A stretch of 64,000 bases of DNA from Basidiobolus meristosporus CBS 931.73 (taxonomy: Eukaryota; Fungi; Basidiobolomycota): the NCBI GenBank assembly GCA_002104905.1, contig MCFE01000034.1:1-64000 (forward strand), in the 5' to 3' direction. The position numbers and the translations under genes are program-made. A model generated the notes under the pieces. It made no database searches, was not told the origin of the DNA, and saw nothing but the letters and a program-made list of their open reading frames with translations. The stretch's first letter is position 1. The number at the start of each line of letters is the position of its first letter. Shown piece by piece: positions 1-64,000 of this stretch.

Positions 1-2
1 CA

Positions 3-729
3 CAGCCAGCTATCAAGGTACACTTTAACTTTTATGTATTCACTATGATGATTGATATTGATATTCCACAACCGTTGATAGAAAACTCGTACATCATGTC
101 CAGATCTCCGCGCGCTTGCCAAAACCCCTTCTAGCCCAGTTCTATTGTTTTCCGATCGTAAACATTCCACCCCTACCATTTCTACGAATGAAACGGGTGA
201 GCACGTGCGTCGTAGAGCATATTCTCTTGGTGGGAGTGCTAAGCCGGCCACTCCAAGAGCGATCCATCGTCGGCCTCAAACATCCAGCAATTCGCCCATT
301 CTGACCGGAAGTAAGAAGATCCCCATTCCTCTTCAAGGTAATGAGCGCAAACACCAAGTCCGGTCGGTCAGCGCTTCGCCAGAAATTCGTTCGTTACGTA
401 AAATTGCTTCCTCCGCCACGTTAATGAGTAGATCTCCTGGAGCTCGATCGGTCTCCAACCCTTCAAACATGGGACTAGCTGGACTTCCTAGGTTTGACAG
501 CAAGGGGAATAATCGTACCAACATGCTACAGCAAAAGCTGACCATCCTGTCACAACTGCGCAAGGAGATGGACATTTTGGAGAGGGTCAATTCGGCGGCA
601 GCAGAGAGCATCTCACAAGAAGAGGAGAGACGTCGATTCCAGGCGATGCTGCGAAAGAAACGGGAATATATCCTGCGCCTGAAAGACCTCACCAAGGAAT
701 GTCAAGTGGCTTTGAGCTCGACCAGCTAA
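3..729 (+). CDS. 3' part of a spliced hypothetical gene running off the left edge; Ser/Pro/Arg-rich low-complexity region followed by a probable coiled coil
   Basis: The ORF 145-729 starts at TTG, but the frame is open from 82. A GTACAC...ATAG intron at 18-81 (64 nt) joins in phase to an open exon 3-17 (QPAIK|KTRTSCPDLR...). The C-terminus is heptad-like (LQQKLTILSQLRKEMDILERV...LRLKDLTKEC). Confidence 0.55.
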
Positions 730-1179
730 ATTGTGCGATGAATGATATCCAACGTCTTACTCTCTTCCCCACACCAACAACAGCAATAGTAGTGATTATC
801 AAGTATGATCGGGTATCCGCAAACCCTACATACATCCGACCACTGTATAGTATTCACGGACGACCCGTTTCGATCATAATCTTCCGAGTGGAGTCAGGCC
901 AACACGGCCTCCACACGTTTAACATTGGAAACGCAACCCAGCTATTTTGTAAATACCTTTATCAAAAACCCACCACCCTCCAAATCACTGTTCACTAATC
1001 CCGCTTCCCGATATATTCTCCCCGATGTTGTAATTTAGGATCCCGTGTAGTTTGTACGTTTCACAATCCAGCGAACCCTCGTCTAAACGAGCCTAACGTG
1101 TGCGCAAAGAACCCCCTCCCCCTCCTCTCCTGGCTGATTAACTTTAATGTAATTTTCCACTTATCCCCTCACGGACCGA

Positions 1180-1930
1180 TGTTATTATGGAGCTCCTTCA
1201 AAATCGTCACCACCCACCTCCCCGGGGGATTTCAATGCGGCGATCTCCCTCCGGCTGTCTAGCCACCATAATTTTGCCACTTTCTATTCCACCCCACCCG
1301 CCCACTATTACCTCCTGCTCATGTATCAGCACTTTCGGTCCATACCAAAGTAACCATGAATGGCAATGTTTGTTCCGATTAAATCCTACTTTCAAGGTAG
1401 AAAGCATTCATACTCAACCACCCCTCACGGTAGATCCCTGAACGTTTCCGGCTGCTACCCTGTTTATGATCCACCACCGACTTCACTCGACTACCCAGTG
1501 GGGGCGGCCATCGATTTGGTCAACGTTCATATATGGGTAAAACCCGTAAGTGGTCAGGAAGGGCCAACCATGTCCCCAGGCTACCCCCCCCCCCTGACGT
1601 GGGTTTCCGAATCCGAGGGAGCCGATTTTCCCTTTAAGGTACCAACCACCCACGCAAAAGGATTATATTGGGGCTCCCTCGGGTTTCGAGCGACTCCCGG
1701 GTGCCGGCGTGGTTAGTCATGGGGTGGAAAAAGGTGAGTGCGGTGGGTTCAGGATTTTCAGTGTGTGTAAATGATCATGGATTTTTGAAAGTATTCACAT
1801 ACGAAATTCTCATCTCTACCCGATTTTTTTCAGGATATACCCTGGAGTGGAATCGAACCACCAACCCCGCTCGTCGGCTTCGCAGGCTTGGCCACAAGCA
1901 AGGTAAGACTCAACTCTCGAGGAAATAGCT
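1180..1930 (+). pseudogene. Unidentified multi-exon gene relic
   Basis: Phase-0 splice signals: GTAAGT 1546 to TTTAAG 1638, GTGAGT 1734 to TTTTCAG 1833, and a GTAAGA donor at 1903. Spliced text reads ...DYPVGAAIDLVNVHIWVKP|VPTTHAKGLYWGSLGF(1-nt frameshift)SDSRVPAWLVMGWKK|DIPWSGIEPPTPLVGFAGLATSK. No family recognised. Confidence 0.35.
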
Positions 1931-2089
1931 AGTATAACCTATTAATAAAATGTTTAGTTGTTCATCTACAAATTGTGGATGTTTATTTTGTGATTTTGTT
2001 GGTTGGTTATATAGAAACCAACTTGGTTAATTAAATGTCGAGAGCTGCCACTTGAGAAGTCACTGCTTTCAGCAATGTAGAGTAACTTC

Positions 2090-3354
2090 ACCTAAACACC
2101 AAAAAATTATTCTTCTTCGGTCTACGACTTATCAAGGGGAAGTGGACGCGCCGTGTTGCGAAAAGATCGAGTGCATCGCTCGGTACGACGAAGTTAGTTT
2201 GGAGGAGGTTGGTTTGTTATGGAGAACGTTTAAACTTGGGGATACGATGAAACTCCTCGGCACCTTTGAGGGGGTTGAGTATTTCTTCCGAGTCAATACA
2301 CCCTTCTCAACTGGTTCATGTGAAGGGAATCTCGGTCCTCTCGAACTGGACTTCTAAGACACATTGCCTACTTCCCGAGCGGGTCTTTTGGGGACGAAAA
2401 GAGAAACGACCCTCTCAAAAGGACGAAGCGCCGGTTGTATCGGCGGATAATGAATGTAAATATTGGGTAAATACTGGCCATTGCGAGGTTTTACATTGCC
2501 CACATAATCTTCCCACGAATTCCGAAGAACTTTCCAGGCTTCGTAAGGAGTGGGTGGCTGGGGTGAGCCGTCTGTGAGGAACACTTCCGCTTTCGACTTC
2601 TTATATAACGGTCATTTCCCTTCCACTCGACCTTAGCGGGTCCAAAGAAGACGTAAATTGAATCTCTCCGAGGAGGATCCACACTCCAACGAGGAAAAAC
2701 AATCCCATAGACTCCGGGCAAAACACCTTGTCGACTGTTGATTCGGACCTTTTCAATGGAATACCTGAATTCCGGTCAAGGGGTGCTGGACGTGGCGGGC
2801 GGAAGAGACAATATCTCGTTTGAGTTGCATACCAAGCGTGTCATCCGAACCTCTTTGGTAGAGCCCAGAGAGATGAAAATAAGCAAGGCTCAGCGGAAGT
2901 TTCTCAAGTAGCAAGACTCATCTCACGGAGAAGTGTAAACAGATACTAGGCATCTTGGATTCGAACTTGATCGAATCGCATCGGGACTTGGTTCAAGGCT
3001 GCAGCATCATAATAGGAATGCATCCTGATCAAGGTAACCCCCCCCCCCCATGAACTCGTAAGTCAACCACTCAGGCTCATTGACATCTCATTTCCAGCCA
3101 CCGTGCCGATTGTAAATACCGCTATAGAATTTGTTAAACCTTTCGCCGTGGTTCCATGTTGGGTATTTGGACATGAGAATCCCCGCTGTCGACTTAATGG
3201 ATGGGGCAGTGTGAACCAATATGAAGAGTTCGTTCAATACCCAATAGAAAAGCAGTCCCCTCATACCACCGTCAAGAAGGATTTCATGAGCATCACCAGT
3301 CGGAACAAGATGGTCTTTTGTAAACCATACACTCGATCTCCCCCCGCTAAATAA
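2090..3354 (+). pseudogene. Pseudogene of the OB-fold + CCCH zinc finger + SAM-dependent methyltransferase-like family
   Basis: Pieces in order: TKKLFFFGL and EKIECIAR...FKLGDTMKLLG (OB-fold-like); CKYWVNTGHCEVLHCPH (CCCH-like); intron 2563-2636; DPHSNEEKQSHRLRAKHLVD, a frameshift near 2737, then LIRTFSMEYLNSGQGVLDVAGGRDNISFEL...LVEPR; TAG at 2909-2911; GCSIIIGMHPDQ, intron 3034-3097, ATVPIVNTAIEFVKPFAVVPCWVF...YEEFVQY...RNKMVF. The VLDVAGG and GMHPDQAT...KPFAVVPCCVF motifs are recalled hallmarks of this family. Confidence 0.8.
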
Positions 3355-3577
3355 ACGGCCGTATGATGCTGCTTTTTGGAAGGGGAGGGTTGCTCTTTCT
3401 TGGTTTTATTATGTACAGTTCGTGGCAACTGTGTGTTATCGTTTTCAAAACATGGGAACAGAAGAATCCAAATGGAAAATGGCCATTCTAGGTGTGGGAA
3501 GGGCGGGGTGAAATCTTAGGTGATCAAGAGCTATTAGGGAAGCTATACAGTGGTTGCCCAGATGATGACTAGTCCTT

Positions 3578-6121
3578 CTATCCGAAAATTAGGCGTAGTA
3601 CGAGATAACTGACACAGCCAGTGAATTTGATCAACGAGAGGATAGCCACGGACCAGAAGATAAACGCCAAATAACCATCCCCGTTGCCATCTCCTGAGAT
3701 GACTCCGATCATTAGGATTGCGTTGGAAATGATCCATAGCAAGACGACTCGAGTACGGAATAGTTTGTAGTAGTCTTCTTTCTTGGTGGAAGGATCGATT
3801 TCCTCTTTTTTAGGTTCCGGCCGGATTCGTAGCTCACTCTCCAGACAATCGTAGATTGCGTTGATGTCCGTCTTTTCCGTTGGCACTTCGACCTGGGCCA
3901 CCTCCACACCCTGGTTATTGGTAGTGGAGGTGACATTACCATGGCTTGCAGGCTGTGTTTCTACCTTGTTGTCTCCTTTGGTACCCCACGATACATCATG
4001 TGTGTTGCAGAATGAGTACACCATCAGAATGTTGATGAACGAGGGAAAGATGAATATGAACTGGATGAAACTGGTAAATATGTGCCACGGCTGCAGATAC
4101 AGGAAGGACGAGACGATGTAGAGCCCATAAGTGGAGGCAATGGCGATAAAGATGTTCGTAGTCTGCGAGGTGAAAGGACTAGAATCTAATAACGACATAT
4201 GCGCGGGATCCTTGAAGTACACTACGAGGTTGAAAACAATGGTATAGGTGATGATAAACATGACGAAGGCAAAAAGATAAACGCAGAGTATGTAAATCGA
4301 TCGCGATCCTTGAGGACGGTTTCCAAGTGCCAGGATAAACTGCACAATAATTCCAATACAGAACAAATCACGAACTATAGGGTAGATTAGCCAAGACGCT
4401 CCAAAGAAAGGATCTATTTGACCTGGGTCTCGGCCCTTAATGATATCGCCCTTATCATTCCTGGGGATGGAGTTGTTGGAGATGAAGTAGAAGATGAGGT
4501 AGAAATTGCCAACGGAGAACCAACTAAACATAAGAGAGATGGTGCTGTAGACGAATTCAACCATGAACAAAAACTTGCGGCCGCTTCCGTGTTCTGTCTT
4601 GAAGATTTGGAACCAGTGGGCCATGGCAAAGAACGCGGCGAAGAGGGAACCGTTCAACCAACGACGACGCTGTGAAATGAACTCTGGCCAAGAGTCTGGC
4701 GCATCCGTCTCGGCTTTCGCCGACTTAACATACTTCAAAATCCATTTACAGTTTTTCTTGGCGACCAACTCGAAGCACAGGATACGATCTTCCGCAAGAT
4801 ACATATTTGCCTCGAAGATGCCACCAGTAGCATTGGGGCCGTGCATCGCCTCCCCCTTGAAATAGGAGGCAAGTGGTCCAACACCAGGCGCCGAGTTCTT
4901 CAAGGCTGCATATCTGTAAGCGGAGAAGGCGCCGGGGAGAACACTTATGTACCCAAAGACACTTTCCAGAGGTTTATCCAGGATATTACTCATCTTGTAC
5001 TCGAAGTTTTGCGCAGCGATGAGTGGGTTCAACAAATTCTTCCATTTCGGACCCAATTCGACACAGATCTCACCACATGCACCACCCAAGTTTGGGTTCC
5101 GATCAAAGGCTTTCCATAAGTGGTAGATAGATGTTCCACTAGGCTTGGTCCCAACATCCAAGAGAACGCACACATTTGGGTTTAGGAGTGGGGCGAAGGC
5201 GTTGAAAAACCAACGATGGGAATTGAGTTTCTTGGCATTTTTCTCCTTTAGGCAGAAGAGAATCTGAATGGGGTCCATATTGTTTTCCTTGATACTGTGA
5301 ACGTTGAACTCCCCGTCAACATACTTCTGCGTAGAGAATTCGTATATGTGTGCAGTCACCGGTTTCCCGTTTACAGAGCCCTGACTGATGCCGTCTTGAT
5401 AGACCCCCATCAAACCAAGGACTTGTAGAACCCGTGGGTGGATTTTGGCTCGACCATCCGAGACAATACAGACCACCACTTTCTGCCATCCGTTGTTGCC
5501 CCACACACGGGATTTGGAGCGTTTGCATAGATGATGAATGTTCTTTAACACCCCGGTGAACGTCTTGATAAATAGTTCTTCGCTCTCATTATACATAGTC
5601 ATGACGATGAACAACTCAGTGGATCTTCCGTAGAGGGCCGGTCTCAAGGTATATCTCTCTTTCAAGAAGTCGTTGGGGTCGCAAGTGGCAGCGGTATAGC
5701 GCATGTGCGTGAATTCCTCGTGATCCGTGAATGGGACGTTTTGTATCACCTTATCTGGCACTGGGCAGTCCAAAACCAGGTTTCCAGATGTGAGCTCTAC
5801 GTAACGCATGTTTTGCTTCCTTTCCTCCATGAACTGCTGGTACCTTCTAGCATTAGGTGGTGGCGCATTTCTGTTGTCGTACAGATCCTCAATCGTAGAA
5901 GCCACATGGTGGGACACCAGAGGAATATTGCTCTCACAAGACATGCGATCTGTATTTGACTCCTCTGAGGCTCTTACCATCGGTGACTCTGGACGGGGGT
6001 ATCTTGGAGAGAGGTTGGAGCTACTTTCTTCATACTCTTGGAAGCCATCGACGGAGAGCATCGGAGACCCGCCATACGAATCTTCCAAATTAAACTTCGG
6101 GTTATTGAAGGGATCAGCCAT
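3578..6121 (-). CDS. chs: Chitin synthase, division 1 (class I/II-type), 847 aa, intronless coding region
   Basis: Motifs TMYNE, LLDVGT, QNFEYKMSNILDKPLES, VLPGAFSAYR, LAEDRIL, QRRRW and HDVSWGTKG, plus C-terminal hydrophobic transmembrane segments. No myosin or cytochrome-b5 domain. Confidence 0.97.
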   Translation of the reverse strand: MADPFNNPKFNLEDSYGGSPMLSVDGFQEYEESSSNLSPRYPRPESPMVRASEESNTDRMSCESNIPLVSHHVASTIEDLYDNRNAPPPNARRYQQFMEERKQNMRYVELTSGNLVLDCPVPDKVIQNVPFTDHEEFTHMRYTAATCDPNDFLKERYTLRPALYGRSTELFIVMTMYNESEELFIKTFTGVLKNIHHLCKRSKSRVWGNNGWQKVVVCIVSDGRAKIHPRVLQVLGLMGVYQDGISQGSVNGKPVTAHIYEFSTQKYVDGEFNVHSIKENNMDPIQILFCLKEKNAKKLNSHRWFFNAFAPLLNPNVCVLLDVGTKPSGTSIYHLWKAFDRNPNLGGACGEICVELGPKWKNLLNPLIAAQNFEYKMSNILDKPLESVFGYISVLPGAFSAYRYAALKNSAPGVGPLASYFKGEAMHGPNATGGIFEANMYLAEDRILCFELVAKKNCKWILKYVKSAKAETDAPDSWPEFISQRRRWLNGSLFAAFFAMAHWFQIFKTEHGSGRKFLFMVEFVYSTISLMFSWFSVGNFYLIFYFISNNSIPRNDKGDIIKGRDPGQIDPFFGASWLIYPIVRDLFCIGIIVQFILALGNRPQGSRSIYILCVYLFAFVMFIITYTIVFNLVVYFKDPAHMSLLDSSPFTSQTTNIFIAIASTYGLYIVSSFLYLQPWHIFTSFIQFIFIFPSFINILMVYSFCNTHDVSWGTKGDNKVETQPASHGNVTSTTNNQGVEVAQVEVPTEKTDINAIYDCLESELRIRPEPKKEEIDPSTKKEDYYKLFRTRVVLLWIISNAILMIGVISGDGNGDGYLAFIFWSVAILSLIKFTGCVSYLVLRLIFG

Positions 6122-8369
6122 GTAGAGACTAGGGGTATTTCTTGATTGAAGTGGCTATTGATGGGAACAATAAACGGTCAAATGTCTACGTCTCTGGTGT
6201 TGAAGGAAGCACGAAGAACCTACAGGATGCGTGAGAGGAATGGTCGGTAAACAGACAGTGTTACTCTTGCTCATCAATAAATAATTGTCGAGGATCATAA
6301 CAATTCTGGCCAATGGGGGTTTGACTTCATTGTTGATCTCGTTGGAATTATGGAATGATCCTGAAACCCTTCCATTGGTTACCTCCAAATGAGCCAATGA
6401 TCGTTGGTGATCAGTTCTCAATGCTACTTGATTCGATACGCTTGCGGATCTGGATATATTAACTAGAAATCAGGATTCTGTTGGAAGCAGAAGTGGAGTT
6501 TGGAAATCTTCCTCCGATGATGCACCCGTTGTGAAAGCCTAATTCTACCACCAGTAGACCGTCTTTCATACAATATGTTTGACTGTTGGAACGCTGGAGG
6601 GTTGGCAATGGGTATGAAACCCCAATGATGGTGACGGAGTGTTGGGATTTTAAAACTAGTTGGAGGCCAGTTTGATACTCTTACCGAGTCAAGGTGTGAC
6701 CGATGATCGCAGCCATTGTGTTACTTGGACGATCGGGTCTTTTCTAGGTTAGGATTAGGTGAGCTAAACAAGGCCCATATTATTAAACAGAAAGTAACCA
6801 ACTGTTCACTACATAATCGCTGTGACATATTAGACGGTGGATGATGGTAACGAGACTCGAATTAGATGGCATCAATCCTCCAGAGATACCCATTGGTGGG
6901 CTATCTTGAATGTGACACCAACCTGACATCCATCGTGTCTGCTGAGTATATTTATCAAAAGCATAGGCCTCAGTAGTCATGGGAAAGTTCCAACCATTGT
7001 GGCGCCTATTGGCCAATACATGGAGTATGTATACTACTGTTGTCTGGCGTTTCCTGCAGTGGATACCTGTTGTAGTGCCAAGTTGCATACCAACTAGCCT
7101 GGGACTACTCATCATCTAAATACGAACTTGAAGATAATAAATGCTGGATGGAACGGCATCCAGCAGTGAACACGTCACTCAAGGCCGTGTAAAACATGGC
7201 CCCAAAGGAGAGGATCGGTGTTTATCTTTATGTGGATCAACTGTCAACAGTAATGTATCAGTCCATGGAGATGCCCATACAAGATAGGAAGCAGTGTAGG
7301 CCATAGAGATGATGGATTGCATAATGGCCTATCCCTCCATCACGTCAAGTCCACCCCTGCCTATAAGAACCGGTTATCCATGAGCTGATCTCAATGAACG
7401 ACTATTGAGTCAACAGGTGAGGTGCAGATGGAATGAATGTGTGTTTGATTCAGAAAGCCCATTTCAATGTATAGTGGGGATTCTTTTCGATTGGATTCGT
7501 TGTTTCTCGTAGGTCCTAATGAGTTGCTGTGTAACTACGTTAGGAAGACCTAACCATTCTTTATGTTTCATCCCTTTCTACAATGGAGTACATGTGTAGC
7601 CGGAGAGCTTCATCATAATGGGGCGGAAAACCAGTTGCCATCCCAATCTCACGTGAATAGACTCTACTCAACTCCAGCATTGAGTTCCATACAGAAAAGT
7701 GGATGGTGACCGAAATGAAGTGTCGATCATCCAGTCAGACAAGCATCCAAATGACGGTCAAATTGTCAATTTAATGAGCACTGATGGAGCCGGTTTTGGG
7801 CGGACGGAGGTATGAAGATGCCGTCTCTAGTGGGGTCCATCAAATCCTCCCATGGCTCATTTGCTGCTGCTGCTGCAGATGCTGGAGTGAAATGACTCTG
7901 GCTAACTAGGCTTGGTTAGATTGGCTCGTTTCAAATGACTCAAATCCGTCAAGTACCCACTCCAAGGAATCCACCACTAGGCAGCCAATCAATGAGAAGT
8001 AGTGGCAGCGGAAGTTCCATTTCAGATTATGATCAAGCGATGGCAAGCGATATAGTACGGGTCATCTCGTAGTCAAACAGGTCCCCGACACCGGGGAACG
8101 TATGTTACCTTCATTTAATTCGAAAGTAAGGGATTTGTGGTAATGTGAATACGACAAGGATGAGGACATTTTGGACAGATATTGTGTGGGTGTTGGCGTT
8201 TGTTCAAAGAAATCGTTGAGAGATTTTGCAAGTATATCACATAAGAGTCGGTTCGGTTATATTGAGGAAATAAACAATGTTGGGAGGTGGGTCGGTGTTC
8301 AGAGGGGAGTGGACGGGAAGGGAAGGGAGAATACAAAACCAAAATAAACAATTGAAAGTATGGATTTTT

Positions 8370-9811
8370 CTATTCACGGCACTGAGGTCTCTTTGCGCGG
8401 TGCCGGCCCAGCGCGTCCATTCTGGAGAACTTTTTGCCACAGTGATCGCAATTGAATGGCTTCACACCGGAATGAATCTTGTAGTGGCGTTTTAAATCAT
8501 GGTTACGGCTGAATGTCTGATCACACTTGTCGCAAGCAAAGGGTCGGTCGTCAGTATGCGTACGGTAATGCGATTTGAGATTGTATAGACGAGTGAAGGC
8601 TTTCCCACAGGATGGAAACTCGCAAGTGTAAACTGCAATGGATTCGTCCGACTCGGGGGTATCCATGTTCTCTGTAACACCCTTTTTCCGAGAATTTTTC
8701 GGTACCGGGGGCTTTGGATGCTTTCTGGCCGTGTCTCTAGATGGGGATGCTTTGCTGCAAGCAGTACCTTTCATCGAGGGTGAATCAGCAATATCCTCCG
8801 TGGATGATGATGAGATGCTTGAGCGCCTGCTACTAGAGGGTGTGTAATCAGAATCTATATCCTCTTTATCTGGTGTCCCCTCACTACTCTCTGTGTCTAA
8901 GAACTCACTCAGCATATCGGTGATATCGTTGGGATGGTCTGTCACTGGAATCTCCCCACAGTCAGTATCTGCTGTCACTAGGTCGCTGAATAAATCTTCG
9001 AATACGAACTGATTCCCAACATCAAATTCAGCGAAACGATCACCTTCCCTAGTATGCCCTTTTTGTTTCTTATTCGACGGAAAGAGATCTACATCGATGC
9101 TATGACGCTTGGTCGTTGTGCTAGTATTACATTGCTCGGATTTCTCCACTGGGCTGGTCGCACTGTGCGGTTTTGTGAAGGAGTCATCGTTGAACTCCAA
9201 AATGTCACAAGGCCTGCATATGGAGGTTGGGTCGATTGCAAGAGGATTTTCGTAGATGGGGGTAATAAGAAATGAGGTGGGTGCAGAGAGTGGAGAGGTA
9301 TTTGTTAGTGTGCTTGATTCTGAGAATGCGAAGGATGTGTGTTGTATGTTGTCTGTAGCAAATGATGGGAGGATTTTGTGGTCTCCAAGTGGTGATTCTG
9401 AATAGGGGAGTCCAAGGATTGAGTCAAGACAGCCTTCCTGAGCGTCGTCACTTCTCACGGGCTGTTGGGAGTTTCCTAAACATCGTGAAGGGACAATACA
9501 AGTCAGTCAACCTTGCTCTGTATGGGTAGGAGCTGGGGCAGCAACGTACCAAGTGGGGTCTGTACAAGAGTTGGTACATTGGTGAGCTCGTAGTCACTGG
9601 GCTGGACCATGGACAGTGAATCGATGCTACAGGTCTCAAGTGGAGAAAGTACAAAGTTGAAGTCCAGCATATCATTCGATTGCATATACTTGTCCGAATG
9701 AAGATAATCATTCGACGATGGGAGCAGCTGTTCATCCAACAACAATCCGTCAGCATTGAATAAGAAGGAAGAGTCGATACTCATTCTTTCTAATTGTCCA
9801 ATAGAGAGCAT
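8370..9811 (-). CDS. C2H2 zinc-finger transcription factor, Crz1-like fingers, 2 exons (9550-9811, 8370-9475), about 455 aa
   Basis: Three C-terminal fingers (CEFPSCGKAFTRLYNLKSHYRTH; CDKCDQTFSRNHDLKRHYKIH; CDHCGKKFSRMDALGRH). A GTACGT donor at 9549, an ACTGAC branch site and a TTTAG acceptor at 9476 (74-nt intron) join the 9503-9865 ORF in frame to the 8370-9458 ORF. The first in-frame ATG is at 9811. Confidence 0.88.
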
Positions 9812-11814
9812 TGTATAGGTGGTGGAAGAAAGATCCAAAGCTGATATAGAGTTGACAATTGACACTCAATATTCAAACGAGGCAAGAGTTGAACAACGGA
9901 CGATATCTTACTGGGACAGCTAATAATATTATTGAACCAGGATAAAGATGAGAAGGAGACTGTGGAGTATTTATAATGGCATCAAGCCAGTCACACAAGG
10001 GGACACTGCAATGAATCATTGGAGGATATAATTGAAGCTCACCACGCAAGATTGGACAAAATAAGGAGGAAATCAGAATCCCAATCATTTGGTTCATTTC
10101 TGGGGGAATCATTCGGTGTTTTTTCAGGTGAGAATTTCATCGGGAATAGGTTCGAGAAGCCGTCTCAGAAGCTCTAATAAAGCAAGACAAAGGCGAAACC
10201 AAAGCACAGCTCTGTATCCCCAGCCTAATTTATTGGGAATATATGTAGTTCAGATGTCGAGCGATTCTCTATCCGGTGTGCGGCTAGAATCAATCAAGGA
10301 TCCACAAGGCTTATACTAAATTAGATGCACCACTCTTTCGACCAGACCATTCAACTCGTGCATGCTAACGTACAATCCAAATCTAGGAATTAAAGGAAGA
10401 AACAAGTTTATGCCACCATGCACTCTTTCCTTACTTTAGGTCGAGCAGCAAGTTGATGTCCTATTAATCAACGACGCTGTCCCAGAGTAGGGGTCTGGGT
10501 AGAGTCTCACCCTTGCTCTCTCTCTCCACACACTCCATTAGCATACATATGGTATGGTGTGATTGCTACGAGAACATACACACCACCCAATCATCACATC
10601 CTTATTTTTACGCAACCTCTTATTCAACATTTACGCAATCCTGCTGTACTTTAAGCAAGACTGATGCAACGAAATGATCGACTCTTTGTTTAAAATGGGC
10701 TCATCATAAATGCCAAACCACATGGTGACTGAATCCTATACCTGGCCATTATACTGGATCATGGACTTGACCATCAGTATGTTTAGCATGGATCATGCTC
10801 CATTGTACATGATAGTCTTTTGGTATTGTTAGCTTAACGGCTTGCGTACCAGTTGGTACTACGCCGGAATGTTTTGATTGAGGTGTTTAAACTGGGAAAG
10901 GAAAGAATTCAATCTATGTTTTCACACCAAACTCTCACAGAAGCCTACTTCCCTGAGATTTTTCAATCCAGACCAGAAGAATTGAGGATGAGCAGGTGGT
11001 GTTATTCCATAGCTGAATTGGCCGTGTACTGGCATAGGGGATCTGCATGAAAGCCCTGTAGCTCTCTACCAAGTTTCGTCTTAGCCAAACGCTGCTAAGC
11101 CACCCCATAGCTGATTATCAAAATGGAAGAATGCCAAGAGACATCAATACACTATGCTACTACAGCAAGTGTTACTGCATTCCAGCTTGACATCCCATAG
11201 CTCAGCATCGTGAGGAAGGAGCGAGTGGGATTGTCACAAACCTCCAGAATCCCTTTCACATTTGCAAATGAATGAATGAACGAACCCTTAGACCTTCTGA
11301 CATTCAGGTCATGTTTACTATCTTGGAGTTCACCACCATCAACATGAGCTAGGCCCGAATTCACCCGATATAGATGCTCCTCATGAGCACTCAAGTTGGT
11401 TGTTGGAGGATCTAGATATCAAGGAAAATCGCATCAAGCAAACCTGCTCAAATGAGGCCCATATCTCTTGCACAATAATTGAAGCCAGGCGTTATTGGAC
11501 ATTTCTGTGGTACATAACCAGCGAACTTCCATTCTTGGCCTTACCGACAAGAAAAATATGTTGATCAAGCTCACACTATTCATGACTCATAATGGAAGGT
11601 GGATACTGAAAAAAATTTGCTCGCAAACTAATCAGAGGACAGAATCGCCATCCACTCGTAAGAGCCGCTCATACCGAATGTTCTATTCATGGTTACATTT
11701 GGGCCATTCATTCGCCTCTTGGTACTGCTTTTGTTTCTACTAGGGGTCATCTCGGGGGATCCCCGTTTTTTGCGCAATACATACAAAAACCCACTGAAGT
11801 TCAGCTGAAAAAAG

Positions 11815-11871
11815 GTTTGTGACTCCGCTCAAATTTCCTTACTCTTTCACACTCTTTCGTTATCTTTATAG
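11815..11871 (+). other. Probable 5'-UTR intron ending directly before the ADE12 start codon
   Basis: AAG|GTTTGT at 11815, a pyrimidine-rich body and TATAG|ATG at 11871/11872; 57 nt, the same size class as the coding intron. Confidence 0.5.
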
Positions 11872-13206
11872 ATGACTGTCGATAACAAGGTTACCGTTGT
11901 ATTAGGTGCCCAATGGGGTGATGAAGGCAAAGGAAAACTGGTTGACCTTCTTGCCGCTGATATCGATCTCTGTGCCCGTTGCCAGGTATAGTACACTCGT
12001 TTCGTTCTGTATGAGATCAGCACTGACTCTCCGCACTAGGGTGGTAACAACGCTGGCCATACTATCGTCGCCAATGGAGTCAAGTATGATTTCCATATGC
12101 TTCCCTCTGGCTTGGTGAACCCCAACTGCTACAACCTTCTTGGAAACGGTGTTGTCATTCACTTGCCAGCTTTCTTCCAGGAGTTGGAGACCCTCATCAA
12201 CAAGGGGCTCGACTGCGAGAAGCGCATCTTCGTCTCCGACCGTGCCCACCTTGTCTTGGACCTTCATCAAATCGTTGATGGTTTGAAGGAGCTCGAGCTT
12301 GGACGTGGCAGCATCGGTACCACCAAGAAGGGCATCGGACCAGCTTACTCTTCCAAGGCTAACCGTGACGGTATCCGTGTTCACCACCTCTTCAACGAGG
12401 AGGAGTTCAACAACAAATTCCGTGCTTTGGTGGAGAAGAAGCATAAGCGTTACGGAGACTTTGAGTATGATGTTGACGCTGAATTGGCTAGATACAGACA
12501 ATTGGCCGAGAAGATCAAGCCTTTCGTTGTTGATGGTGTTTCTTTCATCCACAAGGCCCTCAATGAGAACAAGAACATCTTGATCGAAGGTGCCAACGCT
12601 ATCATGCTTGACATCGACTTCGGTACCTACCCATATGTCACCTCATCCAACACTGGCGTTGCTGGTGTTTGCACTGGTCTTGGTATTCCACCCAGAAGCG
12701 TCGGTAAGGTTATTGGTGTTGTCAAGGCTTATACCACTCGTGTTGGTGGTGGCCCATTCCCTACTGAGCTTCATGATGAAGATGGTGAGCGCCTTCAAAC
12801 CATTGGTGCCGAAGTTGGTGTCACCACTGGTAGAAAGAGACGTTGCGGTTGGTTGGATCTTGTCGTCCTCAAGTACTCTCACATGATCAACGGATACTCC
12901 AGTATCAACATCACTAAGCTCGATGTTCTTGATACCTTCCCCGAGATCAAGGTTGCCACTGCATACAAGCTCAACGGACAAGTGTTGGAGTCCTTCCCCG
13001 CTGACCTTGGAACCCTTGGACAAGTCGAGGTGCAATACGACGTTCTCCCTGGCTGGCAAAGCGATATCTCGAATTGCCGTAAATTCGAGGAGCTCCCAGT
13101 CAACGCTCAGAAGTATGTTAAATACATTGAGAACTTCCTTGGTACCAAGGTTGAATGGATTGGTGTGGGTGCTAGCCGTGATGCTATGATTCACATTCCT
13201 TTGTAA
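11872..13206 (+). CDS. ADE12: Adenylosuccinate synthetase, 2 exons (11872-11985, 12040-13206), 426 aa
   Basis: [14 protein letters not shown], then RCQ|GGNNAGHT joined across a 54-nt GTATAG...CTAG intron; [51 protein letters not shown] and TKLDVLD. Strong C/T-ending codon bias typical of a highly expressed gene. Confidence 0.98.
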
Positions 13207-14429
13207 ATCTTTACACTCAATAGACAGAACTTGGTCATTTTCTACCCTACTCTTACCCCCTCAAAAGCTTGTTTATTTTGAAGCGAAGCCGTGGTGAACG
13301 ACTTCATCTTTGTTTATAAACTTGAAATCCGGTGTTACGTCTCGCACGAAATTCTAAATAAAGGATAATATGTACCATACCGGTGATGGCCAATACCTGA
13401 TCTGTTTCCCCCACCCACTATCCCTGCGGATGTGACCATCCAGGAATGGAACCCTCCAGGTTACCATGTGCCCCTGTCAACCATTTCTTAATCCGGCCTT
13501 GGGCGAGTACGATGCACGACGTACGCCAGTTGACTCATGCTGGCCGCTCTACACCATATATGACTATATCTAGCGTATGGTCATAACGAGCGCTGGTGGC
13601 CATTTTCGAGGCCAAATTCGTTTAACCCTTGTGTGGAAATTGAGTCATGGCGAAAATCCACGCCGGTGCACAATTGTACTTACGCCCTATTCCCATTGGG
13701 GGAGTCTGATCGGGTGATAGGCTTTTGCGATTTGCAGGGAGGCTTCTCCAATTTTCCGAGGTCCACCCAACCCGCTTCTGTGGACACGTTGCTCAAGCAC
13801 GATGATACGATGGTGGTGGTGGAGGGGAAGGGGAAATCTCATATTCCGAAGCAAACTCAGTGATGCTTCCACGCGCTCCCAGTTCCCAGGCTACCGCTAT
13901 AGCCTACGGCGTATTTGCATTTATCCGAATGGATCTTTCGAAGCTAAATCTATCTCATAAGAATCTTGATCAAGGCTATTCCATTATTACCATCGAATCA
14001 GGATTGTTTCTACCCTTCTTTAGTGCTATGCTAGATGGGATAAAGCTTCAGCAGTTCTGGTACTCCAGCCAGAGTAGTGGTCTGCATCTAGGGGAGAGCT
14101 ACGGAAATCGACACCTCCGATCCTCGGTTTGCAAGAAGGGTGAGTGAATGATCCCCTCTTTTAATTCATCGATTCTCGCTCTGGAACATCCGCAAAGTGT
14201 GATGTGTATGCTGTTGTATATCAATGCAAATGTTGATTGAAGCCTGTTCGAAGTGTTCTGGGCACCAGTACTGTAGTGTTCGTAGTGTATTACATTGTCA
14301 GGAATATTGGGATATTTTTGAATAGTATATACATTGCTCCCATTTAGCAACCACTGCCGGTCACTACTTTGATTAAATAATCCATTCAGAAGCCCTTAGA
14401 ACCTCAGTAATACCTCTAACCATTGACTC

Positions 14430-14524
14430 TGTATTGGGAAAACTTTGGAGATATTTGTCTGATTGGGAGAATTAGTAGCTGATCTGGTTTTCACCAAATG
14501 GTTTATTCAGTTTGTAAGTGGCAT
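14430..14524 (-). mobile_element. Old diverged LTR fragment of the copia family
   Basis: TTGGAGATATT...GATTGGGAGAA...TGGTTTTCAC aligns to the reverse complement of the 3' end of the 18583-18914 LTR. Confidence 0.6.
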
Positions 14525-14538
14525 TGTTACCTTACAAG

Positions 14539-14667
14539 TGTTGTAAAAATTTGGAATTCCACCTAAATATTCACCTAACTTGGTCACCTAGATCATTACC
14601 TACAAAATCTTGGTGAATACTGACCAAATTCCTTGTTGGGATTTACTTGGAATATTTTCACCCAGAA
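14539..14667 (+). repeat. Truncated 5' LTR (first ~130 bp)
   Basis: Starts TGTTGTAAAAATTTG and matches the 18583 LTR up to ...CCCAGAA, then jumps directly into mid-gag. The rest of the LTR and the PBS are absent. Confidence 0.85.
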
Positions 14668-15560
14668 GAAAGTACAAAGTGCCTTTAACTGCATTTGCCT
14701 TAGTGTTAAGGACAAATTGCTAATTCAATGCTCAAGAGCAAAAATGGCAAAGAATGCCTGGAAGGCATTAGAAGACACCTACCAGTCATGTTCAGCTGCT
14801 AAGAAAATGTATCTGAGACAAAAACTCTTTACTACAAAGATGCTGCCAGGAGAAGAAATGAAAAATCTAATTAACAGAATTACCCTGCTGGTAGATGAAA
14901 AGGAATCTGTGGGCATACCAACTACTGATGAGGATGTGATAGTTACCATCCTGAATAACCTGACAGACAAGTTTCAGGGCCTTGTATCTGTTGTAAGAGT
15001 CTTGGAGATATTGGAAGTGATTGGGAGAACAAGTGGATTATGTGGTTTTCACTTAATGATTTTTTGAGTGTAAAAGTAGTATTTATTCTTTTACCTAGTC
15101 TTGGCATTACAAACACATAGAATAGGTTAAGGAAGGTCCCAAGAACATGTGTGCAAAGTTTGAGGCTGTTTGGACAACTTTGAGAATTTTCATGCTCTGG
15201 GTAAATATTCTAAGTAAATCCTAACAAGGAATTTGGTCAGTATTCTCTAGGATTTGAGGGTAATGATCTAAGTGACTAAGATAGGCTACTATCTGGGTGG
15301 AATTACAAATTTTTTACAACAGTATCAGCCCTAGAGTCCAGAACTGAAGATTTGTCCTAAAATTATGTATATGGAAGGCTCTTGGATGAAGAATTAAGAA
15401 AATCAAATGCCAATAAGAAGGAAGAAGAAAATGTTTTAATAAGCAATTATAACCAACAAAGGAGTTACCCAAGACCCTACAAAGGCAACAGCAACCTGTT
15501 CTGTAACTACTGCAATAGGAAAGGACACACATCAGACTAGTGCTTCAAAAAGATAGTCAG
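14668..15560 (+). pseudogene. copia gag (UBN2/Retrotran_gag_2-type) with CCHC zinc knuckle, interrupted by a solo LTR
   Basis: AKNAWKALEDTY...YLRQKLFTTKMLPGEEM...DEDVIVTILNNL; after removing the insert it continues LVSALESRTEDLS*NYVYGRLLDEE; the knuckle reads CNYCNRKGHTSD*C. Confidence 0.85.
14989..15321 (-). mobile_element. Solo LTR (333 bp) of the same copia family, antisense, inserted in gag
   Basis: TGTTG...CAACA ends, reverse-complement match to 18583-18914, and a perfect 5-bp TSD GTATC (14984-14988 and 15322-15326). Confidence 0.95.
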
Positions 15561-15639
15561 CAAAAGAAGCCCAAATATGGAAATGCTGCAACAACTGAAG
15601 ATAGACTATTCATATCTGCACTAAATATGACCACAAACA

Positions 15640-18571
15640 AGGATTCTCAGATGGGGTATATTGACTGTGGAGCATCTCAACACTTTACACACCAAACAGA
15701 ACTTTTTACCCAAAATCAAGAAATTCCAAGAAGGTTTTCATGGGTGACAATATAACACTTGATGCAATGGGAGAAGGAACTATCCAAGTAAACCTAAGAA
15801 GCAGTGAAGGAAGCCATACACTGACCTCTAAAGAAGTACTCTTTGTACCAGAAATAGCCAAGAACCTACTATCTGTAAGTAAGGCCACAGCAGAAGGACT
15901 CAGTTTCAGCTTTGACAATTCTGGATGCAAGATCACTGATCAATAATGGTGCCCATATTGCTTTGGGTATCAGAGATCAGAATCTATACAAGTTGACTTA
16001 TATCCCATCATATCTGGAAGCCAATATAAGTAACTTAAATGAAGAAACACTAATCCTTTGGCTCAGGAGATTTGGGCACATCAATTTCAATTATTTGCGC
16101 AAAATGATCAAAGATCAGCTAATTTCTGAAGTAAAAGTTGATCCCCCAGCTAATCTGGAGCACTGTGAAGCCGGCATATATGGGAAACAAGCCAGACAAC
16201 CGTTTAAGAGCTCTGGGTTAATCAAAACTAAGAAAAAATTAGAACTAATTCACTCAGATCTGTGTGGACCTATGCAAAATTTATCCTTAGGCAGGATGAA
16301 GTATTTAATCACTTTTATTGATGATTATACAAGATACACATGGGTCTACTTCATAGAGAGAAAGGAAGAGGCTCTGTCTAAGCTCAGGGAGTTTAAAGTC
16401 ATGGTGGAGAGAGAAACTGGTGAAAAAATCAAGAAAATACGCACTGACAATGGTGGAGAATATACCTCAAAACTCTTCATCCACTTCAGCAAAATTCATG
16501 GGATAAAGCAAGAGACTACTGTACCATACTCCCCACAGCAAATTGGAGTAGCATAACATGCTAACAGATCAATATTGATATGGCAAGATCTATGATCCAT
16601 GATCAAAAATTATCCCATGATTTTTGGGCAGAATCAGTTGTTACCGCTGTATACCTTAAAAATAGGAGTTATAACAGAATACTTGGTGATTCTACTCCAT
16701 TTGAAGCATGGTATAGATACAGATCAAGTGCAGAACATCTAAGAATATTTGGGTGTACAGCATATGCCAAGAAACTGCCTGGAAATCAGTCAAAATTTGA
16801 GCCAAAAAGTGAAAATGCATATTTTTGGGCTACTGCAATGAGAGTAAAGCATACAGACTCTACAATACCAAAGCAAAGAAGCTAATCAAGTCCAGGGATG
16901 TGTTGTTTGATGAAAATTCAAAATTTTCACAAAAAATGACATCAGATGATGACAAAAATTTGATCTCAAGTCCACCAATTGTCAGGATTGAATCAGAGCA
17001 AAGCAATGAAAATTTTTTCACTCCAGAGGACTCTACAACCATGGTTCAGCCAGAATCAGTGCCCAGGAATATCCCAGAAGTGATCATTCCAGTGTCAAAT
17101 GCCTGGAGATCCAATTGGACAAGAAATAGCCCAAATTACCATATCAATGAGGGTACAAACTTAGCCTATGCCTATTCCGTGCATATTGATGAACCTCAGA
17201 CTGTAAAAGAGTCCCTGAATAGCCCTCAGACAAAGTTTTGGAGATTTGCAATGACTGAGGAATATCAGGCCCTGATGGAAAATCAAACTTGGGACTTTGT
17301 CAAATTACCAATCAACCAAAAATCAATTGGATGCAGATGGGTCTTCAAGACAAAATACAAGGTTGATGGTACAATTGAAAGATACAAAGCCAGACTTGTG
17401 GCCAAAGGATACTCTAAACAAAAGGGCTTGCCTATACTGAGACCTTTGCACCAGTAGCCAAGTTTAATTCCATCAGATTAATATTGGCTAGATAGATTCT
17501 TATTTGGAATCTTTGAGTTTCAAAAGGAGTAATGCTGACTATAGTATATACTATAAGCCTGATAGAGCAAGTCCAGTTCTATTAGCTCTATCTGTGGATG
17601 ATCTTATTATAGCCACCAATAACCTAGAAACATTGGAAGAGACAAAATCCAGCCTATCTAAGGAGTTCAAGATGTCTGATCTAGGAGAACTCAGTTACTA
17701 CTTAGGGATTAAGCTCTCCATAGACAGAAGTACCCAGACTATTACCCTAAGCCAATCCAAGTATATTCAAGATATACTAAATAAGTACAAAATGGAAGAC
17801 TGTAAACTGGCAGCTACCCCAATGGCAACAAACCTTAACTTGGTCAAAACTCAACCAAATCAAAAGAGCTTGGTGCCATCTGAAAGCCCTGACTTTCCTT
17901 ATCAATCTATGGTTGGCAGTCTGATGTATATCATGCTTGGAACACTTCCAGATATCTCATATTCAGTGGGAGTTGTCAGCCAACATAATCAGAACTATGG
18001 ATCTGATCATATTGCAGCAGCTAAGCAGATTTTTAGATATCTAAAAGGAACTGCTGATATCTGCTTAAGATACACTTATAAAGATTCAGAACAGGATCTT
18101 GTGGGATACTCTGATGCTGATTGGGGACAAGATTTAGAAGACAGAAGATCCACCACAGGATACACCTTTCTTTACTGTCAAGGAGCAATTTCATGGAATT
18201 CAAGAAAGTAACCAACTGTAGCACTTTCTACCACAGAGGCAGAGTATATGGCAGCCTGTGAAGCTACAAAAGAAGCAATGTGGTTAAGAAAGCTGTTTAC
18301 AGGTTTAGGCCTATGTCAAAAAATGCCTATTACTTTATTTCAAGATAATCAAGGATGTATACAATTAGGTAGATATCCAACTTTTCATGCTAGAACCAAG
18401 CACATAGATATTAGACATCATTTCATATGTGAAGCTATAGAGAATAACTTGGTTAGCTTAGTTTACTGTCCTACAGATGAAATGATTGCAGACATATTTA
18501 CCAAACCATTAGATAGAGACAAGTTTGAATATCAGAGGTCAAAATTAGGACTAGTCAGTACAAACATTTAG
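15640..18571 (+). pseudogene. copia pol (protease, GAG-pre-integrase, integrase, RT, RNase H), fragmented
   Basis: YIDCGASQH (protease), LWLRRFGH, IHSDLCGPM, FIDDYTRYTW, RTDNGGEY, YKARLVAKGY, LSVDDL (YVDD degenerated), YSDADWG, QDNQG and IADIFTKPL, spread over ORFs 15740-15946, 15912-16556, 16580-16885, 16825-17457, 17504-18211 and 18248-18571. Confidence 0.93.
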
Positions 18572-18582
18572 CTGAGTGGGAG
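18570..18582 (+). other. Polypurine tract of the copia element
   Basis: AGCTGAGTGGGAG immediately before the TGTTG of the 3' LTR. Confidence 0.75.
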
Positions 18583-18914
18583 TGTTGTAAAAATTTGTAT
18601 TTCCACCTAAATATTCACCTAAGTTAGTCACTTAGATCATCACCTTCAAATCCTAGAGAATACTGACCAAGTTCCTTGTTGGGATTTACTTAGAATATTT
18701 ACCCAGAACATGAAAATTTGATAAGTTGCCCAAACAGCCCCAAACTTTGCACACATGTTCTTGGGACCTTCCTTAACCTACTCTACGTGTTTGTAATGCC
18801 AAGGCCATGTAAAAGTATAAATACTACTTTTACATTCAATAAATCATTAAGTGAAAACCACATAATCTACTTGTCCTCCCAATCACTTCCAATATCTCCA
18901 AGACTCTTACAACA
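18583..18914 (+). repeat. 3' LTR (332 bp)
   Basis: TGTTG...CAACA termini, follows the PPT, and matches the other LTR copies in the window. Confidence 0.95.
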
Positions 18915-19250
18915 GTATTTAAACCCAAATATCCCTTTAGCTTAGTTGCTAATATCACAGCTTATGGGCTCTACTATTTCTTGCCTATATTCATGCTGGA
19001 TTTACCTAGAATGTTTTTACCAAAATGCGTAGTATCCTATGCATGAAGATTCTGATGATTGTACAAAAGCCCTAATCTTTTCACACATGCTTTGGACACC
19101 CATCCAAGCATACTTGATGCGCTTATTTTGCCAAGCTCCTATAGAAGTGTAAATGCTCATTTTAAATTAAATAAATTATCAAGTAAAAACCAAATGATCT
19201 ACTTATTCTTCCAATCACTTCCAAATTTCTCCATGACTCATGCCTCAGGA
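18915..19250 (+). mobile_element. Older, strongly diverged LTR of a related family abutting the 3' LTR
   Basis: Collinear similarity along most of the LTR (GTATTT..ACC.AAATAT, GGATTTAC, CACACATG, AAAACCA.AT.ATCTACTT, CCAATCACTTCCAA), lacking only the first ~14 bp. Confidence 0.7.
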
Positions 19251-19894
19251 TCTATCTAGCTTCTCAGTAGGTACGAGGATTCAAATGAAAGCATTAGTAG
19301 TCATTATACACGAAGATTGCTCGAGTCTCATTAAATATACTTAGGTTAGGAATGTCATAGAAGCATTAGGGGTACAAATTGACTTGTACTCGCATACTAT
19401 TCAGTGCAAGAGATGTGCTATACATTGAAAAGACTTTTGCGAAAAAAAATGCAAGTATGTTAAAGAAGGTTCCAAGATTATGTTTGCAAGGTATGCGATT
19501 TTCTAAATGCCTCCCATGGTTGTCATTTTCTAAGTATTTAACGTTTTGGCGAAAATACGTCGTGGCCGAGAATTTGGTTGGGAAACAAGGAAGTTAACTA
19601 TGATTGAAGTAATTAACTTAATGTATGGATCTTCACCGAACGGGGCAAAAGATTTGTTGAAAGTTAGCACAAAAGGTTAGTATTCTAAGATATTTGGAGT
19701 ACTGAAAACCCCCCCATTCTATCGTTTATTCCACAATTCTGAAAAACCAATAAATGCTATGAAGTACAAACGTATTGATAGTCCGAATTAGTGCTTGAGA
19801 TACCAACCGGGTTCAAAAGTGTAAAAACAAATCATGGCAATGAAGGTCCATAGGATTATTGGTTCTAATGTTGGTAACTTCGCCTTTACCGCAG

Positions 19895-20243
19895 CCCTTA
19901 CAAGCCATGTTCTTGTACAATCCAAAAAGGGGAGGAGACCTGGTCGCGACACACGTGGTCTCACCGAAATGATAGCGGTATGGCATTGGAGGAATGAATT
20001 TTTGACTTGATTAGCACTATTTCGGCTAATGCTGATAAATCAGGACTTTAATGGGATTAGGAGGCAATCATCTAGAAGTCTTCTCTGTCATGATGGAATC
20101 GACCACCTTCCAAATAAAGGTTAGGAGGTGTAGTTCACTCGGTATGATAAGCATTATGTTTATTACTTTAATTGGCAGTTTATTGATTGTCCATAGCCAA
20201 GCATATAATAGTCAAATATGGAAGCTATCTATAAAAATAGTAA
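19895..20243 (-). promoter_or_regulatory. Non-coding block downstream of gene A, homologous to the block downstream of gene B (47070-47502)
   Basis: Shared ACAAG(C/T)CATGTTCTTG, GGAGGAGACC, TCGCGA, CACGTG (19952-19957), GATTAGCA.TATTTC, AAATCAGGA, GGAGGCAA.CA.CTAGAA and ATCCAATCACAAATAA. Confidence 0.6.
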
Positions 20244-23200
20244 TCATATCCAATCACAAATAATGGATTGACCAAGGGATTTACACACCGTTCCGCTGGC
20301 GCAATGGTTCTGGATCAGACGTCCATTACTACAAACGAAGAAGATTCGCGAGGTACCTGAATCAAAGCAAGTGTATCGCCCGTTGACGCAATCCCCACCG
20401 AAGGTGGGTTTCGCCAGTTTTTCGTCCCGTGTGACAGTGACTGTATGAATATTGTGCAGTGTGACTGTTTGGATGTTGGTTACCGAGACAACGACAGTAG
20501 CAGTAGCGCATTGGGGTGCGTATGTCGCTTCAGTGGAAGACAGAGGAGATTGAGAGCCCGTCACAGTTGGCTCGACAACGATAGTACGATCGATGACCGT
20601 GCGTATATTACCATTTCCATCGGTCACAGTAGTTACGTGCGCAAGCGTCTCAGCAGATGAGGCCAGAGGGGATTGAACACCAGCAGATTTGGAGATCTCA
20701 GTTGACTTCTCGTTGTGAGACGACTCCGTTGACTTGTGCTCTGACTCAGAGTGGCTAGGCTTGACAGATGAATTGACTTGGCTTGCAGTGTGAGCGTATA
20801 TGGTGGATGATGCAATGTGTCTCTCTCTATGAGCCTTTTCCGTTGTCTTATCGTGATCAGCAGATTTCGAGCGCTCAGTTGGCTTCTCGGAATGAGACAA
20901 CTCATTAGAACTGTAGGTAGGTATCAAATGCTCTGTAGGTTGTTCGGAGTGAGACGACTGCTTGGGTCTATGTTCTGACTCCGAGTGGGCAGGTTTCACC
21001 AAAGATCTAGTATGGCTTGCAATATGATGGTGCTCAGTGGACTTCTCAGATTGCGAGTGTTCCTTGTGTCTGCGCACTGACTCCGAGTGGGTAGGCTTCA
21101 CAGACGACTCAATATGGCTCTCACTGTGTACATGCTCAGTGGGCTTCTCTGAGTGTGCCGATTCATCGGAATTGATGTGAACTGACTTCGAAGTTGACTT
21201 GCCATGAGCTGCAGATTTGGAGTGCTTCCCGGGCTTATCAGAATGAGATGTTTCCTTGGGTCTGTGTTCCGAATCCGAGTAAGTATGTTTTGTTGTGGAG
21301 TCTACATGGGTTTGCGAGTGTGCATGTTCTGTAGGATTCTCAGAATGGGATGGTACTTCGGAACCAGTGTGGGCTGACTTCGAAATTGTCATTGCATGTT
21401 CGGCAGATTTCGAATGCCCTATGGACTTCTCAGAGTGGGACGACTGCCTGGGTCTGCGTTCTGACTCTGAGTGAGTAGGCTTCACAGATGGAGCAATGCG
21501 GCTTTCACTGTGAGCCTTTGCTGTTGTCATATCGTGGCCAGCAGATTTGGAGTGCTCAGTTGGCTTCGCAGAAGGAGACGATTCATTAGAACTGCGGGTA
21601 GATTTCAAATGCTCAGTAGACTGTTCGGGGTGAGACGAATCCTTTGGACTGTGCTCTGACTCTGACTGTGTAGGCTTCACAGATGAGTTAACATGACTCT
21701 CACTGTGGGTGTGTTCGGTGGGCTTTTCGGAATGCAATGATTTTTCGGAGTCGGTGTGGGTTGGCTTCGAAGTAGTCTTTTCGTGTTCCACAGATTTTGA
21801 GTGCTCAGTTGACTTCTCAAGGTGTGAAGACCTCTTAGGTCTCTGTTCTGACTCTGAGTGAGTAGGCTTCACCAAGGATTCGGTATGGGCAGAATTCAAT
21901 GAGTACCCAGTTTCGGTGTGTACTGCCTTCGAAATTGACTTGTTATTAGAAGAATTGGAGTGCTCACCGGGCTTCACGCGGTGAGACGACTCCTTGGGTT
22001 TCCCAGAGGATTCAACATGTTGTTCACTGTGTATGCTCTCAGTAGGCTTGTCTGACTCGTTGTGGACTGGCCTTGAGTGAGATGACTCCTTAGATCTACC
22101 TTCTGACTTCGGGTGTGTAGGCTTCATGATGGATTCAGAGTGGCTCTCACTATGAGCGTGTTCTGTGGGCATCTCAGTTTGCGATGACTTTTTGGACTTG
22201 CTGTGAGCTATCTTGGAGTGCTCAGTAGACTTCTCGGAGTGAGATGACTCCTTAGGTCTATATCCCGACTCCGAGCGAGTAGGATTCACAAATGATTCTA
22301 CATGGCTCTCACTGTGGACATGTTCCGTGGGCTTTTTAAGATGTGATGAGCTATCCGATTCAGTATGCACTGGCTCTGAAATAGACTTGATCGCAGCCGA
22401 TTTGGAGTGCTTGACTGACTTCTTTGAGTGAGATGATTCCATATAACTGTGCACTGGCTCCGAGTGTGTAGGCTTCACAGATGGGTTAGAGCGATATTCA
22501 CTGTGAACGTGTTCCGTGGGCTTCTCAGAATGCGACGGCTTATCGGATTCTGAGTGCTCTGGCTCCGATGATGTCTTATCATGATCAACAGCTTTCGAAT
22601 GCTCGCTGGGCTTCACAGAGTGAGACGACTTCTTTGCTTTGCGTTCTGGCTCTGTGGGAGTAGGTTGCACTGACGATTCAATGTGACTCTTACTGTGAAT
22701 CTTTTGTGTTGTATTATTCTGATCGGCGGATTTCGAGCGTTCAGTTGACTTCTCAGAATGCACGCTTCTACTGTCAACATGTTCTGTGGGCTTCACGGGC
22801 TCTAAGGAATTTTCGGATTTTGCGGATTTCGCAGACTGCGAGGATTTCATGAACTCAGAGTGGGCCGACTTCGAAGCAAAGTTATGACTTTCAGAATTGG
22901 AGTGCTTGGTGGGCTTCTCAGCATGGGACGACTCCCAATGACTGTACGCTGACTTTGAGCGGGTAGACTTCACTGATGAGTTAACATGGCTCTCACTGTG
23001 GACACTTTCGGTAGGCGTCCCGTAATGCGATGATATTTTGGACACAGTGTGGTCTGGCTCCGAAGTAGTTATCTCGTGTTCAGCAGATTTGGAGTGTTCA
23101 GTTGACTTCTCCGTATGAGTCGACTTTTCAAATCTGTGAGTAGATATCAAATGCTCAGAAGATTGTTCAGAGTGAGACGACTGCCTGGGTCTGCGTTCTG

Positions 23201-26200
23201 ACTCCGAGTGAGCAGGCTTCACAGACGATTCAATGCGGCTCCCACTGTGGACATGTTCAGTGGGCTTCTCTGAATGCGCTGATTTGTCCGAGTTGGTGTG
23301 AACTGACTTCGAAGGAGACTTGCCATGATCGGCAGATTTGGAGTGCTCGTTGTGCTGATCAGAATGAGATGATTCCCTGGGTACGTGCTCTGATTCTGAA
23401 TGAGTAGGCTTCACAGACGATTCTACATGGCTCTCACTGTGGACACGTTCAGTGGGCTTCTCTGAATGCGCTGATTTGATCGAATCGGTGTGGACTGTCT
23501 TCGAAGTTGGCATGTTATGATCAGCAGATTTGGAGTGCTCACTGGGCTCATCAGAATGCGATGTCTCTTTAGGTCTGTGCTCTGACTCCGAGTGGGTAGG
23601 CTTCGTGAATGAATCTACATGAGTTTGCGAGTGAATGTGCTCATTAGACTTATCAGAATGTGACGGTTCCTTGGGTTTGTGAACTGACTGCGAGTGAGTA
23701 GGCCTCACAGATGTGACAGCATGGCTTTGACTTTGAACGTGTTCGGTGGTCTCCTCAGAGTGAGATGAGTCTTCATGTTTGTGCACTGACTCCGAGTGAG
23801 TAGGCTTCACAGTCGAGTCAATATGGTTATCACTGTGGACATGTTCAGTGGGCTTCTCAGAATGAGCTGATTTTTCGAAATCGGTGTGAACTGACTTCAA
23901 AGTGGACTTGTATTGAGCAGCGGATTTGGAGTGCTCTCCGGACTTATCAGAATGAGATGTTTCCTTGCGTCTATGAACTGATTCCGAATGGGAAGGCTTC
24001 ACAGATGAGTCTACATGGGTTTTCGAGTGACTGTGTTCTGACTCCGAGCGGGTAGGCTTCACAGAGGAGTTAACGTGACTCTTACTGTAGACATGTTCTG
24101 TGGGCTTCTCAGAATGCGATAATTTATCGGACTCACTATGGGCTGACTTCGGTGTTGTTGTCTCGTGTTCAGCAGATGTAGAATAATCAGTGGACTTCTC
24201 CGAGTGAGACGGCTTCTTGGGTCCGTATTCTGACTCTGAACGAGTAGGCTTTGCTGTTGAGTCAACATGACTTTCACTGTGGGTATGTTCTGTTGGCTTC
24301 TCCGAATGTGATGATTTTACAGACTTAGTGTGGGCTGGCTTTAAAGTTGACATCTCGTGCGCAGCAGATTTCGTATGCTCACTGGAATTTTCGGAATGAG
24401 ACGACTTTACGGGTCTGCGTTCTGACTGTGTAGGCTTCACAGATGAGTGAACACGGCTCTCATGGTGGCTGCTTCCGGTAGGCTTCCCGGAATGCATTGA
24501 TGTTTCGGACACAGTGTGGGCCGGCTCCGAAGTAGTCATCTCGTGTTCAGTAGATTTCGAATGCTCAGTGGACTTCTCGGAGTAAGACGACTCCTTGGGA
24601 CCATGCTCTGACTCTGAGTGAGTAGTCTTCACAGATGATCCAATGTGAGTCTTACTGTGAGCCTTTTCCGTTGTCTTATCGTGATCAGCAGATTTCGAGC
24701 GCTCAGTTGGCTTCTCGGAATGAGACAACTCATTAGAACTGTAGGTAGGTATCAAATGCTCTGTAGGTTGTTCGGAGTGAGACGACTGCTTGGGTCTATG
24801 TTCTGACTCCGAGTGGGCAGGTTTCACCAAAGATCTAGTATGGCTTGCAATATGATGGTGCTCAGTGGACTTCTCAGATTGCGAGTGTTCCTTGTGTCTG
24901 CGCACTGACTCCGAGTGGGTAGGCTTCACAGACGACTCAATATGGCTCTCACTGTGTACATGCTCAGTGGGCTTCTCTGAGTGTGCCGATTCATCGGAAT
25001 TGATGTGAACTGACTTCGAAGTTGACTTGCCATGAGCTGCAGATTTGGAGTGCTTCCCGGGCTTATCAGAATGAGATGTTTCCTTGGGTCTGTGTTCCGA
25101 ATCCGAGTAAGTATGTTTTGTTGTGGAGTCTACATGGGTTTGCGAGTGTGCATGTTCTGTAGGATTCTCAGAATGGGATGGTACTTCGGAACCAGTGTGG
25201 GCTGACTTCGAAATTGTCATTGCATGTTCGGCAGATTTCGAATGCCCTATGGACTTCTCAGAGTGGGACGACTGCCTGGGTCTGCGTTCTGACTCTGAGT
25301 GAGTAGGCTTCACAGATGGAGCAATGCGGCTTTCACTGTGAGCCTTTGCTGTTGTCATATCGTGGCCAGCAGATTTGGAGTGCTCAGTTGGCTTCGCAGA
25401 AGGAGACGATTCATTAGAACTGCGGGTAGATTTCAAATGCTCAGTAGACTGTTCGGGGTGAGACGAATCCTTTGGACTGTGCTCTGACTCTGACTGTGTA
25501 GGCTTCACAGATGAGTTAACATGACTCTCACTGTGGGTGTGTTCGGTGGGCTTTTCGGAATGCAATGATTTTTCGGAGTCGGTGTGGGTTGGCTTCGAAG
25601 TAGTCTTTTCGTGTTCCACAGATTTTGAGTGCTCAGTTGACTTCTCAAGGTGCGAAGACTTTTGAGGTATATTGTGTGACTCGGATTGAGTAGGATTGCT
25701 CAAGGATTCAGTATGGCGGTCAATATGAGCGTGCTCAGTGGACTTCTTCGAGTGTGAGGATTCAGTGAGTCTGTGCTCAGACTTTGTGTGAATAGAATTC
25801 ACAGATGATTTGACATGGCTCTCACTGTGGACATGTTCAGTAGGCATTTCAGAATTAGCGGACTTGGGGAGAACCGACCTCGAAGTAAGCCTGCTATGAT
25901 CAGCAGATTTGGAGTGCTCCCTAGGCTTATCGGAATAAGATGATTCCCTTGGTCTGTGCTCTGACTCCGAATGAGTAGGCTTCATTGACGATTCTACATG
26001 GCTCTCACTGTGGACACGTTCTGTGGGCTTCTCTGAATGCACTGATTTGCTAGAATTGGTGTGAACTGACTTCGAAGTTGGCATATCATGATCGGTAGAT
26101 TTGGAGTGCTTGCTGAGCTTATGAGGAGATGATCCCCTGGTTCTGTGCACTGACTCCGAGTGAGTAGACTTCACAGATGAGTCTATATGTGTCTGTGAAT

Positions 26201-29200
26201 GAATGTGCTCAGTTGACTTCTCCGAGTGGGAGTGTACCTTGTGTCCGTGCTCCGACTCCGAATGAGTAGGCATCATTGATGATTCAATATGGCTATCACT
26301 GCGCACATGTTTAGCGGGCCTCGCTGAATGTGCTGATTTGTCATCACTGGTGTGAACTGACTTCGAAGTTGACTTGTCATGCTCAGCGGATTTGGAGTGT
26401 TCCCTGGGCCTGTCAGAACGAGATGAATCCTGGTGTCTGTGAACTGACTCCGAGTGGGAAGGCTTCATAGATGAGTCAATGTGGGTTTGCGAGTTTATAT
26501 GTTTTGACTCCGAGCGAGTAGGCTTCACAGAGGAGTTAACATGGCTCTCGCTGTGGAGACGTTCTGTGGGCTTCTCAGAATGAGCCGATTTATCGGAGGT
26601 GGTGTGAACCAATTTCGAAGTTGACTGGGCATTATCAGCAGATTTGGAGTGCTCACTGTGCTTATGAGAATGGGATGATTCCCTGGGCCTGTGCTCTGAT
26701 TCCGGGTGAGTAGACTTCGTGGATGAGTCTATATGGGTCAGTGAACGAATGTGCTCAGTGGACCTCTCCAAGTGAGAGTGTTCCTTGTGTCCGTGCTCTG
26801 ACTCCGAATGAGTAGGCTTCACGGACGATTCAATATGGCTATCACTGTGGACATATTTCGTGGGCTTCTCAGAATGTGCTGAGTTATCGGAAGTGGTGTG
26901 AGCCAATTTCGATGTTGACTGGACATGATCAGCAGATTCGGAGTGCACGCTGTGTTTATCAGAACGATATGAGTCCTTGTGTCTGTGTACTGACTCCGAG
27001 TGAGTAGGCTTCACAGATGAGTCCCAATGGGCTTGTGTGGGAGTACGCCTTGACTCCGAGTGGGTAGGCTTCGCTGAGGAGTCAACATGGCTCTCACTGC
27101 GCACATGTTTAGTGGGACTCGCTGGATGCGCTGATTTGCCATCACTGGTGTGAACTGACTTCGAAGTTGACTTGTCATGATCAGCGGATTTGGAGTGTTC
27201 CCTGGGCCTGTCAGAACGAGATGAATCCTGGTGTCTGTGAACTGACTCCGAGTGGGAAGGCTTCACAGATGGGCTAACACGGCTTTGCGAGTTTATGTGT
27301 TTTGACTCCGAGCGAGTAGGCTTCACAGAGGAGTTAACATGGCTCTCGCTGTGGAGACGTTCTGTGGGCTTCTCAGAATGAGCCGATTTATCGGAGGTGG
27401 TGTGAACCAATTTCGAAGTTGACTGGACATTATCAGCAGATTTGGAGTGCTCACTGTGCTTATGAGAATGGGATGATTCCCTGGGCCTGTGCTCTGACTC
27501 CGGGTGAGTAGACTTCGTGGATGAGTCTATATGGGTCAGTGAACGAATGTGCTCAGTGGACCTCTCCAAGTGAGAGTGTTCCTTGTGTCCATGTTTCGAC
27601 TCCGAATGAGTAGGCTCAGAATGCGCTGAGTTATCGGAAGTGGTGTGAACCAATATCGAAGCTGACTTGACATGATCAGCAGATTTCGAGTGTTCGTTGG
27701 GTTTATCAGAGTAAGATGATTCTCTGTGTCTGTGCTCTGATTCCGAATCAGTAGGCTTCACAGTCGATTTTACATGGCTCTCACTGTGAATATGTTGAGT
27801 AGGCTTCTCAGAATGCACTGATTTATGTGAATTGGTGTGAACTGACTTCGAAGTTGACTTGTCTCGGTCAGCAGATTTAGAGTGTTCGTTGGGTTTATGA
27901 GAAAGAGATGATTCCCAGTGTTTGTGCTCTGACTCCGAGTGGGTAGGCTTCACCGACGATTCACTGTGGCTCTCACTGCGCACATGTCCAGTAGGCTTCT
28001 CTGAATGCGCTGATCTGCTAGAATACGAATGAACTCCATTCGAAGTTGACTTTCTGTGATCAGCAGATTTTGAGTGCTCCCCGGGCTTATCTGAGTGCGA
28101 GTGTTCCTGATGTCTGTGCACTGACTCGGAGTGAATAGACTTCACAGATGTTTCAATATGGCTCTCACTGTGGATACGTTCAGTAGGCTTCTCTGAGTGC
28201 GCTGATTTGATAGAATTGGTGTGAACCAATTTCGATGTTGACCTGACGTGATCAGCAGATTTGGAGGTCTCGCTGTGCTTATCAGAGTGGGATAATTCCC
28301 TGTGTCTGGGCTCTGACGCCGAATGAGTAGGCTTCCCAGACGATGCAGTATGGCTATTACTGTGGACATGTTCAGTACGCTTCTCTGATTGCGCTGATTT
28401 GCCAGAATCGGTGTGGATCGGCTTGGAAGTTGTCTTTGTGTGTTCAGGTGATATCTCAGACTGAGACGACTCTATATGCCTTTGCTTTGACTCTGAGTGC
28501 CATGGTTCCTTGGACCTATGTTCTGACTCCGAGTGCGCAGATTTCACAGAGGATCCATCGTGGCTTACGCTGGGAATATGTTCTGTGGGCATCTTAGAGT
28601 GCGGCGGCTCCTTGGATTTGTGCTCCGCCTCCGAGTGTGTAGGCTTTACCAAGGATTCAGTATGGCTTGTATCATGAATGTGCTGAGTGGACTTCTCAGA
28701 GCGAGACGATTCCTTGGGTCTGTACTCTGACTCCGAGTGAGTACGCATCACAGATGAGTCAACATGGCTCTCACTATGGGCGCGTGCTGATGGCTTCTCC
28801 GAATGCCGTGACATTTCGGAGTTAGTGTGGGCTGATTTCGAAGTTATCATCTCGTGTTCCGCAGATTTTGAGTGCTCAGTTGACTTCTCAAGGTGTGAAG
28901 ACCACTTAGATCTGTGTTCCGACTCTGCGTGGGTAGGCTTTACAGACGATCCAATATGGCTATCGCTGTGGACATGTTTCGTGGGCCTCTCTGAATGCGC
29001 TGATTTGATAGAATTGGTGTGAACTGACTTCGAAGGAGACTTGCCATGATCGGCAGATTTGGAGTGCTCGTTGTGCTGATCAGAATGAGATGATTCCCTG
29101 GGTACGTGCTCTGATTCCGAATGAGTAGGCTTCACAGACGATTCTTCGTGGCTCTCACTGTGGACACGTTCAGTGGGCTTCTCTGAATGCGCTGATTTGA

Positions 29201-32200
29201 TCGAATCGGTGTGGACTGTCTTCGAAGTTGGGATGTCATGATCAGCAGATTTAGAGTGCCTGCTGGGCTTATCAGAGTGGGAAGATTCCCTGGGTCTGTG
29301 CTCTGACCCCGAATGAGTAGGCTTCATTGACGATTCTTCGTGGCTCTCACTGTGAATACGTTCAGTGGGCTTCTCTGAATGCGTCGCTGATTTGTCAGAA
29401 TCGGTGTGGACTGACTTTGAAGTTGACTTGCCATGATCAGCAGACTTGGAGTGCTCGCTGTGCTCATCAGAGTGGAAAGATTCCCTGGGTCTGTGCTCTG
29501 AATCCACATTTGTAGGCTTCATTGACGATTCTACATGGCTCTCACTGTGGACATGTTCGGTGGGCTTTTCCGAACGCGCTGAACTGCTAGAATAGGTGCG
29601 GACTGACTTTGAAGTTGTCGTGTTATGATCAGCAGATTTGGGGTGCTTGCTGGGCTTATCAGAGTGAGATGATTCCCTGTGTCTGGGCTCTGACTCTGAG
29701 TGAGTAGACTTTACAGACGATGCAATATGGCTGTTACTACGGACACGTTCAGTAGGCTTCTCTGAATGCGCTGGTTTGTTAGAATCGGTGTGGATTGACT
29801 TTGAAGTTGACTTGCCATGATCAGCAGACTTGGAGTGCTCGCCGTTCTTATCAGAGTGAGATGATTCCACATGTCTGTGCTCGGACTCCGAATGAGTAGG
29901 CTCCACAGACGATTCTACATGGCTCTCACTGTGGGCACGTTCAGTGGGATTCTCTGATTGTGCTGATTTGCCAGAATTGGTGTGGACTGACTTCGAAGTT
30001 GGTATGTTATGATCAGCAGATTTGGAGTGCTCGCCGTTCTTATCAGAGTGAGATGATTCCTTATGTCTGCGCACTGACTCCGAATGAGTAGGCTTCATTG
30101 ACGACTCTTCGTGGCTCTCACTGTGAACACGTTTAGTGGGCTTCTCTGAATGCGCCGCTGATTTGTCAGAATCGGTGTGGACTGACTTCGAAGTTGGCAT
30201 GTCATGATCAGCAGATTTAGAGTGCCTGCTGGGCTTATCAGAGTGAGATGATTCCCTGGGTCTGTGCTCTGACCCCGAATAAGTAGGCTTCATTGACGAT
30301 TCTTCGTGGCTCTCACTGTGAATACGTTCAGTGGGCTTCTCTGAATGCGCCGCTGATTTGTCAGAATCGGTGTGGACTGACTTTGAAGTTGACTTGCGAT
30401 GATCAGCAGACTTGGAGTGCTCGCCGTTTTTATCAGAGTGGGAAGATTCCCTGGGTCTGTGCTCTGAATCCACATGTGTAGGCTTCATTGACGATTCTTC
30501 GTGGCTCTCACTGTGGACATGTTCAGTGGGCTTTTCCGAACGCGCTGATCTGCTAGAATAGGTGCGGACTGACTTTGAAGTTGTCGTGTTATGATCAACA
30601 GATTTGGGGTGCTTGCTGGGCTTATCAGAGTGAGATGATTCCCTGTGTCTGGGCTCTGACTCTGAGTGAGTAGACTTTACAAACGATGCATTATGGCTGT
30701 TACTGCGGACACGTTCAGTAGGCTTCTCTGAATGCGCTGGTTTGTTAGAATCGGTGTGAACTGACCTCGAAGTTGGCATGCTATGGTCAGTAGATTTGTA
30801 GTGCTCGCTGTGCTTACCAGAGTGAGATGATTCCACATGTCTGTGCTCGGACTCCGAATGAGTAGGCTCCACAGACGATTCTACATGGCTCTCACTGTGG
30901 GCACGTTCAGTGGGCTTCTCTGATTGTGCTGATTTGCCAGAATCGGTGTGGACTGACTTCGAAGTTGGCATGTCATGATCAGCAGATTTAGAGTGCCTGC
31001 TGGGCTTATCAGAGTGAGATGATTCCCTGTGTCTGGGCTCTGACTCTGAGTGAGTAGACTTTACAGACGATGCAATATGGCTGTTACTACGGACACGTTC
31101 AGTAGGCTTCTCTGAATGCGCTGGTTTGTTAGAATCGGTGTGGACTGACTTTGAAGTTGACTTGCCATGATCAGCAGACTTGGAGTGCTCGCCGTTCTTA
31201 TCAGAGTGAGATGATTCCATATGTCTGTGCTCGGACTCCGAATGAGTAGGCTCCACAGACGATTCTACATGGCTCTCACTGTGGGCACGTTCAGTGGGCT
31301 TCTCTGATTGTGCTGATTTGCCAGAATTGGTGTGGACTAACTTCGAAGTTGGTATGTTATGATCAGCAGATTTGGAGTGCTCGCCGTTCTTATCAGAGTG
31401 AGATGATTCCTTATGTCTGCGCACTGACTCCGAATGAGTAGGCTTCATTGACGATTCTTCGTGGCTCTCACTGTGAACACGTTCAGTGGGCTTCTCTGAA
31501 TGCGCCGCTGATTTGTCAGAATCGGTGTGGACTGACTTCGAAGTTGGCATGTCATGATCAGCAGATTTAGAGTGCCTGCTGGGCTTATCAGAGTGAGATG
31601 ATTCCCTGGGTACGTGCTCTGACCCCGAATGAGTAGGCTTCATTGACGATTCTTCGTGGCTGTCACTGTGAATACGTTCAGTGGGCTTCTCTGAATGCGC
31701 CGCTGATTTGTCAGAATCGGTGTGGACTGACTTTGAAGTTGACTTGCGATGATCAGCAGACTTGGAGTGCTCGCCGTTCTTATCAGAGTGGGAAGATTCC
31801 CTGGGTCTGTGCTCTGAATCCACATGTGTAGGCTTCATTGACGATTCTTCGTGGCTCTCACTGTGGACATGTTCAGTGGGCTTTTCCGAACGCGCTGATC
31901 TGCTAGAATAGGTGCGGACTGACTTTGAAGTTGTCGTGTTATGATCAGCAGATTTGGGGTGCTTGCTGGGCTTTTCAGAGTGAGATGATTCCCTGTGTCT
32001 GGGCTCTGACTCTGAGTGAGTAGACTTTACAAGCGATGCATTATGGCTGTTACTGCGGACACGTTCAGTAGGCTTCTCTGAATGTGCTGGTTTGTTAGAA
32101 TCGGTGTGAACTGACCTCGAAGTTGGCATGCTATGGTCAGTAGATTTGTAGTGCTCGCTGTGCTTACCAGAGTGAGATGATTCCACATGTCTGTGCTCGG

Positions 32201-35200
32201 ACTCCGAATGAGTAGGCTCCACAGACGATTCTACATGGCTCTCACTGTGGGCACGTTCAGTGGGCTTCTCTGATTGTGCTGATTTGCCAGAATTGGTGTG
32301 GACTGTGTTTGAAGTTGGCATGTCATGATCAGCAGATTTATAGTGCCTGCTGGGCTTATCGGATTGCGAGTGTTCCTTATGTCTGCGCACTGACTCCGAA
32401 TGAGTAGGCTTCATTGACGATTCTTCGTGGCTCTCACTGTGAACACGTTCAGTGGGCTTCTCTGAATGCGCCGCTGATTTGTCAGAATCGGTGTGGACTG
32501 ACTTCGAAGTTGGCATGCCATGATCAGCAGATTTAGAGTGCCTGCTGGGCTTATCAGAGTGAGATGATTCCATATGTCTGTGCTCCGACTCCGAGTGAGT
32601 AGACTTCACAGATGATTCAATATGGCTATCACCGTGGACATGTTCAGTGGGCTTCGCTGAATGTGCTGAATTGTCAGAATTGGTGGGAACTGACTTGGGA
32701 GTTGACCTGTCATCAGCTGCAGATTTGGAGTGATCGCTGGGATTATTAGAATGTGATGATCCTCTAGCTCTGTGTTCTGACTCCGAGTGTGTAGGCTTCA
32801 TAGATGAGTCCATATGGGTTTGTGAATGAACATGTTCAGTTGACCTCTCCGAGTGGGAGTGTTCCTTGTGTCTGTGCTCTGACTCCGAATGAGTAGGCTT
32901 CACGGACGATTCAATATGGCTATCACTGTGGACATATTTCGTGGGCTTCTCAGAATGTGCTGAGTTATCGGAAGTGGTGTGAGCCAATTTCGATGTTGAC
33001 TGGACATGATCAGCAGATTCGGAGTGCACGCTGTGTTTATCAGAATGATATGAGTCCTTGTGTCTGTGTACTGACTCCGAGTGAGTAGGCTTCACAGATG
33101 AGTCCCAATGGGCTTGCGTGGGAGTATGCCTTGACTCCGAGTGGGTAGGCTTCGCCGAGGAGTCAACATGGCTCTCACTGCGCACATGTTTAGTGGGACT
33201 CGCTGGATGCGCTGATTTGCCATCACTGGTGTGAACTGACTTCGAAGTTGACTTGTCATGATCAGCGGATTTGGAGTGTTCCCTGGGCCTGTCAGAACGA
33301 GATGAATCCTGGTGTCTGTGAACTGACTCCGAGTGGGAAGGCTTCATAGATGAGTCAATGTGGGTTTGCGAGTTTATGTGTTTTGACTCCGAGCGAGTAG
33401 ACTTCACAGAGGAGTTAACATGGCTCTCGCTGTGGAGACGTTCTGTGGGCGTCTCAGAATGAGCCGATTTATCGGAGGTGGTGTGAACCAATTTCGATGT
33501 TGACTGGACATTATCAGCAGATTTGGAGTGCTCACTGTGCTTATGAGAATGGGATGATTCCCTGGGCCTGTGCTCTGACTCCGGGTGAGTAGACTTCGTG
33601 GATGAGTCTATATGGGTCAGTGAACGAATGTGCTCAGTGGACCTCTCCAAGTGAGAGTGTTCCTTGCGTCCATGTTCCGACTCCGAATGAGTAGGCTCAG
33701 AATGCGCTGAGTTATCGGAAGTGGTGTGAACCAATTTCGATGTTGGCATGCCATGATCAGCAGATTTAGAGTGCCTGCTGGGCTTATCAGAGTGAGATGA
33801 TTCCATATGTCTGTGCTCCGACTCCGAGTGAGTAGACTTCACAGATGATTCAATATTGCTATCACTGTGGACATGTTCAGTGGGCTTCGCTGAATGTGCT
33901 GAATTGTCAGAATTGGTGGGAACTGACTTGGGAGTTGACCTGTCATCAGCTGCAGATTTGGAGTGATCGCTGGGATTATTAGAATGTGATGATCCTCTAG
34001 CTCTGTGCTCTGACTCCGAGTGTGTAGATTTCACAAATGAGCTAATATGACTTTCACTATGAGCGTGTTCGGTGGACTCTTCCGAACGCGAAGGTTTTTG
34101 GGACTCACTGTAGGTTGGCTTCGAAGTAGCTTTATGGTGGTCAGCAGATTTCGAGTGCTCAGTGGACTTTTCAAGATGTGAAGACTTCTTAGATCTGTGC
34201 TCTGACTCCGAATGAATAGGCTTTACAGATGAGTAAATGTGACTATAACTATGGGCGCGTCCGGTGGACTTCTCCGAATGGGGTGATTTGTCGGACTCTG
34301 TATGAGCTGGCTTTGAAGTTATCTTTTCATGTTTAGCGGATTTGTACGATTTTTCGGGTCGGGTGTGCATGGACATCGAAGTCGACTCGCCGTGATAAGT
34401 GGACTTGAGGGGCTCAATGGACTTTTGACTATCAGATGACCCAGGAGATTTGATATGCTTAGTAGGCTTTTCTGAGTAGGATGACTCTCTATGTCCTTGT
34501 TCGGACTTCGAGTGTTTAGACCTAACAGATGATTCAGGGTGTCTGTCACTGTGGGCGCGTTCGGTGGGCTTTGCGGAATGTGTTGATTTTTCGGACTTGG
34601 TGCGGTCTGGCCTCAAAGTTGGCATCTCATGTTTAGCAGATTTTGAATGGTCAGTTGGCTTCTCGTAGTGGGACGATTCCCTGGGCCTGTGCTCCGACTC
34701 TGTGTGGCTAGCCTTCACTGTTGAGTCAACGTGACTTTGTGAGCGAACGTTTTCTGTAGTCTTCTTCGAACGCGATGATTTTTCGGGCTCAGTGTGTACT
34801 GGCTTCGAGGTTACTTTATGGTGGGCAGCAGACTTTGAGTGCTCAGTGGGCTTGTCCAGATGCGAAGACTCCTTAGATCTGTGCTCTGACTCCGAATGAA
34901 TAGGCTTTACAGATGAGTCAACGTGGCTATCACTATGGGCGCGTTCGGTGGGCTTCTCCGAATGTGATGATTTGTCGGACCCTGTGTGGGCTGGCTTCGA
35001 AGTTGTCTTTTCGTGCTCAGCAGATTTCGAGTACTTAGTGGAATTCTCGTAGTGAGACGGCTCTTTGGGTCTGTGATCAGAATTGGAGTAACTAGGCCTC
35101 ACAGATGAGTTAATGTGACTCTCAGTGTGGATGTGTTCCGTGGGTTTCTCAGTATGCGATGATTTTTCGGATTTTGTGTAGTCTGGCTTCGAAGTTGTCT

Positions 35201-38200
35201 TGACGTGTTCAGCAGATTTCGAGTGCTCAGTGGATTTCTCAGAGTGAGACAATTCCTTCGACTTGTGCTCGGATTCCGAGTGTGTAGGCTTCACAAATGA
35301 GCTAATATGACTTCCACTGTGAGTGTGTTCGGTGGGCTTCGCAGTTTTATCTGCATTTTCGGACTCACTGTGGACGGACTTTGAAGTTGAACTATCGTGA
35401 TGTAGAGATTGGGAGCGTCCTGTTGATTTGTTAGTATGTGACATTTCCTTAGATTGGCTTACCGACGCTGAGTGTTGAGCCTTCACAGATGATTTAACGT
35501 GGCTTTCAATGGGAGTTCGACCGGTAGGGTTTTCTGAAGGTGATAATTTCTGAGACTGACTGTGCACTGGCTTCGTAGTTGTCTTGTCATGGCCTTGAGA
35601 TTTATAGTGTTCAGTTGGCTTCTCGGAGTGGGACAACGATGAGTCAATATGGCTTTCATTATGAATATGCTCGGTGGACTTCTCAGAGTGCGATGATTTC
35701 TTGTGTCTGTGTTCTGACTCCGAAGGAGTATGTCTCACAGATGAGGCAACATTGCTTTCACTTTGAACATGTTCGGTTGTCTTCTTAGAGTGCGACGATT
35801 CCTTCGGTATGCGCTCTGACTCCGAGTGAGTAGGCTTCACAGACGATTCAATGTGGCTCTCACTGTGAATATGCTCCGTAGACTCAGTGTGGGCTGGCTT
35901 GGAAGTTGTCTTCTTATGTTCAGAAGATTGTGAATGCTCAGAATGAGATGATATCCCATGGCTGTGTTCTGACTTCAAATGAGTAGGTTTCACAGACGAG
36001 CCAAGGTGACTTTTACTGTGGGCACGTTCGGTGGGCTTCTCCGTATACGATGATTTCTGAGACTCCCTGTGGATCGGCTTGGAAGTTGTCTTTGTGTGTT
36101 CAGGTGATATCTCAGACTGAGACGACTCTATATGCCTTTGCTTTGACTCTGAGTGCCATGGTTCCTTGGACCTATGTTCTGACTCTGAGTGCGCAGATTT
36201 CACAGAGGATCCATCGTGGCTTACGCTGGGAATATGTTCTGTGGGCTTCTTAGAGTGCGGCGGCTCCTTGGATTTGTGCTCCGCCTCCGAGTGTGTAGGC
36301 TTTACCAAGGATTCAGTATGGCTTGTATCATGAATGTACTGAGTGGACTTCTCAGAGCGAGACGATTCCTTGGGTCTGTACTCTGACTCCGAGTGAGTAC
36401 GCATCACAGATGAGTCAACATGGCTCTCACTATGGGCGCGTGCTGATGGCTTCACCGAATGCCGTGACATTTCGGAGTTAGTGTGGGCTGATTTCGAAGT
36501 TATCATCTCGTGTTCCGCAGATTTTGAGTGCTCAGTTGACTTCTCAAGGTGTGAAGACCACTTAGATCTGTGTTCCGACTCTGCGTGGGTAGGCTTTACA
36601 GACGATCCAATATGGCTATCGCTGTGGACATGTTTCGTGGGCCTCTCTGAATGCGCTGATTTGATAGAATTGGTGTGGACTGACTTCGAAGGAGACTTGC
36701 CATGATCGGCAGATTTGGAGTGCTCGTTGTGCTGATCAGAATGAGATGATTCCCTGGGTACGTGCTCTGATTCCGAATGAGTAGGCTTCACAGACGATTC
36801 TTCGTGGCTCTCACTGTGAACACGTTCAGTGGGCTTCTCTGAATGCGCTGATTTGCCAGAATCGGTGTGGACTGTCTTCGAAGTTGGTATGTTATGATCA
36901 GCAGATTTAGAGTGCCTGCTGGGCTTATCAGAGTGGGAAGATTCCCTGTGTCTGTGCTCTGACCCCGAATGAGTAGGCTTCATTGACGATTCTTCGTGGC
37001 TCTCACTGTGAATACGTTCAGTGGGCTTCTCTGAATGCGCCGCTGATTTGTCAGAATCGGTGTGGACTGTCTTCGAAGTTGGCATGTTATGATTAGCAGA
37101 TTTAGAGTGCCTGCTGTGCTTATCAGAGTGAGATGATTCCCTGGGTCTGTGCACTGACTCCGAATGAGTAGGCTTTACTGATGAGTTAATGTTGCTCTTA
37201 CTGTGAATGTGCTCCGTTGGCTTCTCAGAATGCGATGATTTGTAGGACTCGGTGTGAACTGGCTTCGAAGTAGACTTACCGTGGTCGTCAGACTTGGTGT
37301 GCTCACTGGGCTTCTCAGAGTGTGACTTCGAAGACGCCTTATCGTGATCAGGAGATTTAGTGTGCTCGGGGGTCTTCTCAGTGTCAGAAGACTCCATAGA
37401 TCTGTGCCCGGACTCCGAGTAAGTATGCTTCACAGATGAGGTAGCGTGGCTTTCACTTTGAACGTGTTCAGGGGTCTTCCTAGAATGCAACGATGTTACG
37501 GACTTGGTGCGAGCTGGCTGCGAAGCTGTCATTTCGTGATCAGCAGATTTCGAGTGCGCATTGGACTTTTCATAGTGAGAGGTTTCTTTGGACCTGTATT
37601 CTGACTCCGAGTGTGAAGGCTTCACAGATGAGACAACATGGTTTTCGCTTTGAACGTGTTCTGTTGGCTTCGCAGGCTGCGATGATATTCCATGCTCAGT
37701 GTGTACTGGCTTCGAGGTTACTTTATGGTGGGCAGCAGACTTTGAGTGCTCAGTGGGCTTGTCCAGATGCGAAGACTCCTTAGATCTGTGCTCTGACTCC
37801 GAATGAATAGGCTTCACAGATGAGTCAACGTGGCTTTCAGTACGAGTGTGGCCGGTAGGCTTCTCGGATGACAACAATTTACTTGACTCAGGATGCGTTG
37901 TCTTCAGCGACGACTTATCGTGATGTTGGGACTGAGGGTGCTTGGTTGGCACATCAGATTGAGACGGCTCTTTGTGTCTATGTATCGACCCCGAGTGAGT
38001 AGGCTTGAGAGGAGAATCAACGTGATTTTCACTGCGAATGTGGTTTATGGATTTTTCAGATGGTGATACCGTTCCGGACGCCTTGTGGACTGGCTTCGAC
38101 GATGGGCTATCGTGATCTGAAGTTTCGTGGCGCCTAGTGGGCTTTTCAGAGTGAGACGACTGCTTCACCGATGATTCAGTATGACTTTCATTATGAATGT

Positions 38201-41200
38201 ACTTGCTGGGCTTCTCAGAGTGCGACGATTCTCTGGGTCTGTGACCTGATTCTGTGTGAGTAGGCTTCGCAGTTGACTCCATGTGGCTTTCACTGTGAGC
38301 GTGTTCGGTGGGATGCGCTGATTTGACGGACTCCGCGTGGACTGACTTCGAAGTTGCTTTATTGTGATCAGCAGATTTGGATTGCCCTGCGGGCATCCGA
38401 GGTGAGGAACAAGACTTTGACTCGCTATGAACCGGCTTCGAAGAAGGCCTGTCATGACCCTGCGGCTCCGAGTGCTTAGTTGGCTTTCCTGAGTGAGAGT
38501 ATTCCTTGGATCTGTGTACCGATTCCGAGTGACTAGGCTTCGCAGTTGACTCCGTGTGGCTGTGGCTGTGAGCGTGTTCGGTGGGATGTGCTGATTTGAC
38601 GGACTCCGCGTGAACTGACTTCGAAGTTGCTTTATTGTGATCAGCAGATTTGGATTGCCCTGCGGGCATCCGAGGTGAGGAACACGACTTTGACTCGCTA
38701 TGAACCGGCTTCGAAGAAGGCCTGTCATGACCCTGTGGCTCCGAGTGCTTGGTGGGCCTTTCTGAGTGAGAGTATTCCTTGGATCTGTGTACCGATTCCG
38801 AGTGACTAGACTTCGCAGTTGACCCCATATGGCTTTCACTGTTAGCGTGTTCGGTGGGATGTGCTGATTTGACGGACTCCGTGTGAACTGACTGCGAAGT
38901 TGCTTTATTGTGATCAGCAGATTTGGATTGCCCTGCGGGCATCCGAGGTGAGGAACACGACTTTGACTCGCTATGAACTGGCTTCGAAGAAGGCCTGTCA
39001 TGACCCTGTGGCTCCGAGTGCTTGGTGGGCTTTTCTGAGTGAGAGTATTCCTTGGATCTGTGTACCGATTCCGAGTGACTAGGCTTCGCAGTTGACTCCG
39101 TGTGGCTTTCACTGTTAGCGTGTTCGGTGGGATGCGCTGATTTGGCGGACTCCGCGTGGACTGACTTCGAAGTTGCTTTATTGTGATCAGCAGATTTGGA
39201 TTGCCCTGCGGGCATCCGAGGTGAGGAACACGACTTTGACTCGCTATGAACTGGCTTCGAAGAAGGCTTGTCATGACCCTGTGGCTCCGAGTGCTTAGTT
39301 GGCTTTTCTGAGTGAGAGTATTCCTTGGATCTGTGTACCGATTCCGAGTGACTAGGCTTCGCAGTTGACTCCATGTGGCTGTGGCTGTGGCTGTGAGCGT
39401 GTTCGGTGGTATGTGCTGATTTGACGGGCTCCGTGTGAACTGACTTCGAAGTTGCTTTATTGTGATCAGCAGATTTGGATTGCCCTGCGGGCATCCGAGG
39501 TGAGGAACACGACTTTGACTCGCTATGAACTGGCTTCGAAGAAGGCTTGTCGTGACCCTGTGGCTCCGAGTGCTTGGTGGGCCTTTCTGAGTGAGAGTAT
39601 TCCTTGGATCTGTGTACCGATTCCGAGTGACTAGGCTTCGCAGTTGACTCCATGTGGCTGTGGCTGTGGCTGTGAGCTTGTTCGGTGGGATGTGCTGATT
39701 TGACGGACTCCGTGTGGACTGACTTCGAAGTTGCTTTATTGTGATCAGCAGATTTGGGTTGCCCTGCGGGCATCCGAGGTGAGGAACAAGACTTTGACTC
39801 GCTATGAACCGGCTTCAAAGAAGGCTTGTCATGACCCTGTGGCTCCGAGTGCTTGGTGGGCTTTTCTGAGTGAGAGTATTCCTTGGATCTGTGTACCGGT
39901 TCCGAGTGACTAGACTTCGCAGTTGACTCCATATGGCTTTCACTGTTAGCGTGTTCGGTGGGATGCGCTGATTTGACGGACTCCGTGTGGACTGACTTCG
40001 AAGTTGCTTTATTGTGATCAACAGATTTGGATTGCCCTGCGGGCATCCGAGGTGAGGAACACGACTTTGACTCGCTATGAACCGGCTTCGAAGAAGGCCT
40101 GTCATGACCCTGTGGCTCCGAGTGCTTGGTGGGCCTTTCTGAGTGAGAGTATTCCTTGGATCTGTGTACCGATTCCGAGTGACTAGGCTTCGCAGTTGAC
40201 TCCATGTGGCTGTGGCTGTGGCTGTGAGCGTGTTCGGTGGGATGTGCTGATTTGACGGACTCCGTGTGAACTGACTGCGAAGTTGCTTTATTGTGATCAG
40301 CAGATTTGGATTGCCCTGCGGGCATCCGAGGTGAGGAACAAGACTTTGACTCGCTATGAACTGGCTTCGAAGAAGGCCTGTCATGACCCTGTGGCTCCGA
40401 GTGCTTAGTTGGCTTTTCTGAGTGAGAGTATTCCTTGGATCTGTGTACTGATTCTGTGTGAATAGGCTTCTTAAATGAGTCAATATGGGTATTACTGTGA
40501 GTTCGATCGTGGGGCATCTCTGATCGAGATGATTTGGTGGTTGGTGTATATGAAGGTTTTGAGGTAATTGGTGCTTCTGAAGCAGACATGACTGATTTCC
40601 CTTTCGGTGGAGCTCCAGCACAAGCAGGGCCGTTCGTAGTCATTAGGCAGACTTGACTCCCACTACAACTGTATTTTTTTATGACCCCGTTAATGCAAGC
40701 ATTAACAACTCCTGTTCTACGTTCGTCTTCGCATGTGGCTGCTTGACACTCTGGCTTCTTAGGAATCTGTGGCGTAAACTTGCTTTCATGAGGGACAGAT
40801 TTACTTACAGTTAATGTTCCTGGTGGAGAAGTAGGAGTGTTAGATCTATCGCTACTTCTTACAAGAGTGGAAGTAGTGGAGTCTGATTTATCGCTACGTC
40901 TTTTAAGGGTAGAAGTAGCCGAGTTAGACTTATCGCTGCTTCTTTTAAGGGTAGAAGTAACCGAGCTAGATTTATCACTACTTGTCGGGATTGAACTAAC
41001 TGTGTCGGTTTTATGGCTACCTCTTTTAAGTGAAGTAGATGTGCCAGGTTGATCGCCGCTTCCCATCAAGGTAGAAGAATGTGTACTTGTTGTACTAACG
41101 GTTGAATGTGAGGTTTGGAGGTCAGCAATTTGCAAAATGCACTCGATTCCCTCCCACTGACGGCTCCAGCTTACCCAATCTATGCATATCGCTGTTCCTT

Positions 41201-42329
41201 GGCAGTTGAACTGAACCATCTCGCCATTGATGCATTTCTTGAATTGTCTACTCTGACCTGGGTCAACACATTGATATTCGGCCGGGCAGTTGTTCTTTTT
41301 TGAGACAGTAACCACAGCTGTTGTTTCGGCCACCATATGAGTAACCACCTTGGTTTGGAGTACAACGCTTTCCACGATATCTAAGGTTGATGATGCAGGT
41401 TCCACGGAAGGCGAATTTACAATGGGATTCTCGACTTTCATCTCAACACATCCTTGCTTCTCTTTACATATCGTTCCGGTGGGGCACATCGTCGTTTGCC
41501 ATTGACCATTTATACATAACGCAAGTGCGTCTCTACCAGAACATGAGAACTCGAATTCTTTCGGACATGGGCCACTCAGTGGTTTGTAGTTTCCTTCGGA
41601 ACCGGGAAGTATACACCCTAGGTTCTCTTTACATATTTGATTTCCGCTACATGTCTCGATTGTCGGTTCGCCAAAACTCGGGCAGTATTGCATTGTGTGT
41701 TTGTCTATGCAAGACCAAGGTACATCTGGATTGCATTTATTTTGAGTGTTAGGTGCGTGAATGGGTTTGCACCCTGGCTGACCATTGCTCATTTGGCAGT
41801 TATACCCGCTTGAACAGGCTACTTCGGCGACATTCCCCTTGTAGCAAGTTAGATATCGATCCTTGCTTAGGCATCTGCCTTTGTAAGTGGACGGGCTGCA
41901 TCCCATCGTTACGACTGCCTGGGATGTCTCCGCGGACTGGTGGACAGAAAGGGAGGTAACAGCAATCATGCCAGTTGTAAGTGAGGAGGCTTTCATTGGT
42001 AATTCGCATTGGGCCCGACCGGCACCGTCAGAAACGCAAACATACTGTTGTCTGACTGGTTTGTATTGGGTTGGGCAAGCGTATACCACCCAATAGCCGT
42101 TCATGCACATTTTGTACTGGTGATTGTCGTTGGGCATGCAATAGACCTGGCCTTCGTTACATCGCTGGGCTAATGTCGTAACGGCGATTCCTTGAGATAG
42201 CGTCGAGGTCAGCCCGTGAACGGTATTGATCGAACCTGGTTGAAATGTTGCTGTTTCTGGTAGTAGGGGAGACCCCCAAACAGGTGCTAACAGAGCAAAG
42301 TAAGCTGCCAACACAGCGTTTACCTTCAT
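20244..42329 (-). CDS. Giant secreted His/Ser-rich repeat protein with terminal 6-Cys CBM19-like modules (gene A), 7361 aa, intronless
   Basis: One uninterrupted 22,086-bp ORF. Signal peptide MKVNAVLAAYFALLAPVWG; six N-terminal C..C..CxxG..C..C..C modules; about 6,600 aa of H/S/K/E/T/P repeats; a C-terminal module CVNGRYTC...FVCSNG...CASGTVC...IICDWI. No TM or GPI signal. The CBM19 assignment is by Cys pattern only. Confidence 0.9.
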   Translation of the reverse strand: MKVNAVLAAYFALLAPVWGSPLLPETATFQPGSINTVHGLTSTLSQGIAVTTLAQRCNEGQVYCMPNDNHQYKMCMNGYWVVYACPTQYKPVRQQYVCVSDGAGRAQCELPMKASSLTTGMIAVTSLSVHQSAETSQAVVTMGCSPSTYKGRCLSKDRYLTCYKGNVAEVACSSGYNCQMSNGQPGCKPIHAPNTQNKCNPDVPWSCIDKHTMQYCPSFGEPTIETCSGNQICKENLGCILPGSEGNYKPLSGPCPKEFEFSCSGRDALALCINGQWQTTMCPTGTICKEKQGCVEMKVENPIVNSPSVEPASSTLDIVESVVLQTKVVTHMVAETTAVVTVSKKNNCPAEYQCVDPGQSRQFKKCINGEMVQFNCQGTAICIDWVSWSRQWEGIECILQIADLQTSHSTVSTTSTHSSTLMGSGDQPGTSTSLKRGSHKTDTVSSIPTSSDKSSSVTSTLKRSSDKSNSATSTLKRRSDKSDSTTSTLVRSSDRSNTPTSPPGTLTVSKSVPHESKFTPQIPKKPECQAATCEDERRTGVVNACINGVIKKYSCSGSQVCLMTTNGPACAGAPPKGKSVMSASEAPITSKPSYTPTTKSSRSEMPHDRTHSNTHIDSFKKPIHTESVHRSKEYSHSEKPTKHSEPQGHDRPSSKPVHSESKSCSSPRMPAGQSKSADHNKATSQSVHTESVKSAHPTEHAHSHSHSHMESTAKPSHSESVHRSKEYSHSERPTKHSEPQGHDRPSSKPVHSESKSCSSPRMPAGQSKSVDHNKATSKSVHTESVKSAHPTEHANSESHMESTAKSSHSEPVHRSKEYSHSEKPTKHSEPQGHDKPSLKPVHSESKSCSSPRMPAGQPKSADHNKATSKSVHTESVKSAHPTEQAHSHSHSHMESTAKPSHSESVHRSKEYSHSERPTKHSEPQGHDKPSSKPVHSESKSCSSPRMPAGQSKSADHNKATSKSVHTEPVKSAHTTEHAHSHSHSHMESTAKPSHSESVHRSKEYSHSEKPTKHSEPQGHDKPSSKPVHSESKSCSSPRMPAGQSKSADHNKATSKSVHAESAKSAHPTEHANSESHTESTAKPSHSESVHRSKEYSHSEKPTKHSEPQGHDRPSSKPVHSESKSCSSPRMPAGQSKSADHNKATSQSVHTESVKSAHPTEHANSESHMGSTAKSSHSESVHRSKEYSHSERPTKHSEPQGHDRPSSKPVHSESKSCSSPRMPAGQSKSADHNKATSKSVHAESVKSAHPTEHAHSHSHTESTAKPSHSESVHRSKEYSHSGKPTKHSEPQGHDRPSSKPVHSESKSCSSPRMPAGQSKSADHNKATSKSVHAESVKSAHPTEHAHSESHMESTAKPTHTESGHRPRESSHSEKPSKYIHNESHTESSVKQSSHSEKPTRRHETSDHDSPSSKPVHKASGTVSPSEKSINHIRSENHVDSPLKPTHSGSIHRHKEPSQSDVPTKHPQSQHHDKSSLKTTHPESSKLLSSEKPTGHTRTESHVDSSVKPIHSESEHRSKESSHLDKPTEHSKSAAHHKVTSKPVHTEHGISSQPAKPTEHVQSENHVVSSVKPSHSESEYRSKETSHYEKSNAHSKSADHEMTASQPARTKSVTSLHSRKTPEHVQSESHATSSVKHTYSESGHRSMESSDTEKTPEHTKSPDHDKASSKSHSEKPSEHTKSDDHGKSTSKPVHTESYKSSHSEKPTEHIHSKSNINSSVKPTHSESVHRPRESSHSDKHSRHSKSANHNMPTSKTVHTDSDKSAAHSEKPTERIHSESHEESSMKPTHSGSEHRHRESSHSDKPSRHSKSADHNIPTSKTVHTDSGKSAHSEKPTERVHSESHEESSVKPTHSESEHVPRESSHSDQHNEHSKSADHGKSPSKSVHTNSIKSAHSERPTKHVHSDSHIGSSVKPTHAESEHRSKWSSHLEKSTEHSKSAEHEMITSKSAHTNSEMSRHSVKPSARAHSESHVDSSVMRTHSESEYRPKESSRSEKSTQYIHDTSHTESLVKPTHSEAEHKSKEPPHSKKPTEHIPSVSHDGSSVKSAHSESEHRSKEPWHSESKQRHIESSQSEISPEHTKTTSKPIHRESQKSSYTEKPTERAHSKSHLGSSVKPTHLKSEHSHGISSHSEHSQSSEHKKTTSKPAHTESTEHIHSESHIESSVKPTHSESERIPKESSHSKKTTEHVQSESNVASSVRHTPSESEHRHKKSSHSEKSTEHIHNESHIDSSLSHSEKPTEHYKSQGHDKTTTKPVHSQSQKLSPSENPTGRTPIESHVKSSVKAQHSASVSQSKEMSHTNKSTGRSQSLHHDSSTSKSVHSESENADKTAKPTEHTHSGSHISSFVKPTHSESEHKSKELSHSEKSTEHSKSAEHVKTTSKPDYTKSEKSSHTEKPTEHIHTESHINSSVRPSYSNSDHRPKEPSHYENSTKYSKSAEHEKTTSKPAHTGSDKSSHSEKPTERAHSDSHVDSSVKPIHSESEHRSKESSHLDKPTEHSKSAAHHKVTSKPVHTEPEKSSRSKKTTENVRSQSHVDSTVKASHTESEHRPRESSHYEKPTDHSKSAKHEMPTLRPDRTKSEKSTHSAKPTERAHSDRHPESSVRSKHSKSEQGHRESSYSEKPTKHIKSPGSSDSQKSIEPLKSTYHGESTSMSMHTRPEKSYKSAKHEKITSKPAHTESDKSPHSEKSTGRAHSYSHIYSSVKPIHSESEHRSKKSSHLEKSTEHSKSADHHKATSKPTYSESQKPSRSEESTEHAHSESHISSFVKSTHSESEHRARGSSHSNNPSDHSKSAADDRSTPKSVPTNSDNSAHSAKPTEHVHSDSNIESSVKSTHSESEHRHMESSHSDKPSRHSKSADHGMPTSKLVHTTSDNSAHSEPTHSESEHGRKEHSHLERSTEHIRSLTHIDSSTKSTHPESEHRPRESSHSHKHSEHSKSADNVQSTSKLVHTTSDKSAHSETPTERLHSESHVNSSVKSTRSESKHINSQTHIDSSMKPSHSESVHRHQDSSRSDRPREHSKSADHDKSTSKSVHTSDGKSAHPASPTKHVRSESHVDSSAKPTHSESRHTPTQAHWDSSVKPTHSESVHRHKDSYHSDKHSVHSESADHVQSTSKLAHTTSDNSAHSEKPTKYVHSDSHIESSVKPTHSESEHRHKEHSHSERSTEHVHSQTHMDSSMKPTHSESEHRARGSSHSNNPSDHSKSAADDRSTPKSVPTNSDNSAHSAKPTEHVHGDSHIESSVKSTHSESEHRHMESSHSDKPSRHSKSADHGMPTSKSVHTDSDKSAAHSEKPTERVHSESHEESSMKPTHSESVRRHKEHSQSDKPSRHYKSADHDMPTSNTVHTNSGKSAQSEKPTERAHSESHVESSVEPTHSESEHRHVESSHSGKHSEHYKSTDHSMPTSRSVHTDSNKPAHSEKPTERVRSNSHNASLVKSTHSESEPRHRESSHSEKPSKHPKSADHNTTTSKSVRTYSSRSARSEKPTEHVHSESHEESSMKPTHVDSEHRPRESSHSDKNGEHSKSADHRKSTSKSVHTDSDKSAAHSEKPTERIHSDSHEESSMKPTHSGSEHVPRESSHSDKPSRHSKSADHDMPTSKSVHTDSDKSAAHSEKPTERVHSESHEESSMKPTHSESVRRHKESSHSDKNGEHSKSADHNIPTSKLVHTNSGKSAQSEKPTERAHSESHVESSVEPTHSESEHRHMESSHSDKNGEHSKSADHGKSTSKSVHTDSNKPAHSEKPTERVRSNSHIASSVKSTHSESEPRHRESSHSDKPSRHSKSADHDMPTSKSVHTDSGKSAQSEKPTERAHSESHVESSVEPTHSESEHRHVESSHSGKHSEHYKSTDHSMPTSRSVHTDSNKPAHSEKPTERVRSNSHNASFVKSTHSESEPRHRESSHSDKPSKHPKSVDHNTTTSKSVRTYSSRSARSEKPTEHVHSESHEESSMKPTHVDSEHRPRESSHSDKNGEHSKSADHRKSTSKSVHTDSDKSAAHSEKPTERIHSESHEESSMKPTYSGSEHRPRESSHSDKPSRHSKSADHDMPTSKSVHTDSDKSAAHSEKPTKRVHSESHEESSMKPTHSESVRRHKESSHSDKNGEHSKSADHNIPTSKSVHTNSGKSAQSENPTERAHSESHVESSVEPTHSESEHRHVESSHSDKNGEHSKSADHGKSTSKSIHTDSNKPAHSEKPTERVRSNSHIASSVKSTHSESEPRHRESSHSDKPSKHPKSADHNTTTSKSVRTYSSSSARSEKPTEHVHSESHVESSMKPTNVDSEHRPRESFHSDEHSEHSKSADHGKSTSKSVHTDSDKSATHSEKPTERIHSESHEESSMKPTHSGSEHRPRESSHSDKPSRHSKSADHDIPTSKTVHTDSIKSAHSEKPTERVHSESHEESSVKPTHSESEHVPRESSHSDQHNEHSKSADHGKSPSKSVHTNSIKSAHSERPTKHVHSDSHIGSSVKPTHAESEHRSKWSSHLEKSTEHSKSAEHEMITSKSAHTNSEMSRHSEKPSARAHSESHVDSSVMRTHSESEYRPKESSRSEKSTQHIHDTSHTESLVKPTHSEAEHKSKEPPHSKMPTEHIPSVSHDGSSVKSAHSESEHRSKEPWHSESKQRHIESSQSEISPEHTKTTSKPIHTDSGKSAQSEKRTEHVHSNSHTASSGKPTHSASEPRHRELSHSDKHSETSKSADHVRSTSKLVHTNSIKSAHSEKPTERIHSESHIETSVKSIHSESVHRHQEHSHSDKPGEHSKSADHRKSTSNGVHSYSSRSAHSEKPTGHVRSESHSESSVKPTHSESEHKHWESSLSHKPNEHSKSADRDKSTSKSVHTNSHKSVHSEKPTQHIHSESHVKSTVKPTDSESEHRHRESSYSDKPNEHSKSADHVKSASILVHTTSDNSAHSEPTHSESKHGHKEHSHLERSTEHIRSLTHIDSSTKSTHPESEHRPRESSHSHKHSEHSKSADNVQSTSKLVHTTSDKSAHSEKPTERLHSESHVNSSVKPTRSESKHINSQSRVSPSVKPSHSESVHRHQDSSRSDRPREHSKSADHDKSTSKSVHTSDGKSAHPASPTKHVRSESHVDSSAKPTHSESRRTPTQAHWDSSVKPTHSESVHRHKDSYRSDKHSVHSESADHVQSTSKLAHTTSDNSAHSEKPTKYVHSDSHIESSVKPTHSESEHGHKEHSHLERSTEHIRSLTHIDSSTKSTHPESEHRPRESSHSHKHSEHSKSADNAQSTSKLVHTTSDKSAHSEKPTERLHSESHVNSSVKPTRSESKHINSQTHIDSSMKPSHSESVHRHQDSSRSDRPREHSKSAEHDKSTSKSVHTSDDKSAHSARPAKHVRSDSHIESSMMPTHSESEHGHKVHSHSEKSTEHIHSQTHIDSSVKSTHSESVHRTRGSSPHKLSKHSKSTDHDMPTSKSVHTNSSKSVHSEKPTERVHSESHVESSMKPTHSESEHRPRESSYSDKPREHSKSADHSRLTSRSVLPKSANSEMPTEHVHSESHVKSSVNSIHTKSEHRLTESSHSKKSTEHAHIDRHTESLSNPTQSESHNIPQKSSHLEKSTEHSKSVEHEKTTSKPTHTDSEKSLHSEKPTEHTHSESHVNSSVKPTQSESEHSPKDSSHPEQSTEHLKSTRSSNESSPSAKPTEHSKSAGHDMTTAKAHSESRIAPSVKPTHSESERRPRQSSHSEKSIGHSKSAEHAMTISKSAHTGSEVPSHSENPTEHAHSQTHVDSTTKHTYSDSEHRPKETSHSDKPGKHSKSAAHGKSTSKSVHINSDESAHSEKPTEHVHSESHIESSVKPTHSESVRRHKEHSQSEKSTEHHHIASHTRSLVKPAHSESEHRPKQSSHSEQPTEHLIPTYSSNELSHSEKPTERSKSADHDKTTEKAHSKTHIGSSVKTTHSESEHGPKESSYSEKSTEHSKSTEHEMTTSEPAHTVSETSMHSGKPTGSSHHESRVHSSVKPTQSERRPVKSSHSENSSEHTKSAAHEMSTLKPAHTKSVKSSHSEKPTEHTHSESHVDSTAKPTRSESEYGPKKPSHSEKSTDYSTSAEHETTTPKSAHSESDKLSHSEKPTEHVYSKSHVNSSVKPTRSESEHSHSKTHVDSSVKPSHSESVHRRKETSHSDKSGEHSKSAAQYKSTLKSVHTDFEKSAHSEKPTEHVHSDNHIDSTVKPTHSESVHKHEDSSHSEETTEHVQSQSHAVTSVRPTHSQSVHKPKEPSHSDKSNEHIHSQTHVDSFTKPTHSESEHRPKETSHSDEPSEHSKSADHNMPTSKTVHTDSIKSAHSEKPTERVHSESHVESSVKPTHSESEHVPRESSHSDQHNEHSKSADHGKSPSKSVHTNSDKSAHSEKPTEHVHSGSRIESSVKPAHSESERRPRQSSHSEQSSEHLISTHRFEKSTHTEKSTEHSKSAEHEITTSEPDHTVSKISSHYGTPTESVHSESHVNSSVKSTRSKSAYSHWESSHAEKPTKHSNSESHNFASKSAHSEFMKSSQSAKSAKSENSLEPVKPTEHVDSRSVHSEKSTERSKSADQNNTTQKIHSKSHIESSVQPTPTEPERKAKKSSHSVKPSEHSKAVDHDKTSSEPEHSESDKPSHSEKPTEHVHSEYRSNPSVKPTHSEPVHSYMESSHSKKSVKHSKSAAIKSISEPVHTESDSSSHLKKPTEHVHSESHVESFVNPTRSESGYRPKESSHSEKSTEHSKIAHSKSKKSSQTEMPTEHAHSESHSESIMKPTHPKSEGRSKESSHSRPVHNESDKPTESIHSEQHVESSGKPKESSHRVKPGEHSNSSNNKSISKAVHTETGYSLNSAHTESLVKPTHSESEQRPKRSSHLEKSTEHSKSVEHEKTTSKPTHTDSEKSLHSEKPTEHTHSESHVNSSVKPTQSESEHSPKDSSHPEQSTEHLKSTRSSNESSPSAKPTEHSKSAGHDMTTAKAHSESRIAPSVKPTHSESERRPRQSSHSEKSIGHSKSAEHAMTISKSAHTGSEVPSHSENPTEHAHSQTHVDSTTKHTYSDSEHRPKETSHSDKPGKHSKSAAHGKSTSKSVHINSDESAHSEKPTEHVHSESHIESSVKPTHSESVRRHKEHSQSEKSTEHHHIASHTRSLVKPAHSESEHRPKQSSHSEQPTEHLIPTYSSNELSHSEKPTERSKSADHDKTTEKAHRERHIASSTIYAHTASQVNSSVKPSHSESEHKSTESSHNEKSTEISKSAGVQSPLASSAETLAHVTTVTDGNGNIRTVIDRTIVVEPTVTGSQSPLSSTEATYAPQCATATVVVSVTNIQTVTLHNIHTVTVTRDEKLAKPTFGGDCVNGRYTCFDSGTSRIFFVCSNGRLIQNHCASGTVCKSLGQSIICDWI
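20680..38260 (-). repeat. Degenerate coding tandem array, basic unit ~64-65 aa (~192-195 bp), with higher-order duplications
   Basis: Recurrent SHSEKPTEHVHSESHVESSVKPTHSESEHRPRES-SHSDKPSEHSKSADHDKSTSKSVHTDSDKSA-type units. Recurrent shadow ORFs at offsets of 966, 1350, 3828 and 7656 bp. Confidence 0.92.
38260..40460 (-). repeat. Eight near-identical 91-93 aa (273/279 bp) coding repeats, each with one Cys
   Basis: The motif SKSCSSPRMPAG occurs 8 times. Length variation comes from a (TGTGGC)n hexamer encoding HSHS runs. Confidence 0.92.
40840..41030 (-). repeat. Short 14-aa (42-bp) coding repeats containing KR dibasic sites
   Basis: SDKSSSVTSTLKRS / SDKSNSATSTLKRR / SDKSDSTTSTLVRS, plus an upstream TSLKRG. 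Confidence 0.7.
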
Positions 42330-42369
42330 AATTCGACAGCCCTTCGATGGCTCTAGACTGCTGCCCAGC

Positions 42370-42377
42370 TATTTATA
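42370..42377 (-). promoter_or_regulatory. TATA box of gene A
   Basis: TATAAATA on the minus strand ~41 bp upstream of the ATG. The same motif and spacing occur in gene B. Confidence 0.7.
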
Positions 42378-44486
42378 CCACACCTCCGTAATCTTAAACA
42401 TCACGAAAAGTTGTCATCAGCACCTATTATTCCCAACCTCTCGATTAATCTAATCTCGTATGCCATGGCAATATCGGCGTTGCACATGTGGCTGCAACGT
42501 TTCTGTCTGGAGGAGATTCTGACCGACTACGTTTTGATTAACCATATTTGATTCACGGTATGCAGATTTCTCCCATCCCAACCACCTGGATGCAAATATT
42601 CTGCCAACCTAGGCCTTTTTGGCGGGTGGGGACGATATTCTGACTCCGTTCTTTTTCTTGATTGCTTTGCTGGTGATCGGGATGGGGACAGTGCACGAGC
42701 CCACCAGCAAATAAACCATTGATTTGGATTCCAATGACAACCATCATGGAATATTCGGATGGTGGTGTGACTCCAAATATAGGAAATCGATACATCACAA
42801 TGACCCCTGACCACCTCCGGGCATATATTTCACCGTGGATGACTTGGAATGTTATCAGCACTTGTTTGGAGGAAAATATACTTTGGTCACGGCTTGTTTT
42901 TACTTCTTGATATACTTCTGGTGAATACCTGGTTCCATTCCCTATTTGATTTTTTGCGATTGTGTCGACTCTTCAACACGCTTTTGGTCATGGCTCCTCT
43001 CTACTAATCAACACACTTCAGCTCAAGGCTTGTTTCGATTCCTTGATACGCTGTGGTCAAGGCCAGTCTCGACTTCTTTCCTCAAGTAAACATACTTTAT
43101 TTGAAGCATATGTTCTTAAGGGAACCACGTTACCTTGGAGTTAAAAGGTTCCCCAGGCGCGCAATGTCCTCAATCGGTCGTTCGGCAAGCTCTGCAGCTT
43201 TTCTTCTCTTTGCACTGAGAACCTAGTCGAGATTTCATGAAACCAATCCAAAGCCCAAATGATGTTCCAAGTTCATATCATCGATTCCTCGGGCTTGTTG
43301 AAACATTCAAGAGCGTATGTGTGTGGTATCACCATATAGGTCCCATATCTCGTGGAGTGTTGGCTTTTTGAATGTGCAAATGTTCGTGTTGCTATGCATT
43401 GACTCAAGTGCTCAACACCGGCCGGAAAATGGTTGGTAGGAGTGGACGGGAGAAGCAATGCTGTCAGATACAATTTTCAAACGAGTCTCCACATGGCATG
43501 AAGTATATAACATTAGAACACTTGAACAGGTTTGTAATTCGATAACTTCCAATACTTCACTGATTCAAAGCGTTAACAAATATCTTTGTAACTGAATCTA
43601 AAGTTAATAATTCATGTTTGAGCAATAGCCAAGCGAAAGATTTACATCCGTTTGTCAATAAATAGCTTCAACAGCCCTTAGGGGCATCCACTGCAGCAAC
43701 GACAATTTTCGAATTAAGAAATACAATGGTGTTTAGTATGATGGCAAGCGGAATTGGAAACCCAGAGGTAATTTTGGTTGTGTGGTATTATTGGTGCAGC
43801 AGGTTTTAGTTTGGCACCTAATTATTCATCGATCTTAAATACAGCACTTTTTTGGCGATCGTATCAATGGATATTTACTTCGATATAATTTAATCAGGTA
43901 TTCACCAATCCTTGATAACAATGAACTGGTTAACTTTCTGTGCAAGCTTTGGGAATATAGTGGTACAGATATTGGTGAAAGGTCTCAGGAAGTTTTCTGC
44001 TTTTGGATATATTGGAGAACCTATGTAAGATCAGGCACTCCCATTTCTAGTGCTTGAGTGTTTTTCCTTCAATCTTTGGTTGTAATTATTTGTGGAAGTA
44101 TTGAGTAGCTTATTACTAGGTTTGGTACAAATGTTATTCAACCTAGTCTACTCCTAGAGAATGTCTTCTGGTCTACCAAATAGCTAGAGCATAAGATATT
44201 GATAGTTGAAAGCTTAGAGAAGCTTGGCATTCTGCTGGTATTATAATGGCATTCTGCTGACCTTTAACTAATTTTTTTCTTTGAGAGCATGCTGTGCATC
44301 AAGCTGATGAGTATAGATTGACAAGGAAAGTCTGGGCTATAAGATAGTACTAAGCTCTCTGTAGTGCTCTATACTGATCAGATTGGAGTGTGGTTAGTGG
44401 TGTCAAGGCTAATCAACAATATGAAACCTCTGGTATGTTGAAACTGAAACAGCTAATTATGAGTTTGGTATACCAATAGGCAATAT

Positions 44487-44835
44487 TGTTGTAAAAATTT
44501 GTAATTCCACCTGAATATTCTCCTCACTTAGACACTTAGATCATTTTCTACAAATTATAGAGAATACTGACCAAATTCCTTGTTGGGATTTACTTGGAAT
44601 ATTTTCATCAAAATATCAGGTACTCAGTACATGATAATTCCTAAGATTTTCCAAACAGCCCCAAACTTTGCACATATGTTCTTGAAATCTTTTTTAACCT
44701 ATTCTACACATTTGTAATGCCAAGACCATGTAAAAGTATAAATACTACTTTTACATTCAATAAGTCATTAAATGAAAACCATATGATCTGCTATTTCTCC
44801 CAATCACTTCCAATATCTCCAAGACTCTGACAACA
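44487..44835 (+). mobile_element. Solo LTR, copia family (long variant)
   Basis: TGTTG...CAACA with a full-length match to the family. No TSD (AATAT / CTTGT). Confidence 0.9.
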
Positions 44836-44988
44836 CTTGTGACCCTCCTAAACATATTCAATGTGCTTGTTTGCTAAACTATGTAATAGTATAAATACTA
44901 CATTGACATTCAATAAATCATCTAGTGAAAACAACATAGTCTACTTGCTCTCCCAATCACTTCCAATATTTTCAATACTCCTACAACA
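44836..44988 (+). mobile_element. 3' half of a further LTR, abutting the previous one
   Basis: GTATAAATACTAC...CCCAATCACTTCCAATATT...CTACAACA. Confidence 0.75.
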
Positions 44989-45124
44989 GAGACCACTTAA
45001 CCATATCCTATTAGGTTAAGAGGGAGCTCAGAATCTCTTAATTAGAAAATATACTCACAGATAGTGGAGGGACTTTCAGATGAGGGGAAATACCACAAAA
45101 GCTGATAAGCCCAGTAGCCTACAT

Positions 45125-45473
45125 TGTAGTAAGAGTTTTGGAGATATTGGAAGTGACTGGGTAAACAAGTAAGTTATGTAATTTTCACTAAATGATTTAT
45201 TGAATGTCAATGTAGTATTTATACTTCTATATAGTCCTGACATAAAAAAATGCGTTTAACATGTTTAGGAAGGTCCCAAGAACATGTGTACAAAGTTTGG
45301 GGCTGTTTGAACAACTTTGAGAAATCTCATGTTCTGGGTACCTGATATTTTGGTAAAAATATTTGAAGTAAATCACAACGAGGAGTTTGGTCCAAATTTT
45401 CCATAATTTGAAGGTAATGATCTAAGTGACTAAGCTGGGCAACATTAAAGGTGGAATTGCAGATTTTACAACA
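45125..45473 (-). mobile_element. Solo LTR, copia family, antisense
   Basis: TGTAG...CAACA with a reverse-complement match over the full length. No clear TSD. Confidence 0.88.
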
Positions 45474-45584
45474 TTGATAAGCCATACCAAAGCTTTTATG
45501 CAACTGAAAGCACTATAGTAAGCCTGATAATAGTGTACTAACATGTATAACTATTAAGCTTAGACTATTATGTAGCAGTACCCC

Positions 45585-45873
45585 AGGAGCTATAATTTCA
45601 ATTCAATGTAAAAGTATTAGCTATACTCCTCCAAAGTCTTGGCAAAACAAACATATTAAGTATGCTTAGAAAGGTCCTAGGTGCATATGTAAAATACTAG
45701 GGCTATTGGGGTGATTCAGAAATTCTTCATATCCTGGTTGTCTGATGTTATGGGGCAATGTCTGAGTAAGTGCCATCAAGGAATTTAGGCTGAATTCTGT
45801 ATGATTTGCAGACTTTGATCCTAGTGACTAATTAAGTGAATATTTAGGTGTAATACAAAATTCATTTGCAACA
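45585..45873 (-). mobile_element. Old diverged LTR remnant
   Basis: TTCAATGTAAAAGTA, GTCTTGGCA, AAGGAATTT, GTGACTAA and GTGAATATTTAGGTG...TTTGCAACA align to the antisense LTR with many substitutions. Confidence 0.65.
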
Positions 45874-47069
45874 CCAATGAGCTGTAATTTGAATCATTCA
45901 CTGGCCACTGAGTGCTCTGCATGATGCAATATTTGTGTGTGGATTAATTGTAGAGTTCTGGCTGTTTATACTTCAATGCTAGGGAACCTTGGTCATTCAT
46001 CTGGCTGCCACAACAACAAAAATTAAAAGTATAGAAATATATATGGCACACCTTTTTTGTTTGATTTTTTACTTCTCATCCTGGTAATATAATTGTAGTG
46101 ATGAATTTGCATCTGGAATGCATCTACTTGGAAGCTTAGCACAACCAATTAGTGTCTTCTAAGTCTTTACATGCATACTTTGCTTTTTCAGCTCTTTAGC
46201 ACTGACTTGGCAGCTTAGACAACAATGATATGAGAGCCCAGATTATGTTGAATAAAATTCTTGACACACAGATCAGGGCTAACCTCTTGGATGCTGACGT
46301 AGTCCCATCTTTGCAACAGTGGTAGTAGGGATCCAGATGTAATATAGACAGTATTAAATGAGTCACTTCATTTAAGAATCCATTGAGTTGAGATAATTGC
46401 GCGCTTTACAGTAGCAGTAATGCAGCATTAATAGAGGGTCCAGAGAGTTGTGTGATAAAGCACAGAGTCCATTGGTGGTCCATGACATTTTCTAATATTT
46501 TAAGTAATTCCACGATTTCAACAAATTGGACAAATCAGCAGCGTTGAGCGAGAATCAACCAAAAGAAATACGAGTCATATGGTGCTCAACTAATTTATTG
46601 ATGGGGTCTCTGATGCATATCAAAACATCTCACCATATCTGCTGACAAATGTATTGTTTGCCCCTTAGTGCAATAGTGTAAAGCAAAACATTAGAGCTTG
46701 GAAGGCAGAGGAAAGAAGTGTGCAAGGTTTGGGGCTATCCGTCTCCGCAATTCACAGGAATCAACATATGTGTACATGAATAATCATAAGTCCGAATCAC
46801 CATTTTAGTAATCGAAAATGCATCACATAGTGTACGAATAATATGGTGTGATGCAAATGATTTGTGACTTGCCGAGTGATAGGCAACGAAGCATGATTCC
46901 CATAAGTTTTACCCGTGACAGTTCTACGGAGAACCACATCTTTTTTACCTAAACCATACCTATCGTATCAAGCATTTCGAGTCCTGCACGTTTTCCTTCC
47001 GTGTCCAATAAGAGCTTCCGATTATTTCCAGTGTCAACAGTTTTGCCTGACAGGCACGGTTCACAGTGC

Positions 47070-47502
47070 GACACTCACAAGTCATGTTCTTGAGCAACTC
47101 AAATATGGGAGGAGACCTAGTCGCGACCCACGTGGCCTTACTGGATTAGGTGCAAATCTGTATTCAAGACCGGTCTATTGGGTTCTGGACAGAAAGATTA
47201 GCAATATTTCAGCTTATTCTGGCAAATCAGGATTCAAGTGGGATTCGGAGGCAACCACCTAGAAATATCCATCGTCATGGGTCGGTGGTAGTGCTTCAGG
47301 GGTTGCGAGTGGCTTCTGGTGGGGTACGAAAAGCAATGATTGAGTGAGCTTAAACCACAGTTTGCCTAATAAAGACTGGGAGGTGCGATTCTTTGGGTTT
47401 GATAAACTTTATGTTTATTCCTTTGAATGGCAATTCACGGGTTGTCCAATTGCTAACCAACAATGGTCATATATGGATGCGATCTATAAATATGATTTAT
47501 GC
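47070..47502 (-). promoter_or_regulatory. Non-coding block downstream of gene B, homologous to 19895-20243
   Basis: Same ordered motifs as downstream of gene A, including CACGTG at 47129-47134. Confidence 0.6.
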
Positions 47503-50500
47503 TTACATCCAATCACAAATAATGGATTGGCCAAGGGATTGGCACACCGTACCACTTGCACAATGGTTCTGAATCAGGCGTCCATTACTGCAAATGAAGA
47601 AGATTGGTGAGACGCCTGAGTCGAGGCAGCTGTACTGCCCGTTGATGCAATCTCCACTGTTGGTGATGGGTTTCACCAGTTTTTCGTCTCGCGTGACAGT
47701 GACTGTGTAAATATTGTGCAGTGTGACCGTTTGGATGCTGGTTACGGTAACTTGACTAACATCAGTTACCGAGACCATCACCGTTGCAGTAGCGCATTGA
47801 GGTGCGCATGTCGCTTCAGCGGAAGACAGAGTGAGCCGAGAAACATTTGCAGTTGCAGTTGGCTCGACAATAATGGTGCGATCGATGATCGTGCGCACGT
47901 TACCATTACCCCCGGTGAGAGTAGTGACGTGGGCAACAATCTCAGCAGATGCTTGGGGTTTGACAGTAACAGTACTGTCTTCAAGAGAACGAGCATTGCC
48001 ACTAGTTTCAGTTACAGTAACAGATGGCTCGGCAACAATGCTACCAATACCACTTACCATAGAATCGGTAGGTTCAATTGTGACAGTGCGATCAATAATG
48101 ATGTGAATATTGCTGTCGGACTCCGTTACAGTGACAGTGTGCGCATCGCTTTCCACAGAGACTATAGGCTGGATACTGACAGTGCGGTCAATCACAGTGT
48201 GGGAATTACCATTGGATTCAGTTACACTGACAGTACGTACACCACTTTCAATAGACACTGTAGGCTGGAGAGTGACAGTACGGTCAACAGCGGTATGCAT
48301 CTTGCCATCAGATTCAGCTACAGTAACAGTACGAGCACCACTTTCCACAGAGACTGTAGGTTGGACAGTAACAGTATGGTCAGCGTTGGTATGAACTTTG
48401 TCACCGCATTTAGTAACAGTAACTGTACGAGCGCCACTTTCAACAGAGACTGTTGGTTGGATAGTCACAGTGCGGTCAACGATGGTATGTACCTTGCCAT
48501 CAGATTCAGTAACAGCAACAGTACGAGCACCACTATCCACAGAGACTGTGGGCCGGATAGTGACGGCATGGTTAACAATGCTATAGACATTACCACTAGA
48601 TTTAGTTAAAGTGGTAGTTTGAACGCCACTATCCACAGAGACTGTAGGCTGGAGAGTGATAGTGCAGTCAGTAACGGTATGGACATTGTCATTAGATTCA
48701 GTTATGGTAACAGTACGAGCACCGCTTTCTACAGAAACGACTGGCAGGTCAGTTTCGGGACGGTCAATAACGGTGTGGGAATTAGCGTCGGATCCAGTTA
48801 GAGTATCAGCTCGAGCACCGCTTTCTACAGAGACTGTGTGCTGGATAGTGACAGTACGATCTATGGTCGTATGTATCTTGCCATTGGATTTGGTTACAGT
48901 AATGGTACGGGGACCTCTTTCAATTGAAACTGCTGGTTGAGCAGAAACAGTTCGGTCAACAATAGTGCAAGCCTTACCAGATGATTCAGTTGCAGTAATT
49001 GTTTGAGACCCGCCTACTACAGATACAGTAGACTGGTCAGTTACGGTACGGTCAATCACTGTATGGACGTATCTATCAGACTTAGTTACAGTGATGGAAC
49101 CAGTGCCACTTTCAACGGAAATGATAGGTTGGACGGTCTCTGCGCTGTCAACAACAGTGTGAACCTTGCCATTGGATTCAGTAATGGTGATGGTACGAGC
49201 GCCGCTTTCGACCGATACAGTAGGTTCGACGGCTACAGTCTGGTCAAGTACTGTGTGGACATTGCCATTGGATTCGGTTACAATGATTGTACGAGTACCG
49301 CTTTCTACAGAGATTGTAGGCTGTTCAGTTACAGTGGCAGTATGAGTGCCACTTTCTACAGAGATTGTAGATTGCACAGTCACTGTACGGTCATCAACAG
49401 TCTGAACCTTACCATTGGAATCTGCCATAGTGACGGTACGCGCCCCACTTTCAACAGAAACGGTCGGCTGGATAGTAACAGTGCGGTCAATAACAGTGTG
49501 AACCTTCCCATTAGATTCAGTCACCGTAAAAAATACTGTGGGTTGGATAGTGATCACGGTACGAATATTGCCATTAGATTCAGTGACAGTGACAGTACGA
49601 GCACCACTTTCCACAGAGACTGTTGGCTGGACAGTGACAGTGCGGTCAACAACGGTGCGGATATTACCATCAGATTCAGTTATAGTGACAGTACGAGCAC
49701 CACTCTCCACAGAGAATGTAGGTTTGATAGTGATAGTACGGTCAACGACGGTATGTACCTTACCATCGGATTCAGTTATAGTGACAGTACGAGCATCACT
49801 CTCCACAGAGACTGTTGGTTGGATAGTCACAGTGCGGTCAACGATGGTGTGAAAATTGCCGTTGGATTCAGTCATAGTAATGGTATGAGCACCACTCTCA
49901 ACAGATACGGTAGGCTGAACAGTCACTGTACGGTCAGCAACAGTATGAACATTGCCGTTGGAATCAGTCGCAGTAATAGTGTGAGCACCACTCTCTCCAG
50001 AAACGGTAGGCTGAACAGTAACAGTGCGGTCAACAACAGTGTGAACATTGCCGTTGGATTCAGTCGCAGTAGCGGTGCGAATACCACTTTGAACAGATAC
50101 GGTAGGCTGAATAGTAACAGTGAGGTCGATAACAGTGTGAACATTGCCGTTGGAATCAGTCATAGTAACGGTGCGAACACCACTTTGTACAGAAACGGTA
50201 GGCTGAACAGTAACAGTGCGGTCAACAACAGTGTGAACATTGCCGTCGGATTCAGTCGCAGTAATGGTGCGCGCACCACTCTCAATAGACACGGTAGGCT
50301 GAATAGTAACAGTGCGGCCAACAACAGTGTGAACATTGCCGTTGGGTTCTGTCACCGTGACTGTACGAGCACCGCTTTCAACAGAAACGGTAGCCTCCTC
50401 TGTAACGGAATACCTGTGGGTTACTGTGGGCTCAGTGATGGTCACTGTTGGTTCAGTAACAGTAATGTCGATTGAAGTATCATGTTGAATGGTGACTTCC

Positions 50501-53500
50501 TTTGAAACCTCCTCTGTAACTGAGTGCTTATAGGTCAGAGCAGGCTCAGTTACAGTGACAGTTGGTTCGGTGATTGTCACGTCAACTGAAGCTTCACGTT
50601 GAATAGTCACCTCACGGGATGGCCTCTCAGTAACGGAATGCCTATGGGCTACTGTGGGCTCAGTGATGGTCACTGTTGGTTCAGAAATAGTAATATCGAT
50701 CGAAGTATCAGGTTGAATGGTGACTTCCTTCGAAGCCTTCTTTGTAATTGAGTGCTTATAGGTCAGCGTAGGTTCAGTTACGGTGACAGTTGGTTCGGTG
50801 ATTGTCACGTCAACTGAAGCTTTACGTCGAATGGTCACCTCACGAGATGGCTTCTCAGTAACGGAATGCCTGTGGGTTACCGTGGGCTCAGTGATGGTTA
50901 CTGTTGGTTCAGTAACAGTAATGTCGATCGAAGTATCATGTTGAATGGTGACTTCCTTCGAAACCTTCTTTGTAACTGAGTACTTATAGGTCAGTGTGGG
51001 CTCAATGATGGTCACTGTTGGTTCAGTAACAGTAATGTCGATCGAAGTGTCATGGTGAATGGTGACTTCCTTCGAAGCCTCCTTTGTAACTGAGTGTTTA
51101 TAGGTCAGTGCAGGCTCAGTTACGGTGACAGTTGGTTCGGTGATTGTCACGTCAACTGAAGCTTCACGTTGAATAGTCACCTCACGGGATGGCCTCTCAG
51201 TAACAGAATGCCTATGGGTTACTGTGGGCTCAGTGATGGTCACTGTTGGTTCAGTAACAGTAATGTCGATCGAAGTATCATGCTGAATGGTGACTTCCTT
51301 CGAAGCCTCTTTTGTAACTGAGTACTTATAGGTGACCGTAGGTTCGGTCACAGTCAGTGTTGGCTCAGCGAGAGTAATGTCATTGGAAATAACTGGTCTT
51401 TCTGTTTTTACGTTATGAGACTTGATTGTTACGGTGTAATCTTTGGTAGATGTAAGCTCGGTCACGGTTATTGTTGGCTCATTGATAGTAAAATCACTCG
51501 ACACAATAGGTTGAATCGTTACTCTTCGTCCCTTTTCAGTATATGAGTGAACGATAAATTTGGTAGACTCAGTGATAGTCACAAGGGGTTCCGTAACGGT
51601 GAAATCAACAGAGATGGTCGGATGTAATGTCACTTTATCAGAAGCCGACTTAGAGCGAGATGTCCTACTAGATTCATACTCCGGCCGATGGGTAGAATCC
51701 ATGTGCTTAGACTTGACCGGTTTCTTTGATGATGTATCGTGATTCTCGCTGCGAGGGTGATTCGAAGGCTTCTCAGAATGGGTCGATTTTCCGAATTCGG
51801 TATGGACTAACTTGGAAGTTATCATTTTGTGGTGAACAGATTTGGCTTGCTCAGTGAACTTTTCAGAGAGAGCCGATTTTTTGGATCTAAGCTCTGATTC
51901 CGAATAAGTCGGTGCCATAGAGGATTCAACACGGCTTTCGCTGTGGGTACGCTCGTTAGGCTTCTCTGAATGCGACAATTTTTTGGATGCCCCGGGAGTG
52001 GGATTCGAAGTTGCCTTATCATGATCAGTAGATTTCAAGTGCTCAATGGATTTTTCGGAGTGAAGCGACTCCTTGGATCTATGTTCTGACTCTGAGTAAG
52101 TAGATTTCAAAGAGGGTTCAACATGTCTTCCACTTTGAACGTTTTTGGTGGGTTTGTCCGAATGCGAGGATTCTTCGGACTCGTTGTGGACTGACTTGGA
52201 GTGAGATGGCTCCTTAGATGTGCCTTCTGACTCTGAGTGAGTTGGCCGCGCAGACGATTCAACGTGGTTTTCACTGTGGGCGCGTTCTGTAGGCTTCCCG
52301 GAATGTGATGATGTTTCGGACACGGTGTGGATCGGCTTCAAAGTTGTCACGCCGTGCTCACCAGGCCTGGAGTGCTCACTAGGCTTGATCAATGATTCAG
52401 TATGGCTTTCATTATCAATGTGCTCAGTGAACTTCTTAATGTGCAACGATTCCTTGGGTCTGTCCTCTGAATCAGAGTGTGTAGGCTTCACAGGTGGTTG
52501 TACGTGACTCTCACGGTGGGCTTGTCCTGAGGGTTTTTCAGAACGCAACATTTTTTCGGACTCACTATGGACCGGCTTCGAAGCTGTCTTAAGGTGATCT
52601 GGAGATGCCGAGTGCTCAGTGGACTTATCAGAGTGAGAGGACTTCTTAGGTCTATGTTCCGACTCCGAGTTAGTGGGCTTCACTGATGATTCTACACGGT
52701 TTTCACTGTGGGAGTTTTCTGTGGGCTCCTCAGAGTGTTGTGATTTCTCATACTCACTATGGATCGGTTTCGTAGTTGTCTTTACGTGATCAGCTGGTTT
52801 CGAGTGCACAGTTGGCTTCATAGGGTAAGACGCCTCCTTGGGCTTGTACTCAGACTTAGAAAGAGTAGGCTTCCCAGGGGATTCAGCTTGTTGTTCACTG
52901 TTTATGCTCCCGGTAGGCTTGTCCGACTCGTTGTGGACCGGCTTTGAGTGAGATAACTCTTTAGATCTGCCTTCTGACTTCGAGTGCGTAGGCTTCATGA
53001 AGGATTGAAGGTGGCTCTCACTATGAGTATGTTCTGTGGGCATCCCAGTTTGCGATGACTTTTCGGACTTGCTGTGGGCTATCTTGGAGTGCTCGGTAGA
53101 CTTCTCGGAGTGAGACGACTCTTTAGGTCTATGTTCCGACTCCGAGTGGGTAGGATTCACAAATGATTCAATATGACGCTCACTGTGAACATGTTCCGTG
53201 GGCTTCTCTGATTGCGCTGATTTGTCAGAATCGGTGTGGACTGACTTCGAAGTTGGCATGTTATGATCAGCGGAATTAGAGCGCTCGCTGGGCTTACTAA
53301 AATGATATGGTTCCCTAGGTCTGTGCTCTGATTCCGAGTGGGTAGGCTTCGTGGATGAATCTACATTAGTTTGCGAGTGGATGTGCTCAGTTGACTTCTT
53401 AGAGTGCGACGGTTCCTTGGGTTTGTGAACTAATTCCGAATGAGTGGACTTCACAGATGTGACAACATGGCTTTGACTTTGAACGTGTTCGGTGGTTTTC

Positions 53501-56500
53501 TCAGAGTGAGGCAATTCCTTGTGTCTGCGCTCTGACTCCGAGTGAGTAGGCTTCACAGACGGCTCAATATGGCCCTTACTATGAACAAGCTCAGTGGGCT
53601 TCCCAGCATGGGCTGATTTATCGGACTCGGTAAGAACTGACTTCGAAGTAAACTTATCATGATCAGCAGATTTGGGGTGCTCGCTGGGCTCATCAGAATG
53701 CAATGATTCCTTGTGTCTGTGAGCTGACTCCGAGTGGGAAGGCTTCACAGAGGAGTCAACATAGCTCTCACTGTGGACGTATTCTGTGTGCTTCTCAGAA
53801 TGCGAGGAGCTATCGGACTCACTGTGGGCTGACTTCGGCGTTGTTGTCCCGTTTTCAGCAGATTTGGAATAATCAGCGGACTTCTCCGAGTGAGACGGCT
53901 TCTTGGGTCCGTATTCTGACTCTGAATGAGTAGGCTTTGCTGTTGAGTCAGCATGAACTTTACTGTGGGCGTGTTCTGTTGGCTTCTCCGAATGTGATGA
54001 TTTTTCAGATTCAGTGTGGGCTAGCTCCGAAGTAGTCATCTCGTGTTCAGTAGATTTCGAATGCTCAGTGGACTTCTCGGAGTGGGACGACTCCTTGGGG
54101 CTGTGCTCTGACTCTGAGTGAGTAGTCTTCACAGATGATCCAATATGACTCTCACTGTGTGCCTTTTCCGTTGTCTTAGCATGATCAGCGGATTTTGAGC
54201 GCTGCGTTGGGTACTCAGAATGAGACGACTTAACAGAACTATGAATAGATTTCAAACGATCAGTTGGTTGTTCGGAATGAGGTGACTCCTTGCGGACTGA
54301 CTCCGTCTTGTCGTGATTAGTAGATTTTGAGTGTTCGGTGGACTTCTCAGAGTGAGACGGCTTCCTAGGTCTGTGTTCCGATTCCGAGTGAGTAGACTGC
54401 ACTGATGAGTCTACATGGCTTTCGCTACGGGCGTGCTCTGTGGGTGTTTCACAATGCAATGATTTGTTGGACTCCGTGTGGACTGGCTTTGAAGTTGCTA
54501 CATCGTGCTGACCAGGCTTTGGGTGTTCACTGGGATTCTCAAAGTGGGTCAACTCCTTCGGTCTGTATTCTGATTCTGAATGAGTAGGCTTCGCAGGTGA
54601 GTCTACATGGTTTTCACTATGAACGTGTTCTGTGGGCCTCTTGGAATGCGCTGCTTTATCAGAATCGGTGTGGGCCGATTTTGAAGTAGTTCTTTCGTGA
54701 TCAGTTGATTTGGAGTGCTTATTGAGCTTCTCAGTGCTAGATAGCTCCTTGGGTCGATATTTTGGTTCGGAGTGTGTGGGCTTGACAGTGGAGATGATAT
54801 GGCTTTCACCATGGACGAGTTCTGAGCTTTTCTTAGAATCAGACGACTCTTTGGATCTGTGTTCCGATTCGGAATGAGTAGGCCTCACCGAAGAATCAAA
54901 GTTACTTTCGTCGTAAGTATTTTCGGTAGACTTTTCAGAATTGGAGGATTTCTTGGGCTCAGTGGGAACCGTCTTCGAAGAAGACTCTTCATGATCAGCA
55001 GATTTGGAGTACTCTGTGGGGTTTTCAGTTTGGGATGATTTTTGATATCCGTGTTCTGACTGTGAATAAGTAGGCTTCACATATGAGTCAATATGGCCTT
55101 CGCTATGGGTGCCTTTTGAGTGGTTCTCAGTATGATGAGACTTCTTGGGTCTGCTCTCCGACTCGTAATAGGTAGGTTTCACCGACGAGCCAAGCTGATT
55201 TTGACCATGAGAATGCTTAGTAGGCTTTTCGGAATGTGCTGGTGTATAGGTCACGGAGTGAACAGGATTCGAGATTGACTTGTATTGCTCCATAGGTTTA
55301 GAGTGCACACTGGGCTTCTTAGCATGAGACGAACGCATGGGTTTTTGTTCGGACTCCGAATAAGTAGGCTTTGCAGATGTGTGGACATGGTCTTTACTTT
55401 GAGAGTAATCGGTAGTCTTCTCAGAATACGATGATTTATCGTACTCAGATATTGGCTTGCTATGATCTGCAGAGTTGGAGTGCTCGGTCGGCTTGTTGTT
55501 GGCATCAGATTTTGAATGCACACCGGGCTTCTCAGAATGCGATGGCTCTTTGGATCTACCCTCCAAATTCGAGTGTGTAGGCTTCACAAAGGATTCAACG
55601 TGGTTTTTGCTATGAGTGTGCTCATTAGGCTTCTCAGAGTGGGACATCTGTTTGGGTTTGTGCTCAGAGTCCGAATGTGTAGGCTTCACGGATGATTCTG
55701 CGTGGCTTTCGCTGTGGGCTCGTCCTGAGGGTTTCTCAGAACGCAATGATTTTTCGGACTTATTGTGAACAGGTTTCGAAGTTATTTTGTGATCAGCTGA
55801 TTTCGAGTGCTCAGTAGACTTTTCAGAGTGAGGCGACTCCTTCGACCTATGCTCTGACTCTGAGTGTGAGCTATCATGGTTCTCACTGTGTGCATGCCCT
55901 GTTGTCATTATAGAATGCGATGATTTTTCATGCTTAGTGTGGGTTGGCATCGAAGTAGTCATTTCGTGTTCAGCAGATTTCGAATGCTCAGTGGGCTTCA
56001 CAGATTGAGACGACTCTTTGGGCCTGCGATCTGACTCTGAGTGTATAGGCTTTGCAGATGATCTAAAGTGGCTCTCACTGTGGACATGTTCTGTGGGCTT
56101 CTCAAAGTGCGATGATTTGTCAGAATTGGTGCGAACTGACTTCGAGGTAGACTTGTCACGATCAACAAATTTGGAGTGATCACTGGGCTTATCAGAGTGC
56201 GACGGTTCCTTGCGTCTGCGCTCTGAATCGGAGTGAGTGGGCTTCACAGATGAGTTAACATGGCTCTCATTGTGGGCATGTTCTGTGGGCTTCTCAGAAT
56301 GAGCCGATTTGTTAGAATTGATGCGAACTGACTTCGAGGTAGACCTGCTACGATCAGCAGATTTAGAGTGCTTGCTGGGCTTACTGAAATAAGATGATTC
56401 CGGAGGTCTGTGCTCAGACTCCGAGTGAGTAGGCTTCGCAGACGATTCAATATGGCTCTCACTGTGGACATATTCTGTGTGCTTCTCAAAATGCGATGAT

Positions 56501-59061
56501 TTGTCAGAATTGATGAGAACTGACTTCGAGGTAGATTTGACATGATCAGCAGATTTGGTATGCTCACTGGGCTTACCAGAATGAGATGATTCCCGAGGGC
56601 TGTGCTCTGATTTGGAGTGGGAAGGCTTCACAGTAGGTCTCTCAGAATGCGACAGTTCCTTGGGTCCGCGGTCTGACTCCGAGGGAGTAGGCTGTGCAGA
56701 CGGTTCAACATGGTTTTCACTGTGAGCGCGTTCTGTAGGCAATGATTTTTCTGACTCTTTGTGGATCGGCTTCGTAGCTGTCTTTGTGCGATCAGCTGAT
56801 TTCGAGCGTTCAATGGACTTTTTAGGGTGAGATAACCTCTTAGATATGTGCTCCGATTCTGAGTGAGTGGGCTTCACAGATGATGCGATGTAGTTCTCAC
56901 TGTGAGTGCGTTTCGAAGGTTTCACCGTATCGCTGTGGGGCGGCTTCGGAGTTGTCCTTTCATGAATAGTAGACTCGGGGTGCCCAGCGGGCTTCCCAGT
57001 GTCAGATGACTCCCTGTGTTTGTGTTCCGACTCCGAGTGTGCGGGTGTGACAGAGGAGTTGCTTTGGTCTTTACTATGGATGTGTTCTGTGGGCTTTTTG
57101 GAATGTGATGCTTCATGTGATTCGTACTCTGGCTTCGATGATGTGTTATCATGATCAACAGATTTCGAGTGTTCACTGGGCTTCTTAGAGTGAAACGATT
57201 CCTTTGGTTTGTGTTCTGTTTCTGAGTGAGCAGAATCCACTGAAGAGTTCAGGTGACCTTTACTATTGGGGCTTTCTGTGCGCTTCACGGGAAGTAGCAC
57301 TGTATGGCTTTTGGTGTGGGAAGAAGAGAGTTGAGGCTTGGTTCTGGAAACGGGCTGGATAGTCTTGCTAGCGGGAGCTGATGAAGTCGGTGCTCTTGAA
57401 GCTGACATTACTGACTGTCCTTTTGCTGGAATTCCTGCGCATGCGGGTCCGTATGCACTCATTCTACAGACTTGGCCCCCAGGGCAGCTGTATTTCTTGG
57501 TAACTCCGTTATTACAAGCATTGACAACGCCTGTTCTTCCTTCGTCTTCACACATGGCTATTTTACACTCTGTCTTCTGCGGAATTTTTGGCGTTAACGT
57601 GTTTTCGTGAGTGATAGATGTACTCACTGACGATTCTTCGAACAGAGAAGTGGCTTCGTCAGATTTGCCGTTACTTTTCATATGGATGTAAGAAGCTGTC
57701 GCAGATTTGTCACTACTTATTATAAGCGTCGAAGTAGCGGTGTTAGACTTACCGCCACTTCCAATTGTGGCCAAACGTTGTGTAGTGGTTGAATGAATGG
57801 TTGAAGGCGAAGTTTTGACACCAGCGATTTCCAAAATGCACTCGATTCCCAGCCACTGCGTGCCAGAATAATTCACCCAATTTATGCATATGGATGTGTC
57901 TGAACAGTTAAATGGAACCATTTCGCCATTGACGCATTTCTTGAATTGTCTACCCTGACCTGGGTGGACACATTGATATTCGGCCGGACAGTTGTTCATT
58001 TTCGAGTAAGTGACGACAGCTGTCGATTCAGCAACCGTATGGGTGAGCACCTTGGTTTGAAGTATGACGCTTTGTACGATATTGATGGTTGGTGTGGTTG
58101 ATTGCCCAATATTTGAGAGTGATGTACTTGGCTTCGTGGGAGGTACATATCCACTTGGATAATCGATAGGCTTCTGAGCACACACATTATCTTTACAAAC
58201 CCATCCTTCATTACACACCATGATTTTTCATTCGCCAGCAATGCACCATCCCATTGCATCTACACCTGAACAAGCAAACTGACCTTCATTTTTGCATGTA
58301 CCACTCAATGGTTTGAACTTGTCTTCGTCTCCAGGAATAACACATCCGAGCTTATCCTTACATATTTGGTTTCCGCTACACGTCTTGATTCTCGGGTCCA
58401 AACCACTACTCGGGCAATATTGCATTGTATTTTTGTCAACACAAGACCAAGGCTCATTTCGATCACAGTGGACTGGAGCGTAAGTCACGGGTATTTGACG
58501 GCAATATGGCTGGCCATTGAGCATTTGGCATTCATTCCCACTGGAACAGGCTGCCTTGACAACGTTTCCCTTGTAACAGGTTAGGTACAGATCCTTGCTT
58601 AGGCATTTGCCTTTGTAAGTGGACGGGCTGCACCCCATCGTCACAACTGCCTGCCGGGTTTCCACTGATTGGTGAACGGAAAGGGAGGTAGCAGCAATAA
58701 GGCCAGTTTTCAGAGAAGACGCCCTCAATGGCAATTCGCACTCGTCTTCACCGTTACCCTTTAAAACGCAAACAAACTGCTGATGGACTCCCTCGGTTTG
58801 GAACGGGCACTCGTATACTACCCAAAAGCCGTGCATACATTTTCTGTACTGGTGATTATTGTTGGGCATACAATAGATCCCCTTATCGTTACAATGCTGC
58901 GCCAATGTTGTAACGGCAACGCCGTGAGATAGTGTGGAGGTCAACCCATAAACGGTGTTGATTGAACCTTGCTGAAATGATGCGGTTTTCGGTGCCGGAG
59001 GAGTGGCCAATACCGATGCCAACAACGCAAAGGAAGCTGCCAACACAGCCATTACTTTCAT
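47503..59061 (-). CDS. Paralogue of gene A (gene B), 3853 codons, split by one in-frame TGA at 58228-58230 (nonsense allele, pseudogene or sequence error)
   Basis: The ORFs 58228-59100 and 47503-58221 are in the same frame (GWCIAGE*KIMVC versus ALCINGQWQTTMC in A). The true ATG is at 59061 (MKVMAVLAASFALLASVLA, signal peptide). Same seven Cys modules, His-rich repeats and C-terminus (IICDWM). Confidence 0.85.
47990..50395 (-). repeat. About 25 copies of a 32-aa (96-bp) Thr/Val-rich unit
   Basis: Consensus VESGARTVTVTESNGNVHTVVDRTVTIQPTVS; shadow ORFs recur at 288 bp (3 x 96). Confidence 0.9.
50400..51370 (-). repeat. About 8 copies of a 38-aa (114-bp) unit alternating as an A/B dimer
   Basis: EVTIQHDTSIDITVTEPTVTITEPTVTHRHSVTERPSR alternates with EVTIQREASVDVTITEPTVTVTEPALTYKHSVTKEASK. 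Confidence 0.85.
51700..57300 (-). repeat. Degenerate His/Ser-rich coding array of gene B
   Basis: Same HSEKPTEH / KPTHSES / HSKSADH vocabulary as gene A, more diverged between units. Confidence 0.88.
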
Positions 59062-59100
59062 TTTTACGAGGTCCTTTAATGATTTCAGACTACTGGCCAT

Positions 59101-59108
59101 TATTTATA
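59101..59108 (-). promoter_or_regulatory. TATA box of gene B
   Basis: TATAAATA on the minus strand 40 bp upstream of the ATG at 59061, within a promoter block alignable to 42365-42470. Confidence 0.7.
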
Positions 59109-59931
59109 TTACACGGCCGCAAACTTAAACTTCTCGAAGAGTTGTCATCAGCGCATATCGCTCCCGAATTCTCGATTAATCTTATCACCTTTGCCATAGC
59201 AATGGCCTCTTTGTATATTGGGGTAAATGGTATAACTATCAGAGTGGCTATCGTGGAATACTCGAATCTCAGAGTCCTGCTCGGTCATATATTCTACCGT
59301 GAGTGGTGTTTTGCATCATTTTGTTTAGCATACTTCCACTCTCGTTATGCCATCTTTTCAAGGCAAACAATCGGGTATCTATTACGAATTTGGTTAGTGC
59401 TTTCCATCTTCGTCTTGCAAGAGGATTTTCATATGCTACTTTATAAATCACGTATTTTAAACTACCACAATTGGTCGATGGGCAAGTGGCGCACTGACTC
59501 CCAACCACTCCAATTCGTTTTATTCCAATAGTTCGGGTCGAACCCCAGTTTCGCAGCCTCCAATACCTACACAACCTTCCGGGTAAATTTGGTTGCTGTA
59601 ATGGTTGGCGAAACTCTTTTTCCCTCCAAATTTCTTGATTTTACTTTTGGCCAAATAGGCTAGAGGCTTGATTTTTCCGGAATGCCATGGAAATAGGATG
59701 TAGGTTTCAGCACCGAGAACCCAATCCACGCACCTCAAAAGCATTCACACTGGTTTGTGTGGATTTTGAGACTGGTGCAGTGCTCTGGAATATTCACCCA
59801 TGCTGATATCTTACTTGGCTCTTATGGCATAGCTTACATGAAATAAATTCTTTTACTTGGCAGCCTTCCCCATATGTAGCGTAAAGTCAAATCTTGAGTA
59901 CTGGTCTTCAAGACTAACACAAGGTTCTATA

Positions 59932-60265
59932 TGTTATAAAAGTTTGAATTTCCACCTAAACACTCACCTAGCTTGATTACTTAGAGCATGAGAATACTAA
60001 CCAAATTCCTTGTTGGGATTTAGTCGGAATATTCTTACCTAAATATCAGATACTGACAACATGAAGATTCTCAAGGTTGTCCAAAGAGCTCCAAACTTTA
60101 CACACATGCTCCTAGAACCATCCTAATAATACTCTATGCATTTGTATTGTCAAGATCATGCAAGAGCATGAATACTATTGCTACATTAATTAAATCACTA
60201 AGTCAGAACCACATAATCTACTAGCTTGTCCATTTACTTGCAATATCTCAATGACACTTACAACA
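59932..60265 (+). mobile_element. Diverged copia LTR followed by a PBS-like sequence
   Basis: TGTTA...CAACA with family similarity throughout, followed by GGTTAAGTGCCC. Confidence 0.8.
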
Positions 60266-60349
60266 GGTTAAGTGCCCTGTCACTCTTGGCAACATCCACT
60301 ACTGCTATTACTAGATCTCCCCCTCTGTTGGAAGGGTATATGGAACCAA

Positions 60350-60697
60350 CTGTTGTAAAAATTTGTAATTCCACCTGAATGTTCACCTAACTTAGTCACT
60401 TGGATCATTACCTACAGTTTCTAGAGAGTACTGACCAAATTCCTTGTCAGGATTTACTTGAAACATTCTCACCAAAATATCAGCCACCCAGAACATTTAA
60501 TTCTGAAAGTAGTCCAAACAGCCCCAACTTTGCATACATGCTCTTGGGATCATCTTAAACCTATTCTACATGTTTACTATGCAAAAATCATGAAAACGTA
60601 TAAGTACTACTTTCACAACTAATAGAACAATAAGTGATAATCACATAATTTACTTGTTCTCCCAATCACTTTCAACATCTTCAAGACTCTTACAGCA
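60350..60697 (+). mobile_element. copia LTR (long variant)
   Basis: TGTTG...CAGCA, full-length family match, no TSD. Confidence 0.88.
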
Positions 60698-61640
60698 CTG
60701 TTAGCAAAGTCACAGCAGAAGGACTCAATTTTAGCTTTGACACAGGAGATTTGGACACATCAATTTCAATAATTTGCCCAAAAATATCAGAGATCAGCTA
60801 ATTTCCAGAGTAGAAATTGATCCATTAGCTAATTTGGAGCACTGTGAGGCCTACATATATGGGAGACAAGTCAGACAGCCACTTAGGAGCTCTGGGTTAT
60901 TCATTGTGAGTACTAAATGTATTACCAACTCTTTGCATAAGAGCTCCCCCAGAGTCCTGCCCAAAGTCACACTGTATCCTCCCTATAATTCCCTTGCATG
61001 TCATTCCTCCCATTCCTGTTCATGCTTAGTTGAGACACTTACCATAACAGGAAGGTGCTCACACCCCTATTTTATTACACACTGTTGATTGCCTAAGCCC
61101 CTCCCAGTGAGATATATATATCTAATTAAGTTAAGATTGACAGAAGGGTTTTTCTTTGGACATAATAAGTACAAGTCTTTATTATCTTACTGCCTTCTAT
61201 CAGAGGCTATTCTGAATCAAGTGGTACTGACTTGACCAACAAGCCCTCCCAACTGCCAAGTACAGTCAGTAATAACCCACAATCATGACTAAGAAAAAAT
61301 TGATATAATTCACTCAGATCTGTGTGGACCCAAGGAAAATTTATCTTTAGGCCAGATGAAATAGTGACTCACTTTGATTGATAATTATTCAAGACATACA
61401 TGGGTCTACTTTTTTGGGGAGCTCAAAGACATGGTAGAGAGAACTGGTTAAATATCAAGAGAATAAGCTCTGACAATGGTGGAGAATATGCCTCAAAACT
61501 CTTCACTCACTTCTGCCAAATTTGTGGGATAAAGCAAGAGACCACTGTATCATACTCCCACAGCAAAATGGGGAGACAGAATGTGCAAACAGGTCAAAAA
61601 TTGATATGGCAAGATCTACAATCAAAAATTATTTTATGAT
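60698..61640 (+). pseudogene. Internally deleted copia pol remnant (protease end to integrase)
   Basis: Nucleotide similarity to 15870-15917, 16064-16223 and 16225-16620 (GGAGATTTGG.CACATCAATTTCAA, CACTCAGATCTGTGTGGACC, GACAATGGTGGAGAATAT). Confidence 0.85.
60905..61281. mobile_element. Solo LTR of an unrelated family (377 bp) inserted in the copia integrase remnant
   Basis: TGTG...CACA termini and a near-perfect TSD TTCAT/ATCAT. Removing it restores ...CTCTGGGTTA.TCA.GACTAAGAAAAAATT as at 16212-16240. Confidence 0.8.
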
Positions 61641-62009
61641 TTTTAAGCAAAATTGGTTCCCCATGAAAAATAATTGTGAGGATCCCATCAGAAGGCCATA
61701 AGAAAATTTAAATCCTGTGACTATGAGGCATTAATGCTGTTAGGACACCTTACAAAGACCATCTAGAATAAATTGCACCCCAGATTTACCAAAAACCTAG
61801 TCAAAATATTTCATTGCAATTATGCATTAGTGGCTTTTAGTTGGTGCTCTGCCAATTCTCTCACTTTCTGATCCCTGACTCTCCATTACCTCCTACTGTG
61901 GGTACATTAATTAGCTATTGCACTGCAACCATTTGCAGTGTCTGTAACTGCCACAACACTCCACTGTAGGCACTGCAATAGTTATTTGAGTTCCTGATGT
62001 ATTTGCTTT

Positions 62010-62357
62010 TGTTGTAAGAGTCTTGGAGATATTGGAAGTGATTTGGAGAACAAGTGGATTATGTGGTTTTCACTTAATTATTTAATGAATGTAAAAGTAG
62101 TATTTATACTTTTACCTGGTCTTGGCATTACAAACACGTAGAATAGGCTAAGGAAGGTCTCAAGAACATGTGTGCAAAGTTTGGGGCTGTTTGGACAACT
62201 TTGAGAATTTTCATGTTCTGGATACCTGGTATTTTGGTGAAATATTCTAAGTAAATCCCAACAAGGAATTTGGTCAGTATTCTCTAGGATTTGAAGTTAA
62301 TGATCTAAGTGACTAAGTTATGTGAATATTTAGATGGAAATACAAATTTTTACAACA
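62010..62357 (-). mobile_element. Solo LTR (348 bp), copia family, antisense
   Basis: TGTTG...CAACA with a perfect TSD GCTTT (62005-62009 and 62358-62362). Confidence 0.95.
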
Positions 62358-62994
62358 GCTTTGTCTATCAGTGGGATCTACACTCTGTCTATAACAGGGG
62401 ATGCAGAAGCTATGGCAGATATATTGCTTTTCATCACAAGCTCATTTACCTCACTAGAGTGTAGCTCAACTGGCTCTGCTGCCAACTCTTGAGAAAACAG
62501 CTTTTGTCTTGTTGGTAATTTCTCTTGGCTATGATGGGATTCACCCTCCCTATGCAAAATTATGGTGATGATCCCATCAAAAGGCCTTCACAAATTTAAA
62601 GTTCCATGACTAAGAGGTATTGAGCCCATCAGGACCCTGTGTAGAGACTGTCAAAAAATAATTGCACCCCAGATTTTACAAAAAACTTTGTCAAAATTTT
62701 CATCACAACAATACAAAAGTGGCTTTCAATTGCCTCTGCAAATTTTCTCACTTTCTGATCCTGGACAGTAAATCACCTGCTACATTTATGTGCATTGATT
62801 GGCTATTACCTATTTCTCAAACTCCTTATTTCCTGGCTTAACTGTTCCTCTTACTTTTCATGCATACAAATTGATTTATATGTATTGAGACTTCAGTTGT
62901 GTCTCAGTTGTATCAAGCTATGCAAGTCCCTATACCTTACACTAATATTAAGCCCAACCCCACACTTACAAGTAACTCCATTAAAATTCACCAC

Positions 62995-63810
62995 TCAATA
63001 AGTATTTTTACTGCAACACTCTTGCCATGACTTTGGCAGGAACCCTACAGCTTTATGCCACTGTTCATTCACTGGTTCCCATGTGTCCTGGTAATCAGCT
63101 GGTGCTGCAAGGTCTGGCACCTCATCTGCCAGTCTTTGCAATAAATCCTTGAAATATTCAAGGGAGTCTTCTTGAGCACTGCTCTTGGAGAAGTGCTGCA
63201 AACTCTAGGTGTGCCTATTAATGTTCCCAAATTCCATGGAAGGTAATTTGATAACCTTTTGAGGCCTTGATGTTGCTAGATGGAGGCTGTGGTAGACAAG
63301 TTGCCTTTCTCCGCAAACACACCTACCTCACTGAAGTGCAGCTCAACTAGCTGCACTTCCAGCTGTTGTGAAAATAGCAGTTTTTTTTGTAGGTATTCTT
63401 CTTGGCAATGATGAAATTCAGTTTGTTCCAGGCTAACAGTGTCAATTGGCAAGAGCTGCAGCTGCTTTCTCCCACATCCCTGACTCTGGCTTAGGTATAC
63501 TTTTTTCCATTTATCTTTTCCTTCAGCAATGCCAGGTCTTTCACTGCCACTTTGTGTGAGTGCTTCCTGTATTGAACAACATTTACTCCTTGATAAATGC
63601 TGCTCTGAGGCATCTGTTGTGGCCTGCTTGTCCCTTGCTGGCACTCTGCAGGCAACCTGATGCTTCTGTACTGCTAGTTTTGAGCTCTCAGCCTATGCTA
63701 TGATGGGCTCCTGAGGTAGCTGCTGGCTCTTATAACTGCCAGGTACTTCACTGCTACTTTAACTGAGTGCTTCTTGAGTGGAACTATGTTTCTTCCTTGA
63801 TAACCCTATG
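62995..63810 (-). pseudogene. Decayed coding-like relic, probably transposon-derived, family not identified
   Basis: Broken ORFs 62995-63201 and 63276-63644 in CpG-depleted DNA, with a short internal duplication (63530-63600 versus 63738-63805). Confidence 0.3.
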
Positions 63811-64000
63811 AAAAGTAATGTGGTCCCAAGGGGGATACAATCCAGATCAGCTGTCAAGATCCTGTGAGAATACAGCTATAATACCAGCAGCTTGGAATTA
63901 ATAAGTCTAATGACCATCTACACTATCTTATTGTGGGATCACATCAGCATTTGGTTAATTTTACAGCCAAATAAAATTAAAAAACATAAAGGTGTTTGTA

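Follow-up and report, generated by a model that had tools for sequence, protein, structure and literature searches.

A gene of 7,361 codons in Basidiobolus meristosporus CBS 931.73 appears to encode a fungal counterpart of the insect peritrophins and intestinal mucins, that is, a protein that would form the scaffold of a chitin-bound extracellular matrix. This role is assigned by analogy, and we give it a probability of roughly 0.55. The estimate is for the reading as a whole; the sequence shows that the gene is real and selectively maintained, and that its predicted product is secreted, anchorless and, in the searches made here, found only in Basidiobolus. The window (the whole stretch of DNA that was analysed, 64,000 nucleotides of contig MCFE01000034.1) carries the gene on its reverse strand, together with a tandem paralog:

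20244..42329, (-): complete intron-free coding sequence, 7,361 codons plus TGA (ORF listing, frame count)
42370..42377, (-): TATAAATA core-promoter box, 48 nt upstream of the ATG, at a spacing common to the paralog
20159..20184, (-): two AATAAA motifs, 60 and 80 nt past the stop codon (motif search)
47503..59100, (-): tandem paralog of 3,866 codons; a single stop lies in frame at 58228-58230 (sequence comparison)

The reading frame lies exactly as the original prediction had it, intronless and 7,361 residues long. It contains no stop in 7,361 codons, compared to 183 to 653 stops in each of the other five frames, and every tandem-repeat period in 20244-42329 is divisible by three. The mature product is computed to have a mass of 811 kDa and a pI of 7.9, and the whole protein is composed of 23.7% Ser, 12.6% His (924 residues), 10.0% Glu, 9.5% Lys, 8.1% Thr and 6.1% Pro. 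All that the public annotation offers for this 22-kb gene is a 195-aa fragment. The public gene model leaves the coding frame after residue 387 through a 74-nt intron (GTAAGC...TTAG on the gene strand). This intron was rejected as the main form because it interrupts a frame in which roughly 7,000 further codons are open and under constraint. A short isoform may arise if the intron is used. That a 195-aa fragment is called for a 7,361-codon gene points to a blind spot of annotation.

The predicted protein consists of a signal peptide, small six-cysteine modules at both ends and a very long histidine-rich array:

42273..42329, (-): signal peptide, residues 1-19, MKVNAVLAAYFALLAPVWG, the sole hydrophobic stretch; cleavage site judged by eye
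41997..42173, (-): six-cysteine module M1, residues 53-111 (alignment; CBM_14 14.9 bits, CBM_19 13.8 bits, both sub-threshold)
41760..41912, (-): six-cysteine module M2, residues 140-190 (cysteine pattern; no Pfam match when searched alone)
41601..41747, (-): six-cysteine module M3, residues 195-243 (cysteine pattern; no Pfam match when searched alone)
41439..41579, (-): six-cysteine module M4, residues 251-297, above the Pfam CBM_19 threshold
41130..41300, (-): six-cysteine module M5, residues 344-400, with the highest conservation across the family
40767..41126, (-): Ser/Thr-rich linker, residues 402-521, with three TSTLKR dibasic motifs (motif scan)
40611..40760, (-): six-cysteine module M6, residues 524-573, immediately before the array (cysteine pattern)
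20652..40595, (-): His-rich repeat array, residues 579-7226, 6,648 residues (repeat HMM)
38202..40470, (-): youngest sub-array, 8.2 copies of a 273-nt (91-aa) unit, 92% alike (tandem-repeat analysis)
20409..20651, (-): Thr/Val-rich beta-type segment, residues 7227-7307, with a lone Cys7274; kin to the paralog's Thr/Val repeats of 32 aa
20247..20402, (-): C-terminal six-cysteine module M7, residues 7310-7361 (cysteine pattern, AlphaFold2 model)

In a Kyte-Doolittle scan (window 19, threshold 1.4) of all 7,361 residues, only the N-terminal signal-like segment (residues 5-24) was detected, and a hydrophobic N-terminal segment is present in all homologs. The C-terminus reads ...SIICDWI. Since the hydrophobic stretch is N-terminal only and the protein ends three residues past its last cysteine, a transmembrane segment or GPI tail is absent, and the expectation of a signal peptide with neither of these agrees with the hydropathy scan. 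Three known classes of surface protein were considered and rejected. A GPI-anchored adhesin (Als, Flo, Hyr/Iff) was ruled out by the absence of the hydrophobic C-terminal signal for GPI addition, a PIR cell-wall protein by the absence of DGQ[IVL]Q from the whole protein, and a gel-forming mucin by a Pfam scan that returned no VWD, C8, TIL or cystine-knot domain.

By its sequence, the gene is a member of a lineage-specific family and not an isolated oddity. A search of 1.84 billion proteins gave family matches with E values from 1e-155 to 1e-11, all in two Basidiobolus assemblies. The family takes in the tandem paralog and P0001, P0007 of the same genome, and P0003, P0004, P0005 and P0006 in B. 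ranarum AG-B5. The system is not unique: besides the paralog, a third B. meristosporus member sits on a separate contig, and B. ranarum has four. The relatives share the signal peptide, the motif INTVxGLTS...AVxTLA, the module order M1-M2-M3-(M4)-M5 and an array rich in His, Ser, Thr, Lys and Glu, and the tails of diverged homologs are still His-rich (6.6-11.5% His). The paralog has N- and C-terminal modules like those of the 7,361-codon gene, a shorter His-rich array and extra Thr/Val-rich repeats. All relatives in the databases are cut off at contig ends. Because short-read assemblies break off at the array, protein databases show almost nothing of the family. A protein sequence search with the last 190 aa gave no match. 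P0008, the single weak match outside Basidiobolus, has only the cysteine pattern in common with the family, and its neighbours on a metagenome contig are genes of archaeal type; it was not accepted as a relative. The original prediction recognised no described fungal family with this architecture, and none turned up in our literature and sequence searches; the literature held no described fungal protein that is His-rich and carries CBM19, and no CBM19 expansion in Basidiobolus.

Sequence comparison indicates that the repeat units and the tandem paralog are under purifying selection, with dN/dS of 0.3-0.4. Among 32 exact repeat units, the median dN/dS is 0.34 and all 478 pairs lie below 1. Against the paralog, dN/dS is 0.30/0.42 at a dS of about 0.8; the higher value belongs to the C-terminal 200 aa, which are 63% identical. 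The flanks are similar as well. The proximal ~100 nt upstream are 79% identical between the two paralogs, with no alignment farther upstream, and about 350 nt of the 3' flank show 75-83% identity. The paralog has its TATA-type box at 59101-59108, at the same spacing to the ATG, and the B. ranarum homologs L001, L004 and L006 have a TATA box at -49.

These observations bear on the possibility that the gene does not work at all, being a silent or decaying repeat-rich ORF or one inflated in length by the assembly. The chance of this is very slim in our view. The 22-kb frame without a stop, the dN/dS of 0.3-0.4 in repeats, modules and C-terminus and the conserved promoter geometry all argue against decay, even though the tandem paralog carries an in-frame stop and the public annotation does not call the ORF. 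As to inflation, sequencing reads were compared over 38000-43999 at the 5' end, a region that takes in no more than the 5' 4.3 kb of the gene and in this respect leaves room for the doubt. Independent Illumina-type DNA contigs (X1, X2; ~145x) show zero differences to the window over 40659-43999, that is, the 5' 1.7 kb of the gene and 1.7 kb upstream. Short-read contigs break up within the 273-nt sub-array, where the k-mer depth rises to about 6.6 times that of single-copy sequence, which fits some 7-8 copies and the eight assembled ones. Assembly inflation is further argued against by the divergence of the array units: at 60-85% identity, they assemble reliably from long reads, and the single long internal duplication is 98%, not 100%, identical. 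The sole RNA-like run, X3, covers the 5' end in patches and contains an intron on the strand opposite to the gene, so that only an antisense spliced transcript is seen there, which would suit a silent gene; the first 2.4 kb of the array is almost uncovered.

The cysteine modules carry the comparison with chitin-binding proteins. The six N-terminal modules and the terminal one of the original prediction were located within residues 50-574 and 7308-7361, respectively. The chain thus has modules at both ends as claimed, but the arrangement is asymmetric, six against one. In an alignment of 33 modules of the family, five of the cysteine columns show no variation, and conservation of the sixth is 90% or more. 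A conserved motif, INTVxGLTSxLSxGxAVTTLA, stands just ahead of M1. The Pfam gathering scores are 20.1 bits for CBM_19 (PF03427) and 22.1 bits for CBM_14 (PF01607). M4 scores 26.5 bits against CBM_19 when searched alone and 20.9 bits within residues 1-3700. Its membership is borderline, since it scores 19.7 bits in a 700-aa query, which is under the threshold. The other six modules give at most 16.3 bits or no match for CBM_19. M7 gives 16.3 bits for CBM_19 and 17.9 bits for CBM_14, both sub-threshold, the latter being the best CBM_14 score in the protein. Five or six of the seven modules are therefore under the Pfam thresholds. Across the family, eight of the 33 modules match CBM_19 and seven match CBM_14 at E ≤1, and CBM_19 was the sole domain found in a Pfam scan of all 7,361 residues. 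A profile of the 33 modules gave nothing significant against the sequences of the PDB (best E 0.38).

The AlphaFold2 model of M7 (pLDDT 90.2) is all-beta with five strands and has the small six-cysteine fold of CBM19. Against AFDB, it matched Rhizopus chitinases 1 (TM 0.77) and 2 (TM 0.74) with a probability of 1.0, and residues 507-554 of Cts1 with a TM of 0.63; the probability across the chitinase matches is 0.99-1.00 and the identity to these three proteins 28-30%. Nearly all of the leading AFDB matches are chitin-binding domains, including those of AMCase, AA11 LPMOs, CPG-2 and obstructor, and CPG-1, CBD-1 and obstructor-E are also among the fold matches. Against the PDB, the closest match was the CBM14 of CHIT1 (Z 5.9, rmsd 2.1 over 48 residues), followed by Der p 23 (Z 5.5), Avr4 with chitin (4.0), Blo t 12 (3.8) and tachycitin (2.7). 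The model thus has the tachycitin/peritrophin-type fold, with a Foldseek E of ~0.5 that is not significant alone. The CBM14-type fold is not specific to chitin, as an Aplysia phlorotannin binder (8in3) matches the M7 model with Z 4.9. For a 391-aa N-terminal region, AlphaFold2 with a seven-row alignment reached a pLDDT of 56, too low for a fold search. In protein language-model space, the neighbours are CBM19 proteins and CBM14 mucins. With M4 over the CBM_19 threshold and a confident M7 model, the Pfam search and the single-module structure prediction both bear out the CBM19-type modules that had been proposed. A CBM19/CBM14 fold for the modules is supported by profile and by predicted structure, and we infer by analogy that they bind chitin.

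Three of the six KR dipeptides of the whole protein fall within the linker of residues 402-521. The TSTLKR motifs, which are not conserved in the paralog, are possible Kex2 sites, and cleavage at the three LKR sites might detach M1-M5 from the remainder of the protein.

The array makes up most of the protein. The repeat HMM finds 119 full or partial 64-aa units across residues 579-7226, each consisting of two half-units of ~32 aa in which four histidines are held in register. An earlier hand-built consensus of 65 aa had 10 His and 19 Ser; the HMM consensus retains the 10 His, but has 64 aa and 17 Ser. The approximate figures of 6,600 residues of repeats and on the order of 1,000 His proved close to the 6,648 and 924 counted. 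The array contains 910 His (13.7%), 33% Ser plus Thr and 9.5% hydrophobic residues, and its charges are balanced, with 941 Lys plus Arg against 950 Asp plus Glu. From composition alone, it is almost certainly a disordered coil, and it is probably glycosylated. The proposed contour of 2.4 micrometres therefore holds as the fully stretched length; it is an upper bound, not the reach of such a coil. A protein sequence search with a 500-aa piece of the array returned nothing at E ≤0.001, and an array query of a language-model atlas returned unrelated low-complexity clusters only (recognition 687).

Nine cysteines lie outside the modules, one in each of eight 91-aa sub-array units plus Cys7274. They had been missed in the earlier work.

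The calculated net charge is close to +20 at pH 8 and climbs to about +460 at pH 6.5, about +1,000 at pH 5 and about +1,800 at pH 3. Conserved histidines occupy columns 5, 17, 24, 30, 39, 47, 56 and 60 of the array unit, and the array contains 86 HxH, 100 HxxxH and 39 HxHxxxH motifs. It could be argued that metal handling is the primary function, with the 910-His array storing or scavenging Zn, Cu or Ni at the wall and the modules doing no more than retaining it, for instance for metal buffering in gut passage or for copper supply to LPMOs. The eight conserved His columns, the His content and the chitin-binding domains of AA11 LPMOs among the M7 fold matches speak for this. However, the His columns are not clearly more conserved than the other columns, the window contains no metal transporter or LPMO, and a chain of 6,650 residues is a costly chelator. 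Pra1 and other known zinc scavengers of fungi are small and soluble. Metal handling as the main role is distinctly unlikely.

If the protein is instead a matrix scaffold, the modules would bind chitin in the manner of the same fold in yeast and Rhizopus chitinases, human chitotriosidase, Avr4 and peritrophins. The N-terminal cluster of six would provide a high-avidity, non-covalent hold on the chitin of the wall or spore, while the single C-terminal module could engage a second fibril. The Ser/Thr-rich chain between them would be O-mannosylated and form a hydrated brush or gel. Cohesion of the chain may come from pH or from Zn, Cu or Ni bridging between histidines, and the eight unpaired cysteines near the base of the chain may add to it by disulfides. 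Both the setting by metal or pH and the bivalent cross-linking are inferred. The gene belongs to an expanded family in a fungus whose cycle leads through the guts of insect-eating animals, which are acidic and rich in chitinase. Amphibians and reptiles carry Basidiobolus as a gut commensal, and occasionally it acts as a human pathogen.

A related proposal holds that the protein shields the wall. It would coat wall chitin against the acidic chitinases that amphibians, reptiles and insectivores have in their stomachs, and as its histidines took up protons at low pH, the coat would swell or tighten. Avr4, a CBM14 lectin, guards Cladosporium fulvum from plant chitinases in this way, and its chitin-bound form is among the fold matches (Z 4.0). 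The calculated charge at pH 5 and pH 3 fits the proposal, as does the habitat of Basidiobolus in vertebrate gastrointestinal tracts (PMC10964425). However, seven modules on 811 kDa cover little chitin per mass compared to small lectins, and the proposal is wholly by analogy. It is highly improbable.

The protein could also act outward, as a component of the sticky beak of the capilliconidia. The N-terminal cluster would hold it to the wall of the spore, while the distant C-terminal module, together with the cationic, hydrogen-bonding His/Ser chain, would glue the spore to the chitinous cuticle of insects and mites, which are then eaten by the vertebrate host. Modules of chitin-binding type at both ends and the lack of a wall anchor are consistent with such an adhesive. 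The TATA-type promoter suits stage-regulated expression, and the near absence of array coverage in X3, presumably from vegetative culture, suits a stage-specific gene. Nevertheless, the outer face of the insect epicuticle is waxy and exposes little chitin, and a spore adhesive is unlikely.

Returning to the scaffold, a bolder version is conceivable, though doubtful: that the family is a wall or spore-coat material of Basidiobolus's own, a giant, lectin-anchored, His-rich polyampholyte that forms a pH- and metal-gated hydrogel switched in the acid gut. Outside the host, the gel would be neutral and relaxed; the acidity of the gut would find it massively cationic or metal-cross-linked, and there it would shield or remodel the chitin wall or toggle adhesion. 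Such a material would, if real, have arisen in a fungus by convergence, both on the insect peritrophic matrix and on the His-metal hardened biomaterials of marine animals.

Provided that the protein is made, it ranks among the largest secreted fungal proteins known, and it would represent a class of wall or spore-surface material outside current models of the fungal cell wall: a His-rich, charge-switchable chain of micrometre contour anchored by non-covalent, multivalent lectin binding. It would also offer a molecular handle on the survival of Basidiobolus in acidic guts, on spore adhesion to arthropods and on metal handling.

Among known systems, several share part of this architecture. The GPI-anchored adhesins and mucins (Als, Hyr/Iff, Flo11, Msb2) are likewise large, secreted and rich in Ser/Thr repeats with Thr/Val/Ile-rich beta segments. 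However, the Basidiobolus protein has no GPI signal, transmembrane segment or PIR repeat, and its attachment would be of the lectin type. Nvjp-1 of the Nereis jaw, the squid beak His-rich proteins, mussel mfp-4, histidine-rich glycoprotein and Plasmodium HRP2 also consist of His-rich tandem repeats, and the cohesion of the characterised His-rich structural proteins depends on pH or metal. These proteins are far shorter and Gly/Ala/His- or Pro/His-rich, whereas the present array is charge-balanced and combines His with Ser, Lys, Glu, Thr and Pro; no sequence kinship to them was found in the protein search or the language-model atlas with the array.

The modules themselves resemble CBM19 (PF03427) as found in the C-terminal domain of Cts1 and in Rhizopus chitinases 1 and 2: about 45-55 aa, six cysteines and an all-beta fold. 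Unlike those chitinases, the protein has no catalytic GH18 domain, a cluster of six modules plus one flanks a giant array, and most modules are too diverged for the family threshold. Avr4 of Cladosporium fulvum is another secreted fungal protein with the CBM14-type fold, and its structure with chitin hexasaccharide was matched, but Avr4 has only one small domain and lacks a repeat array. The layout is like that of the peritrophins and invertebrate intestinal mucins and of C. elegans CPG-1/2 and CBD-1, which is a resemblance and not homology. As in peritrophins and intestinal mucins, the protein is predicted to be secreted and anchorless, with several modules joined by Ser/Thr-rich low-complexity linkers. 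Peritrophins are animal proteins with mucin-like Thr/Pro linkers, whereas here the chain is a His-rich polyampholyte, several times longer than in peritrophin-type examples, and the CBM_14 scores are sub-threshold. Peritrophins and intestinal mucins are regarded as cross-linkers that build a matrix from chitin fibrils, the function proposed here for their fungal counterpart.

The giant gene is one open reading frame of 7,361 codons on the minus strand (20244..42329). This frame holds no stop codon, against 183 to 653 in the remaining five frames of the same 22 kb, and the TRF periods within the gene (102, 192, 252, 273 and 294 nt) are all divisible by three. The 7,361-aa intronless ORF of the original prediction is exact. 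The protein has a mass of 811 kDa, is catalytically inert, and consists of Ser (23.7%), His (12.6%, or 924 residues where on the order of 1,000 had been estimated), Glu (10.0%), Lys (9.5%), Thr (8.1%) and Pro (6.1%). Its sole hydrophobic stretch is the N-terminal MKVNAVLAAYFALLAPVWG, and the last Cys lies three residues before the chain end, so the protein has neither a membrane span nor a GPI signal, as had been predicted. Of its 51 Cys, 42 fall in seven six-Cys modules, placed as anticipated:
Residues 50-574: M1-M6, the N-terminal 6-Cys modules
Residues 7308-7361: M7, the C-terminal 6-Cys module
The other nine are Cys7274 and one in each of eight units of a 91-aa repeat sub-family. The whole is a chain with a secretion signal and no anchor, with seven chitin-binding-type knots arranged as six plus one and unpaired Cys at the base of the His-rich array between M6 and M7.

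A repeat HMM made from the protein itself finds 119 full or partial array units over residues 579-7226. The consensus, VKPTHSESEHRPKESSHSEKPTEHSKSADHDKSTSKSVHTESEKSAHSEKPTEHVHSESHVESS, is 64 aa long with 10 His and 17 Ser, close to the 65 aa, 10 His and 19 Ser of the earlier hand-built version. With ORF, composition, module and repeat counts in agreement, the prediction described the protein correctly in every countable respect. The 2.4 micrometres given for the tether follows from 6,648 residues at 0.36 nm each, but applies only to the fully stretched contour and is an upper bound. The two halves of the unit match at 17 of 32 positions, with the histidines in register. Hydrophobic residues make up 9.5% of the array and Ser plus Thr 33%, and the charges are balanced (941 Lys+Arg vs 950 Asp+Glu, beside 910 His); with this composition the array is almost certainly a disordered chain. 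Secreted Ser/Thr-rich chains of fungi are expected to be O-mannosylated. Neither sequence search nor language-model features returned relatives of the array.

The youngest part of the array (38202-40470, minus strand) holds 8.2 copies of a 273-nt unit that are 92% alike, each encoding one unpaired Cys (SKSCSSPRMPAG); these Cys are candidates for intermolecular disulfides. Elsewhere the units are only 60-85% alike. The central regular part (27615-32804) shows a higher-order periodicity of several units, and a segment of 1,083 nt is duplicated with 98% identity at 20806-21888 and 24634-25716, 3.8 kb apart.

The profile check of the CBM19 assignment came out in its favour. Against Pfam CBM_19 (gathering score 20.1), M4 scores 26.5 bits by itself and 20.9 bits as part of residues 1-3700; a scan of the whole protein matched no other family. 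Among 33 modules of the family, CBM_19 matches eight and CBM_14 seven at E of 1 or less; the two families belong to one Pfam clan. An AlphaFold2 model of M7, with the 33 modules as alignment, has five strands and a pLDDT of 90.2, and its best matches are almost all chitin-binding domains, again as the prediction would have it. The best among Swiss-Prot AlphaFold models are those of Rhizopus chitinase 1 (TM 0.77) and 2 (0.74), with probability 1.0; yeast Cts1 (residues 507-554), acidic mammalian chitinase, AA11 LPMOs, C. elegans CPG-2, obstructor-E and a chitin deacetylase are also among the best. Among solved structures, the CBM14 of human chitotriosidase comes first (Z 5.9, rmsd 2.1 over 48 residues), followed by Der p 23 (Z 5.5), Avr4 with bound chitin (Z 4.0), Blo t 12 and tachycitin. 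In language-model space, the N-terminal 640 aa lie close to CBM19 proteins and arthropod CBM14 mucins. A CBM19/CBM14 fold is therefore well supported, and because of this fold the modules would be expected to bind chitin; the fold is also present in a phlorotannin-binding protein. In a poor 391-residue multi-module model (pLDDT 56), beta structure is predicted for every module and for the Thr/Val-rich segments ahead of M1, M2 and M5. The likeness to Avr4 raises the possibility of a shield against gut chitinases, which we consider improbable.

The first 640 residues were searched with HMMER against 1.84 billion representative proteins, and seven of the eight matches were Basidiobolus proteins. 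The eighth, on a metagenome contig with archaeal-type gene neighbours, has only the Cys pattern in common and was rejected as a relative. P0001 and P0002 are the public gene models of the paralog and of the giant ORF, and P0007 is encoded on a different contig of this genome. P0003 to P0006 belong to assembly GCA_040143965.1, identified as B. ranarum AG-B5 (bioRxiv 10.1101/2025.03.31.646025). At four homolog loci the frame overruns the contig end within His/Ser/Thr/Lys/Glu-rich sequence (His 6.6-11.5%); since short-read assemblies break at the array, the giant gene is the only complete member among the family loci examined. At one B. ranarum locus (L004), a small gene encoding a CBM_5_12 chitin-binding domain lies at 77-532, 2.2 kb from P0004.

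The tandem paralog (47503-59100, minus strand, 3,866 codons) has N- and C-terminal modules in common with the giant gene, at 62-63% aa identity, but its His-rich array is shorter, with 34 units. A single in-frame TGA (58228-58230) lies inside its fourth Cys module, and P0001 skirts it by a predicted GT..AG intron that deletes part of this module. Two extra repeat families, without a Pfam match and not arrayed in the giant gene, occupy 48125-51516 (minus strand): about 23 copies of a Thr/Val-rich unit of about 32 aa (TVTESNGNVHTVIDRTVTIQPTVSVESGAR), and 38-aa (114-nt) units. Just one Thr/Val-type unit is left in the giant gene, directly ahead of M7. The giant protein has TSTLKR three times in its M5-M6 linker (residues 434-477; window 40900-41030, minus strand), accounting for three of the six KR dipeptides among its 7,361 residues. 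These may be Kex2 sites at which cutting would free M1-M5, and they are not conserved in the paralog.

The giant gene is under purifying selection. Among 32 array units of exactly 64 aa, the median dN is 0.26, dS 0.78 and dN/dS 0.34, with 478 of 478 pairs below 1; against the paralog, dS is about 0.8 and dN/dS is 0.30 over 533 aligned N-terminal codons and 0.42 over 189 C-terminal codons. A TATAAATA box lies 48 nt 5' of the ATG (42370-42377). In the paralog it occupies 59101-59108, with the same spacing to its MKV start, and in three B. ranarum homologs (L001, L004, L006) it lies at -49, so that over five members in two species its position relative to the start codon is -47 to -49. Around the box, giant gene and paralog are 79% identical over roughly 100 nt, with motifs GATTAATCGAGA and GCTGATGACAAC in both; upstream of this proximal 100 nt nothing can be aligned between the two. 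Downstream of the stop, AATAAA occurs twice, at 60 and 80 nt.

Two DNA runs of this sample (about 145x) gave contigs that show zero differences to the window over 40659-43999. They fragment in the young 273-nt sub-array, where k-mer depth reaches about 6.6 times single copy, the pattern expected of eight copies that are 92% identical. With units 60-85% alike, a duplicate at 98% rather than 100% and reads compared at the 5' end, there is no sign that the assembly inflated the array. A silent or inflated ORF is very improbable.

A third run (X3; 26.7 Mb of contigs in total) is probably cDNA, having patchy depth, no window mismatches and an adapter tail at one contig start. Within 41179-43529 (plus strand), one of its contigs skips 41720-41799, flanked by GT..AG on the plus strand, a sign of a spliced transcript that is antisense to the giant gene at its 5' end and promoter; the plus strand here has no ORF longer than 121 aa. 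Coverage by X3 extends over 42227-43529, upstream of the ATG, and is nearly absent from the first 2.4 kb of the array, a pattern compatible with a 22-kb sense mRNA being present or absent. In a poly(A)-primed library, sequence lying 18-20 kb from the 3' end would be under-sampled. In the public annotation of Basidiobolus meristosporus (GCA_002104905.1, MCFE01000034.1; L003), the sole model in the ORF is the 195-aa P0002 (41095-41693, minus strand), which starts at Met213 and exits the frame via a 74-nt intron predicted to follow residue 387; within 10 kb on either side, no further gene is annotated. On the side of the 3' end, the window contains:
3578-6121, minus strand: chitin synthase ORF, 847 aa, intron-free (Chitin_synth_1, 1N and 2), 14 kb from the giant gene
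8370-9458: C2H2 zinc-finger ORF, between chitin synthase and giant gene
12097-13206: adenylosuccinate synthetase, between the same two
15912-18211: frame-broken Copia element, likewise between them

We favour, with a probability of about 55%, a chitin-bound matrix scaffold. The N-terminal cluster would hold chitin of the fungus's own wall or spore multivalently and non-covalently, M7 could engage a second fibril or foreign chitin, and the glycosylated chain would form a hydrated layer. Cohesion of this layer would be set by pH, possibly by Zn, Cu or Ni bridges, and by intermolecular disulfides. The rival readings diverge mainly in the structure and stage served. Adhesive material of capilliconidia is described (PMC13370150), and a capilliconidial adhesive is an unlikely, though conceivable, role for the protein. 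The calculated charge of the mature protein (standard pKa) rises from about +24 at pH 8 to +220 at pH 7, +460 at pH 6.5 and +1,000 at pH 5, and the array carries 86 HxH, 100 HxxxH and 39 HxHxxxH motifs. The same histidines could make the protein a metal store or scavenger, a reading that we hold to be distinctly unlikely beside that of a chitin-bound scaffold.

Both the gene and the architecture it encodes are solid, and they are surprising. Taken singly, its parts are of familiar types: a module of CBM19/14 fold and a linker of tandem repeats. Literature and sequence searches returned no description of their combination in a fungal, inert protein of this mass, in which six modules plus one go with a His-rich polyampholyte of 6,650 residues. 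In layout, the closest known proteins are the peritrophins and intestinal mucins of insects and the eggshell proteins of nematodes.
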